Source: Cyanophora paradoxa CCMP329
Taxonomy: Eukaryota; Plantae; Glaucophyta
Reading direction: 5' to 3'
DNA length: 64,000 bases
Assembly (NCBI GenBank): GCA_004431415.1
Contig: QPMI01000039.1
Coordinates: 186,001 to 250,000 of the forward strand
Part shown: one piece after another, positions 1 through 64,000 of the stretch
Layout: the number at the start of each line of letters is the position of its first letter
Numbering within the stretch: the stretch's first letter is position 1
Notes under the pieces: generated by a model
What the model saw: only the letters and a program-made list of their open reading frames with translations
Database searches by the model: none
Told to the model about the DNA's origin: nothing
Translations under genes and position numbers: made by a program

Positions 1-62
1 CCGCTCCGCCCCCGCCCCGCCCCGCCCCTCCGGCCCCGCCGCCGGGGCTGAGGGGGCGGCAG

Positions 63-445
63 GGGCTGGCGATCACGGAGGGCGCCGGGCCGGACGCCTT
101 CGTGCTCCACTACCCCGCCTCGGCCCTCCCCTCGACCCGCCCAGGCCCGCCCCGCCCCGCGCCCGCGCCCCGCGCCCGCGCTGGGCGGACGGGGGCGAGC
201 GGGGGCGCAGCGGTTCGCGGCGCTCTTCCGGCAGCGGGCGCGCTGGGCGCTGGCGGACCTGGAGCCCTACGTGAGGCGCGCGGGGCGGGGCGGGGCGGGG
301 CGCGGGGCCGGGGGCTGAGGGGGCGGGCAGGGGGCTGGTGCAGCCGGGGCAGACGCTGGAGCAGCTGCTGCTGAAGCACACGCGCGCGAGCCGCGACCTC
401 GCGCAGCGCGGCGCCCCCATCTACTACACCGCCCGCGACTACTAG
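63..445 (+). CDS. DCC1: Sister chromatid cohesion protein DCC1 (CTF18-RFC subunit), 3' exons only; gene begins upstream of the window
   Basis: Spliced exons read GLAITEG...LHYPASALPS / RFAALFRQRARWALADLEPYV / PGQTLEQLLLKHTRASRDLAQRGAPIYYTARDY*. This matches the DCC1 C-terminal pattern RF..LF..R..W...D+.PY+ ... LL.K..R ... Y..R. Stop TAG at 443-445. Confidence 0.8.
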
Positions 446-599
446 GCTAGCCGCCTTCCCTCGCCGGCGGCTTCTTGACGTAGCGCCTTCTATGCATGTG
501 GCCAGCTCGAGCTCCATGTGTCCCCTCTTTTCTAGTGCTGCTGAATGACTGGCGGCGCTACGCTTTAATTTGTTGACTCTTCTACGACATGTTCACATA

Positions 600-3553
600 T
601 TATTGTCTGAACGTGTTCCCCTGCACGATTGGGGTGCAGCCGTCGAGGACCATCACGCCGCCGCAGGGCGCGAAGGACGGCGCAGAGATGCGCTCGATCG
701 TGTTTCCTGTGAATGTCCCTTTGCCAGCCTTCCGCACAATTATCGCGCCCTGCTGGTCGTGGACCCTGTGCACGTGGAGGCGGGCTTCAGGGAGAAGCTC
801 GGGCAGTGCGAAGGAAGGTGTGAAGGGGAACTCGGAAGGGGGTGGGGGGGTGGGGGGGGGGGGGGGGGGGCGGGCGGGGGGCGGGGCAGGGGCAGGGACG
901 GGGGGGGGGGGGGGGGGGGGGGCTGCCGATGGGAGAGAGGGGGAGCTCGAGGGGAAAGAGGTGTAGAGGAGCTAGCGGTCGCACCTGTTGCCCTTGACTA
1001 CGGGGTCCCCATCATTTTGGACGTAGATGGCCGCGAGCGCGTTGCCGTAGACATCGTTGCCCTCGACTTTGCCCCGCCCGTTATCGAGCACGACGATGCC
1101 GGCCTGCTTGCCGTCGTGGACCTTGTTGCCCCGCACGACGGGGTCCGCGCCGGTCTGGATCTCGATGCCCGCCATCACGTTGCCGTAGACGTCGTTGCCC
1201 TCGACTATGCCCCGCCCGTTCTCCCACACGAAGATGCCGCCCTGCTTGCTGTCGTGGACCTTGTTGCCCCGCACGACGGGGTCCGCGCCTGTCGAGATCT
1301 GGATGCCCGCGAGCGCGTTGCCGTAGACGTCGTTGCCCTCGACCGTGCCCCGTCCGTTCTCGTACGCGAGTATGCCGCCCCGCTTGCCGTCGTGGACCTT
1401 GTTGCCCCGCACGACGGGGTCCGCGCCTGTCGAGATCTGGATGCCCGCCAGCGCGTTGCCGTAGACGTCGTTGCCCTCGACCGTGCCCCGCCCGTTTTCG
1501 GACACCGCGATGCCGCCCCGCTTGCCGTCGTGGACCTTGTTGCCCCGCACGACGGGGTCCGCGCCTGTCGAGATCTGGATGCCCGCCAGCGCGTTGCCGT
1601 AGACGTCGTTGCCCTCGACCGTGCCCCGCCCGTATTCGGACACCGCGATGCCGCCCCGCTTGCCGTCGTGGACCTTGTTGCCCTTCACGACGGAATCCGC
1701 GCCAGTCGCGATCAGGATGCCCACAAACGCATTGCCGTAGACGTCGTTACCCTCCGCGACGCCCTTCGCCGACGTGTAGAAGCAGATGCCCGCCCCGCCA
1801 CAGTCGTGCACCGCGTTCCCTGTGCAATTCAGAGTCAAGGGGGCGGGGGCGAGGGTGGGAAGACGAGGGCGAGGGTGGGAAGCCCACCTCGCAGCGTCGG
1901 GGCCGTCCCCTCGTCATGGACTATGATGCCGCTTATAATTAGGCCCGTGCTGGACACGTCGCAGGCCTCCACGACCGCCCGGCTCCCGCCCATGATCAAC
2001 ACTGCCGCTTTATTCGAAGATAGCGCCGTGTTGCGGATCGTGATGCCCTTGACGCTTGGCGCCGCGGGGCCCTTGCAGTGCAGCGTGGGGCCCTGGTTCC
2101 ACTCCAGGACGGCATCCGGCGGCCCGACGATGTGCACCTCCTTGTCCAGCACCAGCTGCTCCTTGTACCTGCGTGACGGATTAGGTGCAAGGATTTGAAT
2201 GAGCCACCCATGGCCGGTTAGTAGTCGGAGGCTCCGGAGGGGCGACGCACTGGCCGGGGGCGAGGCGGATGGTCTGCCCCGCGGCGGCCCGCGCAACGGC
2301 GGCCGCGATCTTCTCGCCCTCCCACACCTGAATCTCTCCGGCGCCGGAGGTCTGCACAGACCATGCTCAGCATGCAGCCACCTGAAATGCCGTGACGATT
2401 TCCACTCACCGCGGCCATGGGCGAAGGTGGTTGAACTATGGCGGCGCTGGGGCCTGGAGCGGGCGTTGTGGACTCCACAGAAACGCTTCCCGCGCTCCCC
2501 GGCGACGAGCTTGAGGAGCCCCGCTGCGGCAGACCACACCTCACCCGAGCTCGCTTGAATCTCCCCGGGAGGGGCCCCGGGAAAGAAGACGTGCTTGCCT
2601 GTGACTGACTTGCGGGCTTGCCGTTGCCGTTGTTCGTCGTCGATCGCCGGTCGCAGATGCTCCCGCCCGGCGGCCGTGGAGAAGGCTGCGCGACAGCGGC
2701 TGCAGGGGCGGCTTTCCACGCGCCCTCCCCTGCCTCCATCGCCTGCACTTCAGCCGCAGCGATCGCTGCCGTGTCTGCCGCCGGCATCGCTCTGCTGCTC
2801 GCTGCTTCCGCCACAGGCGCCGGGGGCGCGTCCTCCAGCCGTTCCTCCGCGCTCGCCGCGCTCTGCTTTGGCTGCGAGCTGTTGGCCGAAAGCACTGCCT
2901 GCGCCGCAGCCGCTGCGATGGCCGCCACCTCCGCCACCGACATCGCACCGGCTGCTCCCGCCGCTGGCGCCGCCGCCGCCGGCGGCGGCGCGCCGGCGCT
3001 CGCTGATCCCGCCGCAGGTGCATGTGCAGGCGCCAGCGCACTCGGCGCCGTCGCCTGCGAGTGCATGCGATGCAGGAAGGGGTGGTGCTCCGTCTCGGGC
3101 CAGTCGCCGCCTCTCCTCGCGATGTAGAAGAACCCGAGGCGGCTGGCCATGGCCGGCATGCGGGTGCCGTCGCCCAGCTTCTCGAAATCGAAGTACCGAA
3201 GATGCGGCTGCTGCCAGTAGAAGTAGAGGCTGAGCTCTGCTGCCGACAGACCCTCGATGCAGAGCTCACGCATCGCTGCCTGCAGCAGCGCCTGCTGCCA
3301 GCTCTCGGAAGGCGGCACCAGGATGCGCACGGGTCCTGCCGCGTCGTAAGCACTTTCCAACGATCAGACGGAGTGTGCTGGCACCTTTCAACCTCGTGAT
3401 CCCGGTCGGGGAGGGCCTGCAGTCGCCCAGCACTCGCACATCCACAGGGACCTCCGGCTGCGACGGCGCTTCCAGCGTGATCTCCTCGTCCGTGCCGGTG
3501 CTCTCAGCATCGGCTTCCGGTTGCTTGCGCTTGCGCGTGCTGCGGCTGGCCAT
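600..3553 (-). CDS. Right-handed parallel beta-helix (PbH1, FBXO11-like repeats) protein with an unrelated N-terminal region; multi-exon
   Basis: ATG 3553 ([14 protein letters not shown]-like). Beta-helix cap [37 protein letters not shown], then repeats of [35 protein letters not shown]. Last exon 600-766 ends [10 protein letters not shown] probable homopolymer frameshift lies near 2720. Confidence 0.8.
1000..1750 (-). repeat. Coding tandem repeat, 138-bp unit (46 aa, two beta-helix turns), ~5 copies
   Basis: gccgtcgtggaccttgttgccccgcacgacggggtccgcgcc recurs at 138-nt spacing. Confidence 0.9.
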
Positions 3554-3939
3554 GTCACAGTGTCGGAGCACCCGCCAATTCTTGCGTGGCAGTACCCCCC
3601 GTCAGCCAGTGCAGTGGCAGTGCTGGCAGTGCGGCCGGCCGCGGGCAGCGCCCCGTGCGCCGGCCGCGGGCCTCCATCGGAAATGTTCCAGCGCCGGCGC
3701 CCCGGGCCGACCGGCCAATGCCGGGACCCCGCGCCCATCTCGGGGCCGCCAATTGCAATTCGATTGCCGCGGCCGCGGCTTTCCGCCGAAGTTCGGAAAT
3801 TCACGAATGCGCCCAGTCCGCCGGGGCCCCCACGCCGCAAATCAAAGCCTAATTGAAGCTGCTAGCGATCCTTCACGATGTGCAGGTTGCCCCGACGCAC
3901 AGTGATGCGCAACACCAAGGGACAATGAAGGGTGACTGC

Positions 3940-6074
3940 TCAGAACTTGATCTGCGACGGCGCCGTTCGTGTGGGGTGAGCGTGGTCGAAGAGCCCTTTG
4001 AATTCCCCGAGCACCGCGCAATCGCTCGCACCTTCTTGTTTTTGCGCTCTTGCTTGTCCGAGAACCTGCGCCGCCCCGGGCCCGCGATCAGCCCGGCGGC
4101 GAATCGGCGACGGGGTTAGGGGCCCGGGGTACGGCCGCGGCGCACTTCTCCTCCAGCGTCTTCGCCTCCCGCAGGCACTCCGCGAGCTGCGGGGGGTACG
4201 GCCTCGGTTGAGAGGACCGGAGTAAGAAAACGAAGGGCCGGGGTACGGTACCTTGGCGAGGGCCTTCATGCGCTGCTCGGAGAAGGCCCGCTCGGCGTGG
4301 GCGTCCCGGTGCTTCTTCGCCCGCGCCACGGACGCCTCCAAGGAGGCCACCTGCGGGGGGTACGTCAATAAAGCGATGGGGGGAGGGAGGAAGCGGAGGA
4401 CGGGTACGGACCTTCTGCTTGATGGCCTCGGCTTGCTCGCGCGCCTGCGGTAGGGGTACGGCGTGAGGGGGTGAAGGTGAGCGGGGTACGGCGAGGGGGG
4501 CGGCAGGAAGGCGAGGGGGGTACACGCTCGCGAACCTTCAAGAGCTGCCCTCGGAACTCCTGCTGCGTCATTGTGGCGACCTGGGGGGGGGAAGGAGTGA
4601 GATCGGAGGGGGGGGGGTACGGTGCGCTTCGATCGCGGCCGCTCGCCTGCTCGGCGACGGGCGGGGGCCGCTTCTCCTCCTTCGCCGCCGCGCGGCCCAG
4701 GGACGCGTTCAGGAAATCGAATACCCCCCTCTTCCTGGCCTTGGCCTGCTCCCCCGTCGGGTCCTCCGCGTCCACGCCCCCTCCCTTCTTCGCCCGTTTT
4801 CGCCGCACAATGACGACCTGGGTGCAAGTAAGATAGGGGAGGGGTAAGCGCGTCCGCAAGGGGTACGCGCCTTCCTCTTCCCCTTCTCGAACGTCTCTTT
4901 CTCGACGAGGACTGCGCGAGCGGGGGGAGCGGCGTGGGGCCGGGCCGGGCCGGCGGCAGGGGTACGCGAAACGGAACCCCCGTACCCTCCCCGGCCCGCT
5001 CAGCCAGGTCCCCCGCGGCTGCCCCGGCCGTTCTCCTCCAGTTCCGCTCTCGGGACGCCTCCGTCGCCTCCGTCACGTTATCCAGCGACGTACCCTTGGG
5101 CAGCACCGCCTGCCGCGGGTTCGAATCCGGGCGGGGCGAGTAAAGAACGGGCCCGTACCCCGACGGGGATGGCCTGGGCGATGCCGTGCTTCTCCTTGCC
5201 CAGGCCCTTGCCCGGAACGAAGCCTACGCGGGCCGGGGATCAGGACGGACCCGAGGCAGGGGGTACAGAGATTGGCGGGCCGCACCCATCTTTGACATGA
5301 GCTTGGAGGCGACTCCCCGCCGGTCCCAGTCGAAGTGCGAGACCTCGACGCCTTCGCTGGCGTGAGCGGGCGGGCGCGGGGGGCGGGAAGGAAGGAAGGC
5401 GGGCCGCGGCAGAGAGAGGGAGCGCTTGCCTTCGCCCTCGCCGCCCCCCGCGTCGCCGGAGCCGGACGCCTCGCCTCCCCCGCCCCCGTCCTCCCCCTCC
5501 TCCTCCTCAAGGGCCCCCGCCACAGCCGACGCGGGGAGCTCCAGCAGCAGCCCCGTCCCGTCGAACGTGAGGCGGTACCGGACCTGAGGCGCGTGAGATT
5601 TAGAGCGGCGCGCGCGAGGGGGGGAGGCGGCTCGGGCCCGCGCACCACGTCCTCGTCCTCGTCGTACTCGTACGCCTCGACCGTCGCCGGCTGGTACGTG
5701 CCTGCGGGGCGGCGGCATGGGCCGAAAGCCGCGCGCTCCGCCGCGAGGCCGCGCTCCGCACCGTCTCGCCACCGCGCGCGCACTCGAGCGCCTACGTCGA
5801 ACACCTGGATCTCGATCTCCTCGGAGTCGTCCGCCGCGCACCCGCTCGAGCTCGGCTGAGGTTCAGGCTCGGGCGGTTCGGGCTCGGGGGGCTGGGGCAG
5901 CAGGTCACGCGTGATCGCTATCAGTTCGACAAGCTGCTCGCGCAGGGACTGCAGCGCCGCTCGGTCGGCCTCGTCGACGCCTTCCGCTGCAATCGCGGCT
6001 TCGACCTGCGCGAGCTGCTCCTCGAAGCCCGTCAGCCGCTCCATGATCGCCTCGGGCGTCTCCGGTGCCTCCAT
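3940..6074 (-). CDS. ZGPAT: ZGPAT-like protein (N-terminal coiled coil, Tudor-like domain, G-patch); no CCCH finger seen
   Basis: N-terminus LTGFEEQLAQVEAAI...LQSLREQLVELIAIT; Tudor-like FDVGARVRARWRDG/TYQPATV...YRLTFDG; G-patch WDRRGVASKLMSKMG/FVPGKGLGKEKHGI...VLPKGTSLD; ZGPAT-type VFDFLN motif; ends QIKF*. Confidence 0.75.
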
Positions 6075-6133
6075 CTAGCTGGGATTGCAACAAGCAAGCA
6101 GGCTCGCAGGGTACAGCAAGCCACGCCGCATAG
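6075..6133. promoter_or_regulatory. Putative ultra-compact bidirectional promoter/5' region
   Basis: Only 59 nt separate the divergent ATGs at 6074 (-) and 6134 (+). Confidence 0.45.
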
Positions 6134-8217
6134 ATGAGCTCGCCCAGCTCGCAGAAACCGCCGACGGGGCGCTCGCAGTCGCCTAGATCGACTCCAGGCA
6201 AGATTAAGAACCTCGGATCGCTGCCAGCGCCGCCACCGACGCCGGCCTCTGCGCGGCGCTCCGTCTTCAGCGAGGCGGAGACGCAAACAGACGCAGACAC
6301 GGATGCACAAGCGCTAGCTGAGAGCTTCACAGCGCTCGATAGAGCATACCACGCCCAGACCCAAGCGCTCGCTGCCTCGCAAGCGGAACTGGCGTCTGCG
6401 CGGGACGAGCTCTCCCGGGAGCGCACGGCGAGGGAGAAGCTGGAGAGAGCAAGCTGTGCGCTGCCTTGGCGCGCCGTATTCCGCGGCCAGGCCGTTCTGA
6501 CTGGCCAACGCAGATGAACTGGAAACACTAGGCGAGCCTCCTGGCGCGCAAATGAACCGGCCCTGCTGACTCGCCCGCGCAGTGGACGAATTAGAGGGCG
6601 AGCTGCGGCGGGAGCAGGAGCAGCGGGACGCAGACGGGGCGAGGCACAGGGAGCGGACGAACGCGGAGATCACGGCGCGGCTCGCCGCGGAGGCCGACCT
6701 CGCCGACGCGCGGCGCGAGGTGCGGGCCCCCGTTCAACGGTTTCCAAGCCGGCCGCGGCTCGCCCCGGCCGGCCCTCAGGCGCCGCCGCAGGCCGAGTAC
6801 GAGCGGGAGCAGTCGCGGAAGCTCCTCGAGGCGCAGCGGGCGAGGGAGGACTCCGTGGCGCGCATGCAGGCGGAGCACGGGGCGATGGAGCGCGAGGTCG
6901 AGGAGGCGCGCGGCGCGGTGCGTATCTACGCCGCGGCGCCCGCCTGCGCCCGCGCGTGCCGCTGAGGCGCCCGGCCGCAGCTACGGAACGCGGAGGCGGA
7001 GAAGCACCGGCTGGTCGACAAGATGCACGCCAGGGACCGAGAGGTTAATCCCTTTGGAATACTATTAATCCCTTGATTCTGATTCTGAGCGATCCCCGCA
7101 GATCTCGCGCTTGAAATCGGAGCTGCAGAAGGCCGCGGAGCGCGAGCGGGAGGTACGCTCGCCTCGACGGTAAGCCGCTCCGGGTTCGAAATTTGATCGC
7201 GCGGGGGCGCAGCTGAAGGCGAAGGGGAGCCAGGCGGTGCAGGACAGGGAGAAGGAGGTGGTCCGGCTTCGCGACGAGAAGGCCGGCCTTCAGAAGCGGA
7301 CGGAGGAGGGCCTGCGGGAGGCGGAGGCGGAGGTCGCGAGGCTCCGCGAGGACGGCGGGCGGCTGGAGGCGCTCGTCGGGGCGGCGCGGGACGAGATCCG
7401 CGAGCTCCACGACCGCCTGCGCCGCGCCCACGCCGTGCTTATTCTTCTTTCTCCCCTTCTAAGTCTTTGTTGAGGGCGGGGGTACAGGCGGTGGAGAAGG
7501 AGCGGAGGCGGCGCGGGGTGGCGGAGGCGGCGATCCGGTCCGAGCGCGAGCTCGCCCACAGGCGCGCCGCGCCCGTACCCCCCTTCCCCCCACCTCAGCT
7601 GAGCTCGAGGGGGGTACAGGGAGGTGGTGGACAAGGACGGGCAGCTCGCCCGCCAGCACGCTGAGCTGGAGGCCCGGTACCCCATCCCCCACGCCCCCTG
7701 TACCCCCTTTCCTCCGCCTTAGAAGAAGCGCCCGGCAGGGTGGCGTTCGAGCGGGAGGAGCGGCTGGCGGCGGAGGCGGCGCGGGGCAAGATGGAGAAGG
7801 CCCTCCGCCTCGAGAAGGTCCCCCGCCGCCCCGCCCCGCCCCGCTCGGCTTTTAGTCCTGCTAACTCCTCCTGCCGCCCCGCCCGGCTCCGCTCGGCTCG
7901 GCTTAGGCCCCGAGTCCTCCCAAGTCCTTGCCTCCGTCTAACGGGGCGGGGCGGGGCGGCAGATGGCGCGCTCGGCGCTGGAGCAGGAGGCCGCCAAGCT
8001 CCGCGCCCGCCTCGGCCTCGAGCGGGGCCCCGACTCCGAGCGGGGCCCCGCCGGTGGCGAGGCGGGGCCGCCCTCGCGCAGGCCGCCGCCGGCTGGGGTG
8101 GGGGCGGGGGCGGGGCGGCCGGCGGGGCCCCCGGGGTCGACGTCTTCGAGGGCCGCGGCGGCGCCCCAGGAGAGGCGGCCCGTCACCGCCTGGGGCTCCA
8201 ACGCCTCCGAGTCGTAG
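6134..8217 (+). CDS. Uncharacterised coiled-coil protein, multi-exon
   Basis: MSSPSSQKPP... followed by E/R/A-rich heptad exons separated by short GT/GC-AG introns; ends PVTAWGSNASES* at 8217. Confidence 0.7.
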
Positions 8218-8508
8218 GCTCGTAGCTAGCACCGGCCCTCGCTAGTTGCTACTAACTTGCTAGCTAGCGCCCAGTGGGTGGGTCTGCACTGCGACGGAAT
8301 ACTTTAATTTCATTTCATTTGATCTCTTTCAAAGTTTGCTGCTGTCTTTGAATTCCTAAACGATTCTATCACTAGGGCTACGAGCTACGCTACCCTACGC
8401 TGGCTTCTCTGTCTTCGTCCTGCGCTATAGCTAGGACCGAACTAACGATCAGCACTAACGATCGCCCTAGATCGCACAAAAGCCAAAGGCCGCGGAAAAG
8501 AAAGAAGG

Positions 8509-11500
8509 CTAGAGCATGTTGTCGTTGCTGGAGCCCTCGTGGAGGAGGGCCCCGTCGGCGGCGAGGCAGTCCCCGCCCTCGGCGCCCTCCATGAGCCCCT
8601 CCAGCGCCTCGCACGTCTCCGCGAGGGCGATCCCGCCCGCCGCCGCCACCTCCGCCTCCAGCCGCGCGATCTCCGCCTCGTCCTCCGCCGCCTTCGCTTG
8701 CCGGTACTCCTGCGGGGCGGGCGGGCGGCGAGTCAGCAGCAGCAGCGGCGGCGGAGGCCTGCTCGAGATCGAATTTGAATCAGATCCGGGGCACCGTGTA
8801 GTCCCGAAGGAACTTCTCCATGAACTTGTCGCTCAGCGTCTCCTTGAAGCGGCCGAAGGCGTTCTTGTGCTGCGACACGTGCCGCAGGTCCTCCCAGCTG
8901 TTCGCCAGGCGCATGTTCCCGGGGAGGATCGAGATGAACTCGGCCAGCGCGGGGTACGCCTCCTCATCCAGATCGCCGAACGTGTCGTCCACCAGCACCG
9001 AGAAGAGACCCTGGGGGAGGAGGGGGGTACACGCCGCCGTCAGAAAAGAGGGTGGGGGCAAGGCCACGTAAACCGCGTACCCGGTAGAAGTCCTCGCTGC
9101 TGAAGTCGACGTCGTCGGGGGAAACGGGCGCCTCGGAGGCGGGGCGGGCCTTGGAGGCCTTCGCGCCCCCGCGGCCGCTCGCGTCGAACTCGAACTCGGC
9201 GCCGGGGAGCACGCAGCTCGGCTGGCACCCGTCGCACCCGCTCTCGCCGGCCGCCGCCACCGTCGACTCGCGCTCGAGCGCCTCCTCGAGCTGCTCCAGG
9301 CGCCGCTCCAGCGCGGCGCGCTCCTCCTCCGCCCAGTCCGCCGCCCGCTTTGCCGCCGCGCGCTCCTTGACGAGCAGGCTGTGGTACTCCGAGGCCCGCT
9401 GCGAGGCCGCCGCGACCGCCGCCGAGTCCTCCTCGTCGTTGCGCGCGTCCACCTCCTAAAACCGGCCGCGTCAGCTCGGTCAGCGGGCGCCTGCTAAGAG
9501 GAAGGAGGGGGGGGCGCGCCTCCTTGAGCTGGGCGACTTCCCTGCGGAGCGACTGGACCTGGGTGCGCGCCTGCTTGGCGCCCTGCACGGCCCGGTCCCG
9601 CTCCGCGAACGCGTCCCGCAGGTCCGCGTCCGCGTCCTCCAGCCCTGCCCGACCCCGTCGACTCGGCCCCGACCCCGACCCCCAGCTAGACAGACGGCCT
9701 CGCACCGTTCTGGAGCTCGGTGTTCTCCTTGACGAGCTCGCGGACGCGCGCGCGGGCGCGGGCGAGCTCCTCCTCCGCCTCCAGCGCCCGCGCCTCCGCC
9801 TCCTCCGCCGCCGCCTCCGCCTCCTCCGCCGCCCTCTCCAGCCCCTCCAGCGACGCCTGCTCCCCGCGCGAGCGAGCGGGTCAGCCGGCGCCCTCTCCGG
9901 GGCGGGAGGGGAGGGGAGGGCCGCGCCTGGCACTTGAGGAGGGCCTTGGGGCCGTCGACCCCTTTGGCCGCCTCCGTCTCCAGCGCCGCCCGCTCCTTCT
10001 CCAGCGCCTACGCCGGATCAGTCGGTCGGAATTCCGGGAATCGGGGGTCGGGAGGGGCCGCGCCTCGTTCTCTGCGCGGAGCTGGGCGAGCTCGGCCTGC
10101 GCGCCTTCCGCCTCCGCCAGGCGCGCCTCCAGGGCCGCCTTCTCGGCCTCAAGCGCCGCCGCCCGCCCCTCCGCCTCCTCCGCGCCCTTCAGCCCGCCCT
10201 GCCGCGCGCGCCGCCCGGTCGGGATCCGCCCGCCCGGGAGGGCCGGGGCCGGAGAGGGGGGGAGGGAAGCACCTCGAGCGCGGCGAGCTTGGCCTGCAGC
10301 TCCGCCACGCGCGCCTCGAGTGCGTCGTTCTCCGCCGCCAGCGCCGCCGCGTCCTCGCCCGCCGCCGCCACCGGGTGCTCCGCCTCGTACCGCTGCGCCG
10401 AAAGCGAGGCGGTCGGTCGGTCGGCCGGCGCCGGCGCCGGCGCTGCCGTGCGGGCGGGCGGGCGGGCGGGCGGGCGGGCGGACCGAGAGCTCGCCGCCCA
10501 GTATCTGGGCGTCGATGGGGGCGAGGCGCTCGACGCCGCTCGCGACGCCCTCGAGGATGTCGGCGTCGCTGGCGCCGCTCGGCTGGTAGTCAAACAGACG
10601 GCTCGCGATGTAGAACACGTCCTGCTCGGCCCCGCACGCCCGCCCGTCAGACGAGACGCGCCGAGGCGGGGCGGGGCGCCGCGGGGGCGGGGGCGCGCGC
10701 GCCTGGAACTTCGGGTCGCCCATCAGCTTCTGAAGCGTCTGCAGCGTCGCGCGGTTCGCCGCGTCCATATCCTCGTACCCCTCCAGCACGCCCAGCCCCG
10801 CCTCGCCGCCCCCGTCCTCCCCTTCGCCGCCGCCGCCGCCGCCGCCCTCCGTCCCGCCCGCTTCTAGCTGCCCCTCTCCCGAGGGCTCGCCCTGCTGGGC
10901 CCCGTTTGCTGCTGCTGCGCCCTGTTCGGCGGCTGGCGCTGCGCCCAACTCTTGCTGTTGCGACCCGTCTGCTGCGGCGGCGCCCTGTTGTTGCTGCTGA
11001 GCCCGTTCTTGCTGCTGCGCCCCGCCTTCTGCGGCAGCGCCCTGTTCTTGCTGCTGCTTCTTGCCATGTTGCTGCTCCGCATCCTGCTCTTGTGCACTGC
11101 TGGGGTCACTGGCGTTCTGCGACCCTGAAGGCTCCTGCGATTCTCCGCTCGGTGCTGAGGAATCCACGAACAACTGCACGAATCCGTCAACTTTCAAAGG
11201 CCCGCAAGGCGGATCGGCGCGTGGCCCGGCGCGATGGGCAGCGGACCTTCAGCTCGGCGCTCACAGCGGCGTCCGTCTCAGCAATCGCCACGAGCTGCTG
11301 CAAATTGGCGTTGACCTGCAGATGCGAGAACATTCAAGGATCATGTCGAGGCCTCGCGGCACGGCGGTACGGGCTCGGCGCACCCAGTCGGTCGGCGAAG
11401 TGATGGATGGCCCATCGCCTGCAGGAAGGCTGGCGAAGGCGGAGGCTGTGGCCGGATACGATGCAGCGAAGTTGGAGTTCGAGTTGTACTGCGTGGCGAG

Positions 11501-11530
11501 CTGCGTGAAGAGCTCCACCAGCTGCTCCAT
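8509..11530 (-). CDS. Uncharacterised protein: Q/G/E-rich region, long coiled coil, C-terminal globular domain shared with the neighbouring gene
   Basis: ATG 11530 (MEQLVELFTQLATQY) with an in-frame stop just upstream. Exons VNANLQQLVAIAETD, QDVFYIASRLFDYQ, heptad exons, GLFSVLVDDTFGDLDEEAYPALAEFISILPGNMRLANSWEDL; ends SNDNML*. Confidence 0.65.
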
Positions 11531-12114
11531 CGCTGACTACCGCGGGGTTCGCCGGAACCCGCTGGGCCGCTCGGCCTGCAGTTGGACAGGCGCCGAGCGC
11601 CTCGTGCTTTGGGTTGTCCGCAAGATACCCGACGTCTGGGAGTACGGCTGCCCGCGCGGGAAAGTTCGACTCGTTGGAGCGCTGGACGCCAGACACCGAG
11701 GCACAGGTCGGCGCTCGATGCCCGGCTATCTCGCAGCCCGCAGACTCCGGATCCTTACGCTCCAACCGACTCGGCCGGGCGCACGCTTTGCTCGCTCGAG
11801 CTCCTGCGTGGAGTCGCGCTTCTGCGTGGTGGACCCTAGGAGCCTGTGCCAAGTCGTGTACCCCCTTCACGCCTAGGACTCTAGGCTAGGAGCCTCTTGT
11901 TGTAGTAGTTCGCTCCTCACAGTCGCCCTTCAAAGAGAGCACACTCGGCTGGGCGAAAGGAGAGGCACACTACGCTTGGCTGGTGCGTAAAGGAGCTCCT
12001 CGCGCACCTTGCCCATGTGCTCCGCGGCTGCCTCCCTGCGGCTGCCGCCCGGCCGCTTCCGCTGACCGGCTTTCGCCTTCGCAGATCATCAGAGAGGTTG
12101 CTGCGATCTCTGCG

Positions 12115-15100
12115 ATGTCCGACTTCGCGTCCCTGTTCGGCTCCGGGCCCACGGGGCTGACGAGCCAGCAGAGCGACAGTGGCCTGGGCGATGAGACGGT
12201 GCGCGCCACACAGCGTTCCCTTATCATGCGGATAGGCTGTTAGAGAATGCTCCCGCCCGCCGGAACCCTCCGGCGGCAGTCTCGCGGAGGTCGTTCAGTC
12301 TCCGAGTCGTCCGGCTTTCCCCCTAGATCGAGCCGCTCGCGCAAAGGCCACATCCGTCTTGTCTCTAATGCACTGCTGTGCAGAGCGGTGACGGCACCAG
12401 CACGTTCGATGATATCTTCAACACAGAAACATCCACGGTGTGTGCTTCGACCCGCTGGGGAGCTCCCTGTAATGCTGCAGAATGGCGTATAGCTCTAGAA
12501 ATGCATTTTCCGTCCCATGGGCGCACTCGAAAGAGATCGATAGACATGCTCGCGATGCGCATGTGCCCTCCCGCGCCTAGCTTCAAGCCTTCGACTGGTC
12601 CATTCAGCTTCAGGGCCCAGCCCCACGTTTCTCAGCATGTCAGAGATCCCTTGTCAGAGCCCCTAATGCTCTCATCCCGATCCCCTCGACATGATAGTCG
12701 CTGGTCTAATGTAACATCCGCGCGCGTACAGAACAATACGACGACAGACCCCGCCACGCCCGAGGATGGCCCCGCCACGACGACGACGGGCCCCACCACG
12801 CCCGAGGAGGACCCCGCCACGACGGAGACTGACCCCGTCACGACGACTGAGACCACCACGCCCGAGGAGGACCCCGCCACGACGGAGACTGACCCCGTCA
12901 CGACGACTGAGACCACCACGCCCGAGGACGACCCCGCCACGACGGAGACTGACCCCGTCACGACGACTGAGACCACCACGCCCGAGGAGGACCCCGCCAC
13001 GACGGAGACTGACCCCGCCACGACGACGGAGACCACCACGCCCGAGGACGACCCCGCCACGACGGAGACTGACCCCGCCACGACGACGGAGACCACCACG
13101 CCCGAGGACGACCCCGCCACGACGGAGACTGACCCCGTCACGACGACTGAGACCACCACGCCCGAGGAGGACCCCGCCACGACGGAGACTGACCCCGTCA
13201 CGACGACTGAGACCACCACGCCCGAGGAGGACCCCGCCACGACGGAGACTGACCCGTCACGACGACGGAGACCACCACGCCCGAGGACGACCCCGCCACG
13301 ACGGAGACTGACCCCGTCACGACGACTGAGACCACCACGCCCGAGGAGGACCCCGCCACGACGGAGACTGACCCCGTCACGACGACTGAGACCACCACGC
13401 CCGAGGAGGACCCCGCCACGACGGAGACTGACCCCGTCACGACGACTGAGACCACCACGCCCGAGGAGGACCCCGCCACGACGGAGACTGACCCCGTCAC
13501 GACGACGGAGACCACCACGCCCGAGGACGACCCCGCCACGACGGAGACTGACCCCGTCACGACGACTGAGACCACCACGCCCGAGGAGGACCCCGCCACG
13601 ACGGAGACTGACCCCGCCACGACGACTGAGGTCACCACGCCCGAGGAGGACCCCGCCACGACGGAGACTGACCCCGTCACGACGACTGAGACCACCACGC
13701 CCGAGGAGGACCCCGCCACGACGGAGACTGACCCCGTCACGACGACTGAGACCACCACGCCCGAGGACGACCCGCCACGACGGAGACTGACCCCGTCACG
13801 ACGACTGAGACCACCACGCCCGAGGACGACCCCGCCACGACGGAGACTGACCCCGCCACGACGACTGAGGTCACCACGCCCGAGGAGGACCCCGCCACGA
13901 CGGAGACTGACCCCGTCACGACGACTGAGACCACCACGCCCGAGGAGGACCCCGCCACGACGGAGACTGACCCCTTCACGACGACTGAGACCACCACGCC
14001 CGAGGACGACCCCGCCACTACGGAGACTGACCCCGTCACGACGACTGAGGTCACCACGCCCGAGGAGGACCCCGCCACGACGGAGACTGACCCCGTCACG
14101 ACGACGGAGACCACCACGCCCGAGGACGACCCCGCCACGACGGAGACTGACCCCGTCACGACGACTGAGACCACCACGCCCGAGGAGGACCCCGCCACGA
14201 CGGAGACTGACCCCGCCACGACGACTGAGGTCACCACGCCCGAGGAGGACCCCGCCACGACGGAGACTGACCCCGTCACGACGACTGAGACCACCACGCC
14301 CGAGGAGGACCCCGCCACGACGGAGACTGACCCCGTCACGACGACTGAGACCACCACGCCCGAGGACGACCCCGCCACGACGGAGACTGACCCCGTCACG
14401 ACGACTGAGACCACCACGCCCGAGGACGACCCCGCCACGACGGAGACTGACCCCGCCACGACGACTGAGGTCACCACGCCCGAGGAGGACCCCGCCACGA
14501 CGGAGACTGACCCCGTCACGACGACTGAGACCACCACGCCCGAGGAGGACCCCGCCACGACGGAGACTGACCCCTTCACGACGACTGAGACCACCACGCC
14601 CGAGGACGACCCCGCCACTACGGAGACTGACCCCGTCACGACGACTGAGGTCACCACGCCCGAGGAGGACCCCGCCACGACGGAGACTGACCCCGCCACG
14701 ACGACGGAGACCACCACGCCGCCGGTGCGCTCTCGCGCTCTCAGCGGAATTTCCTTGGTTTAGATTTCCCCTCTGAATTCGTTTACTTCAGGAGGACGAC
14801 GACGTGGTTGTCGATGGAACCGATGTGGACCTTGTTGACCCGTATGCGAACGACGACGAGGTACTCGCTCTTGTCCCTTTTTGCTGTACCCCATTCTGAT
14901 CTGCATCGCTGAAGGTTGATGAAACCGACGTTGACGGCACGGGCGGCGACGAGGTCGATGCCAGCGGCGCGGGCGGCGACGACGAAGTCGATGCCTACGG
15001 CGCGGGCGGCGACGACGAGGTCGATGCGGACGGCTCGGGCGGCGACGACGAGGTCGATGCGGACGGCTCGGGCGGCGACGAGGTGGACGCCAGCGGCGCG

Positions 15101-15999
15101 GGCGGCGATGACGAGTTCGATGCCAGCGGCGCGGGCGGCGACGACGAGGCCGATGCCAGCGGCGCGGGCGGCGACGACGAGGTCGATGCCAGCGGCGCGG
15201 GCGACGACGAGGTCGATGCCAGCGGCGCGGGCGGCGACGAGGTCGATGCCGACGGCGCGGGCGGCGATGAGGTCGATGCCAGCGGCGCGGGCGGCGACGA
15301 GGTGGACGCCAGCGGCACGGGTGATGATGCAATCGACTATGCTCTGGCCGAACTTCTCGTACGCCTGCTCCCCTTTCCCCCCCCCCCCCCCCCCCCGCCT
15401 CACCAATAGAGAAAGAGTCCACGCTGATCTCGTCGCGATGCTCAGAAATACCCCAACGACATCGACAACCTCAGCCTGATGGAGGCCATTTTCGACTACT
15501 CCCTCAACCACACGGCGTTCAACCAGAAGCACCCGCTCCTCGGGTCCGCGGCGCCGCCCTCGCACACGCCCGACTCTGCTGACGCCCCTCGCTCCAGGCT
15601 CTTCATGCGGAACCTGGACTACGACGTCCGGACGGCCTCGACGATCGACGACCTGGCGAGGGAGAAGCACTCCATCTTCACGACGCTCAAGGAGATCGGG
15701 ATGACCAAAGAGATGCTCGTCCTGCAGCTTTACGTGCGCGGGCCGGGGACCCCCCCTCGATTCCCCCGCCGTCGCCGTCGCCGACCGTGCCGCAGGCGTA
15801 CCCGGACGAGCCGACGGACGAGCAGTTCCTGCAGGCGGACGCGGCCCACGACGACGCGGCGCAGACGGGCGAGGCCGCGACCATCGAGACGGTGGAGGAG
15901 GTGTACTACGCCGAGGTGCCCGACCTGAGCGACGAGCAGCTCATCGACGCGGCCGCCGAGTGCCCCGCGGCGGCGGAGCACGTGGCCGAGGCCTTCTGA
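12115..15999 (+). CDS. Acidic T/E/D/P tandem-repeat protein with a C-terminal domain paralogous to the 8509-11530 gene; start uncertain
   Basis: Likely start MSDFASLFGSG. ~32 copies of TTPEEDPATTETDPVTTTET, then DEVDASGAGG repeats, then KYPNDIDNLSLMEAIFDY...KHPLLGLFMRNLDYDVRTASTIDDL; ends HVAEAF*. Two single-C losses in the array (~13253, ~13771) break the frame and look like homopolymer errors. Confidence 0.65.
12794..14720 (+). repeat. 60-bp coding minisatellite, ~32 copies
   Basis: Unit accaccacgcccgagga(g/c)gaccccgccacgacggagactgacccc(g/t)(t/c)cacgacgac(t/g)gag is visible line after line. Confidence 0.97.
14925..15330 (+). repeat. 30/33-bp coding repeat (D)DEVDASGAGG, ~12 copies
   Basis: gacgaggtcgatgccagcggcgcgggcggc recurs. 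Confidence 0.9.
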
Positions 16000-16453
16000 T
16001 CCTATTAGCAGCGCATTATTTCGGCCGCGTTTCTCCTTCGCTCGTTTATTCTAGTCTAGGAGGTTCTATTCGGGTTACTTGCATAGTGTGTATGTAGATC
16101 TGTAGAAGCATGCTTGAATCTGAATTCGAGAGCAGACAGTGCTTTTTAACCTGCCTGCAATTGCTGAATGCTCATGATAATTGCAAATTGCTGCATGCGC
16201 ATGCGGAGGGCAAGCTCAAGCCTAGCTAGCGCTTAGGCGATTGCATGCAAGCACAACGTTAACGTCCGCAAGCACGTTACTTACGCATACAGATTAACAT
16301 GGATCGACATGGATGAAAAACGCAATTGCAATAAGCTTAGAAAGTTGCACTGCACTCATAGCTGATATCAAGAGCCGCTGAGCCCACTGACGGGCTCAAG
16401 CTTGCCGTGGGCGAAGTTGCCTTCAAGGCTTGGCCCGGCTGCGCGATTCACGA

Positions 16454-19400
16454 TCACCTGGGCCGGCCGTCGAAGCCCTCCGGGTAGAACTCGGGCTCGG
16501 CGGGGAGGGGCGGCGCGACGGGCTTGACGGGGATGGCGGGGGCGGCCTGCGCCCCCGGCTGCGCCTTCTGCTCCGCGGGGACGGCGTAGAGGCAGTCCAG
16601 CCCCACGAGGTCGGGGCTCGGCGCCGAAATCTGTTCAATTTCCGGCGCCTGAGCCGAGCTAGCTCGCCGCGGCCGCGGCGAGGGCGGCGGCGGCGCACGT
16701 CGAAGCAGACGAAGAAGTAGTGGAACCAGAGGGAGCGCTTCTCGTCGGCCGTGAAGCCCGTGTTGCCGCGCGAGATGACGATCTGTGGCGGCGGGCGGGC
16801 GCGATCGCGATCGCGACGTCAGCGGCGCGCGGCCGCGCCGGCCGTGGCCGCCCGCGCCCCACGCACGTCGACGGAGGCCTCGCCCTTGGGCGGGACGACG
16901 CCGGCGGCGGCCGTCACCGAGACCGTGATCGCGACCTGCGCGGCCCTCAGCGCGCCGACCGACAGAGCTCGACGGAGCCGACCGCGCCGCGCCGCGACCG
17001 CGCCGCGCACCCGGGAGGCGACCTGGGCGTGGAAGGGGCTGGAGAGGTCGATGACGGAGCCCGAGTAGGCGTCCAGCACGCCCCGCAGCGTCGACGTCAC
17101 GTTCCACGCGATCTCCTGCCCGAGCGGTCCGGAATTGTTCGTGAGCCCGGCCCGCTGCAAGCTTTAGAGCGCGGCCCTCGCTCGCACTTGCTTCTCGTCG
17201 AGGTTCTTGATGGTCCGGGTGATGCGGGCCTGCTGGCCCGGCTGCAGCGTCCGCACGCGCGCCGCGTCCCCGGCGTCGTTGCCCGACTTGTACGACACTG
17301 CAGGCAGAGGCCCGCAGAATCAGACGGGCGCGCGGCGCGGCGCGGCGCGCGGACGGAGCCCGCCCCGCTCGCGATCGCGCGCGCACCCTCGCAGCGGGGG
17401 CCGGTGGGGAGCGGCGTGGGGCTCGGCGTGGGCGTCGGCGGCGTCGGCGTCGGGGTCGCCTTGGGCGTCGCCTTGGCCTTCGACGGCTTCGCGGCCCCGG
17501 TCTGCCGAGGCGCGCGCGCCTCAGCTCAGAGAAACAGACGGCGATTGCGAGGAAGATGACGGCGCTCGCTTGCCTTTGTAGGGGCCGGGGCCGGGGCCGC
17601 GGACCGAAGGCCCCGGCGGGCCCCGGTCTCCTAGAGGAGGGGGAGGCGCAAGAGGCCGTCCGGTCAGACCCCTCGAGCCAACGACGCGGGCCGCGGAGAG
17701 GCGCGCGGGGGCGGGCGCACCTCGACGACGAGGGTCGGCGTGTCGGCCTCGTCCACGGGCTCGCTCGCCACCGTCGCCTTGGTGACCTGGCGCGCGGGCC
17801 TCGATGTTGGCGCGCTTCCAACTTCGAAGTGAAGAAGGGAGGAGGGGGAGGGGAGGGGTGGAGGCGGCGGGAGGAGGGGAGGGGGGAGGGGGAGGGAGGA
17901 GGAGGGAGGCGGGGGAGGAGGGGGAAAGGGGGAAGGGAAGGGGGGGGGGGGGGGGGAGGGGGGGGGAGGCACCTTGGCGGGGTCCACGCAGTCGACGAAG
18001 AGAGACTCGGTGCGGTAGCCGAGCGCTGCGCCCTCTGTGAGATCGAAGCGGAGAAAGCTGTACGGTAAGGGACCGGGGCCGGGGGCACCGCTGGGGTCCG
18101 GTAGGTACGGCTTCGTGGCGCCGCCGGGGCGCCCGAAGTTCGTGGAGACGCCGGGGCGCCCGAACGGCGAGCTGCCGGGTCCGCGCAGCGTGAGGGGCGC
18201 GCCGGCCGGGCGCTTTGCGTGCAGGAGAGGACGGGGCGGACGGACCGGGCGACGGCGGGGGCCTCGAGCGAGAAGGCGGCCGTAGCGGTCGCGGCCTGCG
18301 AGCCGGCCGGCGCCTGCGGACAGGTTCAAGGGCGGCTCGCTCGCTTCGATTCGCGCTCGGGCCGCCGAGGGCGCGACGCGAGGCGCGCGGAAAGAGACAA
18401 CGCACGCCGCCCTCGAACATGAGCTGGAGGGTGACCTGCGCAAGACCCGACACGCAGCTGCGCGCGCGAGGCGCAGCGTCAGGCTACGTGTACAGGCTAT
18501 GCTGTGCACGGCGTCATTCAGTGGCGCGGGGCGCGCGCACCGGAAGGGGAGGTCGGTGACCGACTCGGGCTCGATGGCGCCGCTGGTGGAGCCGAGGAGG
18601 AGGCCCCGCAGGCTCTGTGCCGCCCGTGAGGCGCGGGCCGGGCGAGGCCTGGCGGGGCGGAGGTGGTCGGACCTGGCCGAGGAAGGGGGCGGGGACCATG
18701 CGCCACGTCCACGTTGCGTTGTCGAGGTTCACCACCACAGTCTCCTGCGCGGGCGTCAGAGCAAACACGCTCGCGCCGGCTCTTAAGAAGCGCGTCGCGC
18801 TCGCCTGGGGCTTGGGGAAGGTGTAGAAATCGGGCTCAACGTAGATGGGCGCTGCGAGCGGTGCGAGTCGGCGCGGCGCGGCGGAGCGGAGCGGATCGAG
18901 ATCGCTGGAGGCCGCCCGCTCGCTCACTGGGGTCCACGTAGAGGGAGACGGGCAGGGAGACCTGCTCCGAGCGAGGGCGAAGACGAGTTAGATCGGGTCC
19001 GACAAGTTAGATCAGATGGGGCCGGGCGGGCCTTGGGGTGCGCGGGGTCCGACGTCTCGAAGATGACGCGCACGCCGACGCTCTGCGACTTGTCCTCCTC
19101 CTGCGCCCGACGGAAATTCGAAGGAAATTCGAAGGCGCGGGCGGCAAAGGCGGCGGGACGCGCCAGGCTGGTCGAGTCGAGGGCGATCTCGATCTCCTTC
19201 GAGGCCGAGGGCTCGAGCGTGCCCGCGTGGTCGCCGGCGAGGCGGAGCCAGCGGATGCCGCCCCAGTAGCGGTGCGGCCCGAACGTCGCCGTCCTGGCGA
19301 TCGCGACGCGCTGTCAGAAGGCTTCGACATATGCAAGAGCCGAGATCGGGCGCATGTAAGGCTGTCAGAAGGCTTCGACATATGAAGGCTTCGACATATG

Positions 19401-22400
19401 TATTCGACAAGGCTTCGTTGGACGACTCTGACAGAGTCGGACGGCGTCGTCCGCGCGCGCACCAGGTGAAGGAGGTGTTGGGGTTGAGGTTGATGAGCTG
19501 GACCTTGGCCGTCGCCTCCTGCATGCGGTGCAGGCCGACCACCAGGCGCCCCGCCGCCGCCGCCGACGACGCCGCCGCGTTCGCCGCCCGCGAGGGCGTC
19601 GTGACCTTCGCAGGGAAGAATGGGAAACCGGGGAGGGGATGCGAGGAGGGATGCCGGCGCGGACCTCGCCGATGCGGATGGCGACGCCGGGGGGCTCCGG
19701 GATGTGGATGTCGAAGCACTCGAACTGCACAAACATCACTCAGACGCAGCAGACGCGGGAGGGCGGGTCGGGCGAGGGCGGGTCCGGCGGGGGCGGGCCT
19801 TCTTGATGGCGGGGTCGTTGCCGTCGAGGGTGACGCAGGCGAGGAGCTCCGTCCCCGCGCCGTACGCCGTCGCGTTGATGCGGATCTTGATCGTCTGCTT
19901 CTTCTTCGAGGTGATCGTGCCCTGCATAGCGGATCGAACTTAAGCTTCAACACTGAGGGATCGAACTAGGCTATCCAATAGATCAAGGAGAAGATAATCA
20001 TCGACATTAAGAGATCATGGAGAGAATACAGGTCGAGCGCACCGACGTTAGGTCGATGTACTCGACGACCTTGTCGGCGGGCGGGTCCCGCTTGTCCGTC
20101 AGCCCGACCTTGTCGGCCCAGGGCGTCGCCAGGCGCGGCTTGTTCGACGTCACTTGCAGCTGCGGGGCGGGGCGGGGCAGACGGCGGCGGGCGGGGCGCT
20201 CAGAAATCAAAGGACCCGATGCAAACAGCAGAGGCCAGGGCATATGCATATGTACCGTGTCGGGGTAGGCCTTCCACCAAATCGAGTGCTGGAAACGTTC
20301 GAATCAGTCGAAGAGCTCGAGGAAAATCGCGATCAATATCGAGCGCCACAGCGCACCTCCTCGTTGTTGATGATCGTCTTGGTGATGACCACCTGCGGGT
20401 CGGGGCGGGGCGGCGTCAACGGAACGAAGAGAGGAAGCGCGCAGGGCTCCGCGGGCCTCCTCGCCGATGGGCACGACGAGCGACGCGCCGCCGACGATGT
20501 CGATGAGCTTGTTGTCTGCGCCCCGGTAGTTGACCTGGTCGCGGGTGGCACTCTTAAGCTTAAGAGCGCGCGGCGATCGCGAGGCGACGTCGAGGCGGAG
20601 GGAGGGGCCGGCGGGCCTTGACGGCGGACTTGCGCTGGTCGGACTTGGACGGGAACCAGCTTTCCTCGTCAGCTTTGTCCCGCTCTACCGGCGTCGCGAC
20701 CTGCCGAGCCCGCACTAAGAAAACCAGCGGCACAAGACAAGCAGCTAGCGCTGTGAAAAGCAAGCGGGCAGGCCTGGGAGAAGTGGATGTTGAAGGGGAT
20801 GGCGGGGTTGTGCGGGTCCGTCGTGACGAAGGAGAAGCGGGGGCGCAGGAAGGCCCCCACGTTGCCCTTCTGGCGCCTGCCCAGCCCGCGCGCGCGCTGT
20901 CGGCCACAAAGCCGTGCGCACGCGGAACGATACGAAAGGGAGCGCACGTGAGCGACTCGGCGGCGTGGGGGACCTGGGGTCGAATGTAAGACAGGAAATC
21001 GGAGGAAATCGGTGGGAAATCAGAGATCTAGAGCGAGGACGGACCATCTGGAAGCGGACGGCGCGGGTGCCGAAGGGCTCGAGCTCGCCCGCGAGCGCCT
21101 CGAAGACGATCAAATTCACCGACCGCTGCGTCACCCTGGAGCAGCCGAGGCGTCACAGGCGTCACAGAAAGAAAGAGAGGGGGTGCGCGCGCGCCCTTCC
21201 ATGTTCTTCATGGGGGGGCCGAGGTCTGGGATCGCCGCGATGGTCCACGAGAAGGGGCGCGAGGCTGACGGGCGACGCCGGCGGACGGACGAAGCGAAGT
21301 TAAGAATTCGAAGTGAAGAATTCGAAGGGAGGGGCGGGGGCACCGGTGTTGGTGATGATGATCTGCTCGGCGGCGGTGTCCACGAAGGCGTTCGCCACGC
21401 TCATGCCCACCGGGTTCTGCCAAGTAAATCAAAGTTGAAGTCAGGCAGGCAGAGCAGACCGAGCGCGAAGGGCGGGATGGAGGGCCGCCCGCGGGACACG
21501 CACCAGCTCGAGGAACCAGTGGCGGTAGCCGCGGAGGCCCGGGTCGTTACTAGAGATCAGATCAAATCAGAGGCAGGACGGGCAAAGGAGGAGGAGGAGG
21601 ACGGAGGAGACGCGCCTGTTGACGAAGTACCAGGAGCAGAGGTTCGGGAAGCGGCCCGAGCCGAACGAGAGCGCCGGCGGCTCGCCGTCCTCGTCAAAGT
21701 CCGAACCGTAGAAGTCCTCCTCCTAATCAAACGTAAACAGAAGTGAGAAGAAGCTCAACTGCACTCTATCAGCCAAGTCTCAGATGTAAGAAGAAGCTCC
21801 ATAGAACTTCATGTTGCATGCAAGCACACATATGATAGGTAAGAAGAAGCTCTATAGAACTCTATAGAACTCTATAGGTGAGAAGGAGCTCTACAGAGGC
21901 ATAAGATAGGAAGAAGCTCTAGAGAACTCTGTCAAATAAGCCTATCAGGGACCTCGTCGAAGTACTCGTCGTCGTAGATGCCGCTGGCGTTGAAGCGGAG
22001 GGTGACCGTCGCCTCCTCGCCGGCCTTGAGCGAACCCGAGGTCGGCTCCATGGCGAAGCACGGCTGGCCCCCGATCTGCCGCGGCTGCACCACCGGCGTC
22101 GCCTCCCACCTAAGCTCTCTCTCTCTCAGCTTTAGCTTGAGATTTCGTTCGATGTAGGCACCAGATCTCGTCCTTGCCGTTGTTCTTGAGGAACTCCTTG
22201 ACGACCTTCGACTGGCCGTAGTCCATACGCGCCTTGCAGAGCTCCCACCTGGCGCGCCGTTGAGAGGAGGCAGGGAGAAAGGCGCCCGGGCCGAAAGAGC
22301 GCACCGGGCGCGCATGGCGCCGTCCGAGTCCTGGTACGAATCTGCGCGGGGGCATTTCTCAGAGGGGGGGGAGAAGCGAAGGAAGGGGGTACCGGAGATG

Positions 22401-25400
22401 AAGCTGTCCTCGGCGAGCTTCGCCGCGCTTGCGGGCTGGGCCGTGCTGGCCACGGCGGTCGTCGCCGCAGCCGCCGCGGAGCCGGAGCCGGCGGGGGCGG
22501 GGCGGCCGGGGAAGGGCAGGGCGGAGCCGGAGGAGCCCGGGGGCAGCTTGGGCTTCAGGTAGTTCGCGAAGTTGTTGGCGACGCGGAGGTCCGCCACCAC
22601 GACGCAGCCGACCGAAAACTGCGCGCCGCGGCGCTCGGGCCGGGCCGGGCGGGGAGGGAGGGTGTGCGGGGCCGGGGAGGGATGGGGCGGGGTACCGTGA
22701 TCTCGGGGGCCAGCGTGTTGTTGAGCTCCAGCTTCAGGTTCGCGCGGCACTTGCCTGCGGGCGGAGGGCCGGGCTCGACTCGGGGCGCCGCCGCGCCGCG
22801 CCGCGCCGCGCGGGCGGGCGGGCGGACCGAAGCAGCCCTCCTGGGGCCAGGCGCTTATCCATATGTCCTGCCTCGACCTGTGGGGGTACCGGCGCGATCG
22901 GCGACGGGGGTACACGCCACGGCGCTCGGGCCCGCGCACCCGGCGGGGACGACACCCTCGTACGCGTCGGCCTCAAGCCAGTCTGAGATGGGGGGAGGGT
23001 ACGTCAGGGGTACACGAAAGGGTAACTGGGGCAAGGGGGTACCCATGCACTGCTGGCCACTGTCGTCGGGTAGCACGTAGAGGCGCCACGAGTACCAGTT
23101 CGTGTCCGTGTTCGTCTGCGTCGCAGCGGGGTACGGGGTAAGCGGTAAGCGCATTTAGATCGGACGGGAAGGGGGTACGCGGCGCACGAGGGAAACGTTC
23201 GCCTGGTTGCGGTTGTCGACCGTGACGAACCTGCGCGGGCGGCGCTCGGGATCCGGGCAGGGCGAGGGATCGAATGCCGCCGGGGAGGTTTCGTCGCGCA
23301 CCACTGCCCCATTGCGTTCGCGCCCTGCAGCTGCACGCCGTACTCCCGCGACCAGAGGTCCCCTGCCCGCCCATCCGTCAGATCCGAAGCTCGCCGCACG
23401 TACCCCCTATCCATGCCCCCCCCCCCCCCCCCCCCCGGCCCCCCCTCTCCAGCGCTCACCGGCGGAGCGGACGATGCGGACGCGGTACGAGTCGTGGTCG
23501 CTCAGGACGGGATCGTTCGCCTCAGTGTAGGTCCCCACCTGCGCGCGCGCCGGCGTTAAGCTGTAGTCGACTCTATAGTAAGCTATCTGCCGGGATGCGA
23601 ACCGTGAAGGTCTCGGGCCACTCGTGGGACATGAGGTTCCCGTTGAAGATCATGGCTGGGGGGAGGGGGGTACCAGCGTCAGCGCGGCGAGAAGGGAGTG
23701 GGTCAGGGGTACGCACTGATCTCCTCGCAGAGACCCGGCCTGGAGAGGGAGGGGGGGATGGATCACAGGGGAAAGAGATGAGGGTGGCATGGGGGGTACG
23801 CATGCGCACCGGACGCGGCCCTCCCACGGGCTCTGAGAGTAGATCGAGGCGAGCTCTGGGGGTACCGCGCGCATGAGCGAGCGGGGCGCGGCGGGGCCCG
23901 CGCGGCGCGCGGGGGCGCACCGCGCTGCTCGCGGGACCCCGAGAGCGTGGTCCTGAACCATATCACCTGCTTCCCGCAGTTGCAGATCGACTTGTCGTAG
24001 CGCTTGACCTGCGGGCGGGTGCAAGTGAGCGGCCGCGGCTTGCGCGGCCCGCGGGGCGGGGCCCGGTGCACCTCGCCGGGCTTCAGGTCGAACCCGCGGA
24101 GCGAGGGCATCCACTTCCCCTTCTCGTCGCGCACATCTGCGGCAAGCCGGCGGGCGGCGCGGCTCAGTGGCTCGCTCGCTCAGCTGAAAACGGCGCGGCA
24201 CGCCGGGTGCGCACCGATCAGCACCTGTGGATGGCCGAATCAGTGGCGCCGGGCGCGAGCGGGGCGGCGCGGCGCGGCGACGGGGGCGCACGCTCAGTGG
24301 CGCCGGGCGCGAGCGGGGCGGCGAGGGTGACCTGCGCAAGACCCGACACGCAGCTGCGCGCGCGAGGCGCAGCGTCAGGCTACGTGTACAGGCTATGCTG
24401 TGCACGGCGTCATTCAGTGGCGCGGGGCGCGCGCACCGGAAGGGGAGGTCGGTGACCGACTCGGGCTCGATGGCGCCGCTGGTGGAGCCGAGGAGGAGGC
24501 CCCGCAGGCTCTGTGCCGCCCGTGAGGCGCGGGCCGGGCGAGGCCTGGCGGGGCGGAGGTGGTCGGACCTGGCCGAGGAAGGGGCGGGGACCATGCGCCA
24601 CGTCCACGTTGCGTTGTCGAGGTTCACCACCACAGTCTCCTGCGCGGGCGTCAGAGCAAACACGCTCGCGCCGGCTCTTAAGAAGCGCGTCGCGCTCGCC
24701 TGGGGCTTGGGGAAGGTGTAGAAATCGGGCTCAACGTAGATGGGCGCTGCGAGCGGTGCGAGTCGGCGCGGCGCGGCGGAGCGGAGCGGATCGAGATCGC
24801 TGGAGGCCGCCCGCTCGCTCACTGGGGTCCACGTAGAGGGAGACGGGCAGGGAGACCTGCTCCGAGCGAGGGCGAAGACGAGTTAGATCGGGTCCGACAA
24901 GTTAGATCAGATGGGGCCGGGCGGGCCTTGGGGTGCGCGGGGTCCGACGTCTCGAAGATGACGCGCACGCCGACGCTCTGCGACTTGTCCTCCTCCTGCG
25001 CCCGACGGAAATTCGAAGGAAATTCGAAGGCGCGGGCGGCAAAGGCGGCGGGGACGCGCCAGGCTGGTCGAGTCGAGGGCGATCTCGATCTCCTTCGAGG
25101 CCGAGGGCTCGAGCGTGCCCGCGTGGTCGCCGGCGAGGCGGAGCCAGCGGATGCCGCCCCAGTAGCGGTGCGGCCCGAACGTCGCCGTCCTGGCGATCGC
25201 GACGCGCTGTCAGAAGGCTTCGACATATGCAAGAGCCGAGATCGGGCGCATGTAAGGCTGTCAGAAGGCTTCGACATATGAAGGCTTCGACATATGTATT
25301 CGACAAGGCTTCGTTGGACGACTCTGACAGAGTCGGACGGCGTCGTCCGCGCGCGCACCAGGTGAAGGAGGTGTTGGGGTTGAGGTTGATGAGCTGGACC

Positions 25401-28400
25401 TTGGCCGTCGCCTCCTGCATGCGGTGCAGGCCGACCACCAGGCGCCCCGCCGCCGCCGCCGACGACGCCGCCGCGTTCGCCGCCCGCGAGGGCGTCGTGA
25501 CCTTCGCAGGGAAGAATGGGAAACCGGGGAGGGGATGCGAGGAGGGGATGCCGGCGCGGACCTCGCCGATGCGGATGGCGACGCCGGGGGGCTCCGGGAT
25601 GTGGATGTCGAAGCACTCGAACTGCACAAACATCACTCAGACGCAGCAGACGCGGGAGGGCGGGTCGGGCGAGGGCGGGTCCGGCGGGGGCGGGCCTTCT
25701 TGATGGCGGGGTCGTTGCCGTCGAGGGTGACGCAGGCGAGGAGCTCCGTCCCCGCGCCGTACGCCGTCGCGTTGATGCGGATCTTGATCGTCTGCTTCTT
25801 CTTCGAGGTGATCGTGCCCTGCATAGCGGATCGAACTTAAGCTTCAACACTGAGGGATCGAACTAGGCTATCCAATAGATCAAGGAGAAGATAATCATCG
25901 ACATTAAGAGATCATGGAGAGAATACAGGTCGAGCGCACCGACGTTAGGTCGATGTACTCGACGACCTTGTCGGCGGGCGGGTCCCGCTTGTCCGTCAGC
26001 CCGACCTTGTCGGCCCAGGGCGTCGCCAGGCGCGGCTTGTTCGACGTCACTTGCAGCTGCGGGGCGGGGCGGGGCAGACGGCGGCGGGCGGGGCGCTCAG
26101 AAATCAAAGGACCCGATGCAAACAGCAGAGGCCAGGGCATATGCATATGTACCGTGTCGGGGTAGGCCTTCCACCAAATCGAGTGCTGGAAACGTTCGAA
26201 TCAGTCGAAGAGCTCGAGGAAAATCGCGATCAATATCGAGCGCCACAGCGCACCTCCTCGTTGTTGATGATCGTCTTGGTGATGACCACCTGCGGGTCGG
26301 GGCGGGGCGGCGTCAACGGAACGAAGAGAGGAAGCGCGGCAGGGCTCCGCGGGCCTCCTCGCCGATGGGCACGACGAGCGACGCGCCGCCGACGATGTCG
26401 ATGAGCTTGTTGTCTGCGCCCCGGTAGTTGACCTGGTCGCGGGTGGCACTCTTAAGCTTAAGAGCGCGCGGCGATCGCGAGGCGACGTCGAGGCGGAGGG
26501 AGGGGCCGGCGGGCCTTGACGGCGGACTTGCGCTGGTCGGACTTGGACGGGAACCAGCTTTCCTCGTCAGCTTTGTCCCGCTCTACCGGCGTCGCGACCT
26601 GCCGAGCCCGCACTAAGAAAACCAGCGGCACAAGACAAGCAGCTAGCGCTGTGAAAAGCAAGCGGGCAGGCCTGGGAGAAGTGGATGTTGAAGGGGATGG
26701 CGGGGTTGTGCGGGTCCGTCGTGACGAAGGAGAAGCGGGGGCGCAGGAAGGCCCCCACGTTGCCCTTCTGGCGCCTGCCCAGCCCGCGCGCGCGCTGTCG
26801 GCCACAAAGCCGTGCGCACGCGGAACGATACGAAAGGGAGCGCACGTGAGCGACTCGGCGGCGTGGGGGACCTGGGGTCGAATGTAAGACAGGAAATCGG
26901 AGGAAATCGGTGGGAAATCAGAGATCTAGAGCGAGGACGGACCATCTGGAAGCGGACGGCGCGGGTGCCGAAGGGCTCGAGCTCGCCCGCGAGCGCCTCG
27001 AAGACGATCAAATTCACCGACCGCTGCGTCACCCTGGAGCAGCCGAGGCGTCACAGGCGTCACAGAAAGAAAGAGAGGGGGTGCGCGCGCGCCCTTCCAT
27101 GTTCTTCATGGGGGGGCCGAGGTCTGGGATCGCCGCGATGGTCCACGAGAAGGGGCGCGAGGCTGACGGGCGACGCCGGCGGACGGACGAAGCGAAGTTA
27201 AGAATTCGAAGTGAAGAATTCGAAGGGAGGGGCGGGGGCACCGGTGTTGGTGATGATGATCTGCTCGGCGGCGGTGTCCACGAAGGCGTTCGCCACGCTC
27301 ATGCCCACCGGGTTCTGCCAAGTAAATCAAAGTTGAAGTCAGGCAGGCAGAGCAGACCGAGCGCGAAGGGCGGGATGGGAGGGCCGCCCGCGGGACACGC
27401 ACCAGCTCGAGGAACCAGTGGCGGTAGCCGCGGAGGCCCGGGTCGTTACTAGAGATCAGATCAAATCAGAGGCAGGACGGGCAAAGGAGGAGGAGGAGGA
27501 CGGAGGAGACGCGCCTGTTGACGAAGTACCAGGAGCAGAGGTTCGGGAAGCGGCCCGAGCCGAACGAGAGCGCCGGCGGCTCGCCGTCCTCGTCAAAGTC
27601 CGAACCGTAGAAGTCCTCCTCCTAATCAAACGTAAACAGAAGTGAGAAGAAGCTCAACTGCACTCTATCAGCCAAGTCTCAGATGTAAGAAGAAGCTCCA
27701 TAGAACTTCATGTTGCATGCAAGCACACATATGATAGGTAAGAAGAAGCTCTATAGAACTCTATAGAACTCTATAGGTGAGAAGGAGCTCTACAGAGGCA
27801 TAAGATAGGAAGAAGCTCTAGAGAACTCTGTCAAATAAGCCTATCAGGGACCTCGTCGAAGTACTCGTCGTCGTAGATGCCGCTGGCGTTGAAGCGGAGG
27901 GTGACCGTCGCCTCCTCGCCGGCCTTGAGCGAACCCGAGGTCGGCTCCATGGCGAAGCACGGCTGGCCCCCGATCTGCCGCGGCTGCACCACCGGCGTCG
28001 CCTCCCACCTAAGCTCTCTCTCTCTCAGCTTTAGCTTGAGATTTCGTTCGATGTAGGCACCAGATCTCGTCCTTGCCGTTGTTCTTGAGGAACTCCTTGA
28101 CGACCTTCGACTGGCCGTAGTCCATACGCGCCTTGCAGAGCTCCCACCTGGCGCGCCGTTGAGAGGAGGCAGGGAGAAAGGCGCCCGGGCCGAAAGAGCG
28201 CACCGGGCGCGCATGGCGCCGTCCGAGTCCTGGTACGAATCTGCGCGGGGGCATTTCTCAGAGGGGGGGGAGAAGCGAAGGAAGGGGGTACCGGAGATGA
28301 AGCTGTCCTCGGCGAGCTTCGCCGCGCTTGCGGGCTGGGCCGTGCTGGCCACGGCGGTCGTCGCCGCAGCCGCCGCGGAGCCGGAGCCGGCGGGGGCGGG

Positions 28401-30633
28401 GCGGCCGGGGAAGGGCAGGGCGGAGCCGGAGGAGCCCGGGGGCAGCTTGGGCTTCAGGTAGTTCGCGAAGTTGTTGGCGACGCGGAGGTCCGCCACCACG
28501 ACGCAGCCGACCGAAAACTGCGCGCCGCGGCGCTCGGGCCGGGCCGGGCGGGGAGGGGAGGGTGTGCGGGGCCGGGGAGGGATGGGGCGGGGTACCGTGA
28601 TCTCGGGGGCCAGCGTGTTGTTGAGCTCCAGCTTCAGGTTCGCGCGGCACTTGCCTGCGGGCGGAGGGCCGGGCTCGACTCGGGGCGCCGCCGCGCCGCG
28701 CCGCGCCGCGCGGGCGGGCGGGCGGACCGAAGCAGCCCTCCTGGGGCCAGGCGCTTATCCATATGTCCTGCCTCGACCTGTGGGGGGTACCGGCGCGATC
28801 GGCGACGGGGGTACACGCCACGGCGCTCGGGCCCGCGCACCCGGCGGGGACGACACCCTCGTACGCGTCGGCCTCAAGCCAGTCTGAGATGGGGGGAGGG
28901 TACGTCAGGGGTACACGAAAGGGTAACTGGGGGCAAGGGGGGTACCCATGCACTGCTGGCCACTGTCGTCGGGTAGCACGTAGAGGCGCCACGAGTACCA
29001 GTTCGTGTCCGTGTTCGTCTGCGTCGCAGCGGGGTACGGGGTAAGCGGTAAGCGCATTTAGATCGGACGGGAAGGGGGGTACGCGGCGCACGAGGGAAAC
29101 GTTCGCCTGGTTGCGGTTGTCGACCGTGACGAACCTGCGCGGGCGGCGCTCGGGATCCGGGCAGGGCGAGGGATCGAATGCCGCCGGGGAGGTTTCGTCG
29201 CGCACCACTGCCCCATTGCGTTCGCGCCCTGCAGCTGCACGCCGTACTCCCGCGACCAGAGGTCCCCTGCCCGCCCATCCGTCAGATCCGAAGCTCGCCG
29301 CACGTACCCCCTATCCATGCCCCCCCCCCCCCCCCCCCCCCGGCCCCCCCCTCTCCAGCGCTCACCGGCGGAGCGGACGATGCGGACGCGGTACGAGTCG
29401 TGGTCGCTCAGGACGGGATCGTTCGCCTCAGTGTAGGTCCCCACCTGCGCGCGCGCCGGCGTTAAGCTGTAGTCGACTCTATAGTAAGCTATCTGCCGGG
29501 ATGCGAACCGTGAAGGTCTCGGGCCACTCGTGGGACATGAGGTTCCCGTTGAAGATCATGGCTGGGGGGAGGGGGGTACCAGCGTCAGCGCGGCGAGAAG
29601 GGAGTGGGTCAGGGGTACGCACTGATCTCCTCGCAGAGACCCGGCCTGGAGAGGGAGGGGGGGATGGATCACAGGGGAAAGAGATGAGGGTGGCATGGGG
29701 GGTACGCATGCGCACCGGACGCGGCCCTCCCACGGGCTCTGAGAGTAGATCGAGGCGAGCTCTGGGGGTACCGCGCGCATGAGCGAGCGGGGCGCGGCGG
29801 GGCCCGCGCGGCGCGCGGGGGCGCACCGCGCTGCTCGCGGGACCCCGAGAGCGTGGTCCTGAACCATATCACCTGCTTCCCGCAGTTGCAGATCGACTTG
29901 TCGTAGCGCTTGACCTGCGGGCGGGTGCAAGTGAGCGGCCGCGGCTTGCGCGGCCCGCGGGGCGGGGCCCGGTGCACCTCGCCGGGCTTCAGGTCGAACC
30001 CGCGGAGCGAGGGCATCCACTTCCCCTTCTCGTCGCGCACATCTGCGGCAAGCCGGCGGGCGGCGCGGCTCAGTGGCTCGCTCGCTCAGCTGAAAACGGC
30101 GCGGCACGCCGGGTGCGCACCGATCAGCACCTGTGGATGGCCGAATCAGTGGCGCCGGGCGCGAGCGGGGCGGCGCGGCGCGGCGACGGGGGCGCACGCT
30201 GGAGACGTAGCCGGGGTCTCCCGTTAGCTCCTTGCACAGGTTGAAAGCCTTCTCCTTCTTCCTCCGCTCGCTGCCGAACATCCCCTGCAGCCGCGCCCGC
30301 ATTTGCATGAGCCGCGCTAGTGCGAGGCGCTGCAACGAGGCGGCGGACCGTTGACATCGTTATTGTGAATATACCTGGCCGCGCAGGCGTTCGGGCGTCA
30401 GCGGGGCGCGCAGGAGGCGTGTACGGGTCGCGCGGTTGCCCCCGCGGTCCGGTGCGTATCGACGGCTCGGCTCGTGCGCGTTTCGATAGCTTAGCTAAAG
30501 AGCGCTCGCCGCCAGCCCGACCAGTGGCGCGGCTGCGGCTGGCGCGGTTGGCCGACGCACCGAGCACGAAAAAGATGACCACGGTAGCGCCGACGATGCG
30601 TTCCCGCGACCGCGGGCCCGTCGTCGTCCTCAT
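16454..30633 (-). CDS. Very large intron-rich protein with an N-terminal signal anchor and several Ig-like/PapD/ASH/BACON-type beta-sandwich modules; internally duplicated
   Basis: ATG 30633 MRTTTGPRSRERIVGATVVIFFVLG (hydrophobic). Recurring module motifs: MEPTSGSLKAGEEATVTLRFNA, LAGELEPFGTRAVRFQM, GTITSKKKQTIKIRINA, HAGTLEPSASKEIEIALDS, TSGAIEPESVTDLPF, with matching (T)TDPHNP / DGNDPA / ETSDPAHP turns. Ends GFDGRPR*. Confidence 0.6.
19311..19420. repeat. Intronic short tandem repeat (ctgtcagaaggcttcgacatatg-like); also at ~25207-25315
   Basis: The aaggcttcgacatatg core recurs about 4 times. Confidence 0.8.
21745..21930. repeat. AT-rich intronic degenerate repeat (agaagaagctctatagaactct); also at ~27645-27830
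   Basis: agaagaagctc and tatagaactc motifs recur. Confidence 0.7.
24323..30200 (+). repeat. Copy 2 of the ~5.87-kb direct tandem duplication
   Basis: Same termini as copy 1. The differences noticed are single-base indels in G/C runs. Confidence 0.97.
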
Positions 30634-30785
30634 CCCCGCGGCCTGTCGTCCGCCAGCTCGGTTGCAGCTCCGACGCGGGGGGTATACGTAGATTGGTTGT
30701 CAAGCGAAGGCGGCCAACTACAATTGGCGGCCACGGGAGCGCCGTGGGGGCGCGTGGGAGACCGCTGGTGACCTTTCCTGGTCGC

Positions 30786-32799
30786 GATGCGGCCCGCCCG
30801 GCCCCCTTCCTCTTCCTCGCCCTCCTCGCGTGCGCGGCCTGCGCCGTGCGCGCCCAGCAGGCCGAGGGAAGCTGGGATCTGGTGCTGACGACGTTCGCGT
30901 GCGTCCTGTTCCACTGCGCGCGAGATCTGCTCTGAGGCGGGGCGTAGGAATGACAACTTGGTCGCGAGGGCCAACGCTTCGAGGCCGGACGCCACGGCGC
31001 TCGATCTATTCATCGTCAGCCTGCGGCGGCACGCGCCTCGTACGCGCACTCCTCGCCGGCGCTTACTGAACCTCGCGCCTGTTCTGCCCCTGACGCGCGT
31101 CCTGCGCAGGCGAGCGCGTCGAAATCCTCGTCTTCGTCGACACGGAGAACGACGAGGTCGTGCGGGCCCGCGCGCGGGAGTACGGGATCAAGGTCGTCAG
31201 CTACGACCTGGAGAGCTCGCCCACGCTGCAGCCGTTCCACGTCACGATGTACCGCTACGCCCTCTACCAGTACCTGCTGACCCGCCTTTACGCCGGCGAG
31301 CGCAACGACCTGCCCGACGCCGCGCGCCTTCGATACAGTCCGCCCACCTCCTCCGCGTCCGCCCTCGCGTAGTCCTCAGACTTCATGCGCAGTCCTCCTC
31401 GCGGACGTGAGGGACGTGGTGTTCCAGGGGGACCCCTTCGACGCGTACGAGCGGGCGGCGCGCATGGCGCCGACGCGGGCCCGCGAGCGCCTCGGCGTGG
31501 CGATGGAGAGCGTCCGGTACGACGCGGCCACCATCGGCGCCTGCCCGCACAACGTGCGCCCGCCCGCGCTCGATCCCGCCGGGCCCGGCCGGCTGACGCC
31601 GAAGCCTTCCGATCCGGCCCGCAGCGCGCCTGGATCCAGATGTGCTACCCCGCATTCCGGACCTCGGTACCCGTCTCGCTCTACTCAAACCCCATTTCCT
31701 GCTCGGGAACGACCCTCGGTGCGCCCCGCCGGATTCGATCCCGGGGCCCTTCGAATGCGCGAGCGAGCGAGCGGGCCGCAGGCACAGCGGCCGCCGTCGC
31801 TGCCTACATCGATGCCGTCGTCCGAGAGACCGCAAGGACGACCTGCAGGTCCGGTACCCCCGCTCTCAACCCCGCCCGTCACAGGCCAGGGCGCTCAAAC
31901 GGAGCGCAGCTGCCACGGGCACGACCAGGCGATCCACAACGTGCGCGCGTACCCCCCTTTCTTCCCGCACCCCGTCCCGCTCTGACTGTACCCCCCTCCC
32001 CAGGTCCTTCTCTGGCGCAACCTGACGGACGTGCGGAGCGCGGGCTGGTGGCCCCTGCCCGAGCCCGGTGCGGGGCCGCCTCCCCCAAGCCAGCTCGACC
32101 TTAGAAGACGGCATGCGCAGAGGCGGGGGCGCCGCTGCTCTACGTGGACGTCTTGTGGGCCGAGTCCAGCTTCGTGGGCACCCTCGCCAAGGTGCCGACA
32201 AAAGCATCTAGATCGCTGGCGTCTGTTATATGATCTTTAGACTCTGGAGTCTGATCTCTAGGTCATAAGAGGTCATCTAGATCTCTCTAGATCTAGATCT
32301 CTGGCACGCTCTCCGAGGTGCTCGAAACAGGCTAGCCTTTTCGCGGACGGCCAACTGGACCTTCGCGAGCTCGGCCAAAGCGCCAGGCCCCCTAGACTCC
32401 GGATTTTATTATACGATGTTTACAACGACCACCTTGAGCTCGGGGCCAGAGCGCCGGCCCCCGAGTCCCCTCCTCCTCCTCGTCCTCCCCCTCCCCGCCC
32501 CCGGCCCTGAAGCCGCGCAGATCCCGCCGGGGGCGCTGCGGCTCGACGACGCCGGCCGCCTCCTCAACGAGCGCCTCGAGCCGTACGCCGTCGTCCACCA
32601 GGTGGGGGGGGGGGGAGTGGGGGGGTACCGGCCCCTCCCCGAAGTCTCCTGATCGCGCCGGCGCCGGTGGCGGTACCCCCCGCAGTACGACCGGCACCCG
32701 GACCTCGCGGAGCACTTCCTGCGGGCGAACCTCGGCCTGGACCCGGGGCACATCGATCCGGGCGGCGCGGGCGGATCGAATCTCATCGGCGCGATTTGA
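30786..32799 (+). CDS. Putative GT-A fold (nucleotide-diphospho-sugar) glycosyltransferase-like protein with signal peptide/anchor
   Basis: PFLFLALLACAACAVRA leader (ATG 30786 is one base out of frame, probable error). Motifs YRYALYQYLL, VLLADVRDVVFQGDPF (DxxD), IGACPHN..WIQMC, PISCSGTTLG, HDQAIHN, AVVHQ/YDRH. Stop TGA at 32797-32799. Confidence 0.7.
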
Positions 32800-33159
32800 T
32801 CCGCACGATCGCGAGCCCCGAATCCAGCCTAGCGGCTATTCTCTCTCGGATGAGCCGCCCGCAGCCTAGTGCTCGTCTTCGCAGCCTAGTGCTCGTTTTC
32901 CACTGTGCTGACTTTCTCTAGATTTGAGCATGCCGGCGCCGCGACTTTCTCCTTTGCTTTGAATTCGTTCATTCTCAATGAATTCGAATAGTTTCTTCCG
33001 AACGTACGCGTGTCTCATAGTCTAGTCCTCCTCGCGCGCTAGCCTTCTCCGCATCGCCCACCTGTCTTCGCCCTAGCTAGCGCTAGTCCTCTCGAGCTCC
33101 ATCGCTTCGAATTCGACGCTCCCCGCGGCCGGCCGCGGCCGTCCGACGGTCGCTAGGCC

Positions 33160-34862
33160 ATGCACAGATCGAATTCCGACCCGGGGAGAAGCCAGGGATA
33201 CTGCAAATCGGACGCAAAGCGGCGTATCTCGAGCTCAGGCAAGCGAATGGAGAAGCGCATCATGGCCGGCGGTGGCGGATCTGGGAACAAGCGACCCAAG
33301 AAGGCAGCTGACGTCACCGTCGGCCCGTCTTCATCGCGCTCCATCGGTACGCGCCCCCCGCGCTTGCCGCGGCGCTCCGGGCGCTGCGTAAACGCCATGT
33401 ACGAAGATTCTGGATCCCCCGAGTCCGTACGCTCCGATTCTGGCGACTCGGGACAGAGCCCGACCGTCCTGTCAAGTGGTCCGCAGCTCGCATTGCCTTC
33501 AGAATTCGCAGACGCGCGCGGCAATGGAAAACGCGGCTTCATCTCACGCATCGCGCGCGCAGCTGGCCCGGAGCCGTCGTTCGACGTGGCGTTGGCCCTT
33601 CGGACGTGCGCGCAGGGGACCATCAAGGCCTTTGCTCGCTTTGAGCTGAAGGATTTCAATGGCAATCGTCTGGTGAATCGCTACACGTTCTTCGAGCCCA
33701 TCGATCTGGCACCGTCGGGCGGCAAGCCCGCGCGCCTCGAGGGCCCGGAGAAGAAGGCGATCAAGCGAGCGTACCGCGTTGAGGCCACCGTACCGCCTGA
33801 GTGGAAGGAGGCCTGGCTTGGCATCCTCTCGCACGACGGTGAGCGCCCCAGCTGCGAAGCTTACGATCTCGAGCTCCGCTGCCGGCCACGGTTCCAGACA
33901 CTCACAAAGATCATGACTTGGCGCAGGCAAGCTCGCGCCGAACGGGGTATCGCGCGCCTACTTCAACAACCAGCAATACCGCCCAGGCCAGCCTCCGTCG
34001 GTCGAGCTGGACGAAGCGCAGAAGCAGCCCGCCGACCTCGCGCCGCCCGTCGCTGAGATTGCGAACGGGCGCGCCACGTTCGACGTCTGCTTCCGTGCAG
34101 GCGGCCAATACAGTCTCATCGTCGTGGGCTCGTGCGGCGGGAATGCTCCGGGGAGCCGCGTCGGCCCCCGCGTCAAGCTCGTCCAAGGCGACCGTGAGTG
34201 CCCGAGTCTTCCCTCCTCGTCCTCCTACTCTTCTGACAGCTCGCGGTCGGCAGCGCACAAGCTTCTTAAGGACCAGCTGCAGGCATCTCGGAAGCTGCAG
34301 GAGGCGCCGCCGCCGCCGCAGGAGCAGGAGCGGGAGCCGCAACAGCAGCAGCAGGCGCAGCAGGCACGCGCCCAGCAGCTACATCTGAGCGAGGTACCGG
34401 TGCGTTTTCTGTGTCCGCTAATTTCCGATCCTCTGCGCCTGCAGCTGCTGACTCCGAATGTCACAGGCTTCGTCTTCTGGCCTCGGTGACCCCGAGCTCC
34501 CCAGCGACCTCTTTTTCGAACTCGGGCTCCCCGCATCTACAGGGGACTCGCAATCTGGATTCGTGCGTTCATCCTGCTGCCGCTGTTTCGCGACGCATCC
34601 ACTCACGACGATTGTGCAGCAGCAAACTCACGCCGGTCAATGCCCTGACTCAAGTGCCGGACAACCTCTCTTACTCGACCCTAACTTCGACATCGTGAGC
34701 GATTCCTGCCGCTGGTGATGCCGCTGTACTGAGGCCGAGCAGGCGGGTATTGGGGACCCACCGCAGCAGAGCGACAGCCGGCAGGACCCCGGCCCCACCG
34801 CGATGGCTTTGTTTGGCGTCACCAGACTCGGTGAACAGGCAGCAGCCCATACGACGGAATAA
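33160..34862 (+). CDS. Uncharacterised nuclear-type protein (NLS, beta-rich domain, Q-rich tail)
   Basis: NKRPKK NLS-like motif; globular exons FDVALALRTCAQGTIKAFARFELKDFNG... and VAEIANGRATFDVCFRAGGQYSLIVVG; QQQQQAQQ tract; last exon ends AAAHTTE*. Start could be 33247. Confidence 0.55.
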
Positions 34863-34904
34863 ATTATACGCATCGGCATTAGACATCGCAGAGATAGAGA
34901 CATC

Positions 34905-35421
34905 GCAACAGCAGCATCTTCTTCAAATCAAAAGCGGCAGCGGCATCAAAATCAACAGCAATCGCGTCAGCAATACAACTGTGCTCCCAAGTTGACTCAG
35001 CGAGCTCCAGCATACAACGCACAAAGCAGATTATACTAGTACGTATTTATGCTAAGTCAGTAGTAATACGCCACAACGTATTACTACTGCCTTAGCATAA
35101 ATACGTACTAGTATACTAGTACAAGTAAATGAATAAAAACAATTATACCGCGTTAGATAAACAAGCATGAACAGCATCAACGGCAACAGCAGCAGCATTT
35201 TTCTCAAAGCAAAAGCGGCAGCGGCATCAATATCCACAAAGATCGCGCCAGCAATACAACTGTGCTCCCCAAGTTTGAGTCAGCGAGCTCCAGCATACAA
35301 TGCACACAGCAGATTATACTAGTACGTATTTATGCTAAGTCAGTAGTAATACGCCACAACGTATTACTACTGCCTTAGCATAAATACGTACTACTACGGT
35401 ACTAGTATACTAGTACTAGTA
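34905..35421. repeat. Two-copy ~283-bp AT-rich direct repeat, each copy ending in a long inverted repeat
   Basis: aaaagcggcagcggcatcaa...gcagattatactagtacgtatttatgctaagtcag occurs twice, 283 nt apart. Confidence 0.9.
35032..35115. other. Near-perfect hairpin: 39-bp arms, 1 mismatch, 6-nt loop ccacaa; second copy at 35320-35393
   Basis: tatactagtacgtatttatgctaagtcagtagtaatacg-ccacaa-cgtattactactgccttagcataaatacgtactagtata. Confidence 0.92.
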
Positions 35422-36476
35422 CATTTGTGCTTGACTGTATGCTGCACATTGCAAAGGATATTGCTTTTGATTTGTAATTATACACTCTGTGATCATGATG
35501 ACGAGCGGATTGTTCGGGCAGCATTCTAGGCCGCGGGCAGCATTAAATTCCAGCGCTACTACCGGGCTAGCTAGTACTTCTACTAGGCTAGGGGCGCGAG
35601 GGGTCTCTAGATAATCCGGAGCTCGAGGGGGTCTGGGGGGTGCCAAAAGAATACTAGTACTAGTACTAGTCGTTCGAATTCTCTAGATCTGAATTGGAAT
35701 GTGTGCAAAGTCTGCTGCATTCGTACACACTTGACAACAGTTCCCCGCTCCTCGCCGACCGGATACTGGGATGCTGACTGCAGGAGGGGATAGATGACAA
35801 GAGTGCTACAGCTACTAGTCGTGTCGAGCTGGTGCTTTAGCTGTAGTCTACCGAGTCACCTCCAGAACATAATATGTGCCGGTCCTCTAGCAGTGAGCCT
35901 GGCACAGTGAGCTGCACGGTCCAAGATGCCCGCTTGATGCCTCGTAATGCGTGGCCGTGGTGCGCTCTGTCCTATCTACTAATGGAGGAGGTGCGGTAGG
36001 AGGAAGGGGTCCGCAGTGTCGTCGTGCCCGTCGTCGCCGCCGCCGCTCGAAGTCCAGCTCCGACGCATGTGTGTGTCATTGCGATTGTGCGCCATCATGC
36101 CATGATGGCATAGCCGGGGCTATAGCTACAGTCTATCTATAGCTACTCTCTCTACTCTCTACTACTCTATAGGTTGTGCACAGATAAGGCGAGCAGGATG
36201 GCCATGCATATGCAAAAACTTGAAACCACGCGAGCTGGCCCAGTGGATCATGATCAAATCCGATGATCATGCATTTCTTTTCGAATCGAATACCCACAAA
36301 TACCCACAAAGCGCATTCCAGCTCACTGATGATGATCATGATCAAGATTTACGATTATCATATTATGGTCACCGATCCGTATGATAAAGACAGAATTGAC
36401 GAACCACGGACAGCCTGGCAGCATTCCGGTCTATCTACTCTAGATCTGAGGCTATGTAAAAACCACGCGAGTGGGA

Positions 36477-39400
36477 TCAGAAGTCGAGTTCGCCGATGTG
36501 TGGCTCGGCGGCGGCGGCGGCCGCGACCCCGGGTTTGAGCTCGCCCGCGGCGGTGGTTTTAGAGCCCAGCACGGGCGAGACGCAGGTGGCGGCGGGGACC
36601 CCGGCGCGGACCGGCGAGATCGACCCGGGCCGCGCCCGGCTGAACCCCGCCGCGGGGGGCGAAACCGGACTAACGGCGCCCGAGGCCCCCGGGGGCGACT
36701 TGGGGGGCCTTGGGGGGGAGGAGGAGGAGGAGGCGGAGTGCCGGGTAGGGGCGGGGGCGGGAGCGGGGGCGGGGGCGGGGGCGGGGGCGGGGCCCTCGGG
36801 CCGGGAAGGGGAGCCGCCGCCTCGCGGCTCGAGCGAGCGGAGGAGCCCCTCCAGGTCGGGTACCCCCAGTGCAGCCGCGTCCTTGCGAACGAAGGCCCGG
36901 ACCTGGTGGGGGTACGTTAACGTTTGGTGGGGGTACGTGATTTGCGGTCGGGGGAGGAAGTTACCGATCCCTCGAGGGAGGGCTCTCCGGGGGCCTTCCG
37001 GAAATAGATCTGCGGCGGAGGCGGGATTTCAGATCTAGAGGTCTCGGTCGCTGAGGAGGCGCCTTCGCCAGGGTTCCAGCGCACCGTCGTGTGCGCCACG
37101 CCGACCGTTGCGCCGAATGACGACCTGAGTAAGGGCGAGGTCAGCGCGAGAGCAGCGCGTACCCCCGCAGAGGCCGCGGACCGCAGGAAGCTCGAGAGTG
37201 CATTGGTACCCCCCTGGAACTCCTCCCCCCAGCGGAGCCGGTAAGCATCGACAAGGCGATCCGTCGGAACGGACGACTGCCCCTCTCGCTCAGCCACGTC
37301 CTGCCCCTCCCAACGGTCAGATCTGAGCGGGGCGGGGGCGGGGGTACAGGAAAGGGACGCGCGACGAGGGCGGCCGCGACGCGGGCGAAGGAGGGGCCGT
37401 CCCGCTCTGGCCCCTTCGAATTCCGCCGCGGGCTCTGATCGCGGCTGCGATCGCGGCTGCGGCTGCGGCTGCGGCTGCGGCTGCCCCGGGACCGCCGCTC
37501 GCCCCTCCGGTCCTCCCGGCCCGACGAGCCCGACCTGAGGGGGGCGTGAGTCACGCCGCGGCCCCCCGGGGGTACGCGGGCCCGGCAGACCTCGACTCCC
37601 GCAGCTCGCGCTGCCGCCGGAGCTCCGAGAGGGTCCGCGGGCCCGGGGGCGAGCCGCCCCTGCGCCGGGCGCGGAGTCAGTTGTATTTCATCCTCAAGGC
37701 AGTGGGGCGGGGCGAGGGCAGCACCTGGAGCCTGGCCGGCCGCGCGGCGGGCTGCGGCTGCGGTCGCGGTCAGAGGGGGCGGGGGCGGGAGTCGGGGCGG
37801 GCGCGGGGCTCGGCTCGCCTGCCGCCCAGGCTCCCTCTGGGGCCGTCCCTCGAGACCGGCCCACGCCGCGGGCTCCGGCTGCGGCTGCGGCTCCGGCTGC
37901 GGCCGCGGGGCCCGGACCACGGGGCGCCCCGCCCCTGCCCCGGCCCACGGCGTGACGCGGTCTCTCCTCCCGTGGAAGACGGGGCTCGGGCTGCGGCGCC
38001 CTCCCGAGCGCCGCGGGCTCGCGCTGCGGCGCCCGCCCGACCGCCGCGGGCTGTGGCTCGTGCGCGTCAGCGGCAGCGCGAGCAGCAACGAGATTACCGA
38101 GCATGGCCGCACCTCGGCGGCGGGCTGCGGCTCCGGCGCCCGCCGGGCGCCGCCTCCTTGCCCTTCTCCTGCTCCTTTCCCTTCTCCGCGCCCTGCACGG
38201 CCTCCCCGGGCGACCCCTGCTCGGTCTCAACGCGGCGGGCGGCCTCGCGGAGGGCGGCGAGGTCGTCGTCGAGGGCCCCGGGCCCCCCCGCCAGCGCCAC
38301 CGCCGGCTGCCCCTGCGCCCCCGCCTCAGCCGCCCCGCCCCGTCGAAGCCGCGGCCGTCGCTGGGAGAGGGGCGGGCGGGCCTTGGCGAAGGAGACACGG
38401 ACGGAGGTGGGGAAGAGGAACTGGAGGAGGCTCGCCAGCGAGGCCGGGTCTCCCGGGCACTTCGCCCCTGCCCCCGCCCCGGCCCTCAGCGGCCAAGGAA
38501 GGCGGGCGGCGGGGGGCTGGCGGCGGGGCGGACCTTTGAAGGCGACGGCGGCTCGCAGGGCCGGCGTCACGTGCTCCTGCGGCGAGCTCGGAAGGCCGCT
38601 TCGAGAGAAGGGGGGTACTCTATACGGTACGGGGCGGACCTTGAAGGGCTTGAAGCGGGAGCCGAGCTCTTGCCCCACGAGCGCCGCCGTGACGCCCTGC
38701 GCCGTACACGTACCCCCCTCCTCGTGAGCGGGCGCGCCCGCCGGGGCCGGAAGCCGAGGCGCGGGCGCACGGCGCCGGGCTTCATCTTGGGGGCGAGGGC
38801 GCGGAGGACGGCGGCGAGGTTCTCGGCGAGGGGCAGCGCGTCCTGCGGCACCCGGCTCCAGTCCGGCACCGGCGGCGCGGCGGGCGGCGTAGGCGGCGCC
38901 GCGGGCTCCTCCGCGAACGCCTCGACTGCGGGCGAGTCACGGGCCGCGCGGAGCGGGGCGCGGAGCGGCGGAGAGTCGCGCACTGGGCGGGGGAGGCGGC
39001 TGCTTCTTGCGGGGCGGAGGGGCGAGCGGGGCGCGCCGGGCACGGCCTGCGACCCGGCGGCGCGGGCGCTGGGTACGGGTTGGGGGGCGGGGGAGATGGG
39101 GAGCTCGGGGAGGACGGGCGGGGGCGCGCTGGGGTACGCGCCCGGCCCCATCTGGGCCGAGGAAGAGGCGGCGAAGGCGGGGGCGGAGGAGGCGGGCCCG
39201 GGGGCTGCGGGCTCCGGGGCGCGCGAGGGGGGCGGGTTGGCGGCCAGCAGGGCGCTGAACGAGGAGAAGGCGATGCGGTTGGGTAGGATGGGGGGTACGG
39301 CCTTCGCCTCGCCCGCGGGGGGTACGGCTGAAGCGGCCGAGGACGGGGCGGCCGAGTGGTGGGAGGGGTGCGCGGTGGGCGCGTCGGGCGGCGGGTGCGA

Positions 39401-42400
39401 GGCGGCGGGGGCGGGGGCGGCCGGGGCGGGGGCGGAGAGGGCGAGGAGGGGGCCGGCGGGGGTGCGCGGGGTGGCGGGGCCCGACCCCGAGAGCTGCGAG
39501 GAGGTCTCGCTGCCGGGTACGTGAGCTTAGAGCTTTTACGGGGGGGGGGGGGGGGGGACCTCGGGTCGCAGTCGGAGGCGGCGGAGGTGTGGGAGGCGGC
39601 GGAGGCGGCGGCGGAGCGGCGGCTGCGCCCCGCGTGGTGGTGCGCCGCCGAGCTGCGCTTCTCGAGCTCCTCCGGCACGCTCTCGTACTGCGGGGCCAAG
39701 GTAAGCGGGCGGCGCCCGGCGGCGCTCGCTCGGGGCGAGGCGAGGCGCCTCTTTCTTTCGTATACGAATTAACAGCTCGGCAGGATGTGTTATGTACATG
39801 ATAAGTCGTGATAAGACGGGGCGAGATGGATGGCCTAAAATGTCCTTCGAAGGCGTATCTTAGAGGCGACTAAGATGGAGGGGCGGGCGGGCCTTCTTGA
39901 TGATGAAGATGAAGACACTAAGATGCTATCAAGGACGGAATTCGAAAGAGGGGCGATAAGGATAAGGGGCGTTATTATATACGTTTAGGATGGCCTAAAA
40001 TGTCTTTCGAAGGCGTGTTTAAAAGGCGACTTAGATAAAGAGACGGGCGGGCCTTCTTGTAGACGCGGTGGACGTGCTTGTTGGAGGCGAAGACGAGGTA
40101 GAAGGGGGCGTCGTAGAGGCTCGCCCCCTCCGGCACCTCCAGCCGCCGCATCAGCGCCGAGTCCTGCGCAGGGGTGAGGAGGGGGAGGGAGGGAGGGAGG
40201 AGACGGAGCGGGGCGGTACCCATTTGAGGAAGGCGCGGGAGGGGATGAGGAAGGAGCGCAGGTCGGGCTCGGCCGCCTCGTCCGCCCCCGAGCTCCGCCC
40301 CTGCCCGCCCCGCCCGGCCCCCTTAGCCCGCGGACTGCGGGACCGGCGGGGCGGGCGGCGGGGCGGACGCGGGCGTAGAGGACGAGGCGGGCGGCCTGCG
40401 CCTGCGCCTGCGCCGCGTCGCCGCCCTTCGCCTGCGCGGCGCTGGCGCACTGCACCGCCTCAGGCGGCGCCGGGCGGGCGAGGGCGGGGCGGGGCGGACG
40501 ACGGAGCGGTGGAAGGCGGCGAGGCGGGCGGCCTTCTCGTCGGCGGGGAACGCCTCCCGCACCCCGTACGCCGCCAGCAGCTGCCCCGCCCGTCGGCCCC
40601 GGCGCCGGGCGGGGCGGGGCAGCCGGGCGGGGCGGGGCGGGGACCTTGTGCTCCTCGGCAAGCTCCTCGAGCATGCGGAGCGCCACGTCGCCGTCCATCG
40701 CCTTCGTCACGCTGAACACGTCCCGCGGCCTGCCGCGTTGGCGCCGCCCGTCAGGGCGAGTGGGCAGTTGTCGTTTATCGGGCAGCGCACGGGGCGTCGT
40801 TGGCATAGTACGTGAACGGCCATGCGTTCCTGCCGTGCGTGTTTGTCAGAAACGCCGATGATCTTGAAGAGCGAAGTTCGGAGGCGCCTGAGGGTGACGT
40901 CGATGGGCTTGCCGTGCGGCGCCGCCTTCTTGTCCGCCCCGGGCGCGTGCTTCACCTTCTCCGAGAACTGTCGGCCGGGCAGCCGCGTCAGAGGCTGCGG
41001 GCCGGGTGGCAGGGGGCGCGAAACGGACCCGGAGCCCGCCCGTCCAGTTGTCGTGCTTCTTCGACGGGTTGGCGAGAGTCGTGGGGGCGGGCGCGGCATT
41101 GAGAGACGCAGACGGATGCTGGACGGAAGCGCCGCTCGTTGCCAGCCTGACGCGGGGAACTGTTTAAGGGTGCGTGCAAGAGGAATTAGTCGGATGTCGA
41201 GCGGGCGCGCACTGGGCTAGCAAGGCCTGCAGCGGGTCCTGCGTCTGCGTCTGCGGTCCCTGGTTGGGACGGGACTGGGACAGGATGCTTTCGACTGTGG
41301 AGACCAGCCCCGAGTCGGGGAGGCCTGCGTTCCTGGCGGCGCCCAAGATCCCCTGCAGCAGTCCCGGATCGATGCCCCGGGCCGAGGCAGGGGCGGACGA
41401 GGTCGCCGAGGCACCCGTCGGCGTCTGCGGAAGCTCGTCATCTCGAGAGACGCGATTTTTCGTGGGACGGACCCGCGCAGCCGGGGCGGCGAAGGCGCGA
41501 TCCATGGGCGACGAGCCGGGGGAGTACTGCGGCGTGGACGCGGCGGAGTAGGGCGTGTGCGCCGAAGGCGCCTGCGGCTGGAGAGGGCCGGTCTCGATCT
41601 CGAGGCCCCTTACCCTCGGGTCCCGCATCGCCGCCGCCCGCGGGTCCCGCTGCTGTTGCTGCCAGGAGCCCGCGGCCGCCGCCTGCTGCTGCTGCGGCCA
41701 GGCGCCCCCTGGTGGTTGTTGTTGTTGTTGCTGCTGCTGCCAATTTCCCGTCCCCGCCGCCTGTTGCTGTTGCCAGGAGCCCGCCGCCTGTTGCTGTTGT
41801 TGTTGGTGCTGCCAAGAACTCGAATGCTGTTGCTGCTGCTGCTGATGCTGCTGCCAGGTGCTCGCCGGTTGCTGGGACTGATGGTGCCACGGCGGCGCCG
41901 CCTGCCTCGGCAGGGGCGCTGTTTGGTCCTGCGGTGGAAAAGGAGGTGCCGGAGGATGTGCGGACTGCACTTGTCCGCCAGAAAGTCGGCGCCCACCGTC
42001 CTCCGGCCCTTCTGCCGGCCCTTCGCCGAACGACGGCCGCCCGCGGTCCGCTGGTGCGAGAGGCCCCGTCCTTCGAATGCCACTCTTCAGATGGTCCTGC
42101 CACGTCTTGCGGACTGGCGGTTGCGGCATTATATCTTGCTCCTGCACGCCGCGTCATTGTGGGCCGTCGACGGTGCGTTGCCAGCAAGTGCAGGCAGACA
42201 ACGTACCGCTGCTGCGCGTTTAATCCCTTGCGGCTTCCAGTTGTCGGAGGCGTATCTGACAAACCAAAGCAAGGTAAATAAATTAAACACGTGCACGAAG
42301 CAACAGTAGAATCCACGGCCTCCGCCAAACGCACTTGGGCCTCCAAGCCGGAGGCTCGGAGCTAGAAACCCACCCCGCGCTCCGCTTCGTTTCATCGTCC

Positions 42401-43973
42401 TGCAAACTCATTTGATAAGTACCGTGGCGCGAAATATAATAGGATTCGTATTCCTCGCCGTTTACCTTCCACCGCTCATCGTCGAAGAGCTGCTGGCTCT
42501 GGTACTCCGCCGCCTTGCGCTCCTCCAGCTTGGCTTCTGTAGGAGGGGGGGACTCGCCGCCCCCGGGAGACTGTCGCCCCGACTCGTCCTTGATTGACGG
42601 CGCCGAGGGAGGCGACTCTCGGCCTGCCAATGAGGAGGAAGGGGGGGAAGGGGCCGCCGCCTGCTCCTGCGACGGCGCTGAGGCCGGCGGGGACGGCGCG
42701 GAGGCGGGCGCCGCCGAGGAGAGGGACCGCGCCCGCTTGGGGAGCAGCCGCGAGGTGGTACCGGTGGGCAGCGGCGCCGGGGCGGGGGCCGGGGCCGGAG
42801 CCGGCGCGGGGGGCGCCTCCTGGGCGGGCGGCGCCTCCGGGGCGGGCGGCGCCTCCGGGGCAGGCGGCAATGGCGGGGCGGCCGGGGGCTGCGCCTGCGG
42901 CAGGCTCGCTGGGGCCTTTTCTTCGTGCTCCTCCTCCTCCTCCTCATCTTCTTCATCGTCCAAATCTATCACTCGCTTCCCCGCTGCCGGCGGGGGCGCC
43001 GGCTCTCCGTTCTGGTCAGATGCTCGCTTCAACACCGCCGGAGGCTGGTCCGAGTCGCCCTGCGCCGAAACGTAAGCTAATCGGTGCATTTGGCTTACGG
43101 ATGCGCGTGAGCCCACATGCCTTGGGCTTCCTTGGCGCTGCGCTCTTCTTTGGCTTCTTTGCAGGGCTGGATGCCACCCCGGCGCCCGAAGCTTTCTTGG
43201 CATCCTTGTCTCCAGCCGGCGCGGCCTTGCGCTGGGACGACGTCGATCGACGAAAATGACAGAAGTCCATTCCAGAGTCTCACCTTTCGCTCCTTCTGTG
43301 CCGCAGGAGCGGATTCCGCGCTCGCGGAATCTGCCGAAGGGCTTGCCGTAGAATTCGACTGCGCGGGCTCATGGGCGGGCTTTGTGGTGCTCCGACGAGG
43401 TCGTGCGCCATTGAACCACTCGTTGTCGATGATTTTGCTGCGGGTTGCGGGCCGAAGGCACGCCGGCGGCCGCTGTAAGCTCGACAGGCGAGTTGCAAGC
43501 TCGAGAACGAGGGCGCACCCGTCCACCAGCGTCTTGACGCGTTTGTAGACGATATCTCCATCAACAAGCACCGCATTGATGATCTTGTCCGAGTCCAGAT
43601 CGGTCTGTTCGTCGCGAGACGTCGACAATTCGATGAGCTGTGAACGCGGCAGTCGACGAGCGCGCCGAACGCACCACGACCTTCCTCGCGTAGCCTTCAG
43701 CGACATCAACGCCGGATCGTTGCAGCTGCGCGTGAGCGGCCTCAGGCTAGCGCGCTGCGGCGCTCAATCGGTGCCAGGCGGGATGCGCAACCTCTGCGAT
43801 GATTTCGTCTAGCGTGAGGCCCTGCAACCGTGCGACGTGCGTGCATGCGTCAGCTTTCGCGTCCGGTCGTCGCCGTCGCGGGGTCCGGCCGGCTCGCGAA
43901 CCTGGTCCGGTAGCCGATTGCATATCTCAACTATCGCGGACTTCTTGCCCTCGCCCTTCCCCTTGGGCGGCAT
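36477..43973 (-). CDS. Paralog A: wHTH-like / SIM / Q-W-rich / SPOC-like / Pro-rich / RS / LOTUS(OST-HTH)-like protein
   Basis: MPPKGKGEGKKSAIVEICNRLPDQ; GLTLDEIIAEV; IVYKR; KRVIDLDDEED; RDPR x2; HDNWTGGLR...VFSVTKAMDGDVALRMLEEL...RLAAFHRSVV...RLVLYARV...DLRSFLIP...FYLVFA; SRSRSRSRSRDRSR; FARVAAAL..VPTDRLVDAYRLRWGEEFQGGTNALSSFL; ends HIGELDF*. Confidence 0.7.
39828..40059. repeat. Intronic ~70-bp duplication that includes the exon/intron junction
   Basis: ggatggcctaaaatgtc.ttcgaaggcgt...gggcgggccttcttg occurs at ~39828-39899 and ~39988-40059. Confidence 0.8.
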
Positions 43974-44224
43974 GCCGATCGTGTCGACGGTGCTTACGCG
44001 TCTTCACGACCGATATCCCGTACCCGGATCGCGGGGTCAAGTCCCGGCCAACATTCTAGACGGCCCGCTCCCGAGCTCTGGTCGACCTCATTCAAAGCTT
44101 GTTGTAGCTAAAGGAGCGCGCCCGGTCGCCGGGGGCGACGGCCGGCCGAACAGCGCGTGGAACGCCGAGTGGCGCGCTTCGGATTCGTCACACCGAGACG
44201 CCTTGAGCTACAGCTAGCTGGAGC

Positions 44225-47200
44225 ATGAAGGAGTCGATTTCTCTGGTCAAGCGCGCGCGGGAGCTCTGCCGCACTCTGCCACACGAGGTGAACGCTTACT
44301 TCGAGTGCGCTGATCGCTGCTGACCTGCTATCAGGGCTGGACAGTCTCTCAAATCGCTAGAAAGGTCCGCTGATTGCTAATTCACGCCCCCGCGCGCGCG
44401 AGACCTGCAGAATTCGCCGTCCTGTCAAGTACTGATCGGCGCGGGGCAGCTCGGCGAGCTGCGTGGATTTAAAATCAAGGACCATTCCTACCTTCGACAG
44501 ATTCTGGTGTGTCTGGAACACCCCGCGCTAGCTCCGCTCTGCATGCGCTCACTGGCTCGTAGAGGAGCAAGGCATGCGCGGAGGTTGCTGAGGAGATCAC
44601 CGGTACCGGGGGTGACTCCATCCGGTACCGTTCGCGCAGCTCCGGCGGAAGCGAGAGCACGGGGGAGTCCGGCAAGGTGCCCCGTAGCCGCTCGCTAGCG
44701 CTGGGCCGCGCTTGACGCTGAGTGCTCCCGTCGGGCTCCCGGCAGCGCAAGGAGGCGCCCCCTCCGCAGCGGAGGGCCGCCAAGCGAGCCAAGGGCGGCG
44801 CCGGCGGCTCGGGAGGCTCCCCCGCCGCGCCCAAGGCGAGTCCGCGCCCGTGCCGGCGCCCCGCCGGCTGACGCGACGCGGGGCGGCAGGCGCGGCAGCC
44901 GGCGGCGTCGTCCTCCTCCTCCTCCTCGGCTATGGTAGACCCGGACGAAGAGGAGGACGGCGACGAGGAGGAGGAGGGAGGGGACAAGGGCGTCGCCGAG
45001 GACGAGGAGGACGAGGAGGAGGAGGAGGAGGAGGAGGAGGCGGCGGGTGTCGTGGAGGAGGAGGAGGAGAGCGACGGCGGCGGCAGCGACGGCGGCGAAG
45101 GGGCGGAGGACGGAGAGGCCGAAGGTGGCGGCGGAGGCGAAGGCGGAGGCGGCGGGGCGGAGGAGGCGATGAAAGAGGAGGACGGGACGGGGGCGGGGGC
45201 GGGCCCGCCGCGCCGGCGGCCCCTGCCCCTGTCCTGCAGGGGCCCTCGCCGCCTTCCGAGCCGGCCCGGCCGCCGGCGCCAGCGCCTTCCCCGCAAGCCT
45301 TGGCCGCCGCGCCGGCCGCCTTTGAGCGCCCGATTCGGGGCTTCCTGCCCACCCGCAGCAGGATCGTCGCCCCCCCGTCCTGCCCTCGCCGCCCCGGCGG
45401 CCTCCTCGGCCCCGCCCCAGCCGCTCGCCGCGATCAAGAAGGAGGAGGGCGGGGGGCGCGCCGCGCCGCCGCCGCCCCGGCCGCGGCGCCGGATTCTCCG
45501 GCACCGCGGGCCGGGGCGAAGGCGCCGGCATCCCCGGCGCCGCGGGCGGGGACGGAGGCGCCGCCGACAGTGAAGAAGGAGTCCACACCAGAGGCCGGCG
45601 GCCGGGGTCGGACGGCGGGCGGGGGCCCGAGCGGTGGCACGTGCGCGCCGCCCTTGCGCCCCGCCCTCCAACGGTCCTTTGAAGGCCGGCTGAAGCCTGC
45701 GCAGGACCCAGAGTTCAAGGAGGCCGCGGGGTGGGTCATGGGGAACCCGCGCGGCCGCGGCCGCGGCAACGGCCGCGGCGGCAGCGGCGGCGGCGGCAGC
45801 GGCGGCGGAGGCGGCCGGGGGCGCGGTGGCGGCGGCGACGGCGGCGGACGTGGGCGCGGTGGCGGCAGCGGCGGCAGCAATGGCGGCGGCGGTGGCGCGG
45901 CGCGAGGAGCGCGCTCGCCGGAGCCATCGCCGCGCGGGGCGGCCGAGCGGCGCAGCGGGCCCGGCGGGGACCGGGGCGGCGGCGGGGACAGCAGGGACAG
46001 CAGCGTCGAGCGCAAGGGCAGGGACGGGCCTCGCAGGGCCGCGGGGGATACCCCGATGAGGAACCTCGCCCCGGGCCAGCCAGCCTCGGGGCATCCCCCG
46101 GGGCCGCCCCAACCAGAGGCGCAGCAGCGGCCAGCGCGAAACCTGCCGCCGGCGGCGACGGCGACGGCGCCAGCCGAAGATTGGCGTCGGTACTTTGAGC
46201 ATCTGGCGGAGAAGGGGGCGTCAGGGACGGTGGCCGCGGGCGACGCCGGAGTCAGCGAGCTCGTACGGGGCCCGCTGGACCCCCGCAGGGCGCCCCGGGG
46301 GCCGGAGGCGGATGCGGCCGGCCCCGGCTCGGCCCCCCCCACCCCGGCTTTCTTGGCCTCGGGGTCGAACGCCGTACCCCTCCCACCCCGCCGCCCCTCC
46401 GACGGCGGCCTTGTTCCTGGTACCCTCGACCTGCTCCTCCCCCTCCCCGGAGCGCCTCCCGCCGGTTTCAGTACCCCCGGCCCCTCCCCTCCGCCAGCCG
46501 CCGCCGCAGCACCGGCCATCTACACGCCGCCGGCCAGCCTCAGCCCCGCCCCTCGCCCCTTCCGCACGCCCGTCGTCCCCGCCGTCGCACCCTCCGACCC
46601 CCCAGCTGCTTCGTGCGTACCCGTCTGGGCTTTCCCCCCCTCCCGCACCGCTGACTGTCGGCGTTCCCGCCCAGGTCCCCGAGCGCCGTACCCCCTCCTC
46701 CACTTCCTCCCCCGGGCCCGACCCACGACGAGTGGACGGGAGGCCTTTGGGTCTGCTCCCGCCCCGCCCCGCCCCGCCCCGCCCTGGCCCCGCGCGTCAC
46801 CCCCCCTGATTGGGAACGCGCGCAGTATGACAGCAAGAAGCTATCGATCACGCTAAAGTGAGTGAGATCTGCCGGCTCTAAGACTTCAAAGCCTTCCTCT
46901 CAGCATTCGGCGCAGGAACGCGTGGCCCTTTGCTGGATTCCGCGGCGGGAAGCCGTGCGCCATACCCCGCCGCCTCGGCGCGTTTCGTGTCGTTCCCCGT
47001 CCTGATCGAACCGTACCCGGCGCAGGCCGCGGGACGTTTTCCTGGTAGAGCACGCGTGGGCGGCGCGCGGCACCCTCGAGCTCCTCGACACCCTCGCCGC
47101 CGAGAACAAGGCGCGAGAGCGGGGGCGCCCCTCGTAGCTTTGCGTCCGCTGAGACGTGGGGTACAGCTGCTGGCCGCGTACGGGGTACGGGAGGCGTTCC

Positions 47201-50200
47201 CCGGCGACGAGGGCGCCCGGCGCCTCGCCCAGTTCTTCACCGACGTCGTGGTACCTCCCTTTCCCTTTCATCCCCCTCTGGTCCGGGCCGCTGAACGCCT
47301 GTACCCCCAGCGGGCAGTGGTGCAGTGCAAGGGGCAGCTTTTGGACCCCGCCGACGACTGCAGATACATCGTTTACGCCCGCGTGCGCCCCCCGCAAACC
47401 GAGCGACCGGCCGCCGGCTTGAGCGGAGTCCCGCCTTACATTCATTCGGGGCGGGGCAGGGCCACAGCGCGACGGGGGAGCGGGAGCCTGAGGAGGACGC
47501 CAAGCCGGGCCTGTGGTCGTTCCTCATCTCTGCACGCTCCCTCGATAAGTACAGCACAGAGGTACCGGTACGCGCTGCTTGGTTGTGGTTTCACGTCTGG
47601 TTCTTCTTCCTGGCCTGAACGCGCGCAGTGTCCGAGGCTGCGAGCGCTGCTTGTGCCTCCGGCTGGGACCGACCCCGCCCCCTGCGCGTTTTACCTCTGC
47701 TTCGCGGCGAGGGCCGACGTCTCGGAACCCTGGCGCAAGGTCCGCTTCTAATTGGATCCGGCGTGATTTGAACCCGCGCACGTCGACTCGTTTCGCCGCA
47801 GTTCGTCAAGCTGCGCATTAAGCGCCAGCGCCCCATCGAGCCCACCTTATCCCCCATCCTCGACAACGACCCCAGGTCTCCGCCCGTTCTCTCCCACCCC
47901 ACCACCTCTTTCTCTCCCCGGTTCCCGAACCGCGTACCCCCGCAGCGAGACTCTTTCCCAGGTCTCCGCGTCGACCTTGCCGAGCGCGACCCCCCGCTAC
48001 GCCCCCTCCATACCCGCCTCCCCCGCCTCCCTTTCCTCCCGCCTTCCTGTACCCCCCGCGCACCCCCCGGCCGCGCCTGCGGCGGCCGGCGCGCCGCCCC
48101 AAGCCCTCAATCAACTTCTCGCGACGCTGCTGAACCATTCGCCGCCCGCGCCGCCCGCGCCGTGGCCGCACCCGCCCCCTCTACCCCCGTACGATTCGGT
48201 TCGCTCCCCTGCTTCCCGGATCGCGCGCCCGCTCGCCTAGCGACTTAAGCCGCCACCGCCGCTCCCGCAGCAGCAGTGGTCTGAGCGGCCGGAGCAGCAG
48301 CAGCAGCGGCAGCGGCCCGCTTCGTCCCCGCGGCACTACGCCGTCTCGCCTCCGGCCCCCAGGCGGTGCGATCCGTTCCGCCTCTTCCGTGTCGGCCTTC
48401 TCCGTTGACTCGTCGTCGTCTACCCCTGGCCAGGCGCTCCGGAAGCCCCCCTCCTCCCCCATCTGAAGCGGAGCGGGGGCCGCACCACCCGCCCGCGCCG
48501 AGGCGGGCGTCGGCCTCCGAGCGCGGCCAGAGGTGCTTCGCGAGCCCCATCCGCTCCTCGCCCCCGGCACCGGAGCCGCCGTTCTCAGAGCGCTCGCGCG
48601 CAGCCCGCGGCGAGGGGCCCCGGACCTGTTTCGGGGCGGGTTCGCGGATGCCCCGCCAGCCGACCAGCCGCCCGCGAGGCCGCGGAGCCCACCCCGCGAC
48701 CGACAGTCCTACGGGTCCGCGACCACCTCTGCGGCACCCCGCGCAGGGCGCTCGACGCTGACGGGCGCCCCGCGCGCGCGCAGCCCGCGGGGAGGGCGGC
48801 AGGCCCCGCCCCCTCCGCCGCGGCGAAGGCAAGCAAGCCCCTTCCACGCTTTTCCTCAATCGCTCACAGCCACGCAGGGACAGCCCTGGAAGGGACTCGG
48901 CGAGGTACGCCCGCCTCGGGTTCCGGCGCCTCGCGCTCTAATCACGCGGCGGGGCGCAGACGCGAGCCCTGCGGCCGGCAGGAGAGCAGGCGGCAGCGCG
49001 ACGACGAAGCCGAGCGGGAGCGCGAGCGCGAAAAGGAGCGGGAGCGGGAGCGGGAGCGGGATCGGGAGCGCGAAAAGGAGCGGGAACGAGAGGAGCGGGA
49101 GCGCGAAAGGGAGCGGGAGCGGGAGCGCGAAAAGGAGCGGGATCGGGAGCGCGAAAAGGAGCGGGAGCGGGAGCGCGAAAAGGAGCGGGATCGGGAGCGC
49201 GAAAAGGAGCGGGAGCGGGAGCGCGAAAAGGAGCGGGATCGGGAGCGCGAAAAGGAGCGGGAGCGGGAGCGCGAGCGCGAAAAGGAGCGGGAGCGGGAGC
49301 GCGAGCGGGAGCGACAACGTGAGCCGGACCGGTCGAGGCAGCGGGAGGGCGATCGCGAGCGGCGGGACCCGCCGCGGCAGCAGCAGCAGCAGCGTGAGCG
49401 CGACAGGGACCGGCAGCCGGACCGAGACAGCGACCGCGGGCGCGACGGAGGAGACCGCGGCCGCGTGCAGGACGAGGAACGGCGCGAGGGGAAGGATCGG
49501 GATCGGGGTCGGGATCGGGGGCCAGGCGGGATCGACGCCGGCTCTCACCGGCGGCGGGAGCCGGAGCGGGAGCGGGCCCCGGGGCGTGCGGACGAGCGCG
49601 CCGAGGCCTCTTCGTACTCCTCCGCCGCTGCGGCGCAGCGCGGGGCCGCTGCCAGCGACCCGGTGCGGCCCCCTCCTCCTCCTCCTCCTCCGCCGTCCGC
49701 CGCTCACCAGGGGCCCCTCTAGATCTCCCTTCGCGGCTCGCAGCCGCAGCCGCCTCCGGCTCCGGCTCCGGCGCCGGTGGCGGCGGCGGCCCCCGCGGCC
49801 TCGGGAGGGGCACAGGTCTGCGAGGAGGACGCCGACTTCGCCCGCGTGGCCGCCGTCCTGCTGGTACCCCCCCCCCTCCGCTCCGCCCCCCCCCTTCCTC
49901 TCCTCCATCCTGAAGTTTCGCGCAGGATTTCGCGGTGCAAGGGCAGGGCCAGCTGCGGGCGGCGGAGGCGGAGCAGGCGTACCCGGCCCGCTGGGGCGCC
50001 CCGTACCCCGGGGGGGCCACGTGCTTGATGGCCCTCCTCATGTGAGCCCTGCCGTCTTTGATCTGAGCCCTCCTCCTCCGCGGCGCCGCCGGATTCCGAT
50101 CTGATTCTGATCTGATTCAGGACCGACTTCGAGGAGACGGTGGGCGTGTCCAGTGACGGCGTGTGCACGTGGCTGAGGCTGCGCTCTGCCGAGGGCCGGG

Positions 50201-50664
50201 CCCTCTGGGAAACCGTGAGCCCTCCTCGAATTCGAATCCCTCCCCGCGCCTGTACCCCCTCGAGCCCCTCGCAGGTGCGAGAAGGGCTGGAGGCGGACGC
50301 GGCGAGGCGCCGCATCCCCGACCTGCACGGCCTGGTCCGCTCTCTCGAGGCGTCGGCCCGGCCGCCCGTCTCGCCGCTGCCGCCGCCCGTCTCGCCGCTG
50401 CCGCCGCCCGTCTCGTCGCTGCCGCCGCCGCCCGTCTCGCCGCTGCCGCCGCCGCCCGTCTCGCCGCTGCGGCCGCCCGTCTCGCCGCTGCGTGAGGAGT
50501 GCCTCTCGGCCGGCGCCGGCGCCGGCGGCGGCCTTGGCGCACCCTCACCCCTCCGCAGGGCCCTGCAGCAGCCGGCGCCGCCCTTGTCGCCCCTCCCCCA
50601 CTCGCGGCCGGCGGGATCGGCGCCGGAGGAGGTGCCACGGACCGTGGCGGACTTGGATTTCTAA
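44225..50664 (+). CDS. Paralog B: diverged full-length paralog of A (wHTH-like, acidic, RGG, SPOC-like, RE repeats, LOTUS-like); start uncertain
   Basis: MKESISLV; GWTVSQIARK; LRGFKIKDHSYLRQIL; IRYRSR; poly-E; RGRGRGNGRGG; HDEWTGGLW; RDVFLVEHAW...LLAAYGVREAFPGDEGARRLAQFF...YIVYARV...LWSFLIS...FYLCFA; FARVAAVLL..AEQAYPARWGAPYPGG; ends TVADLDF*. Confidence 0.65.
49010..49315 (+). repeat. Coding RE/RD dipeptide repeat (EREKERDR/ERER)
   Basis: gagcgcgaaaaggagcggga(t/g)cgg recurs about 10 times. Confidence 0.9.
50360..50490 (+). repeat. Coding 21/24-bp repeat PPVSPLP, ~6 copies
   Basis: ccgcccgtctcgccgctg recurs. Confidence 0.85.
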
Positions 50665-50929
50665 GCCGGGCCGGCGCGGCCGCAGTGCGCTTCTCAAATG
50701 AAAGGCGCCCGGCCTTGCATCATATTTAAATTTTTTTGCATTCAATGTACGGTATCGCGATCGATTTTTCAGCCGCTTTAATTTCAGAATTCGAAACTCG
50801 GGCAGTTAAATTCGCCCTTTCCATCGCGAGCTACCTTGCCGGTTGCGAATCAAATTTGCCATTTACAAAAATGCTATGACGTACTAGCTAGCTAGGTATT
50901 AATCGATATTTAGGCAAATCGACGTCGAT

Positions 50930-51030
50930 GTCGGGCTCGGGATCCGGAGTCCGGATCCGGAGCCGGGACTCGGGACTCGGGACTCGCGATCGGGACTCGG
51001 AACTCGCGATCGGGACTCGGAATCTCGAGT
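50930..51030. repeat. Degenerate 7-bp gggactc microsatellite upstream of paralog C
   Basis: gggactc/ggaactc/gcgatc units in tandem. Confidence 0.7.
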
Positions 51031-51197
51031 CTCGAAGACATCCTCGGAGCCGGTCGTCCTCGGAGCTCGAGCTTGAAATCGTCTACCCGGCGTCGCCGTC
51101 ATCTCCCGCCATCGGAGTATTCACTTCAATTCGCGGCCTGCGGGCGCAGCCGACTCGTCCTTCACCGGATCCGCTGTCGAGTAGGCAAAGCATTTGG

Positions 51198-54100
51198 ATG
51201 GTTGTGGGCAAGAAGGCCGCCATCGTTGAGCTCTGCAACCGTCTTCCGGAGCAGGTTCGAGAGCCGCGCCCCGCGGCCGCCCGCGCCGCGGCGGCCGATG
51301 ACGCTCGCGTCCGCTTCGCAGGGCAAGACGATGCGTGAAATCGTCGATGAGGTGCTTGTCGCTGCGCGAGGCCGCGATATCGCGCGGCCGCGCGGCCGCG
51401 TCGCGGTGCTCACGCGGCTCCGGTCCGCAGCTGCAGCAAGGCGGAGTGGACGTCACTTCGAGCTACGTGGGCCGAGTCCTCGTGCGCCGCCCGCGCTCGC
51501 GCGCCTCGAACAGCGCCGGTTCGTCGCTCACGGCGGCCTGGGACCGTCGGCCGCGCGCGGGCAGAACGAGCTGGACGGGGACAGGGTCATCCGCGCCGAG
51601 CGCGACGAAATCCTTTGCCAGATCGTCTACAAGCGCGCCAGGACGGTGGTGGACGGCCGCGGGTGCGCCCCCGCGGCCGGGAAATTCAAAATCCTCCTGT
51701 GCATGAGCACGTCTCCCGGCTTCAAGCTCACGGGCGGGGGCTCCGGCCCATCCTCACAGCGGCGTCCTCGACAACTCCGGACCCTGGTTCGATGGGCGGC
51801 GGCCGCGGCGGGCCGCCAGCGCTCCGAAGCCGCCCCAGGACTTGGAGGACTTGGGCGACATCCCGGCCCCCCTCAGCAGCTCCGAAAAAGAAAGGAGAAA
51901 GAAGCGGAAGGTGAGCTTTGATGAATCCCTTCTGAATCGTGTATGACCGCGTCGCCCTTCTGATCACCTTCGTCGCAGCACAAGGGCGCGCGCTCTGGAC
52001 AGGCGGACTCATTCGCCAAGAGAGCCGGCGCCTCGGGCACCGATGTCGACAGGTCTAGAGGCCCAAACATCGCGATCAACACGCCCCAAAAGGGCGCCAG
52101 CTCGGTGCGAGCCCCTCGAGGGCGGCGGCCGCCTGAAACCACGCTTCACCTCACTTCTCTTCGCCTGGGGCGCAGGGCGGCTCGAGCTCCGCGCCCCCGT
52201 CGACGTTGAAGAAGCGCGTGATCGACCTGGACGATGATGACGAGGACGACGACGATTGCGATGTCGACGTAGCGATCTCCTCGCTGAAGAAGAAGCCTCG
52301 GCCGTCGGCTGTGGGGCCCTCTGAGGGCGACGACGACGACGAGCTCCCTCTTTCAAAGCTGAAGGAGAAGCTTCGAATTCAGCGGGCACGCCGCGGCCGA
52401 TCGGTCCCTGTTTTGAAGACGAAATCCAAGCAGGCAAGCCGATTGGGACCGGCAAAGGGCAAGGATCCTCTGATGCCAGCTTATGACCAACTTCAGCCGT
52501 CGACCCTGGTGCCCACTGCTTCGCCCCAGCCGCCTCCGGCGCCTGCTTCTATCAAGCTGGAGGAGTCGCCGGCGCCGACATTGCCGCCTGCACATGCTGC
52601 TGGGATCAAGCTGGAGGCGTCATCTTCCAGCAAGCCGGAGCCCCTGCCGGCGAGCTCTGGGCCCTGTACGACGTCTATCTCGGAGGGGGCGTCGGCCGCC
52701 GGGCAGCCTGCCGCTCGGGCGCCGGCTCCCGAGCCCGAGCCCGAGCCCAAGCCCGCCCTGCAGCTGCTCGTGTCGCCTGCGGCTGCTTCGGAGCTCGAGG
52801 TGAAGGCAGAGGTGCCGCCACCCACGCCCGCCTCAGCCGCCCTAGGCCCGCCAGTGCCGCCCGCCCCCAGTTTGCCCCCCGCCCCGGAGGCGCCCCCCGT
52901 GCCGGCTCCGGCCCCCAGTCCCGCCCCGGGGGGCCCGGCGCCGCTGCCCACCGGTACCACCTCGCGGCTGCTCCCCAAGCGGGCGCGGTCCCTCTCCTCG
53001 GCGGCGCCCGCGCCCGCCTCAGCGCCCACGCCGTCCCCGCCGGCCTCAGAGCCGTCGCGGGAGCAGGCGGCGGCCCCCTCAAGATCCCCTCCCCCATCGA
53101 AGTCCAAGATCGATACTGGAGATCTAGAGCAATCTGGACCTCTGAAGAAGGTAAGCAATGCAAAATGCTGAAGGCGCGATCGCGAGTAGACCCAATAGAA
53201 ATTAAATTTGCTGCGCAGGGTCAGGAGCGAGGTTCCTGGCCGAGCTGGAGGGGCCCCCAGTCGCAGTCGCCAGCCCGCGAGACGTCGCCCGACCAGTTCA
53301 AGGGCGCGCGGCCATCATGGGGCTCGCGAAACTCGACGGGCACGCCGTCGGCGGGGCTGAAGGTCAGCTGGAGTCGGTTTTCGCGGGGCGAGGCGCGAAT
53401 TTCGCAGCAGCCGAGGTCAGGTAGCACCTACGACCACGAGCACCGCAATGCACAGCGTCAGTGGCGCGGGCAGCAGCCAGCAGCTGCAGCTGCAGGTTAC
53501 ATGGGACTAATTGGAAACGGGGTAGGGCCCCCGTTTTCGGTAACTCACAAAATGACGAGTCTGCTCATCTCCCGATCCAGCTTTGAGCTCTTAACCGAGT
53601 GTTATTGCATGCATGAGAGCCCGGAATTCGTTGTCAGAACCCGGAAAGAGTGGAATGCTGCGCGGAAAAAAGGACCGGACCCTTTCCCGGACTTTCCCTT
53701 GCAGCACCCGATCCTGTGGTCGTATAGCGACCGGACCAAGTGCATCAGAATGCTCTTGGAATGCTCTACATGGCATGTCATACATGCCAGGGGTCGGGGA
53801 GCGGCGCGCGGCGCGCTAGGCCGCCTCAAGTACCTGTTGTACCGGGCGCCGAAAAAAAGCGCTCCTGCGAGGCCAATGCCGATATAATGATGCAGTACCC
53901 AAACTTCGCCCCCCCTCAACTTCGTTCTCATCGGTGTTCAACGTGGGCGGCAGCGTGGAGCAACAGAGCTGCCACCAGACATAGCTGTAGACGAATTTGA
54001 GATGTGCTCGAAGCAATGTGGACACAGTCGGGGCTGTGCTCCCGGTGGGAAATGTGTGCGATGCGGAGAGCGTTGCAAGTTTCCGAAGAGCCTGTACCAG

Positions 54101-56738
54101 CATATTCGGCAGTGCAGGAAGAAGGCACCCGCAACGCCGTTCCGGTGCGCGAAGCTGCGAAGCCGAGTGCGACGATGGTCCTCACCGCCTAGCCCGCCGC
54201 GAGCAGAACCGAGCGTGGCGAATTCCATCTCTTCTACAGGCAGGCATGAAGAGAGCTCGCGTGCCGACCGCACAGCTGGCGCCGATGGTAGTTCCTGCGC
54301 CTCGCGCGCGCCGCCACCCACGGTTCTGACTCGGCTGCTCGGGCGCAGAGGGCGCAGGCCGCCCGCCTCGTCCTCTACGCCCGCGTCCGCCCCGCCCGCC
54401 CCGCCGGCCCCGCAGTCCGCGGGCTGACGGGCGGGGCGGGCAGGGGCGGAGCTCGGGGGCGGACGGGGCGGCCGAGCCCGACCTACGCTCCTTCCTCATC
54501 CCCTCCGGCGCCTTCGAGAAGATGGTTTGCAGCTTCTGTTCGAGAGCTCAATGTGGCGCGAAAACGTGATGGGCATTCGCACAGGGTACAGCGCTGATCC
54601 GGCGGCTGGAGATTCCGGCGCCCCTCGGCATTTCGGATGCGCCCTTCTACATCGTTTTCGCGCGGGGCGCAGACGTGCACCGCGTTTACTCGAAGGCGCG
54701 TCGCCCACCTCGTTCTAGCGTCCGGACATTGCCCCAAATCCGTCTTCCTTCTTTTGTATCTTCTATTGACGCTCGCCCTGCAGAACGAGATCGAGCGGCG
54801 GGGACCCGTTGCTGATCATGAGGCCTCGGCCCTCGCGCCGTCGTCGGCGCAGCACAAGGGACTAGCGCGTACGGTCGAGACCATGGTCAAGGCTCTCGCG
54901 GAGTCTGCCGCCGCGGCCACTCCCGCCGCCCCCGCCTCCGCCGCCTCCGACTGCGACCCGAGGTACCCCCCCCCCCCCCACCCCCCACCCCCCACCCCCA
55001 CCGCCTCTAAGCTCACCACAAAGCTCACGTACCCGGCAGCGAGACCTCCTCGCAGCTCTCGGGGTCCGGCCCCGCCACCCCGCGCACCCCCGCCGGCCCC
55101 CTCCTCGCCCTCTCCGCCCCCGCCCCCGCCCCGCCACCGCCGCCTCGCACCCGTCGCCCGAGGCGCCCCACGCGCACCCCTCCCAGCACTCCGCCGCCCC
55201 GTCTTTGGCCGCTTCAGCCGTACCCCCCGCCGTGCTCGCGGAGGCGGACGACGCCGCGGGCGAGGCGACGGCGGCTACCTTCGAATTTTCAGGCGCAATT
55301 CTGCCTGCCAACGCCCCTCCGGATCCCTCGGAAGCCCTCTCCCCTATCCCTCTCGCGGTTCTCGTGGAGCCGTACCCCGCCGCAGAGCCGGCCGCTTCCA
55401 CCCCGCGGCCGCTCCCGGCCCCTGAGACGACCTGCCTTCCGGAGCGGCCGCCCGAATCGGCGGCCGGCTGGGACGCGGCCCCGCCCGGCGTACCCCGCTC
55501 CCGCCCGCCCGCCCGCAAGAAGCCGGCCCAGTGCCCGGGCTCCTCCCCTCCCCCGCCCCCGCCCCTGCCCCGGCTCGCACCCCCGGCGCCTGTCGGTACC
55601 GGTGGCCCCCCGGCGGCGCCCGACGGGAGCGAGAAAGCTGAGGATGCGGGGACGGGGGAGAAGAAGGGGCCCGGCGGGCCGGAGGGCCCCAGCGCTCTGC
55701 GCATTCCTCCGTGCGCCTGCGACACTCGCCGCTTTCTTAAGCTTCGATTTCCATCTGACGATTTGCTTGTGGTGCCGCGCAGCGGAGGCTGCGTGCAGGG
55801 TGCTTCTGTCCCTTCGCTTGGCTCAATTCCCAATGGCAAGGCGACCCCAGCGGCGCCGCCGGCGGTCCTTCCTTCCGCGACCGCCGACGCTGCGGCCGCC
55901 ACGACCAGTACTGCGCCCGCGGCCGCTGCCCCGCGATCCCTGCCGATATCGAGCCGAGTGAGCTCCCTGCACTGCACCCCCGGGGCCCGCTGGGCCACAG
56001 CGTCCGACAACCTCCGAATCCTACACCCCCGCCAGAATCTGGCACTTCTGCGGCGCCTGACGGGGACGCGTACGTCCCAGGCGGTTGGCCATGGCCCGGC
56101 CCCAGCGGGGGGCCTCCTAGCCCGTAGGGATGCTCTTTCCCCCCCGCCCACCCGCAATGACGACGCCGATGCGGACACGGAGGGCGCGCCGTTCAAGTAC
56201 GTTAGGGCCGCCCCGCGACTTGGCAAAGGGATTTTCGAATTCAGTTTCTCCCACCAGAATTTCGTTCATCGGCGTGGTCGGAGCGGGCCCCACGGGAACG
56301 GGCACGTACGCGTATGCCGCGGTACCGGTGCGGCTTTCTCATTTCCGTTTATACAGATGCCCCTCCGAAGCTAAGTCTAGTCGCCGCAGGAGGGGGCGAA
56401 TCTGCAGCCCGCTGGCCATGGGGACGTGGAGTCATCGATATCGCACCCCCTCGGCGATCGCGAGCCCACTGGAGCGAGGGAGGCGGCTGTGGATCTCGAG
56501 GCGCCCCGGTGGCCCCAGCAGCAGCCGCGGCCCCAGCAGCCTCTCCCCCGCGAGGCCCGCGCGCCGCGGGCCGGGCTCTTTCTCGACCCCCCCGCCCTTG
56601 CGGCGGGGGTACGCCCCGGCGCGGCCGGAAGCGATCTCGCCCCTCCGCGGGCACGCGCACGTCGGCCCGGGCCCTGTGCATGTCTCCGTGTCCCCTTTGG
56701 GGGCGCCCGCGGCCAGCGCCTTAGCTATATATAGCTAG
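51198..56738 (+). CDS. Paralog C: wHTH-like, SIM, Pro-rich, remodelled SPOC-like; no RS or LOTUS-like tail seen; 3' end uncertain (56374-56738)
   Basis: MVVGKKAAIVELCNRLPEQ; GKTMREIVDEV; LQQGGVDVTSSYVGRVL; IVYKR; KKRVIDLDDDDE; TGTTSRLLPKRARSLSS shared with A; ARLVLYARV...DLRSFLIP...FYIVFA. Confidence 0.6.
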
Positions 56739-57136
56739 CTATAGCTAGCTGCACGAGCGGTCCTGAGCCGCGAAACGCGGGCTCCCGGGAGTCCGATCGC
56801 GAGCTGCTTGCGACTATCACGGAAATCAACTTTTAAATCCAAGTGTGTTATAATTACTTGGAGGCTTCACTCTGACTCAGTGACTGCGCTCCAGCGATCT
56901 CGAGTCTCTAACTTAGTAAAACACTTTCTCTGATGAAAACTAAGACCTTGTACATGTTCGACTCTGTGAGCCCCTCGCCGTCCGGCGGCCGAGGCTGGGA
57001 GTCAATACTAGTGGCCCGGCCGCGATTTTCGCGCCGGGGGTGCAAGGGGGGAACCGGGATCTAATGAAAGAGTCCTAGTGGCACGCACATGCGCAGAGTC
57101 CTCCCCTCGAAGCGCGCGACCCCTCGGCTCGGTCAC

Positions 57137-57390
57137 GCGTGCTCGGCTGCGGGCAGCGGCGCACGCGGTACTGCGGTATAAGCTCGATTTCGGCGGCGTG
57201 CTGAGCGCAGCAAGAGAGCACGGTCTGGACGGCCGGGCGTGCTCGGCTGCAGCTGCGATCAGCGGCGCAGCTAGCTATAGGCAGCGGCGCAAGCGGTTTT
57301 GCGGTGCAAGCTCAAGCACGACTGCCGGGCAGCGTGCTCGGCTGCGGGCAGCGGCGCGTGCTCGGTAGGCGGTGCTGCGGTGCAAGCTTG
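57137..57390. repeat. Degenerate ~95-100-bp intergenic repeat, 3 copies
   Basis: cgtgctcggctgc(ggg)cagcggcgc...gcggt...gcggt.caagct recurs. Confidence 0.7.
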
Positions 57391-57521
57391 ATGCAGTGAG
57401 AACTAGAATTTTCGAAGTAGTCCAGGCGGCACGGGTACCGTGCGGCGTACTACGGTACGCGGCGCATGCGCAGTGCGATGAAGCGGAAATCTAGAGGAGA
57501 CAGCTAGGGAGAAGTGGTTCC

Positions 57522-57860
57522 ATGCAGAAGCGCGCAAGGATATCGATCGAAGAGCCCGGAGTGCACGTGAGACTCGGTGAGAGAGAAGTTGGTTTTCCCC
57601 TCGAAAACCACTTTTCGCGAGTTCGAGAGAGCTCTCGCGAGCTCGAGTTTGACGCTCGAAAGTCGAGGGCTGACCGGTTCACCGAGCCAATCAGAACGAG
57701 AATAACCCGTCATTTTTTTCCGGTGTTGCATACTGGACCTCGCAAACGGCCTCGTAGCTGACGTAGAAAAAGTTTGGCTGAAGCGAGGGAACGGGAAGCA
57801 AGCTGGGAGAAGCCCTTCGGTCTTCGTCCCCCCTTGCAACTATGATTACTATGATACAGG
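57522..57860 (+). CDS. Possible small spliced ORF or gene fragment
   Basis: MQKRARISIEEPG|gt and ag|ADVEKVWLKRGNGKQAGRSPSVFVPPCNYDYYDT look exon-like. No homology recognised. Confidence 0.2.
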
Positions 57861-58268
57861 CGCCCGGCCGGATCGACGCGCACGGCGGCTAGAGCGGCGT
57901 CTGTGCATGCGCATGTGCCCGGCTCGCGGTTTCCTGTACGCTGCGGGCATGGATAAGGAGGGAAGAAGGAAAGTTTAAATGCGTAGGAGTTAAAGGCCGG
58001 GGAGGCCCCTAGGGTACGTATATACGTCGGTCAGATGAGAAATCAATTTCCCTAGCTAGGCCTCGGATTCCGATCCTCCCTCCTTCGAATTGCCCCTCCT
58101 GTAAATTGTCCCCTTAATATTAATCCGTCGCGATCGAGAAGTTATGTAATTAGAGGAATAAAATTCCCCTTTCACTAGTATACGTATACTGGCAATTTTC
58201 CCCTCAATCCATCGATCGTTCGTTCGGCTACGTACGCGTTGGGCGAAGGCGCCGTAGGGCCAGGCCGG

Positions 58269-61200
58269 ATGCCGCCGCGGCGCAGCAGCAAAGGCAAAGG
58301 ATCCGGAGAAAGCGGCAACGACGGAGGCGCCGGCGACAAGAAGGAGAAGGCTCCAAAGAAGGCAGCAATAATCGAGCTCTGCAAGCGGCTGCCAGATGGG
58401 GTTCGAGGCCTGGTGTCGTGCGCGCTCCGGAATGCGAACGCTGACGCTGTGCGTGCGCGCGCGCGTCGCATATACAGGGCCTGAAGCGCAGCATGAGATC
58501 GTGGAGGAGGTGCGCATGCGCGCGGCCGGGGCCATCGCGCCCGACCAAGCCCTCTTTCTGCTCGACCGTCGCGCTGAAATAGTTAACGTCAAGCGCCTCT
58601 TTGTGTGCAGCTGCGTCAAAACGGAGTCGACATCAAAGACAAAAATTATGTGAAAGATGTCCTCGTGCGCTGATCATGACCTAGGCCTCCCCGAGCACCG
58701 CGACGCTCTTCTCTTCAGCACACGCCTGTGCATGTGACGCACTTGTCTCGCGCCGCATTTATACGTGCTTGCAACAGAACAATCTGGCGTCAGGGCCACA
58801 CGCGATCATCAAGAAAATTGAGATCCCTAGGAGCAAGAATTCGACGCAGTTCGCGTTCGTTTACAAACGCATCGACGATGAGTGCGCTCTCGGTCTAGTT
58901 TCGCTATCGCAAAACACTGATTCGCTTCGAATTCGTCCCAAATTAAACAGTTCGTCGACGACGTCGACGCCCCTCCGGGAGAGCGCACAGCAGAGCGCAC
59001 TCCCAGCGCATCCTGCGTCCGGGGAGCTCACTCACCACGCTCCGGATCAAGCCCCAGCGGAGCGAAAACGGGTGAGGGCCGCGTCTCCAAAACTTCTATC
59101 CCCTATATATTTCGACTGATTTATCTCAGCGCAAGACCGCTCCGGCGGAAGGCAAGCTTAAGGGCCGAGCTGCGAAGAAAGCGGCCGGGCCGAGTGGAAC
59201 CTCTCGCCCCGCAACGAAGGCCGCACCATCCACGAGCGCACGAGCTCGAGCTAAGGCGAGTGGCCGTATGCATGGGCCCCGTGGCCCTCCGCCCGCAAGA
59301 TCGCGAGCTCGAGATATATAAATATTCAAATAAATCGATCATCATGATTATTATCGATGCGAGGCGCAGGTCGCTTCAAGCTCCGCGCGCCCGTCGGCCG
59401 CAATTTCGCGTTCGAAGAAGAATCGCGTGGAGAGCTCCCGCACCGCCAAGAATTCGAAGGCCAGATCTAAAACGAGTGCAGCCTCGAAAATGGCAAGTGC
59501 ACGCGGGCTCGAGCTGACCTTGCGCCGCCCTAGACTCTTATCGAATTTTAAATGCATTCGTGACGCCCGTTCATGTTAAATTTATTCAACCGGTATCGGT
59601 GCATGTGTTGTGAGGCGCCGGCGCAGGTCGCTTCGACTGCAAGTTCCGCGCGCCCTTCGGCCGCGAATTCGGGCTCGAAGAAGCGCGCAATCGATCTGGA
59701 TGATGATGAGGACTCGGATGGCTCGATCGATATCAACGTCCCTCTCTCTACATTGAAGCGGCCGCGGCGCTCGGGGCCGGCGAAGGGCGAGGAGGCCGTG
59801 CTCGAGGGAGAGGCGCCGGCGGGGACCAGCGCCGATGCCGATGCCGACTCGGCAGCGGACCTTGAGGCCATGCAGGCCAGCTGCAGCTCAGCTCCTCCAG
59901 CGCTAGCACAGCCGCATGCGCCGGCGCCTGCAGACCTGCATGAGCTGCCCCCAGCACCGAAATCGCCTCCTCCGTTGGGTCTACCGTTCGAATTCGCCCC
60001 GGCTCGCCCGCAGTCCCCTCCCACCCCGGGGATGCGGTCTGCATGCGCAGCAGCCCCCGTTCCCGAAATCTCTCCCACGCCCAAGATGCCTTCGCCTGCC
60101 CCGGAGGTCCTGGCCGCGGGTCCGCCGCTCCGTTCTCGGGCTTCCGTGCCGTCGCGCCTGCTTCCCAAGCGGGCGCGGCCTCTGTCTTCGGCGCCGGTGT
60201 CCGCGTCGACGGCCTCCTACGGATCCCGAGCAGCGGGCCATGCCCGAGAGCAGGTGCACACTCCGTGTTTTAGAATTGGGTTCCCCATCAGCTCGAGCTC
60301 TGCTTCGAAACTGAAGTATTGATTTGTTTCGCAGCCCTCATTCTCGATGGCTAGGGATGCACCAGCTGCGCATTCTGCTGCAGCCTCATCGAATTCCGCC
60401 GTGTCAACATGCGAGCAGGTTCAAACGCTACGTATACGTTCAATCTAGGTCGCCTGATCACGATTCACTCTGAAATATTAAATATTCCGTTTAGCGGGAT
60501 CCGGAGGCGCCATCGACAACATCGTCGACGTTGACAGCTGCGCCGGCAGCAGCATCGATATCGTCTCTTGCCGACGTCGTGTCAGCATCTGGGCAGGTGC
60601 ATCTCGTCCGTAACTCTGCTAGCGCTAGCGCTTTGACGTTAATTTTGATCTGTTATCCCACGCTAAGTTTGCATAAAAAAAGATTACACGCGCGCTATGA
60701 CAGTTATAATATTTTTGCAGGACCAGCAGCCCATGCAGGAACTCGAGCCAAAGCCGCCAGTACGCAAGACCTGGCAGGACCGCCTCAGCGGCAACAGTGC
60801 ACGTGTACTCCCAGCGAACCTTCCGAATAATTCGGAAACAGTCGCGAGAGTGCACGGGGCGCGCGCCTCTGCAGAGCGCGAGACAGCAGCCGCGGGCCCC
60901 ACGAGCACCACACGCCAGGAGACCCGCTCTTATCACGACGCGTTTCCGCCACAGCCGAGCTCGGGATCAACTGCAGGGCCAACAGCACCACATGATCAGC
61001 CACGCTTCGCCGCCGCGGGCGCCCGCTCAGGCTCAGGCAGCCGGCAGGACTACTGGTCTCATGATCAGTCCAGCTGGCAGCATTCCCACCAGGCGTGTCG
61101 GGCTCCTTTCAGCAGCAGCAGCAGCAGCAGCAGCAGCTTCCGGCGGCCGCCGGGGCCTGTTGCTGCTGCACCCTTGCCACATGCGCAGCAGCAGCAAGCA

Positions 61201-63323
61201 GGCCTAGGCTCTTGGCCACGGCTGTCTACGCAGGTACGCTTTCTGAGTCGATTTCTTTATTGTTTTATACGCTTTGATGGGCGCATTATATATACAATAA
61301 ATGCAAATGTTCTTTAAAATATTTTCCTCTTTTGCTCATGATCAGATGTCGGCCACTTCTGGTGTTCCGAACCCCAACGTCAACTCCATGCATGCGCCTG
61401 CTCCCAATCAGGGCGCCTGGCCACATGTACAGCAGCAGCATGATCAAGCAGCGCCCCTGCCGAGGCAGGCGGCGCCGCCGTGGCACCATCAGCCCCAGCA
61501 GCCGGCGAGTTCTTGGCAGCACCAGAAACATCAAGAGGCTGCGGGCTCCTGGCAGCAGCAACAGGCGGCGGGCTCCTGGCAGCAGCAACAGGCGGCGGGG
61601 ACGGGAAATTGGCAGCAGCAGCAACAACAACAACAACAACCAGGGGGCGCCTGGCCGCTGCAGCAGCAGGCGGCGGCCGCGGGCTCCTGGCAGCAACAGC
61701 AGCGGGACCCGCGGGCGGCGGTGATGCGGGACCCGAGGGTGAGGGGCCTCGAAATCGAGACCGGCTCTCTCCAGCCGCAGGACCCGCTGCAGGCCCTGCT
61801 AGCCCAGTGCGCGCCCATCCGACATTCGAACAATAATTCCTCTTGCACGCGCCATTGAACAGTTTTGCGCGCCAGGCTGGCAACAAGCGGTGCTTCCGTC
61901 CAGCAGCCGCCGGCCTCTCTCAATGCCGCGCCCTCCCCCACGACTTTCGCCAACCCGTCGAAGAAGCACGACAACTGGACGGGCGGGCTCCGGGTCCGTT
62001 TCGCGCCCCCTGCCCCACCCGGGCTGCGGCCTCTGACGCGGCTGCCCGGCCGGCAGTTCTCGGAGAAGGTGAAGCACGCGCCCGGGGCGGACAAGAAGGC
62101 GGCGCCGCACAGCAAGCCCATCGTCGTCACCCTCAGGTGCCTCTGAATTCGAACGTCGCTCTTCAAGATCATCGGCGTTTCTGACAAACACGCACGACAG
62201 GAACGCGTGGCCGTTCACGTACTATGCCAACGACGCCCCGTGCGCTGCCCTACAAACGACGACTGCAGCTGCTTACTCGCCCTGACGGCCGGCGCCAACG
62301 CGGCAGGCCGCGGGACGTTTTCGACGTGGCGAAGGCGATGGACGGCGACGTGGCCCTCCGCATGCTCGAGGAGCTCGCCAAGAAGAAAAAGGTCTGGAAT
62401 ATTTCTGTACATGTGCTCTTCTTGCGAGTTTATATTGATCGCGAATCGATATCATCGCTCGATCTTGAGCGCTACAGATTGTGGCGGCCTTTGGCGTGCG
62501 GGAGGCGTTCCCCGCCGACGAGACTGCGAAGACAGCCGACTCTTTCTACAACTTTGTGGTGCGCCACGAGTTCTATTCTCCAAAGAAAACAAGAATCGGC
62601 GCTCACCGGTCCTCAACGCTGATCATTTGTCGCTGGCAGTGCTCGTCGCAGGGCAAGAATGGCGGCGCGGCGCAGGCGCAGGCGCAGGCCGGCCGCCTCG
62701 TCCTCTACGCCCGCGTCCGGCCCGCCCGCCCGGCCCGCCGGCCCCGCAGTCCGATCCGCGGCCTGAGGGGGCGGGTCGGGCAGGGGCGGAGCGCGGGGAC
62801 AGAGCAGACGGCCGAGCCCGACCTGCGCTCCTTCTTAATCCCTTCCAGTGCATTTCTCGACTTCGTGAGCGATCGCGAGTTTTGCAGCGCAAGCGCCTCG
62901 CGATCGTCCGGAAACTCTGCCGGGGGCGCAGGGCACGGACCTGATCCGGCGGCTGGAGGTCCCCCCGCCCCTCAGCATTTTCGACACCTCGTTCTACCTC
63001 GTGTTGGCGAGCAGCAAGGACTTCCGCCGTGTGTGCAAAAAGGTGTGTAAATGCGCATGCGTACCACGCCTCCTACGAATACTCCACCATGGCCGGGGCT
63101 GACGTAAATTCGAAGCTGATCATTAATATTGTATACGTATTAAAAAATGAGAGAGAGCCCACCGCGGTGGCCCACCCCTCTCCACCACCCCCATCCCCTC
63201 ACCCCCTCGCTTACTGCACCAGCCCTAGCGTCCACCCCACTCTCCCTTCAACCCCGCTCTCTCGTTACGTCTACCCCGCTCTCTTGTTACGTCTGCCGGC
63301 CTTTTCCCTAGGTCAAAGCCTAG
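58269..63323 (+). CDS. Paralog D: wHTH-like, SIM, Q-W-rich, SPOC-like; apparently ends just after the SPOC-like domain
   Basis: MPPRRSSKG...KKAAIIELCKRLPD; HEIVEEV; LRQNGVDIKDKNYVKDVL; FVYKR; KKRAIDLDDDED; HDNWTGGLR...DVFDVAKAMDGDVALRMLEEL...DLRSFLIP...FYLVLASSKDFRRVCKK; putative last exon VKA* at 63312-63323. Confidence 0.6.
61448..62382 (+). repeat. High-identity inverted copy of 40655-41920 (paralog A) lacking 41239-41571
   Basis: Exons and introns are both alignable as reverse complements, e.g. gaagcacgacaactggacgggcgggctccgggtccgtttcgcgcc. Confidence 0.9.
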
Positions 63324-63430
63324 CAATAGCTCATGTCTATTCAAGACAGTGCTATCAAGTAGAAGAGACGAAGAGGAGCGCGGCCCCCCTTGAGCGCGGT
63401 CTGCAGAGCAACGGGACAGAATAGGCTAGA

Positions 63431-63544
63431 CGATATTAATGTGTACAGAGAAGCTAACTGAGGAAACACGTTCAGCGCTAGCTAGGCGATAATGATGTGT
63501 ACAGCGAAGCTAACTGAGGAAACGGGTTCAGCACTAGCTGGGCG
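63431..63544. repeat. Two-copy ~57-bp direct repeat
   Basis: atgtgtacag.gaagctaactgaggaaac..gttcagc.ctagct occurs twice. Confidence 0.85.
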
Positions 63545-64000
63545 TGTTTACAGTCTGGAGCGAACGTGAGACACAGCGCGGGCGAGCTCTATCTAGGCGC
63601 TTGGCGCAGCGTCGCTGCTTGTCTGCGACCAGGGGCAACCTCCCAAGCGGTAGGGGCCCCCAGAGCGGTCTGGTGCGGCCTCGTGGAGAATAAGCTAGGT
63701 TTACACAGCCTCCTCGTCGCCAGTCTCCTTCTCGCCCTGCAGCTGCTGGCTCTCAGCTGCAGCCGCAGCAGCCGGCTTGGCGGCATCATAGTGTTCATGC
63801 TGCGAGTGCTATATATCAATTGCAAAGATCATCGATCGAATCAAAGCAAGTTGTACGCACAAGCCTTGCTATGGTTTTGTATGCGTTGCTATAGTCAGCC
63901 CACACCTGCTTATTTGAAGCAAATTCCGCCGTGGAGTCACGCGACAACTGCGAAATCAGCAGTGAGCTCGAGATGGTGCACGGTCTAAATCTAGAGCGAC

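Follow-up and report, generated by a model that had tools for sequence, protein, structure and literature searches.

A tandem family of four intron-rich genes in Cyanophora paradoxa with a possible SPOC-like central domain

Four neighbouring genes and their exon models

A cluster of four genes, A, B, C and D, lies within the window, the whole 64-kb stretch of DNA that was analysed. The host is a GC-rich alga, and the neighbouring genes of the cluster are intron-rich. Gene A is read from 43973 to 36477 on the minus strand, while B, C and D are all on the plus strand:

36477..43973, minus strand: gene A, ATG at 43973, TGA at 36479-36477; full architecture
43974..44224, no strand: A-B spacer, 251 bp between the divergent start codons, from the ATG positions
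44225..50664, plus strand: gene B, the most divergent copy
51198..55230, plus strand: gene C, its right limit being the end of homology to A, about 55230
58269 to 63042 or 63323, plus strand: gene D, a short form that lacks the Arg/Ser-rich and LOTUS-like tail

Exon models were built by three-frame reading together with splice sites, and both the sites and the phases agree across the copies. Exons in the modelled genes range from 10 to 87 codons, all modelled introns are 50 nt or more, and four donors are GC rather than GT. The 251-bp spacer between A and B likely serves as a shared bidirectional promoter. Scans of the 64-kb window for tRNA and Rfam families gave no match.

The four genes are paralogs and form a tandem family, as the initial annotation had held when it described them as related; the motif sets lie at the positions claimed, and blastn, tblastn and shuffle scores are far above chance. 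By blastn, A and D are 90% identical over 606 nt and A and C 93% identical over 214 nt. With spliced central-domain models searched against the window by tblastn, A and D matched at 3e-47, C and A at 6e-17, and B against A or D at 2e-7 to 3e-6, with no further family copies in the 64 kb. Tandem expansion with remodelling, also proposed earlier, describes the locus well, the family being a real tandem one whose copies are altered in patches. Patchwise gene conversion operates among the copies, which exchange sequence in tracts of 88-94% identity, introns included, and the copies also diverge fast, with dN/dS of 0.5-1.1. Outside the conversion tracts, exons are better conserved than adjoining introns; between A and D, exons e3, e5 and e6 score 0.72, 0.79 and 0.69, compared to 0.40, 0.44 and 0.52 for introns i2, i3 and i5.

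Modules of the encoded proteins

The N-terminal module is made up of four exons with identical intron positions in A, B, C and D:

43482..43973, minus strand: N-terminal module of A, exons 43973-43902, 43821-43792, 43725-43681, fourth from 43637
44225..44676, plus strand: N-terminal module of B, exons 44225-44287, 44335-44364, 44450-44506, 44563-44676
51198-51254, 51322-51351, 51431-51475, fourth from 51565, plus strand: N-terminal exons of C
58269-58400, 58478-58509, 58611-58658, fourth from 58778, plus strand: N-terminal exons of D

Scored by comparison with shuffles, the module reaches z = 15-28 between A, C and D, and for B z = 4-5; the earlier claim of a common N-terminal module is borne out by these scores and by the same four exon boundaries in 4/4 genes. 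The second mini-exon of D (58478-58509) has 32 nt, one too few to stay in frame, at a G-run. In A, the module can be read as a basic tail, then a helix-turn-helix-like pattern, then an IVYKR motif resembling a beta-hairpin; across the family, the pattern of the ~95 residues that follow the Lys-rich tail fits a putative helix-turn-helix with a wing. No winged-helix Pfam match was obtained for the last N-terminal exon of A, C or D, nor for 149 stop-free pieces, the module being divided over four short exons in these queries.

The central domain comprises ~190 residues in six exons in A, B and D, and C retains the last three exons only:

40053..41146, minus strand: central domain of A, exons 41146-40888, 40729-40645, 40580-40500, 40449-40369, 40300-40220, 40163-40053
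46675..47739, plus strand: central domain of B, exons 46675-46857, 47026-47110, 47167-47247, 47326-47382, 47460-47561, 47629-47739
54349-54384, 54444-54524, 54585-54695, plus strand: central exons 4-6 of C
54017..54178, plus strand: Cys/His-rich piece of C, in place of central exons 1-3
61876..63042, plus strand: central domain of D, exons 61876-62136, 62307-62391, 62478-62558, 62640-62714, 62784-62864, 62932-63042

The motifs WTGGL, AYGVREAFP, YAR and FYLxFA were found at 41046-40086 (minus strand) in A and 46733-47706 (plus strand) in B, and the set recurs in D at 61976-63010 with the variants AFGVREAFP and FYLVLA. In C, only the YAR, SFLI and FYIVFA part is present (54376-54660), so motifs were located in all four genes, in agreement with the initial description of a common central domain of which C keeps the second half. 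That description had written the motifs as one string; the motifs are present, but the string spans five introns and is not contiguous protein, and of its 'YARV' the YAR is real whereas the V comes from the GT donor, as first codon of the intron, in 4/4 genes. D is the cleanest copy, with all introns GT-AG, while GC donors follow exons 1 and 6 in A and exon 47026-47110 in B. A carries one frame disruption, a 2-nt deletion in central exon 1 relative to D, after WTGGLRVRF and near 41010; a 34-nt intron that would restore the frame was rejected as shorter than any other modelled intron. The modelled exons of B are free of frame disruption. A further WTGGL in C at 51996 lies upstream of the acidic patch without flanking similarity and was taken as chance.

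Beyond the central domain the copies differ:

37395..37510, minus strand, approximate limits: Arg/Ser dipeptide run of A, directly upstream of the LOTUS-like segment, from the translation of 37144-38226
36965..37392, minus strand: LOTUS-like segment of A, first helix 37392-37348, then 37300-36965 read as one exon
36477..36902, minus strand: last exon of A, with a conserved helix (36902-36828), a Pro-rich tail and terminal ELDF plus stop
48134..49400, plus strand: low-complexity region of B, putative reading frames
49834-49863, 49926-50041, 50121-50214, plus strand: LOTUS-like exons of B
from 50275, plus strand: last exon of B, with a conserved helix (50275-50349), PVSPLPPP repeats and terminal DLDF plus stop, B ending at 50664
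54784-54962, plus strand: exon of C after central exons 4-6
63312-63323, plus strand: possible final mini-exon of D

The low-complexity region of B has an Arg/Ser-rich stretch at ~48134-48463 and Arg-Glu/Arg-Asp/Lys repeats at ~48990-49400, both in putative frames, and the last exon of A matches B at 50182-50349. The Arg/Ser-rich and LOTUS-like tails, the conserved helix and the terminal LDF motif occur in A and B only. Of the RS-LOTUS tail first described, then, A and B have both parts, an Arg/Ser run and a LOTUS-like pattern, whereas D has neither. GC content around D is lower, at 0.59-0.63.

Known domains and the SPOC and LOTUS readings

Pfam searches gave no SPOC, OST-HTH or winged-helix match for the 149 stop-free pieces from the coding strands of all four genes or for single exons at E up to 10, and no TFIIS_M, PHD or RRM match in the 149 pieces. 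Across raw ORFs, single exons and the 149 pieces nothing rose above noise, the sole near-signal being a weak zf-TAZ match to the Cys/His-rich piece of C (E 0.054, 14.4 bits, under the cut-off of 25). Exon profiles and in-frame three-exon pieces searched by sequence against the PDB returned no solved SPOC chain; the Pfam and PDB queries for SPOC contained at most half of the central domain. Among 1.84 billion representatives, the 289-residue in-frame piece of B had a single match (P0001), which was a spurious repeat protein, and of 1802 candidates from a word-index search with the 193-residue in-frame piece of D, none had an E of 10 or below. A protein-pattern scan of metagenome contigs found nothing, and the 14 matches there to the degenerate pattern A-[YF]-GVREAFP were chance, in unrelated context; viral contigs held no match to the family and the ESM Atlas no usable one. 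With no relative in 1.8 billion representative proteins, Pfam, PDB, Atlas, metagenome and viral contigs, the family appears undescribed, as first proposed. No search turned up relatives or known domains, which leaves SPOC, winged helix and LOTUS as labels read from residue patterns only.

SPOC (Pfam PF07744), which shares a clan with Ku, MED25 ACID and Sld7, folds as a distorted seven-stranded beta-barrel with helices. The central domain would be a mixed alpha/beta domain of similar extent (~190 residues), preceded by an acidic patch and then a long Pro/Gly/Arg-rich linker. Its first half would run from a W-x-G-G-L strand through TL[RK]-PRDVF and a helix to GVREAFP-x-DE and a second helix, and its second half would consist of LV/IVYAR, SFLI(P/S) and FYL-x-F/LA strands. 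A crude propensity calculation on the A/B/D alignment showed strand-prone blocks, six or more of them, with helix-prone blocks in between. An AlphaFold single-sequence prediction of D central exons 3-5 with retained introns was uninformative (pLDDT 39.6), and in the genome the domain is divided over six exons of 19-87 codons.

When compared to the TLD-SPOC proteins (PHF3, DIDO, SPOCD1, Bye1) and RRM-SPOC proteins (SPEN, RBM15, FPA), the putative domain is of comparable size, appears to follow the same order of strand- and helix-prone blocks with W-x-G first, and likewise sits inside a long, disordered protein whose low-complexity regions are RNA-type, whereas Pfam matched no part of the family to SPOC and TFIIS-like, PHD and RRM domains are all absent. 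It resembles SPOC by motif order only. The Arg in PRDVF does not vary between A, B and D and seems to sit where SPOC has its key Arg, which would fit SPOC; the PRDVF block is a putative counterpart of the block with that phosphoserine-binding Arg, by comparison with PHF3 rather than by a computed alignment. Possible partners of the central domain here are helix-turn-helix-like at the N-terminus and LOTUS-like at the C-terminus. Neither is among the SPOC architectures given in PMC10111866 (TLD, RRM, API5, F-box-like and DUF3715), in which SPOC is found with lineage-specific partner domains and the phosphoserine-binding Arg is SPEN R3552 or PHF3 R1248. The TASOR-type SPOC-like domain (DUF3699) may offer a parallel, as its barrel is divergent and missed by ordinary SPOC profiles, and the central domain likewise lies within a long disordered putative chromatin or RNA regulator; the family lacks a DUF3715/PARP-like domain, no sequence match was obtained, and the likeness is one of analogy only.

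LOTUS, or OST-HTH (PF12872), has a winged-helix fold. Like its known members (TDRD5, TDRD7, Oskar, MARF1), the A and B tails would by their pattern begin with a helix, a short strand, 'Y-x-x-x-W/F-G' and 'GG', and continue with 'L-x-x-F/L-L-x-S' and strands; one more conserved helix, of the kind that marks extended LOTUS, would come last. They differ in having no Pfam OST-HTH match and no Tudor, NYN or RRM partner, and the strand part is not alike between A and B. At E up to 10, Pfam gave no OST-HTH match for A 36965-37300 or for the pieces of B, and AlphaFold in single-sequence mode returned one long helix for the A piece (pTM 0.34, uninformative).

Competing explanations and a working model

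Given these patterns, a plausible account, to which we give slightly less than an even chance, is that the cluster is a lineage-restricted tandem family of long, mostly disordered nuclear-type proteins with a SPOC-like adaptor domain, and an adaptor role is the most likely working model. Counting against it, Pfam and PDB yielded no SPOC match and the canonical TFIIS-like and RRM partners are absent, dN/dS of 0.5-1.1 reflects weak constraint, and the frame is disrupted in A and in D while C lacks half of the domain. It is conceivable, if rather doubtful, that the family is real and expressed while its central domain has a lineage-specific fold with no relation to SPOC, and that the labels wHTH, SPOC and LOTUS are coincidental in an orphan, largely disordered protein. 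The empty sequence searches are in keeping with such a fold, as is the ease with which short hydrophobic motifs (FYLVFA, SFLIP) are matched by eye; the negatives are weak, however, because most searches used partial domains, and six motif blocks in SPOC order, an Arg at the expected block and an alternating strand/helix propensity that fits a barrel with helices all speak against such a fold.

The disruptions noted above, a 2-nt deletion in A central exon 1 and a D mini-exon 1 nt short, together with the loss of central exons 1-3 from C, the dN/dS values and the lack of any transcript-derived protein in the protein databases searched with B and D pieces, could also mean that the cluster is decaying, its recent duplicates mostly pseudogenes or becoming so and similar only through gene conversion. 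We consider this unlikely, as open frames, splice sites and phases persist in all the remaining modelled exons of 4/4 copies over ~25 kb, exons are still better conserved than introns, and the modelled exons of B show no disruption; moreover, both disruptions fall in homopolymer runs, a source of indel errors in long-read assemblies, and the strong GC3 bias depresses dS and inflates dN/dS. Tandem copies with patchy identity and the lower GC content around D might suggest a mobile or virus-derived element, but the many short spliceosomal introns, the absence of viral-contig matches and the lack of transposase, integrase or capsid Pfam matches in the 149 stop-free pieces make this very improbable.

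Under the adaptor model, each protein would run from a Lys-rich tail through the N-terminal module, acidic patch and Pro/Gly/Arg-rich linker to the central domain, and A and B, the long copies, would continue with Arg/Ser- and Arg/Glu-rich stretches and a LOTUS-like segment, then a conserved helix and an acidic-hydrophobic LDF tail. The central domain would bind a phosphorylated or acidic partner peptide, as SPOC domains do, and the flanking nucleic-acid-type modules and RS-like regions would tie that partner to RNA or chromatin; folds, expression, nuclear location and binding are what we infer here. A more specific version, which we regard as possible but unlikely, is a glaucophyte-restricted SPOC architecture, expanded in tandem and homogenised by conversion, with a winged helix ahead of SPOC and an Arg/Ser-rich region and extended LOTUS behind it, all in one protein; the barrel would read a phospho-mark, and RNA or a DEAD-box helicase would be recruited by the LOTUS end. 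The SPOC domain of SPEN binds the C-terminal LSD motif of SMRT/NCoR and, by analogy, the acidic LDF tail could be a built-in ligand of the barrel. Any tie to silencing or genome defence is speculation.

Should the central domain not be SPOC, the family would be a fast-evolving orphan whose general interest is limited, though even then gene conversion would be seen to keep four divergent clustered copies partly homogenised. GC-AG introns must be permitted in annotation of the Cyanophora paradoxa genome. Glaucophyta are one of three primary plastid lineages. If the central domain does form a SPOC barrel, the family would be the first in which SPOC, a winged-helix-type module and a LOTUS domain are combined in one protein, extending a phospho-CTD/corepressor reader into an RNA- or helicase-recruiting context, and the long, short and half-domain copies would provide a natural series for dissection of the modules.

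Exon structure of the four paralogs

Four neighbouring genes, A (43973 to 36477, minus strand), B (44225-50664, plus), C (from 51198, plus) and D (58269-63042 or 63323, plus), are paralogous at the DNA level, with self-blastn aligning A to D at 90% over 606 nt and A to C at 93% over 214 nt, in addition to several shorter tracts. A six-frame motif search of the window returned the motif positions of the initial annotation exactly. The central domain was modelled by three-frame reading, with each exon boundary checked by coordinate. In D, the cleanest copy, it comprises six exons (61876-62136, 62307-62391, 62478-62558, 62640-62714, 62784-62864 and 62932-63042) with GT-AG introns throughout, and the same exons and phases are found in A and B. 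C contains only the last three (54349-54695), as the initial annotation had proposed in giving this copy just the second half of the domain. The spliced models form a single open frame in B, C and D. Given this six-exon structure, the central motif string first read is real but crosses five introns, and the V of its YARV is a read-through GT donor. In tblastn of the spliced central models against the window, A and D matched at 3e-47, C and A at 6e-17, and B matched A or D at 2e-7 to 3e-6, with no further copies of the domain in the window. GC replaces GT at 4 of the 21 modelled central-domain donors, where a paralog has GT at the same position. Introns of the GC-AG type are apparently frequent in the genome.

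GC donors in the central domain
40887-40886 (-), A exon 1
40052-40051 (-), A exon 6
47111-47112 (+), B exon 2
54696-54697 (+), C exon 6

At its 5' end each gene has four exons, with boundaries identical across the family, which encode an N-terminal module with a helix-turn-helix-like residue pattern. Scored against 300 shuffles, local alignments of this module reach z = 15-28 when A, C and D are compared with one another, and z = 4-5 when B is involved. A and B are divergent (head to head), their start codons separated by 251 bp. A short basic motif, ..LLPKRAR-x-LSSA.., is conserved in the linkers of A (42650-42850, minus), C (52856-53077, plus) and D (~60200, plus), and looks like a nuclear localisation signal.

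N-terminal exons
Exon 1, carries the ATG and ends ..C-x-R-L-P-[DEH]-x
Exon 2, ten-codon mini-exon, G-x-T-x-x-E/Q-I-x-x-E/K
Exon 3, 15-19 codons, L-x-x-x-G-V/F-x-I/V ... Y
Exon 4, contains I/F-x-Y-K/R

The window has a G+C content of ~70% and eukaryotic gene structure with numerous short introns. The 5.9-kb tandem pair listed below reflects either duplication in the very recent past or a repeat of the assembly.

Repeats and spacer around the cluster
34000-36400, low-GC spacer (0.54) downstream of A
34906-35121 and 35187-35407, direct repeats in this spacer, 91%
35037-35115 and 35393-35315, short inverted repeat in this spacer
18427-24294 and 24323-30200, 5.9-kb unit twice in tandem, 99.8% identical
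12739-14720, long tandem array, period ~60 bp, 94-97% identity over 2 kb
983-1754, long tandem array, period ~138 bp
14933-15321, long tandem array

Conservation, sequence exchange and copy-specific parts

Where conversion is not obvious, conservation is higher in exons than in adjacent introns (A versus D: exons 3, 5 and 6 at 0.72, 0.79 and 0.69; introns 2, 3 and 5 at 0.40, 0.44 and 0.52). Between the same two genes, the tract from exon 1 through intron 1 to exon 2 is 88-94% identical, intron included, and that of exon 4 and intron 4 ~83%; since this high identity extends through introns, the paralogs exchange sequence. Over exons 2-6, dN/dS (Nei-Gojobori) was 0.50-0.59 between any two of A, C and D, and 0.83-1.10 in comparisons that include B; these values denote weak constraint, with the caveat that dS is lowered by strong GC3 bias. 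A carries a 2-nt deletion relative to D just past WTGGLRVRF, and the second N-terminal mini-exon of D is 32 nt rather than 33; both indels lie in C- or G-runs and thus could reflect errors of assembly or lesions of recent origin.

In A and B the central domain gives way to a Pro-rich stretch and a run of Arg/Ser residues. Distal to these lie a segment LOTUS-like in pattern and a conserved helix of 25 residues, and the final exon closes with ELDF or DLDF before the stop. B additionally has Arg-Glu/Arg-Asp/Lys repeats, encoded in one frame by in-gene tandem repeats of ~48-bp units (48990-49362, plus), and PVSPLPPP repeats from tandem repeats in its last exon (50361-50491, plus). D terminates shortly past the sixth central exon; a final exon of four codons may lie at 63312-63323. 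In C, A-homologous sequence extends to at least 55230, and a Cys/His-rich piece (54017-54178, plus) occupies the place of the absent central exons 1-3; its Pfam match to the TAZ zinc finger is sub-threshold (E 0.054, 14.4 bits; cut-off 25).

Arg/Ser runs
~37395-37510 (-), A
~48134-48463 (+), B

Database relatives and the SPOC question

Pfam contained no known domain matching raw ORFs, single exons or 149 stop-free coding-strand pieces of the four genes. No relative was found among PDB sequences (exon profiles and in-frame pieces holding three exons), in a word-index protein search, or in metagenome contigs, viral contigs and the ESM Atlas. Among 1.84 billion representative proteins there was likewise none, the sole match, P0001, being rejected as a repeat artefact. 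As no query covered more than half a domain, these searches argue only weakly against distant homology. With the computed paralogy, they bear out part of the initial interpretation, namely a real family and its novelty at the sequence level; the family is undescribed in the sense of these searches and appears to be lineage-specific.

In the alignment of A, B and D, strand-prone blocks (WTGGL-x-V; I-x-V/ITL; A-A-F/YGV; LV/IVYA; SFLI; FYL-x-F/L) alternate with helix-prone blocks, and the Arg of PRDVF, directly after the third block, is invariant. The SPOC domains of PHF3 and DIDO contain the blocks I-G-G-R-I, F-H-P-A-x-E-E ... Y-x-Y-F, G-V-V, D-L-Y-L-I-P-L and L-G-L-V, whose order we take to resemble that in A, B and D, a lead rather than a test. 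Two single-sequence AlphaFold models of contiguous pieces gave no informative fold. SPOC is a distorted seven-stranded barrel plus helices, in which phosphoserine binding needs one Arg, conserved across SPOC proteins except SPOCD1 (PMC10111866). Nearly all SPOC proteins are of TLD-SPOC or RRM-SPOC type, with a few known lineage-specific partners (API5, F-box-like, DUF3715) (PMC10111866). Canonical SPOC proteins have TFIIS-like, PHD or RRM domains, whereas Pfam found none of these in the 149 stop-free pieces, which counts against canonical membership. The balance tips somewhat toward a SPOC-like fold.

A possible role as nuclear adaptors

The proteins may act as nuclear adaptors, in which the central barrel would dock onto a phosphorylated or acidic peptide while the basic tail and the helix-turn-helix-like module would touch nucleic acid or a helicase, as would the RS-like and LOTUS-like parts of A and B. 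The acidic LDF terminus could act as a competing ligand of the barrel. We regard this full model as a serious possibility that falls just short of probable. Under the adaptor model D, which is short, and C, which has half of the central domain, would serve as variants or decoys; alternatively, they may be in decay.
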